From the NCBI GenBank assembly GCA_038496445.1, contig JALMLS010000086.1, forward strand, positions 1 through 64,000: 64,000 bases of DNA, in the 5' to 3' direction. Positions 1 through 64,000 of this stretch are shown piece by piece; positions within the stretch are counted from its first letter, which is position 1, and each line of letters opens with the position of its first letter. This DNA is from Trichosphaerium sp. ATCC 40318 (lineage: Eukaryota; Protista; Tubulinea). A model generated the notes under the pieces. That model was not told the origin of the DNA, did not search any database, and saw nothing but the letters and a program-made list of their open reading frames with translations. The translations under genes and the position numbers were made by a program.

Positions 1-762
1 ACCCAAGTCGAAGCTGAACCTTCTCAAAAACAAACGAGAATCATTCACAAACTTTCTGTTAGACGCTTTTTCAGAGCTTCCACAAAATTATGTCAACTTT
101 CATTTAACACTGGGAAAAGATCATAAAATTTTTACTTTTCGGGGCAGCTAGCTCTTTTTGGACAACCAAAATCGCCTCTAACAAACTCATAATTTATGTT
201 GTCCAGTGAAAAATGAAAGTCGATGCATCGTTATCGTTATCAGCTTCAAAAGAAAAATAAATAGATAATACATTTTTGAGCACGTGATTTCGAATTTGCG
301 TTAAACTTTACCTTCAAGTTCTATTGATCCAAACGTAGCTTTAAAATCCCAACTAAGTGAATTATAAGGCAATGACGCGTTTAGGGTCGGTACACCACGA
401 AAAACAGCTAAACCAAGTGTTGTCACTTCCACTTCTTGACTGTAGTCCGTGTACGCGCCAGCTACAACACAAAAACAGTAAGTCAACGCGAACAGAGGAA
501 AAAAGCAATGTTGTGCTTTAACATACCTTCAACGCAAACAACAAACGTGTTATCTATCCCATCTACTGTCGATACAGCTTTTTTAATGGTGTAGAAGGGA
601 GATATTTCTGTGCCATTTCCTGTACCGTCAGATCCTCGATTACTAACGTATGTATCACATGGCTGCGCATTGGAGAAGCATAAACAAAACACTACAAAGA
701 TTAGTGGAGATAATGGAAACCCAGTCCTATAACGTACGTAAACCAATTACAACCTTAAGCAT
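1..762 (-). CDS. Secreted/surface protein with DUF1565/pectin-lyase-like N-terminal motif (5' part; runs off window start); paralogue of 12992-15544
   Basis: ATG at 762 (MLKVVIGL, GTACGT donor), signal-peptide-like start, YVSNRGSDGTGNGTEISPFYTIKKAV motif; same exon layout as the 15544 gene. Confidence 0.75.
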
Positions 763-1362
763 AATGATAAAGAGGAGCGACTGTTAATGTAGGCGAAAGG
801 TAAAATACCGTTTTGAACACGTGAATTTAATGGCACAAAGTCATTGTTCCCAAAAGCCTGAGAAAGGTAAAGCAACAACACTCAAGCGTAGCAAAAATAC
901 AGGAGCAAACGTTTCTTGAATATTCAAGCGCAAGTGATCTCGTGAACTCGAAAAGTAAAAATGATATCGACCGTACCTTTCTTTTCATTTACAACGCTTT
1001 AATCGCCTATTGTATAAAAGTACACGCCAATAAATAGTACTTCCAATACCCTTGCTAATTTGTGCTGAGAGAGCTGCGATTGTCAAAAACTGTGACGTCA
1101 CTGTACGTAACACCAAAATTATTTTTTTTTAAATACTAGCTATTAATCACGTGGGTCGTATGCTTTAGAAGCTTTGTACAATTATTTTCAATCCTATTAA
1201 ACGGTATATCACATATCTAAGAAAGGTACTTGGTGGAATAAACTACGTTTCATCTGATTTGGGAAAAGTTGTTTATTACTTTTTTGAGAAAAGTTGAAAA
1301 ACGGTTTGTTGTATTTCACGGATATCTATCACCCTAGTCCTGTAGTATTCTACTCTACAAGT

Positions 1363-2441
1363 TTAAGCATCTGTAAACTTGTTCTCTTTGATGATTCTTG
1401 TTTTCTTTGGATCAGGAACAATACCAATAGGATTCTTTGTTGAGTGAGATTCATACCACATGCCGAGCTTATTAGAAACAAGGCGAAAGAATATTCTTCT
1501 TCCTGATTCTTTCATTGGTAACGCTTCATGCGGTGTTCTATCTGTTAACCAATACATAGACCTACCTTTCAGTAACGACATTCTCTCTCTTGGCAAGGCA
1601 TTCTTCAAGTGCTCCAAATCACCCAAAGATCCAATAACTGATGTTCCATCTTTTTTATCCTCAATGCTTACGTCCCAGATAGCGCACGTGTCATCCAAAT
1701 TTGTAGCAATAAACATACCATCTTTTAAACCATATCCGCCACCCCAAGCTTCATCATAATATCCATGTGAGGTTCCTAGTTTACCCGGAAACTCAATATG
1801 AACACCTGGTCTTCGTTGTGTTTTACCTTTCTCAACAAAAGACTCTTGTATTGTTAAGAAGCATATTGTACCTTCTTGCTGCTTGTCTACAGTAAGTGCG
1901 ATATCTAGCAAGTATATGTAAGGCCACAGATCTTCAGGGAGTTGATCCTTGAAGAGTTTTTTGTCCATCTTTAGAGGCATCATATTGATATCAATATCTT
2001 TTCCTGAAGGTGAAGGAAACTTGCTTGAAATGACTTTTGCGAATTGAGTTGGTTCGTGATCCCAGGATTCACAGTTTAGCTTGTCGATGATGGCGAAGTA
2101 TGCCTCAAAGTAACCGTAACCCCATGTACCTCTTGGTGGGAGTTTAATGAACGGGTTGTAGTGTTCTTTGTTGTATTCAAGTACAAATTCCCAAATACGC
2201 TTTATGACAATATAGCCAACGCCTGGACTCATGTTTAGCTGAAATAAACTTGTTTTGAGTCGTTTTTTTAACAGGCGCTTAAAACCGCTTTATATTGCTA
2301 CTTGCGCGTAGAAATTGTACCTTTTAGTACTGATAGGGCATTACCATCGTCATAAACGCCCATTAGAAAGATACGTGCCATAGGGTCCAAGCGAACAATT
2401 GGAGGTGCGTCATAGCCGCGAGAAGGTGCTACGTGCAGCAT
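1363..2441 (-). CDS. Putative 2OG-Fe(II) dioxygenase-fold protein, copy 1 (two exons)
   Basis: RRPGVHIE...TPHEALP...RIFFRLV gives an HxE...H...R pattern; exon 1 ends AAAAG|GTAC, exon 2 starts CAG|GCGTTGG, so the ORF-track Met at 2232 is intronic; start codon uncertain. Confidence 0.7.
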
Positions 2442-3041
2442 TGTCTAGGTTTACTATTCAGCTTGACTTATTAGTGGCTTCGTTGAATGTTGGTGGCAGC
2501 AACTTCTCCTTTTTTTGCTTTGGTGAATGTACCTCCTTCAAAAAATGTACTCTGAAGACAGGCTCAAAAATCTGGTCTGCAGCTTTAAAAAAACAAGCGA
2601 GAACAGGAAAGCGTAATAACTTACTATGAGTGGAATGTGTTTATTGCACCACATTTTTTTTGCCATGAATTCATCGGGAAATGGCCACTCTTGTGATTTC
2701 AATGGATTTTTTAGGCATATCCCATTCAACTTAGGCAAGCGCTTACACGTGATAATAGCTGCCTATACCTTACCTGAAAACAACTGTGTACTGATTTTTT
2801 GTTAGTATCACAACCCCAGTGTGGACAGATTCTGGTTCTTGTAGCATATCTCACAATTATTCCTCGGCTAGTAGATGCGAGAGACAATACTTTGTTGTGG
2901 TTAAAAGTACCTTGAAGTACACGCCTTTTATATATTGAAAAGAGGTGCTGAAGAAAAAATGTTCCTAAGCAGTTTAAACCAACAGTGAGTTGTCAAACAG
3001 TAAACGAACCAAATATTATACTAAGTGCACTATGATCCACT

Positions 3042-4958
3042 ATGGCTACCTACTCTTTTTATGTATTCATATCCCTTAGTGTACGTAATGAATACAACGC
3101 ATCACAGCACTATTCTATGGTTTCTTTTTGTATTGTTTTCATTTCAAGGTACCTAGTGATGTTTCCGTTTTGAGTCTTCGAGCAGTTACACTTGTACCTT
3201 CCTACTTTACGTTTAAACCATTACTAGCATTTGCTTTGGAGATGAATACATGGGGTGACTTACGTCCCTTGGGTATGGAACAAGTACTGGAGAATACTGA
3301 AGAAAGAATTCGTGACCCTGTCGTTGCTGTTGGTAAAATACCCGGCAAGGGAGATGTTGTGTGTTTAGCTGTGCGCACCGCTAGTACTACTGTGGAGGGA
3401 TATGTGAACATAACTGGATTTGCTATTATGATGGGTACAATCGAAGGCAAGTCACGTGTTTTTTTCACATCCACGCTGGCAATTAATATGGTCGTAGAAA
3501 TTTCCGACGGAGCTGCCAGTGTTCGTAAAGTAGTGTCAGTAGAAGTGGATTACTTACAGATTGTATATGGAAACAATGAATTTGCTGTGTTAACTCTGGA
3601 TACAGTTAGTCCTTCAACATTCGCCATGAACCTACGATTTGTTGGGTACAATGAAGGTGTACGTACTTTATCTCAATTTAATTGAGCTAACCCTCATCTG
3701 TGTAGCTTACAATTTCAGAACCTCTTGAACTACATACTAGTAGCGCCAAATTTAGGGCGGATTATGGTTTCACCTTTGCTAGCTGTATGTTTCTATAGCA
3801 AAGCAACATGTATTGATAATAACCTGATACTTTAGCTACAAAAACGTACATGATTATCAAAGGAGGTTTTATTCCTATCTTCGTGAACGAAGACAAACAA
3901 GTCCGAATGAGCGACAAAAACTGTACGTTTATAACAACACTTTCTTATTTACTACCCTTTTTAGTTAATAACCAAGGAGCTGAAAGACTTACTACCGCTG
4001 TTGCCATGGATGACTGCTTCCTTTTCTTATATGTTAGAAGTCATTCAATCTTTTCAGGGTCTACCACTTATCCCTACGCCGACGTAAGGATATAAGCAAA
4101 CATGTAAAATACTTGTAGTATTTCTAACTTATCAACTAGGTACTTCTTCCTGGTTACATAAGCAGCTCTACATATTTTTATAACAATGTAGCATATGACC
4201 CAGTATCCAAACATGCTGCTGTGTTTGTATACTTCCTCAGTGATAAAAGCCTGAAGCTTAAGCTGCTTTCATTGAATTGTACACACGAAAACTCACTACA
4301 AGTTAACGAAACTCTCTTGTCAAAAGAACGTGACATTGACATAAATCCAAGAAAAGTGGTCATAGCTGCTTCTTCACATGATGACAAAGCGTTTATTGCG
4401 TCTGTGATAGAAACGAAAGGACGTAGAAAGACAGTTCTCTATTCCATATCAGGTGAAAACCATGTAATTTCAAATGTATTACCAAGAGAACCGTATCATC
4501 CTATAACTCAAGATGTAGCTTGGATATCCCATGTCGGAACACGATGTGGTGTCGGTATTGTACGCACTATAGACTAATAAGTGTTTTATTAACCGCCATT
4601 TAAGGTTGTGGCACAAATCCAAAAGACAGTGTATTTTTTTTTCGCTGATGATCAATATTTATGTCCTCCTCCACCTACTCCTCGTCCGCCTCCCCCAACG
4701 TATTCTCCATCTTTACAACCTCCTACAAACCCATTATCACCAATGTCAACCCAAACCCGGTCTCCATCAGTACAACCAAGTGTCAACTCGCCAAATGATT
4801 CAAACGTTCCAGGTGAAGAACCTCCAACAAACATCCCTGATCTACCTCCAATGACGTCTAGTGCACTTTCGGTGAAAATCAACACAAGGTTGTTTGTTCT
4901 TTCAGAGTGTTTGATAATATGTCTTTTACTGAGTGTAATGCATTCAAACAACCAATAA
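3042..4958 (+). CDS. Multi-exon cell-surface protein with Pro/Ser/Thr-rich stalk and hydrophobic C-terminus (GPI/TM anchor-like), family A copy 1
   Basis: Chain of short-intron exons; CPPPPTPRPPPP...stalk then LFVLSECLIICLLLSV; NTWGDLR and DPVVAVG blocks match the 5596 gene; start approximate. Confidence 0.7.
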
Positions 4959-5595
4959 ACGCTGCAATCATGATTCCCAAAATGTAATTTGGATTTTGAA
5001 GATCTAAAAGGTTGGTTGCACTTATATTATTTACAAGGTTGTTTATTTGTGAACAATTGCTAATACATACTAAGCTTTTTCACCAAAATTTGAACGTGAT
5101 GTGCCATCGTTTCAATCAATTTGATCTTCCACACTTTTCTGTTTATTCATTAGAGGGCAGGTTTGTTTGTTTAAACAAGTACCATACAACGTATAGCAGG
5201 CCATCCAACTAGTTCCCATGGTTTGAGTGTCGAAAAAAACAACATTGCTTTCGTTGTATCATAGTAATAAAAACTGCATTGAAGTATCTTTTTACTCCGG
5301 CCAACCTTGACAGAGAGTGCAGTTTTGCTTTCACGTCAAGTTTTCAGAAAGTTTGAACTGGAAATCCTCATGCGTAATTAAGAGTGATAAAACGAGATTC
5401 CACAATGCCTTGGCTAACATTAAAGTTGGATTTTCGCAAGTGACTCAAAGAAGTGCTGGGTTTTGGTTTTTAGTTTTTGCCACTATCCGCCACAGTCGTA
5501 AAAAAATTCATGAGAAACAGCAAATGTTCATTGAATTCAAAATCCTAATTTACTTTCTCCTTCATTACGTGGCAACTTCTCAATTAAATACGAAA

Positions 5596-7490
5596 ATGAG
5601 TATCACCCAATTTTATACGCTATGTTTAGTCGCCATACTGTTCATGTCTGCAAGTACGCCTTCAATTTTTCGGAGTCTTTTTTTTTTATGTGGATATTTA
5701 CAGTGGATTTTCTAGGCGCTACGACTTTCAACACTTGGACTGATATGCGCTCAGCAGGCCTTGATTCTTTTCTATACACTTCGCCGAGGATGAAGGTTTA
5801 GAAAATCCTGTAGTCGCTACAGGTGTTATTGAAGGACATGGACAAGTTGTTTGCTCATTATCGACCATAATGGAAACTCCTGATACTAGCAAGCGGAAGA
5901 CAGCTCCTCGAAGGTCTGCAGGATTATTGATAACAGTAGGTTCAATACAAGGTAACAGTACAAAATAAGTTCGGCTTGGATTAAAACTTACTAAATATAG
6001 ATATCCAGACCAACAGTAGCACCACTATTAGGCTTGATAAAGAAAGAGAACCAAGAGCTGTTAGTGTTATATATGGCAACAATGAGTTAGCTATATTGTA
6101 TTGCGCTTCTGTATTCCCAAAAAGAAGAGTTCCGGCCAACATCCCATGTGCAGTTCGTTTTGTAACATCAAACAATGGAGTACGCAAAAAATCAACACAG
6201 AAGACTCGACACTGGCTAACTATTTATTTTTTGTAGACGTTTGAAGTTTCCTCAGCTCAAGAAATTATAACAGGAAGCCCGTCTAATAGCGAGTATGGAT
6301 TCACTTATGACTCAAGTACGGCAAAGTTCTAACTAACAAAAGAAAAACCAGAATTTTCTTCTTTTTTTTTCTTACTTTCTTCTTTGTAGAGACCAATAGC
6401 TACATGATTGTACAACAAGTTGATGGATTAATTCCAGTTTTTATCGACCAAGTTAGCCGAAATGAAACTATGTCACCTAAATATGGAGCAAACTGTAAGT
6501 GGCTTTTTAAGCGTTGTACTAAACGAAGCTCACTTTTTTTGTAGTCACACAAAACTCAGTACAATTTGGTGCCTCTGCAGTTGTTGATGGGTGCTATATC
6601 AGTACGTTTAAAAATACTGGAGTAAATGGAATCTTTGTAACAGCACTTAACCAAGTTGGGAATGAGGTACGCTCTTGACTAGACAAAATCAATCAACGAC
6701 TGAAGCTGACCATTTTTACAGGTTGTCTATCAACAACTTCTTGTTAATGATACTCACGTTACCGCGTATGGAAGTCTAGCTTATGATCCAATATCTAAGC
6801 AGTTTGCTCTTCTCTATGGTAATGGCACAAACGATGCTGTGACTATTCGTATTCAACAGTTCTCACTTGACTGTAATGCAACCAACCCAAGTGTCACAAT
6901 TCTATCAAATGTAGCGCTTACAAATGATACCGAGTTTACTAATGACGAATCACGTGCTTTCACAATCATAAATACAACTGCGTATGAGTCATCGTTTTTA
7001 GCAGTCTACACTGTTGATCCATTCAACCCGAAACTATTCATGGCATCAATTGACAGCAGCAACAACATTGTGAAGAAAGAGCTACCTACAACATTAAACA
7101 ACAGTCCATCAAACCCTGATATACGTGGTTGGATGATCAATCTTCTAACTGTGGAGCAGCATTGGTAAGCGCTTTTGGCCCATAGTTTTTTTGCAATCTA
7201 CTAACTGTTTATCAAAGGTTGTTGTTCAAACTACAATACAGAACAACGAAGTGAATACAACAACAGAAATAATGGTTACAGACGATTCACTTGAAGTCTT
7301 TTCATGCCCACCGCCGCCAACTACAACCCCTCCATCTACGTCCTCACCAACAACCGAACCTCCCACAATGGAGCCGCCTGTGTCTACTTCACCAACTCAA
7401 GCAAATTCTCCGTCCTCAGATACAAGTGAAGCATCTATTCCAAAGGTTTTCGCAATGTGTTGTATTACAGCAATCGCACTTCTTGTTTGA
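5596..7490 (+). CDS. Cell-surface protein family A copy 2, with an apparent frameshift in exon 2 (pseudogene or sequence error)
   Basis: Signal peptide MSITQFYTLCLVAILFMSA; the frame encoding FNTWTDMRSAGL hits TAG near 5800 while ENPVVATGVIEG continues in another frame; CPPPPTTTPP stalk and hydrophobic end. Confidence 0.65.
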
Positions 7491-7956
7491 ACCCTTCATT
7501 GAAAGCCTATCAAAAATAAACTACACATTGTTTCACGCTTTGTCGTCATTCTGTGTGCCGATCTTTTTAGTATAATAGAGTGCTTTTACCCGTGTTCTTT
7601 CAACTTTCTATTCAAACACGCGCATCACAGTTCCAAATTTGAGGCTTTGTGTTTAGCGCTTGGGCTTCCATAGCTTGTCTATTAGTGCTTTATTTAAATA
7701 ATGACACGTCCTGGCTTCTGACTTACGTTTGTCAGTCTGCTGAAACATAACTACTACTGATGAGTGTAGTAGAAACCATCCCGGGCTTGTTGTATTGATC
7801 ACGTGTTCGAACGAGTTGGAAAAAAATGCTCGAAAAAATTCAATACTTTTTTTTCTAAACTCACAATGGAGAATAATTGCGGCGGGTTTTTTTAATTGTT
7901 TGTGTTTATTGTGCGTGTCTTAGTAGCGTAATATCGTACTGTTCAATGTTGAGCGT

Positions 7957-8852
7957 TTAATTATCAGTCTTTGGTCTGCTTTCTCTCCATGCCTTGAAAA
8001 TTTCGTCCGTTGCAGTTCTAGGAACAAAGGTAAGAATCAAAGAAGAATAAAACGTTAGAGTAATAAAAAGTACCTTAATTTTTGCAAGTTTGGAAGTGTC
8101 TTGGTAACAGAACCATCAACATCAAAGTCGTCAGTACCACGTGCAAGTACGATATCGGCAAGTGATAGTTTATCACCAAGCAAAAAGGTACCCTTGGGAG
8201 ACGTTAACTTTATACAAAGGCACAAAGAACAAGCTGAACGTACTTCATTCTTTGCATAGAATGTCTCGATGATTTTGAGTTTTGCTGGTACACTCTCTTC
8301 AGATAGTTTCTTGTACTTGGCAGGACGTTCGGCTTCAGGCGTTAGAAAACGGATGACGGAAGCCTCTTGGTACAAGTCTCCGCACAGTTCATCTATGAGT
8401 GTTTAGTTCATCAGAATATGCGTTTTGATTTGAGATACTTACAAACCATATCGATGAGGAGCTCGTCTTCGGCGCAAGACCCGTAAAAACCAAACTTGTT
8501 AGCGAGGTAGCGTACAATTGCTGCTGATTGAGCGTATTTGGCGGCTGTAAAGAGGATTAACGGCGAAACAACAAAATGGGGAAAAATACGGAAAAAAAAA
8601 CTGTTAACGAACTTTTTCCGTCAGTGGTGATTTCCAACATTGGTACTTGTCCAAATGGTGTTTTTGGCTTTATAGCAGGCCATTCGGCGAATGTAAAGCG
8701 GTTATCTTCAAACTCTAAACATACACGTGAGAAAAGATAACGTGTTTTTCCTTATTTAAAGCGTATCTACCTTGTTTGGCTGCAGCAAAAAGATAACGGA
8801 TTATTTCACCTCTGCCGCGTGCGTTAAAGTAAGTGAGCTTGTATGTTGTCAT
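7957..8852 (-). CDS. Glutathione S-transferase (sigma-like)
   Basis: Spliced translation [22 protein letters not shown]...[11 protein letters not shown]...[15 protein letters not shown]...[12 protein letters not shown]...[10 protein letters not shown]. Confidence 0.93.
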
Positions 8853-9300
8853 TGTTGTGTTAACTGTGAGAATATGGAACTAAAAACTCAACGTGTCATG
8901 AATCACGTGACTTAAATAAAAAGGTGGAAAAACAGGTGGAAAGAACGGGCTAAATAATACCCCAACTAAGCCACTTAAAACCCCCGTAGCTTCGTAGTGT
9001 TCGTAGCAAACTTCACGATCTTTTAGCTGAATACAAGGTATTTACCCGCCATATCTATACCAAAACCGTCATGTGTACTGTACAAACGTTTGCAGTCCTT
9101 AAGAACGATGTAATGGTACGCCCCGAAATCCCATACACAGATATTTGTAACCGCCCATTACTCCGCACCGCAGCCAAATTAGGTCAAACTTTTAGCCGCT
9201 GGAAAACCATTGTATACTTGTGGTAAGACATTTAAGTTTATTTTTGTTCACTTGTAGTATTTATCTAAGATACTTTTTTTGATAACTTGACTCCTTCTTT

Positions 9301-9671
9301 GTATCAAAGAAGGAGTGTACGAGGGTTGGTATAACGGCCAGTTATATGAAAAAGGTAACTACTCAAACAATAAACTACATGGTGAATACAAGGAGTGGTA
9401 TGCCAATGGTCAAATACAGAAGCAATATCACTATGTAAATAGTAAGAAAGAAGGAGAGGGCAAGAGTTGGCATGCTAACGGCCAGTTACGTAAACAACAG
9501 AACTACTCAAACAACAAAAAGCATGGCGAATGCAAATACTGGCATGACAACGGCCAAATAGCTGTGTGGTGTAACTACAATTCAGGCAAACTAGAAGGAG
9601 ACTATAAATATTGGTGTGAAATAGGCATTCTGAGTCATCAACGTCATTATGTTAATGGGAGGGTAAAGTAG
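9301..9671 (+). pseudogene. 5'-truncated mosaic MORN-variant repeat gene fragment
   Basis: KEGVYEGWYNGQL...HGEYKEWY repeats without the F-box exon; begins at a fold-back junction; 3' flank to ~9930 is an inverted paralogue of ~46390-46640. Confidence 0.8.
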
Positions 9672-10842
9672 TCAAAAGTTGTTGTAGCCAACAATAGAAA
9701 AGAGCAAGTCAAACAGCTAGTTAACACTGACCATAATATATTTATACACAAATCATCTTAATACTATATTAATGAACCAAAACACGTTTGAGTGGACATA
9801 GCTTATTGTAGTAAATAATTTTATTTCTTTTTTCAAAATGTGTTTTGATAAAAATGACAGCTTGCAAAAGATTAGGTACTTTAAAAAGATAAATTAATCA
9901 CCAATCTATGTAGGCTATGTTCACATGCTACTTAGAGTATTAATGTGGTTGATAAAATATGTGTTTATGGTTGGGGAAGACCCTGTAGCCAAATGGTAAA
10001 ATCACACAACTGCTCAATTTTCAGCATTGGTCCAAAGCCCACCTGACGCCACTCTCTAAACTTGTCTGGTATGGACATTGAGGACATGACGATGTTTTAC
10101 AGGCTGCTGTCAAACCAGACGGGCACCTCATCAAACCTACAGGACGGGAATCCAACAACCCAACACCCAACACCCATCAACCCTTTTGAAAAACAACCAC
10201 TGTAATTACAGCGGGTGTGGTTCACCTGCTTGTACCAATCATTTAACAGCAAAGGGATTGTAACCACTAGTAATTGCTGTGCTACATGCCTAGGCATGTG
10301 TGGAATGTACTATCGTGTCAATAAACTGACTCAAAAAAAAAAAGTGTTTATGGTTCAAAATGCATAACAACATCATTATCAGCGTTGAGTACAATTTTCT
10401 GTTCTCAGAGCGATCACATGTTAAACGTTGTAAATGTATAGTAATCGTCAATGAAACGTATTGTAGATAAAGTTCACAGTGCACTACGACAGTGATAATA
10501 CGCTTTTGGCGTAGTGGTTTATAATATGCGACAGTAAGCTCATTCTGTGCCGTGGGGAAAAAAAAACAGTATTTATAGAATTCTATTTGTAGTAATTAAT
10601 TCACTTGCTAGACTAATGCGCTTATATTTCTATAAACTGAAGAAAACTGTCGCATCACCTTAGATGTCTATTCTCCGTTCCTTGAATGAGTTCATGAGAG
10701 ATTTCCTTTTTAGTCTTCCTGAGTCAACACAAATAAACTAACTAGATTCTCCTTTCTCTCTACGTTCACAACTACTCTATAGGGCACTAACCCCTATACG
10801 ACAAACCTAATACACAAAAGTATTTATAGCGATTCGTATAAA

Positions 10843-12180
10843 ATGGAACAGAAAGACACGCATAAGCACATATTAACCCTTACAGCGCTACCAATTGAAG
10901 TAGTAGTGCATATTGTGAAACAAGGGACTTATACGCTCCGTTCAGCCCAAACGTGCCACTTTTTGCGCGATATTGTTCATAACCACTTCGGATATGGCCG
11001 TATCGTTATTAAAAGAGAAAAGGAAGTTCAGGCGCTTTCTGGTAGTCCATTACTCAAGAATACGACCATTAAGTTGAGTTACGGATCAATACCGGATTCA
11101 GATCTTCAAGCATTGACAGGTGTATACGATATCGACTTATCTAATACCAAAGTGACAGATTCAGGTCTACAAGCGTTGGCAGGTGTACACACGATTGATT
11201 TGTCATGCACAAATGTAACAGAGGAAGGTTTGAAGGCATTGGCGGGTGTACATGATATTAGTTTGTCTGAAACCCAAGTAACATATGAAGGTATAAAGGC
11301 TTTGGCAGGTGTACACAAGATTGATTTATCATGCACAAACGTAACAGACAGAGATTTGCAACTGTTGGCGGGTGTACACACTGTTGATTTATCATACGCA
11401 ACAATAACAGATAAAGGTTTGCAGGCGTTGGCGGGTGTACATACTATTGTCTTGTATCATTGTGATGAAATAACAGATGAAGGTATTAAGGCTTTAGCAG
11501 GTGTACACAAGATTGATTTGTCACGTACATATGTAACCGGCAGTTGTTTGAGGGCATTGGCGGGTGTACACACTATCAAACTGTGGTGCTGTTACGGAGT
11601 ATCAGATTCAAGTATTGGGGCATTGGCAGGTGTACATGATATCAGCTTATCTAGTACCAGAGTAACAGACGCAGGTATACAAGGGTTGGCCGGCGTACAC
11701 AAGATTGATTTGGCATGCACAACTGTAACAGATAAAGGTTTGAATGTGTTGGCGGGTGTACACACTATCAGCTTGAATTGTTGTAGCATGATAACAGGTT
11801 CAGGTCTACAAGCGCTAGCAGGTGTACACACGATTGATTTGTCACACACGGATGTAACAGATGAAGGTTTGTATGAGTTGGCGGGTGTACATACTATCAA
11901 CTTGCTTGATTGTATAGAGATAACAGATGCAGGTCTACAAGCGCTAGCAGGTGTACACACGATTAATTTGTCATTTACAAATATAACAGATGAAGGCTTG
12001 AAGGCATTAGCGGGTGTATATAGCATCGACATATCTAATACTGGAGTAACAGATTCAGGTCTAAATGCGCTGGCAGGTGTGCACACTATTGTTTTATCTG
12101 AATCACTCGCATCAGATGACGAAGTTATCAAGGCATTGACTGGCGCAATTAATATACAGCGAATTAAGGACGCAGAATAG
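10843..12180 (+). CDS. Intronless F-box-like + short (21-22 aa) leucine-rich repeat protein, 16 repeats
   Basis: LTALPIEVVVHIV F-box-like motif; repeat LAGVHTIDLSxxxVTDxGLKA. Confidence 0.88.
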   Translation: MEQKDTHKHILTLTALPIEVVVHIVKQGTYTLRSAQTCHFLRDIVHNHFGYGRIVIKREKEVQALSGSPLLKNTTIKLSYGSIPDSDLQALTGVYDIDLSNTKVTDSGLQALAGVHTIDLSCTNVTEEGLKALAGVHDISLSETQVTYEGIKALAGVHKIDLSCTNVTDRDLQLLAGVHTVDLSYATITDKGLQALAGVHTIVLYHCDEITDEGIKALAGVHKIDLSRTYVTGSCLRALAGVHTIKLWCCYGVSDSSIGALAGVHDISLSSTRVTDAGIQGLAGVHKIDLACTTVTDKGLNVLAGVHTISLNCCSMITGSGLQALAGVHTIDLSHTDVTDEGLYELAGVHTINLLDCIEITDAGLQALAGVHTINLSFTNITDEGLKALAGVYSIDISNTGVTDSGLNALAGVHTIVLSESLASDDEVIKALTGAINIQRIKDAE

Positions 12181-12602
12181 ATTCATGTTCCATAGCTACT
12201 CTATTATTCCGTCTATAGCAACCACAGATTTGTACGACAGAACCTTTCCCATCATTGCTTTGAAATTCTCGATCAGAACCTGTCAAACAACAATTACAAA
12301 ATAAAACCACAAACTTTTTTCACTATTGCACTCTTTTATTCGATCACGGGTTAAGTAATTGAATGTATAGTACTACTGTGTACATGGATATTGACACCAT
12401 CTTGTAGTAATCGATTATTCATAACATTTACTTAAGTAAAATGTGGGGTACAAACACGTGGTCACTTCGTAAACGTTCCAAACAGTCAGCTGTCGTAAAA
12501 TCTCATAACCTTTATCTATTGACCTCTTGTGTGCACATCAGTATGTGCACTGTTGTTGCAGGTTTGAAAAGCCTAACCTTTTTTTACCGAACTCAATCTC
12601 AA

Positions 12603-12792
12603 GGGTTTGACCTGAAATAACGCTATTTTTTGCTACTCATTAGAACTGTGTTAAGCCATCAATGAAAACAACTTATTTGTTTTAAGTATGTGGGAACGTA
12701 CCTCAGTTCGCGTATTTCTAGCGTTGGCCAACCCTAAAATCCGCAAAATCCTCGGACGCTAAATCGGAATAGCGCTATTTCAGGTCAACTCC
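12603..12792. mobile_element. MITE-like element, 190 bp, ~25-bp imperfect TIRs, TCAA target-site duplication
   Basis: gggtttgacctgaaataacgctatt ... aatagcgctatttcaggtcaactcc, flanked by tcaa on both sides; interior recurs at 55099-55212. Confidence 0.7.
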
Positions 12793-12991
12793 TCAAACCA
12801 GATGGTGTTTCTGCTTTTTATACCGAACACATACCACAACACGTGTACAGATCACGATCAAAATTGGAAAAAACAGGCCCCGAAAAGTTGTTTTTTTAAA
12901 CAAAATCACTGGATAGAGCCTTTCACTCATTTCTTGATTATTTTCGTGTATCAACTTGATTAAAGATAATTTGCACAATTATTTATTGTAA

Positions 12992-15544
12992 TTAGTCAGT
13001 CGTATTTATTGGGTCTGGTATTTGAGAATATCCTTTTTTCTTCTTTTTAGTGCAACAACCAATAACAGAGCACGCTACAAATACAAAATGTCAAAACAAA
13101 GAGAAGGCCCATGCTCGAAAAAAAAGAAAAAAAAAAAGAACTTTCTCAAAGAGTTTCCGTAATCAAAAAATCACGTGTCAGAGTTCATGAACAAAAAACC
13201 ATCTCGTACCAACAAACAACAATGCAACACCACCACAACAACCAACAAAGACAAAAAACCACAAACCACCAGCTAGACATTGCATTAAAATGATTCATAC
13301 CGAACGTCAAGACATACGCTTAGAACATAGAGTTGCACCAGCTTCTGAAGTCATCCAAACACATTTCTTGCATTCATTTCCACTTTGGTATGTACCTTAA
13401 ACAATACGTCTTAGCTAGAAGGGCTAATATTTTTGTGACTACTTACCAGCACTACATGGAGTACACATTGATCCATTGCTTGATATTATGTTACCAATAA
13501 AACACATATCACACTGTACTGTTCCATTACTAGAGAAAGTTAGTCAAACATTCTCAAAAGATATTCAAAAACTGAAATAGGACTTCGGAGTATAGTAACC
13601 GTCGTAAAGGAATACACATTTCCATGCCGTAATCAGGAGCATGCAGACCTAAGGTGTATTCAATGAATAAAATAGTACTTTTTGAAACTAACCAGGAGGG
13701 CAAAGGTCACATGATGTCGCTCTTGTAGAGTTTGAATAACTTCCTTTATCGCAGCTTTCACATGCAAGAATATGACTATCACTCGCTTGTCCCTTTGCAC
13801 ATGTCACTTATTCGAAGGGTTAGTGTAGTAGGTTCGTAGAAATAGCCAAATAAAAGGTTTCAAAAAAAAACAAGTGGCGATTTCCCAAAAGAGAGAAAAA
13901 GCCTCAAGCTTACCTTTTTCATCAACGTTGTTGTTAATGAACGAATTGTAGAACTTTGAATCTGGATAGAATGTACTATCAGGTACATAAACTGCAAAAG
14001 GGGGAGCATTGAGATTAGTATTCTATTGCAATATGAGCATTACTATTGAAAAAAAAAAAAAGTAGCAATAAAGATGCCTTACATTAAACACCACAATGTT
14101 GTTTTGAAAAGTAGACTCGGTGACTTCAAGTTCGAACGGAAAACCTTTTAATGAATATACCTAATTTCACGTTACTATAATATATACAGGGCAGTGAGAA
14201 TCATAAAAAGAGTGCTCACAACAGGAGTGACATAGCTAATTGTATAATGATCAGATGAGTGAATTTTGGTTGTGTATGTTTTTGTGTTCTTGAAAGTGCT
14301 ATTTTTCACTCGAACACCAGGAAATACACCAGGGATAGGATGCAAACCTTCAAGTATAACAACTTTAAGAATGCCAGCATTAGCCTATAAGTTCACAAAT
14401 TATGTTAAAACAAGGTGCAGAATGTTGAAAAAACCCGAACCGTGTTTGTGTTGTTACTGAAAGTACACGAGTCTAAGGTTGTATAAACACTGGTTATATC
14501 AATATTTCTGGTCATTTGAGATACTTCAACACGTTCTAAGTTAACCTTAGTCGCTAAAAAAGATGTCAAGATTGAGGGTTTAAATGTGAAAATTGTGAGA
14601 AAGTTAACAACGAACATAGAATGTATGGTGCGGTTTTAACCAAATGGCTGTCTGTTATATGTATTTCTCCAGTGTTAGCGTGTAATGTTGATGTATGAAA
14701 TGATGTAGAGTTAATGAATACACGATTCCCAGCAACTGACACTATTGCGCTGTTAAATCATTCGATTTTTTTCAGGTAAAATATCAATAAAAACATACAT
14801 CCTACTCTCGGTCCAGTGAATACGCAGTTGTGTATCATAATTTCTTCTACCGCCAAGAGTTCAAGCGTAGTAGATAATCCTTGAAGCCTATAGTTAGAAG
14901 AAAGACAAGAGAAATGCAGGCTATTTTAGAAAAGCGATTGAACCAAAAATGGTTTTTACTTTTACCACGAAACTTCCAACTTAGTTTATAAATCAACGTC
15001 ACGTGATTTTTAGAAAACAAACCATGATTTGGCGAATACGAAAAATAAAACGAACCTTCGACCTCAACTGAGCCATGTGTTGCGTTAAATAGCTGAAAAA
15101 TCAATTAACCAAGCAGTTGGAATTAATAACATACCCAACCAGGTGAGTTAGAAGGCATTGATGTATTTTGTGTTTGAATACCACGAAAGACAGCTAAACC
15201 GCTCGTATTCACTTTAACGTTATACTTTGTGTCATTGTATGAGCCGCCTGAGAAAAACAAGAAAAGGCTCAGTCAGGGTAAACAGATTGTCGTATTGTAC
15301 CTTCAATACAAACAACAAACGTGTTGTTTGCTCCATCTACTGTAGACACGGCTTTTGATAGGCTATAGAAGGGAGAAATGTATGTCCCGTTTCCAGTATC
15401 ATCAGATCCTTTAGTGCTAACGTATGTACTGCATGGTAACGCGTTTGAAGAAAACAAACAAAAAACTTTCGAAAATAAACGGTTATGAAATAATAATACG
15501 AACTCTAATCACGTACGTAAAATAATTGATACAACCCTAAGCAT
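12992..15544 (-). CDS. Single-pass surface receptor-like protein: DUF1565/pectin-lyase-like N-terminus, Cys-rich GCC2/ephrin-receptor-like repeats, TM helix, short tail with YSQI
   Basis: YVSTKGSDDTGNGTYISPF; ACESCDKGSYSNSTRATSCDLCPPG; spliced TM LWFFVFVGCCGGVALLFVACSVIGCC followed by KKKKKGYSQIPD...*. Confidence 0.8.
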
Positions 15545-15953
15545 TATTGATACAACACGTGTTTTTAGGAGTTGGCCTTCGTAAAAAAGAAACTCTTAAA
15601 TTGGTCATTGATATTCTGGTGTTAAATAAACTTTGAACTTCTAGTTTTACTTTATGTTACTTTGATTTCTTCTAGTTATGATAAATAAATGATGTTGTTT
15701 GCAATGATGATCACGTCATGAAGACCCTTCACCGGGCCCAGTATGTTGTCTACTAGGAAGTAAAGAAGAAGCCTGGCCAGGTTCGTACCTCTTTACATTT
15801 GTACAAAAGTGTAAAACAGCTTTCAAAAAAACAATCACAAAAACGTCACGCTACGATTTTTCTTACAATTTATATAAATATCTAATGCCTAAAATCTCCC
15901 CTCTCCCAATAGATTAAATATCTGAGCTCTAATGTAAGGAAGTGGTCTTAAAC

Positions 15954-17755
15954 GGAATTGACTCAGATTATCGATAAACTGTTGTATCGATAATATTTTT
16001 TTTTCACGTGACCATTAACCACAAAGCCGGGGAAGCTGGCTGATGCCGGTGAAATAGCCGGTATCAAGAAACGCCGTAGAAGCTGGTTGTTCTGCTGGCC
16101 TTGTAGTACAAACAATAGGTAAATGAATGCGGTGATAATACCAACTTACCCAATTCATGAGAATGGCATGTTCTGCAATGAACGGCACTGTCCTTCTTTG
16201 GAGCCTGAAGCCCTTTGCTTGCACTAAATAAAAATATCTCTAGTTTTGATCCTGTTTGCTACTTCTGTGGCTCCAATAAAACGCTACACAACCCACTGAA
16301 TACATTTCTAGGTCTTTTTGTTCAACCAACCCGAATAGCAGAATACCTTTACAATACTCTTTGTTAAATTTATAAATTTACAGCAACTTTGCATTAGCTT
16401 CAACTGAGCTGTATGATTCTATTGATATATCAAAATGTAAGAGCAATATACATTCAGATTACAATAACTCTAAAAATACTAGCCACATTCGTCACTAGTA
16501 CGTACAGCTTACAAGCTTGTATATAGCTAACTATGCCTTTCAAAACAGTGTTGGCTCAAGTATAATGGTCAGTGGCCAAGATTCACGCTATGGCTCATGT
16601 AACTGGGATCAAATTTCATATGTTTTTGAATCCAGCATTAGGTGATGACACATAAATTTATAAATTTTCACTTTTTAAATGTTGAATTCGTCACAACCAA
16701 GTACCCCTTCTTTTATTGATGTGCATGTTATACCACGAGGAACCCTTGCAAGTAAGAAAGTTGCAACATTACTGTTGTTACCTGCAGCGATAACGACTTC
16801 ACTAGCTACAACTTCCAATTGCTATTTGAAACTGCTTGCTCACCTCAGAATGCTTTTTGCGTACAGCTAATGTATTTCTATTAACATTCAAATATGTCTC
16901 TGAATTCTGGCCAGCTACAGCAACCAACAGACTTTGCAAGGTATATCTCAAGGAAAAATAACATCATGAAATGTAACAAGTTACCAAAGTAAATTTATAA
17001 ATTTATGCTACCGAAAACCAAAAGTAGCACGTGACTTGTGATTTCGAGCTTGCAGTACGGAAGCCTGTATAGGTTTTTTACAAATAATACTATTTTAATT
17101 GGTAGTAGTAGTGTACATGCCTGTCAAGCATGGCAGGTAAAAGAACCACATGACGTAGTTCATGCAATCAATTGAAAAATTTATAAATTTATGAAGGTTC
17201 AAACTGTTCTAGCGTGTGTTTCGAAAAATAAAAGAAGGCGTAATACACGAAAAGCAATATTTCGCTGTAATCCAAAGTAGATGTAGTTACAACGTTTATA
17301 AATATACTTTTTAGAAATACAGAGCAAACCTATTTCAATCAGACTTTCTCTGCTTCCTATCACATTGCACCTTTATATGCACTACACCAAAACGTACGTT
17401 TGTTGAGGTGAAGTTCAGGCAGCGTAATGTGAAGTATACAAAAGGATTCTACACTGGAGGTGGTTGACTGTACACTACTGGAGGGTTAGGCGGCTACCTT
17501 TTGGTATTGGTGCCCTACTGTTATAGCACCAGCACAGTCAACAAAGTACTAAAGAACCAAGACCCATCATGACGCCTAGTCATGAAGTTCAGCCACCGAT
17601 TGTCTTTATTGACAGCCGGTAAATCAGCCGGAATTGGCGCAATAGATGTCCGGTCTTGAGAATAATAGCCGGCAAAAGAGCCAGAAAAACAATATCTCAG
17701 GCAGGTGAAAAAAAATTATCGATACAAAAGTTTATCGATAATTTGAGTCAATTCC
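15954..17755. mobile_element. Non-autonomous DNA transposon, 1.8 kb, ~50-bp TIRs, 3-bp AAC target-site duplication
   Basis: ggaattgactcagattatcgataaactgttgtatcgataat...ttcac matches the reverse complement of the right end; aac at 15951-15953 and 17756-17758; no long ORF inside. Confidence 0.88.
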
Positions 17756-18830
17756 AACGCCTTTTTGGCGTAGCTTTACGCTAGACTTCCTATACTAAGC
17801 CTTTTATTTTCGCATCCAGTGTTGGCTAATATTGGAAAGTTCGAGATTTTACGTCTCAAATTCACGCACTTGCTGAACTGCCAACATGAGACAGCGTGAA
17901 TATTGGCCAGGTCAATGAGCTACAAACTCAAAAACAGCTATAAAAACATTCATTCATTCATTCATGAGACAGACATATGTACTCTTCTCTCCCACTTGTT
18001 GTTCACTTATTCAGTTCTCAATGGTAATAATTGTAACAATATTTTTTGCTCACTACATTGATTGATTCGTCGTTTTAATTATTTTAGATGTCCGAGAAAA
18101 AACGTAAAGAAAAGTTGAGTAAGTATTTGATTATTTGATGCTAGGCAACCAAGGAACTATTTTAAAAGCCCATACCTCGATCAAGAAATACGTACAATTG
18201 AGGTAATAGACGAGTTTGTACAGTCAGAATAAACTATTCACAAAAAGCTGACATGCCTTTTCGGCAAGAAGCAAAAAATCACAAGTTGTCATTGAGATCG
18301 TGGGTTCAATACCAAAAGCTTGCCGAAACCTAAACAAACCTAAAACTTATTCTCAAAGCAAGTTTGATTGTAGAGCAATTCATGTGCTACCCAAATGGCT
18401 GGTAACACTTGAGAGTTAGAGCTCTGAACTCACCAACTTAGTTTTGGTTTTACATCACTAGAATACCCTACTGTAATATCATTGCACAAAACTCTTCAGT
18501 GTAGATGGTTTCACTACAAAAGTGCGAGAGGCGCTTGAAATAAAGTGGTCATGCTTTACACTTCAGTGAATGGTCACTTTAACTTCTTTTTTTTTTTTGT
18601 TCCCACCTTGGCGTGCAACTCACGTATGTGCGTTTGTTTCTTCTGATTACCAAAATAGAGACTTTTACGAACAGTTGTACGACGTTATTTTGAAACTGGA
18701 GTTCCAGTGCAACCCATACGGCCTATCATGTCCCCTCGCTAGCGGTTGTTTACGGATAAAATAGTTTTAAGCCATTTTAAGCGCTAGCGCCATTTTTAGA
18801 AATAACTCAAGCGGTAGAAGCTTAAAGCGA

Positions 18831-20376
18831 ATGTATACCAACCGCATACGCGCATTGATCATTGTTGGATGCTTCCTATGCTTTACGAATTGTTTTGTAT
18901 CTATATCGGGTTCAGAACGACAATACTTCTCTCCAGCGCTTCTATATGGCTCTAACTTTCAAGAAACGCTTTTTTCGGGAACAAATTTAACAGCAGTGCA
19001 CGAATCGTGTCCAAACAAAACAAACCGCGTTGTATTCGTTTCAGGAGTACGTGCGATGAGAAATACGCTTCATAGATGGATTGAGGATGAAGGAGCACTT
19101 GCTATAATCATAATAAGCAATGGCTTGTCACCTTGGATTGATGAAGCAGGGACTAATACTAGATTTGGTGATACAAAGGCTTATATTCCTGGAGTTATTG
19201 TTGGCAGAGATGTTGGAAATCTTATTGAAGAGAATAGCGAATACGAAGTTCAAGTTAATGTTACTGCTGATCATAATAGGCTACGGCCTTTTATGCGTGT
19301 ACGTGTTTGTTAGAATAATTAAGGTTGTTTTGATTGACAACACGTGGTTGACACGTGCTTTGTTTACTTTTCGTTTGATGCCCAAGTTTTTTTTTACGTG
19401 GACGCTCTGTGTATCTAAACTTTTTAATGTAGAGTCCTATTGCACGTACTCTGGAAGTGTTAAACGCTATTGCCAATATTATATCCATCATATACTTTAT
19501 TTACAGGTTGTATGAGTTTAGGCACCAGCCGTGTAAATCACTCTCAATTGTAGTACGTTTTAGTCGAACCGAAAAACAACAAAATTATGCTCTTTAGCAC
19601 TTTGTATCCACGTGACACTTTTGTATACTTTTACTTTGTATATAATGTACATATCTAATGAGTTTTAGGCTATATATCTAGAAATAGTAGCAGCTGTTAT
19701 TCGTATAATTGCGTACCCTTTATTTGTAACTCTTAAAATGGCTGTTCCACTTGTTGTTTCTCGAACTCTTGGAACATTTCATATTCCTTTTTCTCTTGCA
19801 ACAAACTTACTTATAGTTATCTATTGGCATGAAACGTTACTTATCAAATCAGTGCAAACAGCTCCTTTTTTGACAAAACTGAAAATACCGTTTTTTATCA
19901 CATGTGGAGTTATCATTGTTTTGGACTTGATTGTCTCTATTCTATCTGGATTAACACTAAACGCACAATTTCAAATTGTCGTTAGTTTCTTCTACTTTAT
20001 TATACTTGTAGCAAACTTTATTTATTGTATCACAACAAGCATGAAAGTGCTTAGCGCTGTAAAAAAATACTTCAAAAAAGATGAAACACAATCAGAGTTT
20101 CTACTTAAAATACGGAGGAGAACATCAGTAGCAGCAGGTTGTATAGCTTATCTTCTATTATCTTTGATAGCACAAGCAGTAGTTTCTCTATTTGAAAGTG
20201 GTATTGCTGTCAGGTTCAGTTTGTTTAACATGATGTTTGCTGGCAATATTTTGGGCGTTACAATTGTTGCTAGTTTCAATGTACCAAAGAAGAGACATAC
20301 CACAAAACGTACATCAAAGAATCTATCTATTACAAACACTGCAGATTCATTAGGTAGAGTTGAAAATGCCTTATAA
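18831..20376 (+). CDS. Signal peptide + PA-domain-like ectodomain + multi-pass (7TM-like) membrane protein
   Basis: GALAIIII...IPGVIVGRDVGNLI (PA-like); three exons; several hydrophobic helices including LLIVIYWHE. Confidence 0.7.
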
Positions 20377-20801
20377 TTAATAAGCAAAGTACATCATTGT
20401 AAAGTAAAATAATCCTAATGTAGCATTGTATTTTCAGAATATTTAAACGTTTTTACTCACCTCAAAACCATCTTGCATTTCACTTGCTATTTGTAACTAT
20501 TAGTATGATGCTATACTTGTATTTTAGTATAGGTTGTTTTGTGATTTATTCGAGTTGTACCAAAGAAAAGTAAAAAATGCTTAGACTGCTGCTTTGTTGT
20601 TTTGTTCTTAACTTACTGAGCATAATTTGGTTTTGCATAAACTTTCAGTGGTTCACTTGAGATTATGAACTAAAAAGCACACTAAAGGTGTAAACGCATT
20701 CTCTAGTATGGTTATCAGGGTTGATTTATTGTCGCTGCCTTTTGCCTTAGATGTATTACAATGTTTCACTATTTGACCAGTGTAATCCACTGAGCATATT
20801 C

Positions 20802-21469
20802 TCATTCTCTCTTTCCATAAAAAAAATGACAATGATCTTCTAATTTACCATTTTTTTTCCATTTTTTATACTCCCCATGCAACATATCATTGATTTGAGT
20901 ATAATGGAAATACAATTGACCATTATCATGCCAACATTTATACTCTCCTTCTATTCTATCACTGACAAACCCATATTTTACAAATAGCTGACCATTGCTG
21001 TACCACTCCTTGTGTTCCCCATTCTTTTCACCATCAGTGTAGTGTGATACTGCCTTTAATTGACCATTACGGTACCACTTGTATTCACCATTTAGTTTAT
21101 TGTTTGAGTAGTTACCTTGTTCATATAACTGGCCGTTATACCAACCCTCGTACACTCCTTCTTTGATACCATTCACAAAAACTTGACTTCTTATGCTTGT
21201 TTTGAAAGGATTTCCAAAATTTCTTTGTTGTAACCATTTACCATGTTTGTTAAGGTCATCATTGAATCGTGTTGTTGTAGCACTGTATTTTGATAACAGT
21301 GGCCACTTTAGATAAACTTCAAAGTCCAAATCGATGATATAATAATGTAGCTCAACTGGGATGTTTAATAAGCAAAGACGGCCTTCTGGAATGCTATTTA
21401 TCTTTTGTATTTTCGTTAACGAGGCGCGTGGTGTTAAAAATAAAATAATACCTTTCTTTTTGCTGTCAT
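20802..21469 (-). CDS. F-box-like + MORN-variant repeat protein, copy A
   Basis: Micro-exon MTAKRK (21469-21452), exon 2 21401-20802; LLNIPVELHYYII F-box-like; GEYKEWYSNGQL repeats; stop looks premature because a degenerate last repeat follows. Confidence 0.85.
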
Positions 21470-22095
21470 GATGTGTTGGGTTATATAAATGCACATTAAA
21501 TACTGCTTAATCTTCAAACAGCCTCGGTCAAGCAGATTCGCTAAAAACACGTGTTTTTGTAGCAAGCGTCGTTTCGCAGATTACTTAACAGGAACACATA
21601 GGCTTTTGTTTTAACTTATTGCCATGGGTGGTTAACTCAGTAGTGGTTGTAATTAGTTACATTCGTTGCTACCAACTTAGGCATCTTAAAAATTCTCGGA
21701 AATGCATCTCTCACGTGTGGTAGATATGCTATGAGAGGCGCGTTTTATAAACCAAACAAAAAGCGCGCAAATGATAAACGCTAACTCAACAATTTGGTGT
21801 CGGCCTGTGCCTTAAAATAAGCGATTGTCGTAAACATTCAACTTAACTATGTGTTCTGTAAAGGCTTTGTGGCATGTTTTCAGCTCAAAAAGAAGACATA
21901 CAAACGACGGCTAAGGCTTTCATTTGGTTGTTTTTGTTCTCCATTATACGCAGAATCAAGACCTGGTGGATATTAATGGTTGGGATATTTAGTCCTGATA
22001 CACAACATGGAAAAAGATTACAGGTACTGACACTACATGTGAAAACTAGAAAACCGACTCAAATCGAAACAAGGTTATTAAACTACAACAATTAC

Positions 22096-23226
22096 TTAAC
22101 GGGATAGCAGTTCAATTCTGGAAGCAGTCATATCTGGTGCAATCTATAAGAATAGTCACGTGATTTTGAAGATATAGCAAACAAGCAAGCCAAAATCATA
22201 CCTTGATACATGGAGAAAACCCAGGATAATAAATAGGTCGTGTAAATGGTTTAATGGAAGGTGCTATTGTATACTTCTCGGTTTCCTATCATCTCAAATC
22301 ATCAGTACAATAATAAACAAGTTAAGGCATTACCTGTTGACTTATCAATTGAAAATGTCTCCCCAGTAGCACGGCTTGTTGATATCAATGTTCTATCATT
22401 TAATTCAGCAAGTATATCATCTGCAAAAACCTGTGGTCTGCCAGAGCCAAGAGTATCAAGAGTTGATAAATCAATTTCACAAGGTCCTGGATCAGAACTC
22501 AGTAAAGATGTATCTAGTATATAAACGAAATCACTATCTGAGCCAATCGCAAGAGCTTCTAAGTATGCTATGTTGTTATCAACAACAACTAAAGTTTCCT
22601 ATCAGGATTCAACTATTGGGATATACGTACAGCTATCAATACCAAAGGTATTCTCAACAGGACAATTGGTAACAAGGGATACACAGTCATCTTTTTTTGT
22701 GATATCAAGCTTGTATTGCTGCAACCCGTTTGTACCAAAAAGTGTATAAAAGTGAGATCCATCAATGAAACCTCCTGAAACAATCGAGCCTGGAACAGAA
22801 CCAGTACAAATCTCAGTGTTATCTAATGCTCTAACTGATACGAATTCATTATATATAACAACAATCATCTCGCCATTTAATGAAGGTACTAATGAACACA
22901 TCAGGTTGTATAGGAAGCGAAAATTCAAAAACAATTAAATAGGCGTACTGGCAGCGAGGAGAAATATATCGATTGAAGTGGGAACACTGACACCAAATGA
23001 TCTCAGATCTACAAAATAACAATCTTAATTAATCACGTGGCAACAAACAAGATTTGTAATAAATAAAGCTGTACTGCAAAGCATACTGTTAAATTCAAGG
23101 TCTGTTGTTAATATCTCAACTTGTCTCGGAGGTGGCACTAGCGAATATGTACCCAGGAGGCCTCTGACAAACACAAACTGAAAAAACCGTTAAAATAAGG
23201 GCACACGAAAATATAGAGCTGTTCAT
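22096..23226 (-). pseudogene. Secreted protein family B copy, frameshifted in exon 1
   Basis: CQRPPGYIFA then a deletion shifting frame before PRQVEILTTDLEFN; VSVRALDNTEICTGS block and terminal IAPDMTASRIELLSR* present. Confidence 0.75.
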
Positions 23227-23964
23227 CAGGATCACTAATTTGAACAACACTTAAACTAAGTATCAATTCACAAACCTTAAGCATACATATTCTTTGACGT
23301 ATTTGTACTTGCGAGAGGTACACTAGAACATATATAAACAAAACGTAAGACGTAACATTCGGATAACTTCTCGGGGAATAACGTGGCCGAGAAAACAATG
23401 GCTGTACACGTGTTTTACTCCGTTACAGACGTTTGGGTAAACTTGAGTTGACTTCGTATAAATCAACAACAACAACAACCGACAAAGCTTAAACAACATG
23501 GCGAGCAGCAATCACCAACATCCCACCCAAAAATTTCCTTTTCAATTTGTTTTAAAAAACTGTAAAACCTTTCTTTTATTTCCAAGTGTTCTTGTATAAT
23601 ATAACAAATGCTTGGCGCTGCGCTAGAGCCACAAGACATTTTGTCTTCCTCCCAACATCGTCTTAGTTAGTGTTCCTTGGTTAGTTGATAGAAGAAAGTC
23701 AACTGAGAGTGTTAGAACTCTAAGTGCTATTGATGTGATCTCAACGTTCAAATAACTGACACAAATAATAAACTCGTATTGTCACGTGACTTTTAGTACA
23801 TTTGTTTCAATAGGTGGAAAGTCGACAAGAATCACATCTATTAACCCGTAAGGTGCTGGAGCACCTAATTAATGTATAGAGCCCTTAAGGGACAATAAAC
23901 TAGCACAAGCTCAGTACAGCTACTCTTCGTACCAAACGATATCAGTCAAGTTATGTGAGCGCAA

Positions 23965-24075
23965 TCAAAGGTAAGATTGAAGGGAGTACAAACAATGGTA
24001 TAAAAGTGGTCAGTTAAAACTACTTTGTCATTATGTTGATGATTTGAAAGAAGGAGAATATACTCAGTTTGATTT
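23965..24075 (+). pseudogene. Degenerate MORN-variant repeat fragment
   Basis: ...YKQWYKSGQLKLLCHYVDDLKEGEYTQ-like sequence, frameshifted. Confidence 0.65.
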
Positions 24076-24326
24076 CAAGGTCAAAAGGCGACATCGGTTC
24101 GTCATACCTTGCCACAGTCCATTCTGTTTTTAGTTGAACATGACTCACGTTTTCACCTGATGGAGGAGTACCATCTCTTAAAATACTTATACAAGTGAAA
24201 TACCGTACAAGAGTATCTAGGTTAGTATTCATAAACAAAGAAGTAGTCAAGTTGTCCAAAAAAAGTTATCTTATTTTACTATGTATTATATATACGTATC
24301 ATTTAGCTTACTTCCGTATGAAACGT

Positions 24327-25000
24327 TCACCACTCGTGATCAAAAGATATATTAATCTCATGAACATCTTTGAGTGCTTTGATTCCTTCAATAGTAAGTT
24401 TCCAACAACACTTTACGCTAATTGTGTGTACACCAACAAGACTTTTGATTCCTTCATCAGTAACTGCGGTGTAAGAAAGGTTAATAGTATGAACACCAGC
24501 AAGTGCTTTGATTCCAATATCTGTCACCCACGTTGAACGAAGATCAATAGTATGAACTCCTGCAAGTGCCTTCACACCTTCATCTGTAATGCAGTCACAC
24601 AATCTAAAACCAATTGTATGAACTCCAGCGAATTGTTTCACAATCTCGTCAGAAGGAAACTTGCTCCTTGTATTATTCACAAACTTGATTTTTGTGTTTC
24701 ATGATTCCACTGTGTTTAACAACTTGTTTTGCCTGTTCATCTGTTTTTACCCATATTCTATGGTATCCGACAATGTCGTGAATGATAGAACAAAGGATAC
24801 GACATGTTTGACAAGCTGCAAATCGATCTTTTGTTGTATGAGTTAATATCATTGCTAGAATCTCAACAGGTATGTCCAATAACGTTTTTTGAGCACTACA
24901 CTTAGTTTTAGAACGATACAATCAAAAAAGACGTTTACCTTGGATTCAATGTGTTGTACGCTATTTCAAGCAGTTTTTTATTGCCTGGTGTGCGGTTCAT
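24327..25000 (-). pseudogene. Frameshifted, shortened paralogue of the F-box-like/LRR gene at 43820
   Basis: N-terminus nearly identical to the 43820 gene; 2-nt loss in CACACAAAA near 24695; fewer LRR units; ends EINISFDHEW*. Confidence 0.85.
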
Positions 25001-25285
25001 TTCTGACTGTTTACTTAATACGTCACGTGAACATCATTTTGAAAACTATTGACTGGCTAACAAGTAAAAACGAAGTATCACTTGCCAAGCGAAAAATGTG
25101 TTAAATCAAATAAAAAGCAAAGACATGACATACCTTGATACAAAAGCAGGGTAAAAAACAGATTTGTGAATGGTCTAAACATAGATGCGACATTCAACAA
25201 AGCCAACAAGAAGTTGCTTCCAAGAAAAAAAGAAGAAAAAAAAAAGATGCCTGCTTAAAGTCAAAGTGAATACTAAAGCTAGACA

Positions 25286-26372
25286 ATGTTACGTGCAACA
25301 CCTTCTCGAGGCTATGACGCACCTCCAGTTGTTCGCTTGGACCCTATGGCACGTGTCTTTCTAATGGGTGTTTATGACGATAGTAATCACCTATCAGTAC
25401 TAAAAGGTCAATACCTACGCGAAACTAGCAAAATAAAGCGGTTTACAGCTCTTGTTTAAAAAAAACGACTCAAAACAAGTTTATTTCAGCTAAACGCTAC
25501 TCCTAGGCGTTGGCTATATTGTCATAAAGCGTATTTGGGAATATGTACTTGAATACAACAAAGAGCACTACGCTCCGTTCATTAAACAACAGCTCCCACG
25601 AAGAGGTATACTGGGTGGGGGTTACTTTGATGCACATTTCGCCATCATCGACAAGCTAAACTGTGAATCCTGGGATTCCATGCCAACTCAATTCGCTAAA
25701 GTCATTTCAAGCAAGTTTCCTTCACCTTCAGGAAAAGATATTGATATCAATATGATGCCTCTAAAGATGGACAAAAACCTCTTCAAGGATCAACTCCCTG
25801 AAGACCTGTGGCCTTATATATACTTACTAGATATCGTACTTACAGTGGACAGGGACCAAGAAGGTACAATATGCTTCTTAACAATACAAGAGTCTTTTGT
25901 TGAGAAAGGTAAAACACAACGAAGACCAGGTGTTCATATTGAGTATCCGGGTAAACTTGGGACATCACGTGGATATTACGATGAAGCTTGGGGTGGAGGA
26001 TATGCTTTAAAAGATGGTATGTTTATTGCTACAAATTTAGATGACACGTGCGCTATCTGGGACGTAAGCATTGAGGATAAAAAAGATGGAACATCAGTTA
26101 TTGGATCTTTGGGTGATTTGGAGCACTTGAAGAATGCCTTGCCAAGAGAGAGAATGTCGTTACTGAAAGGTAGGTCTATGTATTGGCTAACAGATAGAAC
26201 ACCGCATGAAGCGTTACCAATGAAAGAATCAGGAAGAAGAATATTCTTTCGCCTTGTTTCTAATAAGCTCGGCATGTGGTATGAATCTCACTCAACAAAG
26301 AATCCTATTGGTATTGTTCCTGATCCCAAGAAAACAAGAATCATCAAAGAGAACAAGTTTACAGATGCTTAA
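25286..26372 (+). CDS. Putative 2OG-Fe(II) dioxygenase-fold protein, copy 2 (inverted duplicate of 1363-2441)
   Basis: Same two-exon layout (intron about 25407-25506), open frame, catalytic part near-identical to copy 1. Confidence 0.7.
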
Positions 26373-27299
26373 ACTTGTAGAGTAGAATACTACAGGACTA
26401 GGGTGATAGATATCCGTGTAATAAAACAAATCAGGTTTCATATTGTCACACGTGATAAATAAATGGTTTTGACGTGAAAGCTGCTATTTGGTACAAGTGT
26501 TGATTTTTAATGATCCTTATAGTAATACAGTAGCATCAATTACCTTGGTTAGAATTTAGCAATAGCGCTGTATGTTAATTGTTTAAAAACAGTGCAAACT
26601 TGCATATAAACATGGATCAATGAGTTAAACAATGGAACAAAAGATGGCATATTGTAGTCATAGAATACAAAGAATGGGCAGCTAGTTTTAATGTACATTG
26701 TGTCAGACGTCATTGAGAAGTTGCCCAATAGAGAGTGCAATTGGAAGATGAGATGTCAAACTGCTTTCAGTTTCAAATGAATAAACTCATTGAGATTTCT
26801 TCATCATACTAGTGCATATACATTTGTAATTTTACATTATTTTCTTAATGATACTTCATTGTTCTTTGAATGTTAAAAAAGTAAAAATCAGTACTTCTTT
26901 GTTACGAAAGTACTTACTAAATTGAAGAGCCTCGCTGGTTACCATCCTACTACTAGAACACGCTGCATCGGATTTACCATTACAACCGATTAAATACCCG
27001 TAACTGAAGGGTAACAGCTCCAACGTCAGAAATAGGCTCCTGAACGGGTTGTCATAAAACCGAACCTATAAACCACTTATTTGTGTTAAGAATAAAAGGT
27101 AGCAGGGAACAGTGACAAAATCTGCTCGCAATATTCAAGACTGTTTCAGTTAGAAAACTGACATTAATGTAAAAAAAATTGTGGTTTGCAACACAAGCTT
27201 CTTAGAGCAATGACCCTGTACATCGATCAGCAATCGAACTCCATTCAAAAACAGAAATTTGCCTTACCAAGGGTAAGGGTAGTTAGGTACCCATTATAA

Positions 27300-27520
27300 G
27301 CACTAAAAAGGACAAGCTATGGAAGCTCAAGCAATAAAAACAATGCCTCAAATTTGCAACTGTGTTGCACACTTTTGAATATCCAAAGCCCACAGTATAA
27401 CTGAATAGAAAGTTGTAAAGAACATGCGTAAAGCACTATCTTTAAATAAAAAGATAGGCATACAGAGAATGATGCTAAATCGACTTGTAGTTTATTTTCA
27501 ATGAAGGGTTCAAACAAGAA
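27300..27520 (-). repeat. Inverted diverged copy of the stop codon/3' flank of the family A gene (about 7480-7690)
   Basis: ttcaatgaagggttcaaacaagaa and agctatggaagc...gcctcaaatttg are reverse complements of sequence at ~7480-7680. Confidence 0.75.
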
Positions 27521-27523
27521 TTG

Positions 27524-27656
27524 TACAGTGCTACAACAACACGATTCAATGATGACCTTAACAAACATGGTAAATGGTTGAAACGATTTAGCACTGATCG
27601 TTTTGGTGGGAATCAAGATATTTCCGATATCAGTAATAGTCAAGTTTTTGTGAATG
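27524..27656 (+). pseudogene. Orphan F-box/MORN gene segment: constant anchor + variable segment + constant anchor
   Basis: 57-nt YSATTTRFNDDLNKHGKWL anchor (56/57 identical to copy A), unique 57-nt insert, 19-nt SQVFVN anchor identical to copy A. Confidence 0.85.
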
Positions 27657-27981
27657 TCAAATATAAGCTTGAGGGAGTTTGCGTGTACAAGAAGAAACGG
27701 AATGAAACACTACGATACGGTACTAGAGTCTTAACGTTTGCCTCCTTATTCTTTGCTAGAGAGTATGGGTTAAAGCTGCAAAAGACGACCAGCTATATCA
27801 TTCAGGAGCGATTGGTACCATTGTTTGTGCTGAGAAAAATAAAGAGCTGTTCATGTCAAAATGTCACTTTTCTCTTGTTTCTTTTTAGGTAAAAGTTTGG
27901 TTTTGTATTGGGTATTAATAATAAAAGCACGTGACAAGAACCGTCAAAGAACTTCAACAAATTTTTATCCTGACGGCTCTT

Positions 27982-30117
27982 ATGCACTCTATAATCGTGC
28001 TCTTACTACTAGTTGGGTTTGTGGGCGCTCAAACCGGCAAAAAAACATCGTTTTTGTTTATTTTGGTGGATGACATGGGATGGTCTGACTTTGGATACCA
28101 TAATGGCTTCGTTAAGACACCAAACATCGATGCATTCGCTAACGGAGAGAACTCAATAAAGTTTTTAGGTTCGTAACGGTAAAAATCGAAAATACGCCGT
28201 TTAGGCTCACGTGTTTTCCCTTAATTCATTGCTAACTTTGTTTCATTTAGATTTTCATAGCGGTACGCTTTCCTCAATTGTTCCATGGTATTTTAGTTTG
28301 GGTTATCATGGCGCAAACGCTATGACCTCGTAGAGAGTAATACCAGGCCCCTTCAGGGTCTTTTTTTGAAATGGGAAATTTTTCCTTGTCATGTTCGTAT
28401 GACATTTCCTTGTAACTTACCCATACTCAAGGTGGTACAGTATGTTCCCCTACCCGCGCTACTGTACTTACAGGTAGAAATCATGTAAGAGATTGCGTAT
28501 ACAATGTTTACGGATGCACAGATCCTTCCTTGTGTAAAGTACTAACATGCTTCTGAAGATGAAAGTGTATTGTTTAATGCTCACCCTAGGCCAACATGCC
28601 ATTTGGTGGACCTGATCCAAAGGTTTTCACTGCAGCAGACGCAGTAAGAAAAGCTGACGCCTCTTACCGATCATCAATATTCGGGAAATGGCATTTGGGA
28701 GACTTCTTTGATAATCCCAGTGTTAAGTATCCTTCGTCACCAATCACACATGGTTTTGATCATTTCAACATGACAATTGAAGTAGCGCCTACTGCTACGA
28801 CGAATTGCAAATGTAAGAAGGAGTGGGAAGACACTTGTATGGTAGGACACTATGGCCCAAACTCACATTACAACACGTAAGACTCAACCAAGAAACCCTG
28901 TTCTTCTTTCTTACAGTTTTTTTGCTTGTAGCTTGCGAGACTGTTGTAATTACTGGTGGGAGAACTCCACTGCACCTGAAGGAGTTTTCAATGCTAGTAT
29001 CCCAGTAGGTAAGAACGATGCAGAGTTTCTTGTAGACTCGTTTGAATCGTTCTTAACTGAAAGGAATGGAGATCCGTTCTTGAGTATGATTTGGTTTCAC
29101 AATAATCACATTCCTTACATAGCATGTATGCCTCTCTCTTTATCCTTCTTATCTCACACCTTGTAGTGAATAAAACTCGCCAAGACTGCGCTGACGGAAA
29201 GACTTGTCCTAAAGGCGATTATTCCAGTGCTCAACTGGATTACTACGGTGCAGAAGTAGAACTAGATGAACAGATTGGAAGAATTAGGAAGTTACTTAAA
29301 ACACAAGGATATGCTGATAACACAATGATCTGGTTCACAAGCGATAATGGCCCAGAAGGAAATTGTGATAATGGGATATGTGACGCTGCCCATTACCAAA
29401 CTTGGCCAGGTTCAGCCAAAGGATTACGTGGAAGAAAACGAGACACATGGGAAGGAGGACATAGAGGTAAATGTTGTTTGTTTTTTGGTTTGCAAGAATC
29501 CTTTGGAGTTGACACTTTTCTTTAGTTGCTGGTATCATAGAGTGGCCGGAGATGATTAAAAAAAACAGAGTTGTTCCAAATACTCCTGTAAGTTACTTCC
29601 ACCTCGAAATCATTCTGTTTGTTTTTAACTCTAGTTAGGTTAATACTGTTGATTTCTTACCTACAGTGATGGATATTCTTAACGTAGAAAGACCAGAAGA
29701 TCAAAAGGATTGGGCTATGGACGGCACCAGTATAATGCCACTAATAAGAGGAGAAGAGTTCCCAGGTAATTAAAAAAAAACCAACACGTGTTTGATTGTT
29801 TACAACTGACATAACCTGTAGATCGTGGCATGGGATGGTGGTGGCACGGACGTGTTGGGTTAGGATGGCGCTACGGAAAGTGGAAGCTTGTTAATGATTC
29901 AAAATCATGTCTGAAAGAAGCTTGCGAACCTGCTTTGTATGATTTAGATGCTGACTTGCAAGAGACAACTGATCTTTCTTTAAAATATCCTGTCATTTTT
30001 GAACAAATGAAAGCAAACTTGACAGAGTGGGTACAATCTTTATACCACTCAACAAAAGTTGAATCAAAGTGTCCTACCGCACCAAACCTATATCCACCAA
30101 TGCCAGATGTTTTTTAA
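27982..30117 (+). CDS. Secreted arylsulfatase (formylglycine-dependent sulfatase family)
   Basis: FILVDDMGWSDFG, CSPTR (CxPxR) motif, GKWHLG, TSDNGP, LRGRKRDTWEGGHR, LYDLDADLQE; includes a 12-nt micro-exon at 28251-28262. Confidence 0.93.
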
Positions 30118-30170
30118 ATGAATAAAGACGCATAGAAGCATTTCAGAAAAAACTTGTTTTTTGATTCAAT

Positions 30171-30258
30171 TCAAGAAGGAGAATATACTCAGTGGGATCA
30201 CAATGGTAAAATAGTGAAACAATGTTACTATGTCAAAAACAATTCGCAGCAACAATAA
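30171..30258 (+). pseudogene. 3'-terminal MORN-variant fragment
   Basis: QEGEYTQWDHNGKIVKQCYYVKNNSQQQ*, matching the C-terminus of the 46701 gene. Confidence 0.75.
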
Positions 30259-30775
30259 ACAAATACCAAGCCACAGTCTGTTTGTTTAAGATTATGGCAA
30301 TATCATGCTCTCTCTTGATGGAGGCTTGATATTATTAAACAGCGGATTCAAGAGTTGGATGTGACTTTTTACTTTATAGCTCTAATGCACTTGTTGCTTT
30401 GATATCTCCAATTGCCCTTTTGTCTCAATTCTCTTTTCTATTTCTGTATTTGAACATTCTGTGAAAAGCATGATTTATCCAGAATTGCGCTCAGCAATTT
30501 TAGTGTAGTGAGACAATGTATAGTGTAACATCAGGAGTGGTTAAGTTGCTACACAACAAAGAGACTACAGAAATAATTGATACAATGGAGGCACGTGCCC
30601 ATAAAAACTGTTGTCCTAACCATTGTTGAATTCTTCATATTTAATTGCGTTTGTACCTGGACATTTAGTGAGGTTCTTTCATAGTAATCCATGGGCAACT
30701 TTAACAAACGATAACATAAATAAAATATTTGAGAATTAAAATCCATTTTTATTCCTTTTTTTTTTTCTCTGTTTC

Positions 30776-33700
30776 TCAGAATCCTTTTGGTTTACCAAAC
30801 CCAGCAGGGTTAGTACCAAGCTTATTACCAAATCCTGTATTTGTACCACCAAAGCCTGTATTTGTACCACCAAATCCAGTATTAGTAGTACCACCAAACC
30901 CTTTATTGTTGTTTCCAAAGCCAGTGTTTGTACCTCCAAGACCACCAAACCCTGTGTTTGTTGTTGTACCTCCGATACCACCAAACCCTGTATTTGTTGT
31001 AGTGCCTCCAAGACCTCCAAAGCCTGTATTTGTACCACCAAATCCAGTATTAGTAGTGCCACCAAACCCTTTAATGTTGTTTCCAAAGCCAGTGTTTGTG
31101 CCACCAAGGCCACCAAAACCCTTATTAGTACCACCAAGACCACCAAACCCTGTGTTTGTTGTACCACCAAGACCACCAAAACCTTTATTGGTACCAAGAT
31201 TACCAAATCCTGTGTTACCAAAGCCAGTGTTCGTTCCACCAAGATTTCCGAAACCAGTAGATGTTGTTGTGTTTAATGGTTTTAGGATTGCTCCCCAAGC
31301 GTTTTTTTGCTAATATTATTGTAAGTAATCAATAATTTAAAAACATTTAACGAAACAAAGAGCCTCAACGAAGAGAAGAACAAAACAAATCTGAAAATCT
31401 CATTTTTTTCCAGTTTTCGCAAAAAAAAAAAAAAGTGTCTACGTTTACTGTTGAAACACGTGATGATAACTTATTGATAAGTTATACACATAATGTTCAT
31501 ACAAGCGTATACATAATGTGAAAGTAAAATATTGTAAAGATCAAGAAGGGTTTCGTATGGGGTTTTTTTTGTTGGACTTACTGCTAGTGCCATTTGAGTT
31601 TGTGCATTGAGTTCTTTAGGTATGTTAATAAAATGAGTAAAAGGACTAGGACCACGAATATTATCATCAGCAATAAGAGCAGGGTTGATATTCTCGGCAA
31701 CAACAGCAGAAAGGTTAACAGCAGGATTACGGAAATCAATAAGATGAAGAAAACCCTAAACGAAAAAAAAAATCAACTACAAGTAAGAAAAAAAAAAAGA
31801 ATTAACTCCAGGTCATCACAGACGAAGAAAAAAAATAATAACCCATACACTCAAAGTAGATATAGGATTGTTTGAGAGGATGCCGTATCTGGATGTGATG
31901 TGCTGGAATGATATTCAAGCGGAAGAAAGAAAAGAAAAATGAAGAAAATGTAGTACGCACATCCATGTTATTCTGGACTTTGTAGACGAACAATACAAGA
32001 GCCTGGAATAGATTATTCCTACCAAATGGAACTTGCCATATAGCATCACCAAGTATAATATTAAAATGAGGTGGATGTATATGAGTTTGATATATAGCAA
32101 GCCTGTGATCTGTATTTTTGTTTGTTGGATAAAGTGTTTCTTTTGATGGATTTGGATAAATAAAATGATTTTTTGAGAAACTATCGTTATCATCGGTAGC
32201 ATTAGGATTTGTTTCGAGTAGACTGTTCATATACTCTTCAAAAACATGCATTACAATCTATATTGATAGAGTTTATTAACAAAGACAGAACAAAAGAAAA
32301 GTAATTTCAAAAACATTTCAACAAAAAAACAAAACATACCTGCGCGTCTGTTGGAAGCTCTGGTGTCCATGGTTTACCGCCTACAGTTCCACCTCTATTC
32401 CAATTAAAACAAGCCATGCATGTGCCTTGGCTCAAATCTACTACGCATTAACACATAAAGGAACTTCAGAAAATGAGTTTGCAAAAATGCACACTTCGTA
32501 CCTTTGATTCTCTGTGCAACATATTCGTGTGACGTAGCACCAAGTACATTAAGACACTCTGATATTAAATGTGCCATCTTTGGCATAGTTTGTTCAAGTT
32601 TTTGATTTGGATTGGTATTGGCGTTAAGCTAAACAAGGCCATTAACAACACAGACAATGATAAAAGAAAGGTTGCTTTGTGTTTAATCTGTACCTGAGCT
32701 CTCGAAGGCCATAAGTTATTTGTGAGAGTACTGTTTCGGCTCTCCAATGATGTTGGAGGTAGTGGCCTCAATGATTGACTAATAACATGCATAGGTGCTT
32801 TGAAGTGTAATTCGATAGCAGACATCCATAATGTTAGAGGTTTAAGTATCATTTTGGCTATCCACTAGTCAAACATATCAATAACAACGAAAAGAGAATA
32901 CACAAAAAAGTAAAGGCTTTTAGAGCATTTATCGAGTTACCTCCAATACCACAAAAAATGGTACAATAAAGGAGTGGTATAGTTTAAAAAACTGTAAAAA
33001 AAAAAAGATAATGTATTCTTAGTTTTCGTTTTCTGCTCTTGGTACGTACCAACCGCATTCTTCCTTGCCATACTGGTAAAAATTCTGTTATTCTATCAGA
33101 CGCAAAGAGCTCTTCAAATTTCTACAAAAAGAAATCAACAAATAAGGCAGTCAAAGCTGATATCCTTACAGCATTATCGTCATCTTTTTCTTTTTTTTCT
33201 GGCTCAGGTTCCGGAACTACAGACCTTGGTCTTGGACTAGCAAGTTTCTTTGGTGTCGGTGAGTAAGTTACCGTATTTGGTAGGTTTGTATTAGCAACAG
33301 GTAATGCATCTAAGCAAGAGAGTAAGTAATCCGCAGCAGGAACAATAAGATATCTTTTGAAGAAAAAGTTAAAAAACGTACAAGGTGTCATCTTCTTTTG
33401 ATACCCTGCATTTTGATTAAACCGTGCTGGTGTTCTATTATTATATCCACCAGGCGTTGTAGTATTAAATCTACCACCACTTGTTGTAGATATAACCCTA
33501 GGCGCAAATGGAGATTGCTCTGGACGCCTTTGTAGGGGTGTGCCATATGTTGATGTATTCGAGATACTTCCTTGAGTTTGCTGATAACTACATCAAAAAA
33601 AATAAGTGTTAGCCCTGCGTTTGTAAGATATCGACGAGTGACGCCTAATTAACATATTGTACACCACGGCGAAAAAGAAGAAATACAGCCGAGGGAGAGT

Positions 33701-34752
33701 GAAGAAAATCAAAAAAAAAAGTACGAAAAATCACATGCGATTTTCACGCTGTGGATATAGCTTGCTTCGATAATTTAAACGTACGGTGTGTTATAGTTAG
33801 GTCTACTTGGAGTTGCATATACATTAGCTGGATTCGTACGCATTGATGCGTTTGGGTATAAAGGTTCTTGTGCTGCAATATGTGAAGGAATCATACCATT
33901 CATACTTGGCATCTGTGATACTTGTCTATTATTATAAGGAGCACGTGCGTTCGAATTTGCTAAAGTAACACGTGAGCGAGACAATATTGAAGAAATATTA
34001 AGCGATTCAGATGAAAGGTCAATATGTCACGTGTATAGGTTTGCAACAAAGAATCCAACTCGAAGAAAAAAATATTGTTGTAAAAACAATACTTACGTTG
34101 GTAACTAGATTGTGATTGGTTGAGTGTATTCTTCATACGTTGACTATAATTCAATCCTTCAGACTTGTAATTTCTTCTTGATCGTCCATAGTATCCTTTT
34201 CAAATCAGTTAGTACTTACATACTCAATGTCGTTGATGTTGTTGTATTCTGTACAAGTTCTTTTGAAAAAAATGGTTCATAAAACAAGAAACCTCAAATA
34301 ATGTTCAGAATGCGTCTATAAATTGTGTGTAGCTTTATTCAAAGCCATTTGAAAGTAATTTGATTTTTTTACAAAAACTGTAGAGCGCTTTTTGGCAGTA
34401 CCTCTGCGTGGACCTCTATTCGCGGCGACAGCGAGGTTAAATAAGTACACAAACACTACTCCCGCCAAGAACCATCCAAAACCCATTATTATGCCTAGAG
34501 AGCGTTAAAACATTCCTTTAACGCTAAGCGCACCCCCATAGAACCCAACTGTGGACCAAAAATCATTGTGGCTTTACAGATGTCATTCTTCATTGTAAAA
34601 CGGTAAAATACGTACACCACAGTGCCAGCGTATACAAAAGACATGATAGCAATAAAGAAACTGGCTAGGCAACAATACAATAAAAATTGATCGCCAGAAA
34701 GCGGCTGGGTACCCCCGCGCGAAAAAGAGCTTCTTGATGATCTGTTCGACAT
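30776..34752 (-). CDS. TMEM209: TMEM209/PNET1-like nuclear envelope protein with C-terminal GFG (FG) repeat tail
   Basis: N-terminal TM segments, S/T/P-rich middle, HVFEEYMNSLL and PPHFNII...GRNNLFQALVLFVY motifs recalled from the TMEM209 family; last exon 31310-30776 encodes GFGG(L/T)NT repeats. Confidence 0.72.
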
Positions 34753-35064
34753 ACAAGCGACTCTTTAACGACGTTTCTTCAATGATTGGCAGAAAAAAAA
34801 GTAAACGGCTTTCGCGCCCGAAGGAAAAGCCATAAAGAAACAACGTTCGTACGACAATCGTCTTGCTGTAAGTCAACTACGCAGGCGTTTTTGTATACAA
34901 ACAACAATAATTTTACTTAGTTAGCCTCGTAAGGCTTTTTTTTACAGGTGGCTTTTGTTTTAAATAGGGTTTGACAATAGATAAGTGCCCCACGTATGTA
35001 GAATTTTGTTTTTGTTGGGTGAGAATGTGTGAGAGTGGGTATTGGAAAGTTGTGGATGCAATTT

Positions 35065-36149
35065 TTACTTTTCCTCGCGAGGTCCTTTTGATAGGAGCTT
35101 GAATATAGGCAAACGACCTTTCTTCTTCTTTCCAGATCCTTTGCTTTTACTACGAGTGCGTGAAGAAGATTCTGGGAGAGGTAGCGTTGGTTTGACAACA
35201 ACTTCGTTAACTGGTGTTGGTGGAGGGGCAACGGTATCGGGTTCATCATCGCGGCGCTCTTGAGTGTGGTGTATGAACCTACAGCGCGTACCATACGGAC
35301 AGGTACCGAGGGTGTGGAAAGTTTTACAAATTTCAGTTTTGTATTTCGGGTGACGAAGGAGTGGTCTGAGCTCTGTAAATAAATATAAGTAACCGTTTTC
35401 GTTGATTAATTAGTAAATTGTACTGTGCAGTAAAGAAAAACGCCCAATAAACAAAAATTTATGAAAAAAATAGAAAAACGAAAGCACAAGGCGATAAAAA
35501 AAGGTACAAAGGATAAAACAAATAAAAACGATAAACGTGAAGCATGGTTATATTTTTAAAGGGGTACCAAATAGAAAATGTTTTGTTAGGCGTTACTTGA
35601 ATTTATACCCGATGGAATTAATGGAAAAACAACTCTTTTCTATTTCTACGTACCATCACCGCCATGCGCAAACTGGCATTTATTCCCGTATCTACACGAT
35701 CCAGTTTCTACCCAAGAGCGGCATAATTCGGTTTTATACCTGCTCTGTTGTCCGAGTTGTTGTTCGATGTCTACGTTGCGTTTCTTTTTCCTTCCTTGTA
35801 TTCCCGACTTGGTTTTTTTTGGTTGTGTTGCTGGATTGGCGTGTTTTTTCGTTTGAAGAGTCTCTGGAGTCCTCCAATCAGAAGTCCATTCAGCTGCCCA
35901 AAACGCAGCTTGAGTTTGTTCTTTTGAAGGAGCAACGTCGCGAATTGACGGTTTTTTAACAGTTGGTGCTGGTGTGGTGGTGAAACTCTTGGTGCCTGTC
36001 CCCCAAGCGTTTACCGGAGATCCAGAATTTGCCGGTTCAGTACTGGTAGAGGCAACGCGCCAGCTGTCTGCACCTCCAGAAGCTGATGCAAATTCATTTG
36101 CTTCGAAACTTGGTGGTGGTGGTACAGCTGTAACGTACCGTCTGGACAT
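35065..36149 (-). CDS. ZFP36: Tristetraprolin-family tandem CCCH zinc finger mRNA-decay protein
   Basis: RYKTELC-x8-C-x5-C-x3-H and KYKTEIC...CRFIH across one intron; C-terminal RLPIF (CNOT1-binding motif of the TTP family). Confidence 0.93.
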
Positions 36150-37187
36150 TAACGAATTTAATCGATTTCAGGAGGTGTGGCTTTGAGCGTGAGGGGTTTT
36201 ATTAATTCACAAAATACAGAGAAAATTTTTAGCTCATAAACTACAATGACAGCCAAAAGGAAAAAAAGTAGAGTCTACGCTAAGGGCATACTACTAGATA
36301 GCTCTACGTAGCGTAGTTATTTGAAAACTTGAGAATAAGCGTAAAAAGTCAACTAACTGTTCCAAATAACGTTATTATCTTATACTGAGGCTCTAAGATT
36401 ACGGAAAAAACTTGTGAAAAGTAGAAACATGGAGTTGCGTGATCGTTTATTTTTCCGGACATGTCAGGCATTTTACGCTATGCGTAGTACGTTGGGTATA
36501 AACTGTGTGGCGTATGTGACAATACATTTGCAGTTTTAGTTTTTTTTGGTGCACACAGATTACAAATGACAGGTCTCGCTTTTTTAATCCGTCTATTAAA
36601 TCGCACAAAGGTTTCGTGTGGCACAGTTCTTGAAAACAAAGTGGAGAAAAACAATCACAACTACACAACCCTGTTTTTAGAAACAGTAAGCGGTGTGTGT
36701 ACCTCAGTGGATGGCAATGATGATTTTACAAGGTAGTAATGCGCTGCAGATTCTATTGCGTCAACTCCTATGCGTTTCAGGTGCGCAAAAATCGTTCTAC
36801 ATTGACTCAAATAAACGCTGTGGCTCTGTAACTGACTTAATTTAGAGCGTAAGTCAAATATTTGGAACAACGGCTCGCAATGACGTCAATACCTGTGAAT
36901 AGCACACGATCGTTCAAAAACCAAGTCAGAGCGCTTGTACGCGCTAATATAGCAAAGCTAGAACCCAAAAAGGCGCGTTAAGAAAAGCATTCATGGAGTA
37001 GTTGCGGCCTACTCTCTCGCTGCTGGATTCCGCAGTGTAAGGGCGAGTAGGGAGCACAACACGAAGTGATAGGCGTGTTTTCAAACGTGTGTAAGGTCTT
37101 GCTGCCGGTTACCGCAGTGTAAGGGATCTGAGCACGTTTAATTACATGCCACCACCTTTTTTGACAACAAACTCACTCGCGTTTTAG

Positions 37188-37478
37188 GCGGTCTATGACG
37201 AAGCTGTATCAGTAGTTATACAAGAATTCGCTACGAAAGTGGTCCAACAAGAGCAAGAACTTCAAGCAACTCGAGGGTTAAAACGAGACCTTGATGCGCT
37301 ACAAGGCGAAAATGCGAAGTTGCTGAGAGAAAACAAGAAGCTGCGGACAGCAATCGCTAAAATGAACGAAGAAGCACAAATCGTTGCCAAGAGCGCTCAT
37401 GCTATTACAACCCTTGCATCTATAAACGACACACTTGCCGAAGAAGATGACGACGAAGTCTTGCTGCTCAAGAGATGA
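37188..37478 (+). CDS. Small coiled-coil protein, last exon (5' end unresolved)
   Basis: Acceptor ttttag, heptad LKRDLDALQGENAKLLRENKKLRTAI. Confidence 0.4.
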   Translation, partial: AVYDEAVSVVIQEFATKVVQQEQELQATRGLKRDLDALQGENAKLLRENKKLRTAIAKMNEEAQIVAKSAHAITTLASINDTLAEEDDDEVLLLKR

Positions 37479-37845
37479 AACAAACTGTTATAACAAAGAA
37501 TCATCACTTCGAGCCAGTTTGTTGACTCCAGTAGCGAGGTGCCTTCCGTTGTGGCACAAATCGAGAAAACCGCGACGTGCGAGTTGGAATGGAAATGAAA
37601 TGTATTGCCAAGTGTCATATTTCGTGGTCTGTCAGGTTTACAACACACTGTTATAAAGCGCCATACAAGGCGTCCTAAATAAACTAATGAAAATGTGTTG
37701 CAATAATTGTTTGCAGACTCAACAAAGACTTGTCACTCGTTGGCTTGGCTATTACTGTGGCGTATCTGTGACAGTACAGGCATCGCCAATATTCTTCGCT
37801 TAAAGGTTTAAGTCCCCAATTTTACATTATTGAAGCCCAGCGGTA

Positions 37846-38949
37846 ATGATTATACGCAACACCCTCGCTAGAGCGTCACAACGGCAAACGCGTGTTGCTA
37901 GCACAAAGCGCTCGCGAGTTAGAACAAAACGAGTTGCAAATACCAGAGCGTCGGTAGTTTTAGTGTCTAAGCGCAATTACGCAACACACAACGAAGTTAT
38001 CAAAAATGCTTTGGATTACATGCATGAAACGAACATGGGAGTCGATATTGGCCAAGACGTAGACACAGAGTACGAGTCAGAACACGGTGACGAGACACCA
38101 ATCCCTGGTCTTGTAGAAAGCACTAAAGTTCATACTGATGGCAAGCGCATATATTCTAGACAAGAAGTACGTTATTATCTCTGTTAATTGTTATCTTTTT
38201 GATTATTATCGTTTAATTATCCTACAGGTTGGAAAACACAGTACAGCAAGCGACTGTTGGTTTATAATTCGCGCTAAAGTATACAATATCACAGAGTGGC
38301 TTAATTTTGCTCCATGCAGAGGTGCCCCAACCCGCCTATTAGAAGTACGCCTGTTTTAAACATAAAAACCAAAACGCTCAAGCTTTTAAAAGTCGTCTTG
38401 TGCCAATTGGCTCTACACTCGCTTTAAAACGCTCTAACAAAAGTCAGTTTGCTGGAAGAGACGCTACTATGGCATTTGATAGTAACGAACACTCTTGGAG
38501 GGCTGTAACTATGCTTGAAGATTTTCACATTGGGTGAGGATTTTTACCTTTTTTTTTTTTTTTCGTACAATAGCACTTCGCGCACTCATATGAGAACAAC
38601 TCGCTTACTTTTATGGTTAGCTGGTGTTTTGAAAAACCACGTTACACTATCATTAACGGACCAACATATGCAACCAATGAGAGAAGATATGCTTATGGTG
38701 TTGCGTCAGACCGTTGGAATCTCGACTTTGCAGATGAACAATTCAAACTGTACGTACAGCGTCTCTTTTTTTTTTACTCTGCTGTTCTTTGTGGACTTAT
38801 TTGTTAATCTAGGAGTGAGACACCAAGCGACCAGGATACGTATGATCCAAAAGGAAGCATACGTGATGTACCAGACAAGTCAAAATACCCTCAACAACCA
38901 AAAGAACCTTCAACTGAAGAAACAACAAAAAAAGACTAAAAACCATTAA
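37846..38949 (+). CDS. Probable mitochondrial protein with an atypical cytochrome b5-like domain
   Basis: Arg/Ser-rich presequence; YSRQEVGKHSTASDCWFIIRAKVYNITEWL...AGRDATMAF..EHS...LEDFHIG; 3' end approximate. Confidence 0.78.
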
Positions 38950-39452
38950 AAAAAAAAAATAACCAAACTGCTCTTGCTGGAACAAAAGCGGCTTGGCGCA
39001 ACTTTTTGTTGCGCGTTTGTATACCTTATACAAAGTACAAAGGAATCCATGTATGTACGGCGGGTCTCTATTTGGGCCTACCCACAAAATCATCATTTAC
39101 TTGACATACAAATACCATTCAAAGCGATTTTACGCAAACTAACTGTGTTTTTGTTGAACGTGGGTTGGTATTGGGATCTCTACATTTTTTGTAGAGTGAA
39201 GGAAAAACCAGTGGACTACGAGGTTTCGCTTGTTCCTTTGAAGGTATAGTGTTTGGCGTATTAGTTGGTCGATCAGTATTGACTTTTTGTTTTTTTTTTG
39301 AATTTTGTCCTATTTGTAGCTGAACAAACGTGTAGCCTCAAAACCTATTTTGGTTGTCTTTGGTAGCGCTTACGATCAAAACTAAACGTTCCAAATACGC
39401 ATGGGTTGATATTATTTAAAATACTATCGTTTAGAAACAATCAATATACAAA

Positions 39453-42400
39453 ATGAAATCAACCAGCGATGATAAAACGGGAAGAGCTATGTCTGTACAT
39501 AAAAAACCTGCACCATTACCCAGACCATCACGAAGTTATACCGTAGCAGCTGGATCGCCAACACGTAGATCCCCTGCGTATTCTACTTCGGGCCCACGTC
39601 CTAATGTCAAAAAGGTAAACGATTTTGCTTTAGCCTACTAAAATATATGTAACCACGCCATTGAGATGCGAAAGAACTGATTCTCAAAATAAGAGACGCG
39701 TACACTTTCTAACTTTGCTCCAAAGGAGCCAATAATTGTTTACTTTGGTGATAAGACAAGCACAAGGATAGAGATATACGCTACACACTCTGCAAGCGCA
39801 ATGAAAGTAATTATTTTTAAAGCAAAAAAAATGCCGTTTGGTGATATTGAAAAGTTCGGTTTGTACTCAGAGATAGTCTCAAATCTACAACGTAAAGGTA
39901 CTGATCTATTAAAAGTATAATTGCGAATCCGTAATATCATTCTAACAGCACAATGTGCTGTTTTATCTTCGCTATTGCCACTTTTCTTTATTTTTGGCTT
40001 TGAAGCCTTTTTTGGAACTTGACGATTTCAAAGATACAAATACGTATACATCATTGTAAACTAATTTATTTTTAGTATCAGAGGTTGCATCAGACTCTAA
40101 GCCTTTCGATTTGTATAAGAAGTACCTCAACAGCACAAAAAGCCAACTTCGATTTTTCCTTTTAGAAAAATCTAAATTCAAGGACTTTAAGCTTAACAAA
40201 TGTACGTAACAGCAAGTTGTTCCGATTATTTTATGCACACGTGCCACTATTTTTATCAAAACTATTTTTACTTTATGCTTCGAATTACATTAAAGGCGCT
40301 AGTGCGTAACACGTGCGCTACAAAATTTGGTCTTTTTTTTTTTGGCTGCCACTACAACCGTTTAAATGTTTGCGTGTGACTTCCTTCGTGTCACAGTATT
40401 CGTGAATTTTTATTGTATTTTTTTATGGATATTACTTTATACTCGTGTTGTGGTTGTTAGTTTAATAATGATTGTTTTATTAGTTGGTAAAGGCTTGAAG
40501 AAATTAAAAAAAGCAAAGAAGGGTAAAACAATGAGAAAACTAAGAGGAATATCGAAAGTAGATAGAAGTGAAAGCAGTAGATTAAGTCCTAAAAAGAAAC
40601 CAGAAACTCGTAGAAGGGTAAGGAAGAACATTGTATTTCTCTTCTTTTCTTTTTTTTTCCATGCTAGTAGCTTCATTGAACAAGTTGTTTTAACTATTTC
40701 TCACGTTTATTTTTTTGTATTTTACTCTTGTTTTCTAACTTATTTTTAGTCAAATACAACCGGATCTCTAGGTATGCGAGAGTCTTGTCCTTCCACAGCA
40801 GAACGTGTGTCAAGCCCTGCACATGTTACTAAAGATAATGAGGTTAGTTGTCTTTATTCTATTACTTGACTTCTTATTTATACACAGGCACGTGGAGATA
40901 CACCTACAAAGAATCGTCCAGGTAGTCCTACACCTGCAAGAAAGACTGCACGTGGTACGTAGTATTGATTAACTCCAGTGAAAAATATTTCTTGAGAATT
41001 CTGTTTATGCATTTGTTTGGAGATAGACTTCGTGACTCTTTCGGTTATTAACCATAATATTAGACTCTGGAATAATGGATTCTTCTAAATTATATGTTTC
41101 TTCTATTTGTGGTAATTGCAGTATTATTATTCAAGACACTCAAAGTACGAGGACTTTGTCGAATGACTGCCTAACTTTCTTTTTTTCTCCCATTTTTTTC
41201 TGACAACTCATGTTTTATCTCTAGACAAAGAACGTGTTGTTGGTGCTGCTAAAGCAATAGCAAATGAAACACAAAAACTTATAGCTTGCGCAAAACATGT
41301 ATCAGTGTTGTTACTTGACTTCCCGTTACGCCAAAAACAACTACTAGCACATGGACGTGGTATAGCATTAACAACATCAAAACTTGCAATGAAATCACAA
41401 CGTGCTACCACTGATTCTGATTTTCATGCACTTGTGTCTCTTGCTAAAGTATTGTCTAATCACTGTGAGGAGATACTTGTAGTTATACTTTCAGCAAACA
41501 CGTACGTCACACTAAACATCAGAAGCAAAAACGGAAAAAACACTTCTTTACAATCTAAAATTCTTAAGTTTTCACTCTTTAGTTAAACGACTTTTAAACA
41601 CTTGAGTATCTAATTAAGGAAATTGAATACAGCGTTTGCTATTAATCATAGTATTTTATCTCTAGACAATAGCGTAGTTTGACACTTTCTCCATCTTTGT
41701 ATTTTTTGACTTGTTTTTAACATTTTTTTGTTTTTAGTCCACCTGTTCCAGCTATAAGTGTCGAAGTTGAATTAGTAGAAGCGCCTATAATAAAGCGGAA
41801 ATCTATGGCTACTGACCCAATAAGATCAAGAGCTCATACAACTGCTGGTACGTATTGCTGCTATTAAGAAAAAAATAAGAAAAAAGAATCCTAACACATT
41901 TCTACCAGCAAAATCATCTCTGAAGTCTATCTCGAAGAGTAACTCTTTTGAACAAAGAAGTAAACATTCTATTGAATCAAGTTGTAAATCACATGATTCT
42001 GAAACGAAATCATCAATAGAAACACTTGAAGATAGTTGTGATGACGTAGATAAACTTCTCGCTCAATTCGAGACAGAAATAGAACATACAAAGAAACTTG
42101 GAATACAAGTACCTTCACCTGATAATGATCAAGGAAATAATATCCATGGAAAGGACTCAGAACATGCTTACCTATCTACTGATGAAGTTGATGGTATATA
42201 CGCTATGATAACAGAACTTGAGACGCTTACAGACACTGATGCAACAACACTTGAAACGCCGAATAGTGACGACTTTGGTGAAGTTAAGAGTGAACCTATT
42301 TCTCCTCCTCCGAACACTCAGAAATCGATTTCTGTCTCTGCCAAGACAAAAGTAGAGGTAGCAGATAAAGACTTTGCTAGTGAAGCTGAAGCTCTTGAGA

Positions 42401-42975
42401 AGTTGATGGACCCTAATGCATCTAACTCTGCACGTCTTTCTGTTCTTATGAACGCTGGTACGTTTACTTTTTTCTCGCCTTGGTTTTTTTTTTCTCTTGC
42501 TCGAAAGTAACAACTCGTGAGACTCTCAGTTTTTGTTGAAATCTTTCAAATATCGTGTGACTTCTTTCTGATATACTACACCAACAATAATATGAGAAAC
42601 AATTTCATTTTCTTGTTGAGGGGGTGTTGTATGAGGTGAAGGACGAATGTGGTTCCTCGTTTTGATTTTTTTTTTTTTTTGTGTTTGTGATTTTGTGAAA
42701 ACTCCAACGGAGGTAAAACTGCAATTTATACCTTACAACTGTCATACACATCAAATACCTTTTTTTTTTTTTGGTTGTAGTTCTTCACGAACCTTTTTTG
42801 TTTTTGCTTTTCTTTCTTACACAGTTTGCCAGTTGAACAAGATTTGCAACGAGAGACAGAAAAAACACAAGCTTTATTTGGTCCTGTTGATGAACAAGCT
42901 GAAATGGATGAGAATGATGCTATTCTTGCTCAATTTGATGCGCTCAAAATTGAAGAAATTGATCTTGACTTTTAG
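39453..42975 (+). CDS. Multi-exon low-complexity protein with a vinculin/alpha-catenin tail-like helical bundle
   Basis: KERVVGAAKAIANETQKLIACAKHVS...KQLLAHGRGIALTTSKL resembles vinculin-tail helices; S/P/K-rich flanks; ends IDLDF*; exon structure partly inferred. Confidence 0.55.
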
Positions 42976-43819
42976 AGAAAAAAACCCAAAAAAAACAGCT
43001 TGAAAATAAAAGAAAAAAATGTAGTATAAATTGTGTATGTTGACAGTATTGTCCGAAAGGGTCGCCACAGACAAAAGTAACTTGTATACCACGAGGAAAG
43101 CGTCATGCAAATCGCTCTCAACAGAGTTGACACCCCTTGGAAAACATGCACAGGTCTGTTTGTTACGAGTGTGGCGTAAATGGGACAAATAACGTTCCGC
43201 ACCACAGTTTGATAAATCTGACTGAACAAAAAAATCTTTCAAAAAAGACATGTGCAATGAGACCGTAGGGCGTTGTACTACAATTTTGAAACAAAAATGA
43301 AACGGATAAAGGCTGTTGCTGGGTTTCCGTTTTGAGAAAAGTAAAAAAAAACAAACTGAAGCGTTACCTTGACGTGGCTTGACAATAGTACCCTCAACAA
43401 AGGCTATCTTTGTTTATTCAGCATCCCAGGTGAACTAACAGGATCTATAACATTTATAAATTCTACTTTTTAACAACAAGTATTGCCAATGAATGGGTGA
43501 GAAAATAGCGGTTCTCCTTAAACAACCTGCAAACAATATATTGTAAGTACTACATTGTTACTAGTTGCGTGCAACAAAAGCGACAGTGAGTTGTAAACGG
43601 CCACCCGGAAAAATATGAAAGAAATAAAAAAGTACATTCATCTTGTACTGCATCACGCAGTTTACTTTTTGAAACTGAACAAACGTACTTCATTAAATAT
43701 AAACCTGTAGTGGTGCTGTATGTAGTTATGAGCCAATTATTTAGGTTTCAAAAAACTGGCACCACGTGTTAGGTGAGTCAATAGTTTTCAGAGTATCACG
43801 TGAAAATTACATAGTCGCA

Positions 43820-44919
43820 ATGGATCGCACACCAGGCAATAAAAAACTGCTTGAAATAGCGTACAACACATTGAATCCAAGGCAAACGTCTTTTTTGATT
43901 ATATCGTTCTAAAACTAAGTTGTAGTGCTCAAAAAACGTTATTGGACATGCCTGTTGAGATTCTAGCAATGATATTAACTCATACAACAAAAGATCGATT
44001 TGCAGCTTGTCAAACATGTCGTATCCTTTGTTCTATCATTCACGACATTATCGGATACCATAGAATATGGGTAAAAACAGATGAACAAGCAAAACAAGTT
44101 GTTAAACACAGTGGAATCATGAAACACACAAAAATCAAGTTTGTGAATAATACAAGGAGCAAGTTTCCTTCTGACGAGATTGTGAAACAATTCGCTGGAG
44201 TTCATACAATTGGTTTTAGATTGTGTAACTGCATTACAGATGAAGGTGTGAAGGCACTTGCAGGAGTTCATACAATTAACCTTTGTGCAAGTTATGTAGG
44301 AGATGAAGGAGTTAAAGCACTTGCTGGAGTTCATACTATTGGCCTCGAGTATCTTTATGTAACAGATGAAGGAGTCAAAGCACTTGTTGGAGTTCATACT
44401 ATTGATCTCAAGTCTACTTGTGTGACAGATGAAGGTGTAAAGGCACTTGCGGGAGTTCATACGATTAAACTGGATGACACCGTAGTTACAGATGAAGGAA
44501 TCAAAAGTCTTGTTGGTGTACACACAATTAGCCTAATCAATTGTGTAAATATTACAGTTGAAGGCATCAAAGCACTCAAAGATGTTCATGAGATTGCAAT
44601 TTCTCCCCCAACAGACTTGTGGCTCAAACCACTTGGCAATGTACACTCAGTAACCATTTTAGGGGGAGAAAATATAACAGATGATGGAATCAAATCATTA
44701 ACCAAAGTCAGCCACCTTAGTATTTTTTTTTGCCCCAATATAACAGACTTGGGTTTTAAGACATTGGTAAACCTTGAACAACTACATCTGCAATGCAACA
44801 ACAAGATTACAGATGGTTGCTTGGAGTACTTAAAATCTCTAAAACGTGTTGTATCTGGGGGTACATTACTAACAAAGGAGGCTGTTGAGTCGATGGGTAT
44901 TCAATATACTACATGGTAA
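43820..44919 (+). CDS. F-box-like + short LRR protein (351 aa), GC-AG intron 43882-43925
   Basis: LLDMPVEILAMIL...CQTCRIL F-box-like; ALAGVHTIxL repeats; spliced frame is open; paralogue has GT at the same donor. Confidence 0.87.
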
Positions 44920-45540
44920 TAATTATATCGTGTTTTACATCTTGTAATCAAACCTTGTTGTATCTGCTGTGTATTTTACAATAAAGCTATATTTATACAG
45001 TTTGGAATCTTAAAATCGATAATGTCCACATGTAGCAGAAGGTGTAGTATTCATTGATTATTTCTTTTGAGTTGTTCATCTGATTGTCGTGAGCAGTAGT
45101 ATAAGAGATGTTACACATGTATATTAGTCTCACACCCGTTCATACCGTGAACGACACTACAACAAGCGCTTACGGAACGAGCTTGGCCAAGGATAAGACA
45201 TACGGTCACAAAATGGCAGTTGTAGGTGGGTAGTGAATCGTGTACTGTTTCTAGTTAGTACTCAATGTAAATATCTCTGAGCTTACAATCACTCAAAGCT
45301 TTAATAGGCCCAAGCGAGTTATCTTTTGAATTGGTGTATGTCATATTGAATATCAAAGATAAACGTGCTTTTTGATTTTATTATTCTAAATACTTTGTTG
45401 TTGAACTCCATTGACGTAGTAGTGTTCCATTATTTGGCAATTTCTATCATTCAGAGTACTCTCCTTCTCTTACCACCAGCATAACAATAATGGTCAACTG
45501 ACCATTTTATAATACTTTCGCTTGTACTTGACTTCTTTTA

Positions 45541-46225
45541 TTACATCAGAGAAGTAGAGCAGTTCTTGATGAGTGATAACTGACCATTATGATCCCACTC
45601 CTTCTGCTCTCCTTCTAGTTCACCATTGTTGTATTTATATGACTTCCACAATTGACCATTTTGGTGCCACCACTTGTACTCTCCTTCTCGGTTACCATTA
45701 ATGTAGTTCACTGTTGAATGCAATAGACCATTTGAGTACCAGTTCTTGTATTGTCCTTCTAAATTATTATTGACATAATGGTAATGTGCCCTTAGTTCAC
45801 CATTGGTGTACCACTCCTTGTATTCACCATGTAGTTTATTGTTTGAATAGTGTCCTTTTTCATGTAACTGGCCGTTATTGTACCAACTCTTGTACACTCC
45901 TTCCTTGTTACCATTCACAAAAACGTGACTTATTTTGCTTTTGCTGGTTGGAAAGCGAAAGGCCAAATTATATTGTTTCAACCAGTTGCCATGTTTGTTA
46001 AGCTCGTCATTGAATCGTGTTGTTGTAGCACTGTATTTTGATAACAGTGGCCACTTTTGATAAACTTCAAAGTCTAAATCGATGATATAATAATGTAGTT
46101 CGACTGGGATGCTTAATAAACAAAGATAGCCTTCGTTGATGGGTACTATCTATTGTAAAATGTATTTTCGTTAATTTGAGTGTGGTAGTTTAAAGTGAGC
46201 ACGCTACCTTGCGTTTGGTAGTCAT
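45541..46225 (-). CDS. F-box-like + MORN-variant repeat protein, copy B
   Basis: Micro-exon MTTKRK (46225-46208), exon 2 46149-45541 in frame; LLSIPVELHYYII; MORN-variant repeats. Confidence 0.87.
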
Positions 46226-46700
46226 GTGGAAGTTAGGTACACGTGCACAGTTTAATCGGTCAAGTAGTTTCAAAAAAAAATTAGTAGTTGATTCGTGCTG
46301 CTTTGAGTTCTTGTTACTGTTTAACAGAGTCACGCTGATAATGCAACCATAAACACATGTTTTATCGACCACATTAATACTCTAACAAGCACGTGAACAT
46401 AAACTACATAGATTGGTGATTAATTTATCTTTTAAAGTACCTAATCTTTTGCAAGCTGTCATTTTTATCAAAACACGTTTTAAAAAAAGAAAATAACATT
46501 ATTACTAAAATAAGCTATGTCCACTCAAACGTGTTTTGGTTTATTAATACAGTATTATTTAGATGAATTGTGAATAAAATAGATTATGGTCAGCATTAAC
46601 TTGTTGCTAGCTGTTTGACTTAGCTTTTTTTTTCTGTTGTTGGAACCAGAACTTACATTCCTCCTAGTTGAAAGCATACTGAAATGATGTTGCCTTACTG

Positions 46701-47577
46701 TTACTGCTTCTTGTTTTTGACGTAGTAGCAGTGTTTCATAACTATGCCATTGCTATTCCACGAGGTATATTCTCCTTCTTTCTTGTCATCAACGTAATGG
46801 CAATGTTCTGCTAATTGACCATTTTTGTGCCACTCTTTGTACTCTCCTTCTTGAAGCCCATTAACATAATGACATTGACGAACCAGAATGCCTATTTCAT
46901 GCCAAAGTTTACAATCTCCTTCTAGTTTGCCTGAATTGTAATTACACCATACAGCTATTTGACCGTTGTCACGCCAGCATTTGTATTCACCATGTATTTT
47001 ATTGTTTGAGTAGTTTTGTTGTTTATGTAACTGGCCGTTAGCATGCCAACTCTTGCCCTCTCCTTCTTTCTTACCATTTACATAGTGATATTGTTTTTTT
47101 ATTAGACCATTGGTGTACCACTCCTTGTATTCACCATGTATTTTATTGTTTGAATAGTGTCCTTTTTCGTGTAACTGGCCGTTATTGTACCAACTCTTGT
47201 ACTCTCCTTCTTTGTTACCATTCACAAAAACGTGACTTGTTTTATTTACGCTTTTGTTGAAAGAGAATCTAATGCTGCCATCAAGCCCTACTTCGCATGT
47301 TTTGCTGATTAGATAGCTAAAGGTCAAACCATTTGGTTTCAACCATTTCCCATGTTTGTTAAGGTCATCATTGAATCGTGTTGTTGTAGCACTGTATTTT
47401 GATAACAGTGGCCACTTTTGATAAACTTCAAAGTCTAAATCGATGATATAGTAATGTAGCTCAACTGGGATGCTTAATAAACAAATATGGTCTTCTTTGA
47501 AGAGTATCGTCTAGTAATTTTATTAATTTGGTACAGGGTTTTTAAAGCAAGCACGTTACCTTGCGTTTGGTAGTCAT
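46701..47577 (-). CDS. F-box-like + MORN-variant repeat protein, copy C
   Basis: Micro-exon MTTKRK (47577-47560), intron 47559-47511, exon 2 47510-46701 in frame. Confidence 0.87.
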
Positions 47578-47739
47578 CCGTTGGATGTATCTCAATTTGT
47601 AAATACACTGTTTTAAAAATGAAGCATCAGTCAACTAGAGTCACTTAAACCACAATGGTTAATTTCCTTTCCTTTTTTCACGTGGTTTTTAGAACTCGTT
47701 TTAAAACATATGACAATGTCAATTTTAAATGGTAGTCTT

Positions 47740-49610
47740 ATCATGGGATACATCTTACACGTTTTCAAAATGAAGCTGAAGAATTGTTCTCAGCTTTTTT
47801 TTTTTGATAAGGTAAAGTATGTTAGTAAATGGACAGTGCCATGTGTATGTCAAGTTACATATCTAGTGTAACAGTACTCCATTAAGGCGGATGTAGAGGA
47901 ATATATGAGCAAGCCACTTGTAACCTAAACTCAATAGTGGACAATTGACAAAGTGACGTCACATAGAACAAGTTCTGATGACTTCAAAAGTTATTATTGT
48001 TGGCTATAACCAATTCGCTGCCATAAAACATTGTGAATTTACAGTTTTCAGGTAATGCTTCCCTCATTAGTGACATTGCTTGAATTAAAAGTGTTTTCTT
48101 TTGAGATAAATCCCAAACAGTATGTTGAACAGTACAAGTATGTAAGTTTTCAAGCGATCTTAAGTTTCCTGGCACTGGGCAGTTTCTGTTGGGATATGGA
48201 TTAGTATTTGAAGCGACATGAACTAGAAGAAAGCAAAACAAAAGTACTTACGTCAATTTTAACACACTAATTGTCAATTCACTCCAAGACAACCTGGTAG
48301 CTGATTTAAGTGACTTGCAATGTAATTCTTTTAAGTTTGTTAGCTCTCTTAACTCACGGAGGATTTGTTGACCTCCATCAAGTTTTAGTGTACTTATATG
48401 TTGCTATAAAGTAAAGGTAAGCGCTTGCATTGAATTGAACACGAATTTTTTTTTTGTTTTTTTTTGAAATTTCTTCAGTTGCACGTGCGCAAACTGTATT
48501 ACAAGGAAATTTCGCTTCATATTAGACATGCTTGGTATAGTTTATGCGAAATTTACTAGAAACTATACCAAGCATTGCTAAAGAAGAAGGAAACAATACT
48601 TTTTCTTACTGCAAGGAAAAAAGTTTCTTCTGCGCGGAATCGAACTGACGTTGCGTTTTCTTTTGAACTACAAATTGCGTGTTTTGCCATGGTGAGGCGC
48701 TATTGAAGAAAAAAGTGGTTTCGCAGAAAGTCGTCAAAAAATTAGCGTTTACGTACCAAGCTTACTAGAGACTTGCAGTTGGCTGATACAAGCGATAGCG
48801 TTCTTAAATTAGTGTACTTTGCAACTTGTTGACAGTTTACAACGCCTTTTAGAAGAGACAAGGATGTCACGTTTGGGACAGCGTCAACTGACACAAACTT
48901 TAAGTCTCTTGAAGAAATCATCAAAGTATGCAACTTTGAACACCTAAACACAGAATTTATATCACGTGATTTTTAATGGACGTCGTACGATTGTAGCCAT
49001 TTTGAAAAAACCCTTCCAACATCATTACCATAAAAATCATTACCAGAAACGTCTAGCACCTACAAACTCAAGTTTAGTGTTTGTCTCAAAAAAAAAACAT
49101 ACCTCTAATCTTGTTAGTTGTAATAACGGCTTTATTTGCTTTGGTCCAATCATATGACCGCATCTACAGGTTGTCATGATGCTGTTCGTTCTGTTAGACG
49201 TACCTACGAAGTGACAGAGAACGTAGTTTTACAAGGTGCGCTAAATGTTCGAATTCTCTTTCAGGTCTCAAAAAACCAGAACACCAAGCTAAGTCAAGTT
49301 CTTCTATGGCCCTAAAAGTACGCAAAAATGAAAGAGACATTATTTGGCGTCCGTTCCAAGGTCTTAAGTTGAAACCTAAACGACAATTAGCTATTTGTAC
49401 TCAATTATCTGTAGTAGCACCTTGTAGAGACTTTATGCAATACACGGACGCGTATTGAAGCTGTTTACAAACAAGTGATGCTGAAAAAATGGAATGAAGC
49501 GGTAGACGTGATAGAATAACGACTTTGAAGTAGTTTAGTATGGTCGTTAACGTTTTATTTGATTTCAGCGTACCTATAACTTCTAAAGGTAATTCAGAAA
49601 GGTTTTCCAT
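47740..49610 (-). CDS. Multi-exon F-box/LRR protein
   Basis: MENLSELPLEVI|VVILSRLPLHSIFSASLVCKQL F-box; LHTLMI, LRTLSL, LKELHC LRR-like strands; 3' end approximate. Confidence 0.75.
48522..48581. ncRNA. Intronic pre-miRNA-like hairpin candidate
   Basis: Perfect 16-bp stem atgcttggtatagttt/aaactataccaagcat, 16-nt loop, extendable to ~22 bp. Confidence 0.35.
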
Positions 49611-50894
49611 CTCTCGAGGGTATTATAATGGTAGCACAAACGGTTTGAGTGTTTTTGTGAGCACACAAACCCCAAAAAAGCCAAACAAGTGTCGCTTAAC
49701 ACAAAAAAAACCAAGCGAAATTTCGAGCGCTTTTTCTACCTCTCTTGTACGTGTAAGGAGCAACCACGTTAAATATTTGATTGCACAACAATTCTAAGCG
49801 AACAAATAATTGAACGGTAGCTGGCTAACACTTCACGTGGTGAAGGTTTTTTTCAGTGAAGTAAATTGCATTTCTTTCGAAAAAGTTGAACCGCCACTGT
49901 CATTCTCTCCCATTTGTATAATTTTCTGTTCTTGCAAATCATAATGATAGAACACTTTTCGTTACAAACTCAACTGGATTTGTACAATCTCCACTGTATA
50001 GCAACAGGTCAGTTTATTCCTAATATTTTAGTGACATTTTGTTGTCAGCAATATATACAATTGGCAACTAGAACGCTAGATGTATTAGTTTCCTCCAAAT
50101 AGATTATTCTAGCCTGTGTATTAAGGTATGGTTTTATTACTATCATCGGCAGCTGTTCCAATTACATTCTCATCTGGTTTCATTTTAGTCGTATGAATGG
50201 ATGTATGCCATCTGCACCATCAATCCATTTGTAGAGTTTTGAGCACCATTTACCAATGCATGATTCGTCCTCTTTGTTATTTCCTGCTACTGAGCATACA
50301 AACATTTAGACAACGAAAATATTGGTCAACGATATGCCATAGCCTTTGAAGAATAGGTGTTCATTGTGAGTTAAATATTTTTAGCTTAGAGGAAGTGTCA
50401 AGTTTTGTTCATGTAGTTTATCCGATGAATCCCGACTTCACTAGCAACTTGAATGAAACCAGCGTTTAGTTTCCAACAAACCATGGTTGATAATGAAAGG
50501 GTTCAGTTAATAGTCCGATGAGGTAAGTACACTGTAGAGTGTATTTTTGCAATTATGATTTATATGTTCCTACAAGCAACCGAGGCTGTACAATATTGCT
50601 TATTGGTCATTTGGAGTGTTAATAAGGAATGAGGGTATAAAAGTAGGAAAATTATGAAGAATCCTGCTATCTAAAGCAAAAATAGCACCATCATCACGAA
50701 TTTTCTCGCGCTTTATAATTGCACACGTGATTTCTCGTGACACTTTACTTCCCGAATATTTATCTGAATTGAAAGAAAGCCTTTATTAATGCGTCTGTTA
50801 TGTTTAGAAGCTTGGCATTAACTAGCTGACGGGCTAGAGGTTAAGTCTTTCTTTTATGCTCTTTTTGGTGTTTTTCAAGAAGCAATCTCGTAGA

Positions 50895-52135
50895 ATGCAT
50901 CACAGCTCTAGAAAATTATCGTTTGCTGTTATACTGGCGTTTATTTCTGCTTGTATTTGTCAGAGACCTCCTGGGTACATATTCACTAACTACGATAGTA
51001 CAGTTCCACTTCCTCGACAAATAGAGATATTTACAACAGATCTTGAGTTTAACAGTAAGTACAGCACATTGTGCAGCTAATTAAGCTTATTTTAGATCTA
51101 CAATCGTTTGGTGTCATCCCTGTTACAGTACCCGATATTGCAGTACCTACAATAAGTACGCTCTTCTTCATTTCAAACCATCTTCTGTCTGGTGTTGGGA
51201 TTATCAAAGACCACCTGTAAATTAAACGTGAAGACTATCAATAGGTTGATACACTCGAACTGTTCTTTCCTGCATTGCCTTTTATCTATAAGTTCAGAAA
51301 CCCTTAGGCTGATTTATTCATTTAGTACCTACATTAGATGGCTCTATGATTCTTGTTGTATTTAGTAATTTAGTATCAGTCAGAGCATTAGATAACACTG
51401 AGATTTGTACTGGTTCTATCCCTGGCTCGATTATTTCAGGAGGTTTTGTTGATGACACTCACTTTTATGCAAATGTTGGTTCAAATATTGGTATACCAGT
51501 AGAGTCAATAGGCCGATATAGGCTTGACATCACCAACCAAGGTGACTGTATATCCCCTGTGATATCAGTTTGTGAATTCACAAGTGGTTCAGTACACACC
51601 AGTATGTACTTCTTTTAATATGTAGCACGTGATTGATTGCCATGTTTGGTTTTTTATAGTTGTGGTTGATGACGACACAATATACATAGACGGTGCTACA
51701 TTCAATCCCGCACCTGTAGGTGCCCTATTAGAGCTAGATATATCAAGTTTAAATGCAGATCCTTGCTCAATTGACCTACGAACGCTTCCTGCTATTCGCA
51801 CTGGTGCATTTCTGCCGTTTTTAGTTCTTGCTGAACTTAACGATAGAACACTACTATTGACTAATTCGCCTGGAGGCACTATATCAATAGATAAGACAAC
51901 AGGTATTATCCATTTTATTCTTATCTATTTGTATGACTTTTTGTCATAGGTAGTACAGAGGCTTACAATATGGCACCTATGTTTAGACCATTCACAAAAC
52001 CTGTTTTTTATCCTGGTCTTTGTATCAAGGTATGGGGTTCTTATTCTTTCCTTGTTCACAGTGTTAATCACATGACTACTGTCATAGATCACACCAGAGA
52101 TGAATGCTGCCAGGATTCAATTATTATCTCCTTAA
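50895..52135 (+). CDS. Secreted protein family B copy (six coding exons)
   Basis: Signal peptide, QRPPGYIF, VSVRALDNTEICTGS, PVFYPGLCIK|ITPEMNAARIQLLSP*. Confidence 0.82.
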
Positions 52136-52678
52136 ATAAAACTCTGTTTGGTTACAGGATTGCTGTTGCACGAAAATTTACATCGCTTGATTGTTCATTC
52201 TATTGCACAAGCATAGCGACAATGCAATAAAACCTTAGTAGCAATAAACTCTTACTGTGTTGACCAATTTCTTGAAGGCTTATGTAACTTTAAACAACAT
52301 CATGCGTTTTCTAGCACATAGCCTTTGTGAATAGTTGTTTGCGGAACTTTGATCTAATCACGTGTTTTTCTCAAACACATTACTTACCTACTTATCCGAA
52401 AGAACGTCTTGACGCCTGTGTTATATGTAACGAGAGGATTCGAGATACAGATTCAATGCACGTACTCAGAGGAATCACGTGCTCCGAGAGAGAGCGTGTC
52501 TATATCGTTAGCCAGCATGATGTTTAAGCCCTTGTTTGTAACATAATAAAGTAGTTAGTACATAGTTAACAACGTCCTGTTACTTTAAATTAGAAATGTA
52601 GTATTAGCAAACTGCGAGGTTAAGTTCGTCGTCTTATTGTGCTCTTTTTTAGAGTTTTTCAAGAAACAATCTCGTAGA

Positions 52679-53880
52679 ATGCATCACAGCTCTAGAAAAT
52701 TATCGTTTGCTGTTATACTGGCGTTTATTTCTGTTTGTATTTGTCAGAGACCTCCTGCGTACATATTCGGCCAGTTTGATGATACAGCAGTTCCTCGACA
52801 AGCAGAAATATTAACAACAGATTTTGAGTTTAACAGTAAGCAACAAGCAACACAACCGTATTTATCTTGAAATGAGATATTTTTTTAGATTTAGCCACAG
52901 CTTGAATGAGGTTAATAAGATACATTTTTTAGATCTCCGATCGTTTGGCATCAATGTTCCTGTTATAACTCCTGCAACTCAGATACCTATTCCCAGTATG
53001 TTTTCGTTTAAGACAACTGCCAAGATCCAAGAGCCAAGCACTTTACAATGAGTTGATGCTGATTTATTCATTTAGTACCTACATTGGATGGTTCTATGAT
53101 TCTTGTTGTATTTGGTAATTTAGTATCAGTCAGAGCATTAGATAACACTGAGATTTGTACTGGTTCTATTGATCGTATCTCGATTCGTACAGGAGGTTTC
53201 ATTGATGACACTCAATTTTATGTGCATGTTGGTGGAGGAGATATAAGCCGATATATGCTTGACATCACAAACCAAGGTGACTGTATATCTCCCGAGGACC
53301 CTGTTTGTACATTGACAGGTGGCTCAGTTGACTATAGTATGTAAACTTAGTTGTTTCATTATATTTTCTTATTTTGTTTTAGTTGTTGTCGATGATGACA
53401 CAATATACGTACTTGGTGCTACACCCAATCCTGATTCTGTAGCTGTCGTATTAGAGCTAGACATATCACGTTTAGCTGGAGATAGTTGCTCAATTGACAT
53501 GACAACACTTCCTGTTATCTACTCTGGTCCATCTGCGCGGTTCTTAGTACTTGCTTACCTCAATGACAGAACACTACTATTAACAAATTCAGAAACAGGT
53601 GCTACGTTGTCTATTGATAAGGCAACAGGTAATCGTCTTTTGTATTCTTATGAGTTTGTTGTTGATAGTTTGTTGTCATAGGTACTGCAGAATCTTACAA
53701 TATGGCACCAAGGGTTGTAACATTCTCACGACCTGTTTTTTATCCTGGTCTGTGTATCAAGGTATGTACATGGGTTTTATTACTTTCGTTCTATCCTTGT
53801 TCGCGGTTTTAATCACGTGACTACTACCATAGATCACACCAGAGATGAATGCTGCCAGGATTCAATTATTATCTCGTTAA
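52679..53880 (+). CDS. Secreted protein family B copy
   Basis: Tandem paralogue with the same exon layout and constant blocks. Confidence 0.82.
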
Positions 53881-54042
53881 ATAAAACTCTATGTTTACAA
53901 CATTGCGATTGTCACAAGTAGTTTGACATGAAAAGTGTCATTCTCAGAAAGATTGCACAAATTTAAAACAAGTATATCTAGTTTGTTTGGCGTTTATTAG
54001 TGTATTTGGGTAGATTCTTATTTATGATAAAGGTTAAGAGGT

Positions 54043-55065
54043 CTATAGGAGCTTCTTTTTTATACATTTGTGATAATATGATAATTGTTTTGTTTCTGGG
54101 TTGTACTGAAGAACAGGAACCCCTTTATATCTAAAAACACAGTTAATGATTTCATATAATATAGAACAAGTTTCTATGTGAACACTAACCCTCCTGAACC
54201 ATATGTGAAGTTAATTATTAGAAGGTTCTGTTCCAATATTGCTTCTTTGTCGTATTTCAAGACACCTTTTTTTTTCGTTTAGTTACTTGCATGGACGTAA
54301 ACAAAAATCACGTGCCCTTTACTTGTTTCTTGTAATCTTTTATTTCTGCATCGAAACTAAGGGCCCTTCGATTCCCAAGGTGGGAACCTGATAAAGTTAA
54401 TGATTGTATTGTAACGACCTGAAAACGTACCCATTTCATTTTGGATATAACCTGCACTCATATCTCCTCTCTCATCAATCGAAACCAAGATACTATCATC
54501 AGTCACAACCACACCAAGGACGATACAGTAATAATTGGAGTTATAAATTGAAAGACATTCATGCAAAGAAAAACGAAGTAGACCTGAAAAAAACGTAGTT
54601 AAGATTCCAACAAAGTTCTGATCCATCCACGTGCCATAGACGTATAATGCTCTGTACTTGTTTTTAAATATCTTCTCTCTTCCTCTTCCACCTTTTTCAA
54701 AAGCGAGCTTTGGTTTATAATAGCTGCTGGATGCGGACTAAGAGGACTTAAAACCAAGACTTTAAGCCGTTTTGCTTTTTTTGTGGTTTTCTTGAATTAC
54801 ACAAAAACAAAATCTCACGCACGCCAATTAAGTAGTACTCCCACTCAGTAGGTATCATTCGCTCAATATCATCCAATACCACCTCTTTACAAGCGAAAAT
54901 CTTTCTCCAAAGCGATTTTTTATCTGCGAACTGCCATAACCACTTACATGTCCCGTGTAGGTTTAGTAGGTCCATTGGGTCGTTTACAGAGTCTCGTACT
55001 TCAAAAAGCAGTTCGTTTGGAAGTTCTAGCACCCGAAACGGCATTTTTGAGACTTTGGTTTCCAT
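54043..55065 (-). CDS. F-box protein (multi-exon)
   Basis: VLELPNELLFEV...LLNLHGTCKWLWQFADKKSLWRKIF. Confidence 0.78.
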
Positions 55066-55098
55066 TGCGATGGTTGTTTGATGCTACTGGCGCTCTTT

Positions 55099-55880
55099 AG
55101 AATTGTGTTAAGCCATCAATGAAAACAACTTATTTGTTTTAAGTATGTGGGAACGTACCTCAGTTCGCGTATTTCTAGCGTTGGCCAGCCCTAAAATCCG
55201 CAAAATCCTCGGCCTATGATTTTCGTTACCCTTGTTCCCTTTACTTTTCTTTTCACAATATTTTCTTTTTTTCCATTTATTTGTTTTTTACTTTCCCTGT
55301 AAGGAAGTCACTTCTGTGAACCTTACTGTCCTTGATGATGATCACGTCACCTTGCGGCCCAGGTGAACTTGCGGCCTTTGCGGCCCCGGGCGAACATAAA
55401 GCTTGTAACTTGAATAAACTGAATAAACATAATTTAAACCTCAAACAAGAGTTTCAACATTTTGTTATTTAACAAGTAAAGAGAATCCTGGCCAGTTACG
55501 TACCTCTTTACATCCCATCGCGTTTCTTTGTTCTTTTCTTTTGCTCCTTAACACTTTTCTTTCTTTGTGATCTTTTTCTATCACTCTTCCTGTTGCCGTC
55601 CTTCCAAATATACTAAGAAGTTCTTTTTCTCCTTTATTTTCCTTTTCTTCCAGTATGGACTGATCTTTGTGGAATATTGGTGGTTGTGTATCACTGCTAT
55701 TCCTCTGATTTTGGAGACTTGATCCACTTGGCAAGAACTTAACTTTGGACTATTTTCGGAACTTTGACTTTTTCGTGCCTCCGACTTCGACTCTCGTTTA
55801 CTGTTCCCTGTCCTCTTGCCCTTTTTTCTGTTCCTCCCCTTTTCCCTCTCCCTTCCCTTCCCTTTATTTCAGTCAACGTG
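55099..55880 (-). repeat. Interspersed repeat/element remnant carrying spliced Lys/Arg-rich ORF pieces
   Basis: 55099-55212 near-identical to 12643-12754; atgatgatcacgtca and cctggccag..cgtacctctttaca shared with ~15700-15800; GAG|GTACGT donors on the minus strand. Confidence 0.5.
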
Positions 55881-56140
55881 ACACATTTCAAGCGTTTGGT
55901 TAGACTGGACAACAGACTGGCAATAGAACAGTCAACACGAGAACAATGGTGAGTAGCGAACAAGCGCTGTATTTATTCCTGTTTGTTTCTGAAATCACGC
56001 TCACTATTGGTGTACTGCGCTGGCACGTGCGTGATAAACTGAAACTATACTTCCCAACTCTAGTCCATAGCTCATAGAAATAGTAAAATACAGCAATGTA
56101 GTATGGACGTCTACAAACGTTACGATCTTTCCTTTTGCAA

Positions 56141-57306
56141 ATGAGTCTCCGTAAGTAATACAATTGTATAATGATGTTTTCAGGGTTTAAAAAGAAGCTT
56201 GAAGGTGACCATCTTGTCCAGTACCTCGTTAAAGAGTATGTTGAGCTTGGCGGAGATGTAAGTAAACTCATTCGTACTCTGGACGCCGAAAACGCGCGTA
56301 TGCGTATCAAAGGAGAAGAAATATGCTCAGATATCTGGAATACAATATTTATTCATTTAATCTACTCTGATCCTTCTGAATCTATCAATACAATACTCTT
56401 TGTATGTAAGAGATGGCAAAGGATAGTAGCAAACGTTAGTTTTTGGAAGTTAATGGTAAAATTCCACTGGAATGTTGAACTGCGTGATAAAGTACAAGAT
56501 TGGCATGATATTAGACGTTATGTCATTCGACGGAAAAGGTATGTTAAATATGGTAAACAAGAGGCCAAGGCAAGCGAGCATGGTTTTGATATTGTCACGT
56601 GGGAACGTCACATGGAAGATGAATATAGAGAATATGCTGACGAAGAAGAACTGTAAGTACTTTTTCTTTACTCCCTCACCACTTTTGTTGCATGCAACTA
56701 GTATTATTCTATTACTCACAATCTATTGTTTGTAGGTTGTTTTATGAGAATCGTGCTATTTTCTCACCCAATTCGTTGGCAATACTTATTGTTAAAAGTA
56801 TAATTTACTATGATGTAGAGCGTGGAACTGGAGCTATTGATTACTCTTCTACAGAACATAAATTAACCCTAAAGACCTACGTAACTAATAAAAGAAAGGT
56901 ACCTATCATAAAGTAGAATTTTTGAAGCCTGTAGTGCACGTGGCATGTAAAAAAAAACCAATACTTTAAACCGGCAGTATCTGACTTTTTTCCGAACAAA
57001 TAGAGTCGCAGGAAGAGTACTCCAAATAAATTTTTGTTCAATGATTATGAAGACATAGAATGGAGTGTTTGCGATAAGTTTATTACCAAAACCAGGCGTA
57101 TAATGGGATATACTACAAACAACTACAAAGACAAGATCAAATTCCTTTCTATTGCATGTGGATATTTTGACAACCTTGAAGCATTCGAAAGACTAGGTGA
57201 TGAGATTTATTCCGCTATTACTCTTGAGCAACATAGATCAAAATTTGCTTTTCTTCATAAACATTATGAGGAAAACACTCTTTTTGGGTGCCACTCATAT
57301 ATATGA
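56141..57306 (+). CDS. F-box protein (multi-exon)
   Basis: ICSDIWNTIFIHL...LFVCKRWQRIVANVSFWK; short first exon ATGAGTCTCC|GTAAG. Confidence 0.72.
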
Positions 57307-57704
57307 AAGAATAAATTATTTTTCAAAATCCTATTGGTTGTTTTGTATTATCGCCTTCATTGTTTCCAAAATACTGTTTTTCTCAAACATACCAAAATAC
57401 GTTACAGCATCTTCTTTATGTGTATTTGTAGGTGGCACAATCCTCATATATGTAGTTCCTATACTGTTGGTGGCTAAAAATGCAGATCCATTTTTTCATA
57501 GTCCTCTCGCCTTCCCTTCTCATCACTAACACGCAAGATACCTTCATTGTGACTAAAACAGTGAGTCAAGATACTTACACTGACTCACCAATTAAGTAGC
57601 AGGATGAAGCAAATTTCGCTGCTTTTTATTAATCGCAGTACAAGTGCTTTCTCGAAGTTTCTTAATTTTGTTGGTTTAATGAATGTCCAGATTGTATCAT
57701 AAAA

Positions 57705-57740
57705 CACGTGTTTTCTCGGCACATTCAATCCCGCAAAATA
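57705..57740 (+). promoter_or_regulatory. Conserved upstream motif of secreted family B (CACGTG-TTTTCTCGGCAC...TCCCG)
   Basis: Related motif found about 150-190 nt upstream of ATG at 50724, 60700-60734 (minus) and 23370-23412 (minus). Confidence 0.6.
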
Positions 57741-57884
57741 TTGAAACAAGGATCAGTACACTTATGTACAAGCTGCATGTCGTATTTAACAAACAATAAA
57801 CTGAAAGTATTTCTTTTATGCTTTGTTTAGTTTTTTCCAGAAATCACGGATCATCACGATTTCCACAAATCACGTACAATCCCG

Positions 57885-59000
57885 ATGAAGCATCACAGCT
57901 CTACTTTATTCTCTATGGCTCTTATTTTAACAGCTATTTCTGTTTGTATTTGTCAGAGAACTCCTGGATACATTTTCGCTCAGTTTGATGCTTCGAGGCC
58001 ACTTCCTCGACAAGTCGAGATATTAACAACAGATCTTGAGTTTAACAGTAAGTACACATTTACGTTTTAAGCACTCGTATTTCTCACTAAGAAACAACTA
58101 CTGTTGGTTTGGTACCCGTAGTCAGTACACACTCATTACGGTTTTGTCATGTCCCATTGTTAACAATTCAAGTTTGTTGTCTGTACTGACTTTTATATTA
58201 GTGCCAACATTGGATGGTTCTATGATTCTTGTTGTATTTGATGAGTTTGTATCAGTCAGAGCATTAGATAACACTGAGATTTGTACTGGTTCTATTTCTG
58301 GCTCGATTACTTCAGGCGGTTTCGTTGATGACACTCACTTTTATGCCTTTGGCGGTATGGGTGAGTTAACTCAATATAGGCTTGATATCACAAACCAAGA
58401 TAGTTGCATATCGTCTATAGCTGTTTGTATATTTGATTATAGAGCTGGACTACCGAACACAAGTATGTGCATACTTTGTATGTACACGTGATTGATTCTG
58501 TTAAAAGTTTTTAGTTGTTGTTGATGGTAACAAAATATACATTGATGGTAGTGTTGTACGCGCGCACGTTATATTGGAATTAGATACATCAAGCTTGATT
58601 GGAGATCCTTGCATAATTGATGTCGACTCTTCCTGTTATTCAAAGCCGCACTTTAGACTTGACTAATACTGCTTTGTCAAGGCTTGATGATAGCACGTTA
58701 CTGTTAACAAACCAAAATACTGGAGAGACCTTTGCAATCGACAAGAGTTCGGGTAATTATTGTATTATTACATTAATATGATTGATATTTTCCGGTTATA
58801 GGTACTGCAGACTTTTACAATACAGCACCTGCCATCGAAATAGTCACCAGACCTGTTTTTTATCCTGGTCTTTGTATCAAGGTATGTACATGGGTTTTTA
58901 CTACTTTCATTCTTTCCTTGTTCACAATTTAATCACGTGACTATTGTCATAGATCACACCAGAGATGAATGCTGCCAGGATTCAATTATTATCTCGTTAA
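57885..59000 (+). pseudogene. Secreted protein family B copy, frameshifted near 58622
   Basis: attgat-gtcg-actcttcct has 4 nt where paralogues have 6; otherwise a complete gene. Confidence 0.72.
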
Positions 59001-59204
59001 TAAAATATATATCTTGTTGTTTTGAGTATTGTCCATATCATTCATTGCTGTTTGTGACTTTTTGTTTTCGTCTAGTAAGATCTGAGCGATCTTGCAACTT
59101 TTGCTAGTGCTTACAAGATCTGTTAAAAACTACAAGATATGACCCTATTTATTTGCAAAGGTTATGTCTAGTTGCTTAGGTTGTCTTTTACTCCGTTGAG
59201 CAAA

Positions 59205-59346
59205 CTTAAGGCACTTAGCTTCTCAGATAATGGAGTGAAAGCATTGGCTGGGTTCATCCATTGATTTGTTCGAAACACTTTTTAAGACATTACTCAGTTG
59301 TTGAGAACAAATGTTACAGGTGTTTAAGCATTGGTTAGCGTACATT
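59205..59346 (+). pseudogene. Decayed remnant of the ALAGVHTIDL LRR family
   Basis: cagataatggagtgaaagcattggctgggttcat...attgatttg. Confidence 0.55.
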
Positions 59347-59385
59347 AGTTTATTACATTGTACAAACTTGGAAGATATCAAGATA

Positions 59386-60571
59386 CTAACGAGATAATAG
59401 TTCGATCCTGAAAGCGTTCATCTGTGGTGTGATCTATGAAAACAGTCATTGACAGTTATTCGTACGGGATATGAGTACCTTAATGCAAAGACCAGGATAA
59501 AAAACAGGACGTGTAGACATTTTGATTACGGGTGCTGTATTGTAGACGTCTGAGGTACCTATTCACCCAAACTGTCAATCATAATTATATTGTAATACAA
59601 TAACTACATTATATACCTCTTGCCTTGTCAACCACAGATGTCTCTCCTGTGGCTTGGTTTGTTAAAAGTAACGCTCTATCATTAAGCCTCGATAGAGCCA
59701 TGCTAGTAAACTCAAAAGGACGGGTTTGAACAAAACGAAGTGTTCTTAAATCAATTTCACAAGGACCTGCACTTAAACGTGATGTATCTAGTTCTGATAT
59801 GGTATCTATAAAAATAGGAACAGAAGTGATACCCTCAATGTATATTTTATCACCATCAACAACAACTAAGAAATAAATCAACACATTATATACAAGCTAA
59901 CATATACATACTTGTTGACAGCATGCCATTTGAAGTTGTACATCCAGAGATCATAGGGGATATACAATCATTTTTGTTTGTGATATCAAGCCTATATCGG
60001 CCTATCTCACCCATACCACCAGTATGTGCGTAAAAATCTGTGTCATCAACGAAACCTCCTGAAATAATCGAGCCAGGAATAGAACCAGTACAAATCTCAG
60101 TGTTATCTAATGCTCTGACTGATACAAACTCATCAAATACAACAAGAATCATAGAGCCATCCAATGTTGGTACTACGAACAAATTAGCACAAGACAAACC
60201 TCGATTGTTAACAGTGGGACATTGAAAAAACCAACTATATTAAACAAAATAAATAAATATCGTACTGATTGCTGGTACGGCAATGGCAGGGTTTGCAATG
60301 GGGATATTTACACCAAACGATCTTAGGTCTAAAATAAGCTTATTTAGTAGTTAACTTTGTACAAAAGGAAAGGCAATAAATAAAGCTACCTTGAGCTGTA
60401 TTGCTTACTGTTAAACTCAAGATCTGTTGTTAATATCTCGACTTGTCGAGGAAGTGGCCTCGAAGCATCAAACTGAGCGAAAATGTATCCAGGAGTTCTC
60501 TGACAAATACAAACAGAAATAGCTGTTAAAATAAGAGCCAAAGAGAATAAAGTAGAGCTGTGATGCTTCAT
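59386..60571 (-). CDS. Secreted protein family B copy, convergent with 57885
   Basis: Exon 1 almost identical to that of 57885; all constant blocks present; ends RIELLSR*. Confidence 0.82.
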
Positions 60572-61348
60572 CGGGATTGTACGTGATTTCTGAAAAAATA
60601 AAACCAAGACAACTTAATTGTCTAAGTATTTAGTATCATATTACATAAATAAGGCTAGCTACCTTCGAAAACCACTTTCTTAAGGTGTTGATTCAACTAA
60701 TTTTTCGGGAATAAATGTGCCGAGAAAACGCGTGTTTGCAATACTCTCTGAGTTATCAATCGGAGGTTGAGAACGAATTTAACAAGTTCTCGTCTATGGA
60801 TAATATTGAATGCAAACACTCTTTTAATGTATCCGGCAGAGACAAAGTCGAAGACTTTTGCGGCGGTGAAAAGAAAGGCCAACAGAAGCATCTTGACTTC
60901 TCACCCTTCTCTCTCACCTCTCGCCGTTGAGTTTCCAACGTCCTTCAATAAACAAGCTATCGCGATCTCTAGTTTGTTTCTTTTTAACTACATTAAGCTG
61001 GTCTCATTGTGGGATTGACATGGGTCGACACCTGAAGCTATCCAGTTCATATTAATAGTTTAGCAATCTCAAGCAAAACCACATTAGTTTTATGCTTGCT
61101 CTTGACCACTTTGCTATTTTGTACAACGGCAACCCAATGAAAACTTTCGTTGGTAACAAGATACTATTGGATTGTTACCTACCATGATATTTCACAATTG
61201 TATCTTCATTTCTGTACCTAAGAAACTACTTTTAGAATTCAATGAAACAAACTGTTTATAGTTAGACGAAATTGGCCTAAACAATACCAGTTTGTGCAGC
61301 ACAATAACCTTAAGCTAGAATACTTACCATTTATAACCAACCACACCA

Positions 61349-61675
61349 ATGACAGAAGCAAATAACGCCATCACCGAGCAAGTAAAAAGTCTTTTATCCG
61401 ATTGGGCAAAACACAGTGACTCTAAGAGCACGTGTTCAAGTTTTCAGCCTTACTTGGCCTGTGACGCCTACAGTGAGCTTGTAGCAATGGGAAAACTTGC
61501 TCTTCCTACAATCATGAAGTCATACGAAGCTGATGAGTACAAAGTATGGCACTTTATTCTTGTTAAGCAGATTGTAAGCGAACTTCCTCATCCTGACACC
61601 AGCACAAACGGTGTATCTATACCAGAACAAAAGACTATATGGATAAAATATGCAAAGGACCATGGATACCTGTAA
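61349..61675 (+). CDS. Small intronless protein of bacterial-type hypothetical family (108 aa)
   Basis: W..SS...AYSELVAMGKLALPTIM...W...WIKYAKDHGYL pattern; clean ORF followed by AATAAA. Confidence 0.7.
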   Translation: MTEANNAITEQVKSLLSDWAKHSDSKSTCSSFQPYLACDAYSELVAMGKLALPTIMKSYEADEYKVWHFILVKQIVSELPHPDTSTNGVSIPEQKTIWIKYAKDHGYL

Positions 61676-61840
61676 GTAGACACCTGGTTGTAAATGTTGT
61701 ATTTGGAATAGGTAATAAAAAATAAAGAATTTTGCGAAGTCTTGGTTTTTTTTTCTTTGTGTAGTCGCAGCTGTCTTTGCGCGGGTCGTTTTTAGTCTTT
61801 GGATATAAAATCAGAACAACTTTTCACGTACTCATAATCA

Positions 61841-64000
61841 ATGGAGATAAAGAAACAACTAGTATTTGATTTGAACAATTCAACCACAAGCACACCAGAG
61901 GAAATCGTAAAAATAACCATGGTACATATATTTTGTCATCGATTATTTTACTCTTTTTATAACACGTGTTCAGAAGCACGGTGATATTTTATCGTTCCGA
62001 AAAAGCGATAAAATCGGATCTGGACATTTTGGCTCTGTTTATGAAGGTAGCACTACAAGAACGCGATACGAATCGGTTTGAATGAGTTTGTGTTAATTAA
62101 AGTCAAAAGGTTGTTACTCGTATGACAGAGTGGCTGTAAAAATGGTACCGTGCGGTCTTGGAGCTAATTTAGAAGAATTTGGTAAAGAAGTTGATACGCT
62201 ACGGTAGTTTATTAGTTTATTTTGATCTCTCACATTCCAAAGGGCGATTCCTGGCACACGAAACGTTTTAGTATACCGAGACGCCATTATACATCAAGGC
62301 AATTTATACATAGTAACTGAGCTTTGTCTTATGGATGTTAGAAACCTCCTCAGGGTACGCTACTTTAACACGTGTTTTATCATTAAAGCATTCATTCAGA
62401 AGTTCCCAAAGCTTCCTTTAAAAATTCGCCTGTATATTGCACGTGATGTAGCTTGCGGTCTAAGATCGTTGCATATAAAGCGCATAGTTCATAGAGATTT
62501 AAAGCTGGCCAATCTTCTTGTTCGTGAGAACTTTCTCGATAATTGTAGTGTTTATTTTGCTTTTAGATTGACATTAACGGGCATGTTAAAATCGCAGACT
62601 TTGGGTTGGCTAAGATACTAGAAGCGGGCGAGAATAAGAGCGAAGCTGTCGGTACAGTTACCTTTGATTTTAATTTTATTCACCACGTGATAACCACGTG
62701 ATACTTTTTTTAAAAGATTTGACAAGTATAGGAACTGCACGGTACACAGCTCCTGAGGTTTGGAACAAAGATACTACAACCACAGCCAGAGATATTTATA
62801 GTTTTGGTTTGTTATTATGGGAACTCATAATAAACGGCGAACTACGTCCTTTCCCCGACCACAATACTATCCTTACTATCAAAAGGTGAGCTTTTTATGT
62901 CCTCCTTTGGACTGTAGTTAATCTTTGTAGTGCGATACTAAATGATGAGAAACCAGACTTTCCTGAAGATACAGATGATTGTCTAAAGAAGTTAGTTCTT
63001 AGGTGTTTGGAGTTTAATTTCAGGCAGAGACCTTCAGCCATTGAATTGGTAGATGCTATGAATAAAACTATTGTTGAGGTTGTTATTGGTTACAAGCAAG
63101 AGAACAAAGAAGCCTACGAGTTTTGGAATCAGTATTTTAATGACTGCAAGGTAGCGCAATGTTAAGTAACACTACTAAACGGATTTAAACAGGGATATCC
63201 ATGTCAAGTTCCCTGGTGCAAGTTCATAAATGCTTTTAAAGCATATATTGGACTTGAGGAAAACGAAGAAAATAGACGACTGATCGATGCTTTCGGAAAG
63301 TTTTTACGTACGAAAAAAAACGTGCGTTTGTTTGTTAGTTGACTTTTTTTTTGTAGGTCTTGAGTTAGAGATTCCAAATCTCAATAAAATAATCGGTTTG
63401 AAGCAAAAACAATTGATAGTTGGTCCCAATATTGGACAAGCTTGTGTAGATGATTTTGTTACTCTTGAGAGCTTTTCATTGGTTGTTCAGTGGTTCAGAT
63501 TTACAAAGAACAAAGATGTAATGAAGAGATGTTTCAAAGTTGCCTTAGAGTTAGGCCTTGCTCCGTACGTTAGCATGAAAAAATACCGTTTAAAGAGAGA
63601 ATGACACAACTGCCAGTCAAGGCAATGAGCGAATTTATCAAACTGAAACGTGACACGAGTTTATGAGACTAGAAAGACTTCCTTTTTGTTTAAACGAATT
63701 TAAAAGCTGCCTTTGTTAATTCTTTCTTAGATGGTTTCACAGTTTTATACAAAAGGAAAGGGCCAACAAGATTCTTAATCAACGATCAGAAGGTTATTTC
63801 ATAGTTAGACTATCAACAACATCGTAAGTATACAGTTTGTTTAGTGAGTCACTCAAAATTGGTATCTAGGAGAAAATGCCAATTGACTCTTTCAGCAGTT
63901 ACTAAACAAATACCTTCAGAAGACCAAGCCACAAGCTCTTTACCCAACGTTATAAAACACTATCGGATTAAATACAGCGTTTCTGAAGGATTTAGAATCG
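61841..64000 (+). CDS. TKL-group protein kinase, Shk-like (runs off window end)
   Basis: IGSGHFGSVYEG, VAVK, HRDLKLANLL, IADFGLAK, GTARYTAPE; downstream FWNQYF...VPWCKFINAF resembles the linker of amoebozoan SH2-kinases. Confidence 0.9.

Follow-up and report, generated by a model that had tools for sequence, protein, structure and literature searches.

The short variable segment, V, that separates an F-box-like domain from a MORN_2 repeat array in three paralogous genes is most probably (probability about 0.72) a loosely constrained linker drifting at a near-neutral rate in a birth-and-death family. The three genes, copies A, B and C, are paralogues in a lineage-expanded eukaryotic family of small proteins encoded by an intron-rich, amoeba-like host. 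The pattern of V is ordinary and not that of a programmed diversity generator: it is the expected look of a free linker between constrained modules in young paralogues.

All copies on which the original prediction was built are present in the window (the whole 64-kb stretch of DNA analysed): A at 20802–21469, B at 45541–46225 and C at 46701–47577, all on the minus strand, and an orphan gene piece at 27524–27656 on the plus strand. Re-translation reproduced the predicted coordinates, peptides and lengths (42, 48, 102 and 57 nt) of their V segments. What was gained is a corrected gene model, in which an 18-nt exon 1 is followed by a short GT-AG intron (49–58 nt) and one long exon that encodes, in order, the F-box-like three-helix domain, V and the MORN_2 repeats.

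47560–47577, minus strand: copy C exon 1, ATGACTACCAAACGCAAG, encoding MTTKRK and followed by GTA, as in A and B
47511–47559, minus strand: copy C intron 1, 49 nt, GTAACG...TAG, phase 0
46701–47510, minus strand: copy C exon 2, 269 codons plus stop
47238–47339, minus strand: V of copy C, 102 nt, 34 aa
46208–46225, minus strand: copy B exon 1, MTTKRK
46150–46207, minus strand: copy B intron 1, 58 nt, GTAGCG...TAG
45541–46149, minus strand: copy B exon 2, 202 codons plus stop, truncated after about five repeats
45931–45978, minus strand: V of copy B, 48 nt, 16 aa
21452–21469, minus strand: copy A exon 1, MTAKRK
21402–21451, minus strand: copy A intron 1, 50 nt, GTATTA...AAG
20802–21401, minus strand: copy A exon 2, 199 codons plus stop
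21189–21230, minus strand: V of copy A, 42 nt, 14 aa
27524–27656, plus strand: orphan gene piece, with a 57-nt 5' anchor, a 57-nt V (27581–27637) and a 19-nt 3' anchor

Exon 1 is conserved across the three copies, with GTA behind it each time; an mRNA-like contig of a relative (L002) also starts with MTTKRK, without the GTA. Exon 2 of copy C contains no in-frame ATG, and the in-frame TAG just 5' of it is also the 3' splice site. This exon opens with a 10-codon lead; the F-box-like domain, V and some eight MORN_2 repeats follow, and C is the only fully intact copy of the three. Exon 2 of copy A carries two single-codon deletions in its MORN repeats and a stop that interrupts the final repeat (GKRE*EYAQW). 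A and B are both partly decayed, A by a late nonsense codon and B by truncation. The surrounding DNA is gene-sparse and rich in family debris.

45400–45540, minus strand: decayed MORN-like repeats past the stop codon of B, out of frame and stop-bearing
44938–45050, minus strand: decayed, frameshifted F-box-like fragment with stops, in tandem with B on its downstream side
43385–43437, plus strand: 53-nt fragment that matches the start of B exon 2 at 91% identity
9301–9973, plus strand: partial paralogue starting at a short fold-back

In the partial paralogue, MORN repeats (9301–9659) that are 88% identical to those of C are followed by the 3' flank of C (9688–9973, 87% identity). The orphan piece has ragged ends and lacks both an F-box start and a MORN array; its upstream flank is part of another repeat, with a second copy at 7477–7690. 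The truncation of B, the nonsense codon of A and the scattered debris fit birth-and-death evolution, in which the family would turn over as genes duplicate, gain or lose repeats, are truncated and decay.

The predicted F-box fold and MORN repeats were borne out by structure prediction, which yields an F-box-like three-helix bundle followed by MORN_2 repeats. In the AF2 model of copy C (mean pLDDT 85.8), the helices of the N-terminal domain span residues 16–25, 27–35 and 38–44 (pLDDT ~90). V is the weakest region, with pLDDT values of 54, 76 and 68 in successive 10-residue blocks and at least 90 in its flanks, bar a dip near residues 201–220 within the repeat array. The N-terminal domain model matches F-box proteins only. 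Cdc4 is its single Foldseek match in the PDB, all nine of its AFDB Swiss-Prot matches are F-box proteins aligned at the F-box, and in VIA-align the best 9 matches and most of the 27 are F-box proteins, solved in complex with a partner, mostly Skp1; each match on its own scores low (Z ≤ 3.5, E ~5) because the domain has only 48 aa. By sequence profile, none of 45 family members matches Pfam F-box (PF00646) or F-box-like (PF12937) at E ≤ 1, a profile search against PDB sequences returned no F-box match, and in an hhalign comparison with the F-box-LRR protein encoded in the window the alignment was confined to the LPxE stretch (probability 5%). The L-P-x-E start and the hydrophobic pattern of helices 1 and 2 are present, with P and E at least 90% conserved in the 49 sequences of alignment A4 (consensus LLxLPxELQxxIxxxDxEVYxxWPLLxK), and the most conserved motif of the family, WPLLSKYSATTTRF..L.KHGKW, ends the domain. 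Structure comparison thus supports a predicted divergent F-box that Pfam misses, and SCF/Skp1 function would be expected of these putative F-box proteins. For the repeats, Pfam MORN_2 (PF07661) matches with E-values of 1e-9 (A), 8e-19 (B) and 1.8e-24 (C), the ~23-aa tandem units show the G-x3-G-x4-W...NG pattern and are modelled as a β-hairpin array, and the MORN part matches MORN1 crystal structures (Foldseek E = 1e-8). V is probably the degenerate remainder of a first hairpin. A useful outcome is the description of amoebal MORN_2 proteins with a divergent F-box invisible to Pfam and a distinctive conserved tail, WPLLSKxTATTTRF..L.KHGKW.

We infer that V is translated, not an intron, and is retained in the mRNAs of the genes themselves. 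Its length is always a multiple of three, as predicted (4/4), and all four segments are stop-free in frame. Shuffled sequences lack stops with probabilities of 0.29, 0.31, 0.07 and 0.19, and the joint chance of four stop-free segments with lengths divisible by three is ~4.5e-5; V of copy C has four stops in each of the two other frames and none in frame. The linker is also kept in transcript-derived relatives: P0002, an MMETSP transcript; P0107, a family member from the MMETSP0405 transcriptome of Trichosphaerium sp. ATCC 40318; and P0003, P0101, P0110 and P0138, from ~1-kb single-ORF contigs of one JGI sample.

As to its rate of divergence, V was described as hypervariable between near-identical anchors. 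The anchors are indeed close between copies, with 93–96% identity over the 141 nt upstream of V and 86–95% over ~135 nt downstream, and a full-length comparison confirmed the uneven divergence along the genes that the claim entailed. Since divergence is uneven and the F-box fold is supported, neither of two outcomes that would speak against the original prediction, evenly spread divergence or the lack of an F-box fold, was observed. V is hypervariable, however, relative to these two conserved blocks only, and not when set against intron 1, the exon 2 lead or the synonymous divergence of the flanks. For V, intron 1 and the first 30 nt (10 codons) of exon 2, respectively, aligned identity is 0.69, 0.81 and 0.72 between A and B and 0.81, 0.89 and 0.70 between B and C; dS in the flanks of V is 0.09–0.31. 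From about codon 46 past V, identity drops to 50–70% and dS is saturated (>1.4 in the 3' MORN repeats, a high value that may stem from misaligned repeat units). Because the 3' anchor is short and other regions are as diverged, V is one of several diverged stretches. Across the three genes and the fragment compared, V does not outpace the neutral rate and drifts about as fast as the genes' own intron. The B and C inserts can still be aligned, as had been noted: the A–B and B–C pairs of V score above shuffled controls (z = 3.9–4.7), and none of A–C, A–orphan, B–orphan and C–orphan does. A contig from the one public run found to carry this DNA (X1, of unspecified kind) spans V of copy B without gaps; of its nine differences from B, the six listed all lie at 46007–46089, none of them within V or the MORN part. 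The comparison provides a yardstick: apparently hypervariable stretches should be weighed against the intron and synonymous sites of their own gene before diversification is invoked.

We propose that selection would hold V translated and in frame, because the downstream MORN array must be read, and would constrain its sequence and length little. Low constraint would let substitutions and in-frame indels build up at a roughly neutral rate. Measured dN/dS is 0.09–0.15 in the F-box-like core and 0.36–0.56 in the first two MORN repeats, and both are under purifying selection (~0.1 and 0.4–0.5, respectively); ectopic recombination or gene conversion among paralogues may also homogenise these parts. 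Free stretches beside constrained ones would then give the anchor–variable–anchor appearance. One observation goes against simple drift. The anchors of the orphan piece are identical to those of A (75/75 nt), yet its V cannot be aligned to that of A above chance, so that drift from A alone cannot explain it. The orphan pattern needs either descent from another paralogue with anchors conserved at the DNA level or gene conversion or recombination within the anchors.

The reading originally put forward, that V is a specificity loop under diversifying selection in an adaptive repertoire of SCF substrate receptors, is unlikely, although it draws on real features of the B–C pair. V of B and C differs by 11.5 nonsynonymous and 0.5 synonymous changes, and in its cleanly aligned part all nine substitutions fall at codon positions 1 and 2 and change the amino acid (chance (2/3)^9 ~0.026, uncorrected), a bias that hints at selection for change. 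[quoted passage not shown] However, dN/dS in V is 0.59 (A–B), 1.5 and ~7 across pairs, values that rest on 12–23 substitutions per pair and are not significant; the counts are too small, and V and the lead combined give P ~0.06 by our own binomial estimate. The rate of V does not exceed the neutral yardsticks, the selected sites known elsewhere lie in the binding domain and not in an F-box-proximal linker, and two of the three genes are decaying. A diversifying recognition element is therefore not supported: V evolves at about the intron and synonymous rate, is modelled with low confidence and has no donor copy in the window, and the linker (from HGxW to the first clear MORN motif) ranges from near absent to long among relatives, ~5 to 50 aa with a median of 18 in 47 scorable sequences of the 48 representatives of the same architecture found by an exhaustive profile search. 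Somewhat less likely again is a broader proposal, in which V and the 10-codon lead of exon 2, just as free as V, are a selected determinant of specificity or geometry, recombination within the DNA-identical anchors reassorts linkers and arrays among the many paralogues, and the family is an amoebal innate-recognition repertoire shaped by conflict with giant viruses; indels and amino-acid changes beside the F-box would then tune how the MORN array is presented on the SCF scaffold. The originally suggested defence against viruses or intracellular bacteria is pure conjecture.

The anchors might instead be substrates for recombination or gene conversion that reshuffle V and the MORN arrays among paralogues, which would yield mosaic genes, identical anchors beside unrelated V, and orphan pieces as by-products or donors. 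As the main explanation this is doubtful, and it is compatible with the favoured linker explanation rather than exclusive of it. The orphan piece fits it, as does the contrast between a dS of 0.1–0.3 in the 5' half and >1.4 in the 3' repeats; but repeat-unit misalignment may account for the latter, and there is only one orphan cassette, with ragged ends and no donor array. The piece at 9.3 kb resembles A over 131 nt at its start (89%) and C along its full 362 nt (88%), and the X1 contig matches B through the MORN part and V and diverges within the F-box region, a mosaic that could also arise from a k-mer assembly switch between paralogues in a conserved stretch. Removal of V by splicing, either as a short spliceosomal intron or as an 'exitron' subject to alternative splicing, with TG/GT...AG/TC as its boundaries, is improbable. 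GT and AG do stand at matching positions in 4/4 copies, and the length (48, 54, 108 or 63 nt, boundaries included) was taken to lie within the range of the gene's own intron 1 (49–58 nt; 50 in A, 58 in B and 49 in C). These dinucleotides are there, however, because conserved Trp-Leu and Ser codons lie at the edges of V. The only usable GT at the 5' edge (TG/GT) falls within the Trp codon of HGKW, invariant in alignment A2 and mostly W, with some F, in the wider family, and removal of V would destroy this conserved residue; the 5' site would read GTTGAA or GTTACA as opposed to the GTA of intron 1. The in-frame, stop-free constraint in 4/4 copies and the linker in mRNA-derived relatives argue against splicing as well. 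Least probable by far is programmed or targeted mutagenesis of V, whether directed by a template in the manner of DGRs or achieved through cassette conversion like that of antigenic variation; all that speaks for it is the anchor–variable–anchor layout and the one orphan cassette at 27.5 kb. The B–C substitution spectrum is mixed and not adenine-specific, V changes at the rate of the intron, and the B-like contig comes from another sample and has no listed difference in V. No template, donor or second copy of any V occurs within the window; a template copy and a biased spectrum are the hallmark of DGR-like and silent-cassette systems, and neither was found there for V.

The size of the family and its tie to giant-virus F-box/MORN genes have already been published for Trichosphaerium (PMC10521059): Tekle et al. 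2023 found F-box and MORN to be the commonest domains among the giant-virus-like genes of Trichosphaerium sp., whose genome has a GC content of 37.69% and introns averaging 75 nt (PMC10521059). The window genes share the two-module architecture of the F-box/MORN(_2) proteins of giant viruses (Nucleocytoviricota) and Trichosphaerium. A feature search of the Atlas with residues 1–100 of C gives a lead in the same direction, as the nearest clusters carry MORN_2 and F-box and are mostly from Nucleocytoviricota; among IMG/VR viral contigs, the N-domain profile yielded no confirmed relative. In contrast to giant-virus F-box/MORN genes, those of the window have a spliceosomal intron and an N-terminal domain unseen by Pfam F-box models. 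The intron and the gene-sparse, debris-rich setting mark them as host genes.

Nematode and plant F-box families (FBA, FTH and LRR types) likewise join a conserved N-terminal F-box to a C-terminal interaction domain that evolves fast, and they too are duplicated in tandem and rich in pseudogenes (PMC8120010). Positive selection has been shown there with many genes and lies in the binding domain, whereas the variable piece here is an inter-domain linker. The repeat fold is common to MORN1, junctophilins, radial-spoke proteins and bacterial YwqK-type MORN_2 proteins; unlike the window genes, none of the canonical MORN and YwqK-type proteins has an F-box-like head. With the repeats alone as query, the relatives are mostly prokaryote-type metagenome proteins at 30–49% identity.

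With a GC content of about 0.37 the window is AT-rich; it has few long ORFs and carries three paralogous F-box/MORN genes, copies A, B and C, together with an orphan piece. In all four, a variable in-frame segment, V, lies between near-identical DNA anchors that end in HG(K/N)WL on the 5' side and start with S(H/Q)VFVN on the 3' side.

20802-21469, minus strand: copy A, related gene, V of 42 nt
45541-46225, minus strand: copy B, related gene, V of 48 nt
46701-47577, minus strand: copy C, related gene, V of 102 nt
27524-27656, plus strand: orphan piece, anchor-V-anchor, V of 57 nt

On re-translation, the positions and translations of the four V segments in the original prediction proved exact. 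The long ORFs of copies B and C contain no in-frame ATG and are directly preceded by an in-frame TAG. Upstream in all three copies, ATGAC(T/A)(A/G)C(C/A)AAA(C/A)G(C/A)AAG is followed by GTA, and 49-58 nt after this 18-nt start block an AG closes exactly at the codon boundary that opens the long ORF. In each gene, therefore, an 18-nt exon 1 (encoding MTTKRK in B and C and MTAKRK in A) is separated by a short phase-0 intron from a single long exon 2. An mRNA-like contig of a relative (L002, 992 nt, ORF 130-771) has the same MTTKRK start and continues without the GTA. Given this shared layout and the GTA-free relative, A, B and C are eukaryotic spliced genes. The GC content, the short introns and the presence of an F-box/MORN family resemble features reported for Trichosphaerium sp., with a GC content of 37.69%, a mean intron length of 75 nt, and giant-virus-like genes in which F-box and MORN are the most frequent domains (Tekle et al. 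2023, PMC10521059).

Pfam detected MORN_2 alone in A, B and C (E = 1e-9 to 1.8e-24). A word-index search queried with the 75 N-terminal residues gave no match, and a profile search was needed; run exhaustively with the 57-residue N-terminal part, it recovered 48 cluster representatives with a single common architecture, N-domain, spacer and MORN_2 repeats (the searched protein collection excluded the window's own proteins). The N-domain consensus is LLxLPxELQxxIxxxDxEVYxxWPLLxKxTAxTTRFxxxLxKHGxW. Pfam F-box models matched none of 45 family members, even with the E-value cutoff relaxed to 1, a profile search of PDB sequences gave only chance matches, to brazzein, and hhalign against the window's F-box-LRR protein was uninformative. 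A search of contigs for related loci with a 5-sequence alignment as query yielded no confirmed relatives in viral or metagenome contigs.

The AlphaFold2 model of C, built with the family alignment, is confident (mean pLDDT 85.8) and places three short helices ahead of a hairpin array, and a structure search matched its repeat part to MORN1 crystal structures (E = 1e-8). For the model of the N-domain alone, the matches were weak but pointed one way. The sole Foldseek match in the PDB was Cdc4 in its Skp1 complex, all nine matches in AFDB Swiss-Prot were to Arabidopsis F-box proteins, with the F-box as the aligned region, and in a structure search independent of Foldseek the top 9 and most of the 27 matches were F-box proteins, mostly solved with Skp1. 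We accept the N-domain as a predicted F-box-like fold.

V was first considered as a possible intron, since TG|GT...AG|TC marks its boundaries and it has a length compatible with intron 1 of the same gene. This reading was rejected on the basis of a conserved Trp, the frame constraint and mRNA-derived relatives. The sole available GT sits within the Trp codon of the HGKW motif, and this Trp is invariant in one family alignment (A2); the family as a whole has W at this position, sometimes F. V is a multiple of three in length in all four copies, as opposed to 50, 58 and 49 nt for intron 1. No copy has an in-frame stop in V, although V of C contains four in each of the other two frames. Under a non-coding null, the joint chance of this V pattern is ~4.5e-5. 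A spacer is kept at the V position in two relatives from transcripts, P0002 (MMETSP) and P0107 (MMETSP0405, Trichosphaerium sp. ATCC 40318), and in four proteins encoded by single-ORF contigs of ~1 kb from one JGI sample; two of these contigs look like isoforms of a single gene. From the conserved Trp, the frame, the absence of stops and the transcript relatives we conclude that V is very probably translated. The only public sequencing run with this DNA (X1, of unreported kind, searched as Logan contigs) has one B-like contig over V, which passes gap-free through V of B; it fits retention without proving it and carries no splice information.

The divergence of V was compared with three neutral yardsticks, namely synonymous sites, intron 1 of the same gene and the 30 nt that open exon 2.

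Divergence of V and of neutral yardsticks between copies
A-B: V aligned identity 0.69; intron 1 0.81; exon 2 lead 0.72; flank dS 0.25-0.31
B-C: V aligned identity 0.81; intron 1 0.89; exon 2 lead 0.70; flank dS 0.09-0.20

By this comparison, V drifts at about the neutral rate and looks extreme only beside the F-box-like core (dN/dS 0.09-0.15 at 93-96% identity) and MORN repeats 1 and 2 (dN/dS 0.36-0.56 at 86-95% identity). Identity drops to 50-70% farther towards the 3' end, where dS is saturated; this saturation, together with the uncertain repeat register, makes dN/dS of the distal MORN repeats unreliable. V is thus one among several diverged parts. The V position is also a length-variable spacer throughout the family, since ~5 to 50 aa separate HGxW from the first clear MORN motif (median 18 aa; the scan used a crude motif, of which one outlier is an artefact). 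The sequence after HGKW already resembles a MORN strand in several distant members, and V probably represents what is left of a degenerate first hairpin. In the C model its pLDDT blocks (54, 76 and 68) are the lowest save for a dip at about residues 201-220 in the repeat array.

The anchor-V-anchor arrangement that the original prediction described is real, and the 'hypervariable' V is an ordinary contrast, in young paralogues, of two constrained modules with the linker between them, which is free apart from having to stay in frame. The proposal that V is the diversifying recognition element of an F-box repertoire retains a weak hint: all nine clean B-C substitutions in V fall at codon positions 1-2 (chance ~0.026, uncorrected; a hint, not a result). 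The dN/dS in V is 0.59 for A-B, 1.5 for A-C (a poor alignment) and ~7 for B-C (11.5 nonsynonymous versus 0.5 synonymous). Against diversification stands the agreement of V divergence with the neutral yardsticks. There is likewise no sign of a programmed mechanism within the window, in the B-C changes or in the X1 contig: no second copy of any V occurs in the window, the B-C changes are of mixed types, and among nine differences between X1 and B the six listed lie at 46007-46089, none of them in V or the MORN part. The mosaic X1 contig could have arisen if the k-mer assembly switched from one paralogue to another.

The orphan piece calls for more than drift, as its anchors are identical to those of A (75/75 nt) and its V has no above-chance alignment to V of A. 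Either it derives from another paralogue, with family-wide conservation of the anchors at the DNA level, or the anchors were homogenised or recombined between paralogues. Anchor-mediated exchange is a plausible addition to the linker explanation (n = 4 sequences). At a sharp junction, 27523/27524, the gene piece abuts unrelated repeat DNA; this upstream sequence (27298-27523, plus strand) is another dispersed repeat, also found at 7477-7690 (minus strand; 69% identity over 245 nt).

The F-box/MORN family shows a pattern of birth-and-death evolution. B ends after about five repeats, followed by out-of-frame repeat remnants and a frameshifted N-domain remnant downstream; A has a stop codon within its last repeat and two single-codon deletions. 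Further debris lies elsewhere in the window.

9301-9973: partial MORN paralogue
43385-43437: family piece
23979-24063, plus strand: 86-nt fragment, 78-80% identical to the last MORN repeat/stop region of A and C
30174-30259, plus strand: 86-nt fragment, likewise 78-80% identical to that region

Within copy C, a unit of two repeats has recently been duplicated internally (46956-47246, minus strand; ~122 nt, 82% identical to the neighbouring unit), so the MORN array grows by unit duplication. The 9.3-kb piece is A-like over its first 131 nt (89%), where it shares the one-codon deletion of A, and over the whole 362 nt it is 88% identical to C. It starts at a short fold-back (9287-9314, plus strand) consisting of CTCCTTCTTTG, a 3-nt spacer and CAAAGAAGGAG, which suggests that repair at the breakpoint involved a hairpin or fold-back. 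The 27.5-kb and 9.3-kb pieces were considered as halves of one broken gene, which was rejected: a few bases are common to the ends of both, and a degenerate continuation of the 27.5-kb piece seems to be present.

Other repeat-containing genes are present in the window. An F-box-LRR gene (43776-44595, plus strand; ORF 43942-44919) matches Pfam F-box-like (E = 3.6e-5) and LRR_6, contains internal LRR duplications and has a partial paralogue in inverted orientation (24354-25054, minus strand; 89% identity). An uninterrupted 445-aa ORF of RNI-type leucine-rich repeats (10843-12180, plus strand; LRR_6, E = 7e-34) is of unusual length in a window rich in introns and poor in ORFs. A 127-nt repeat pair (43457-43580, plus strand, and 56682-56807, minus strand; 85% identity) bears no relation to the F-box/MORN genes.
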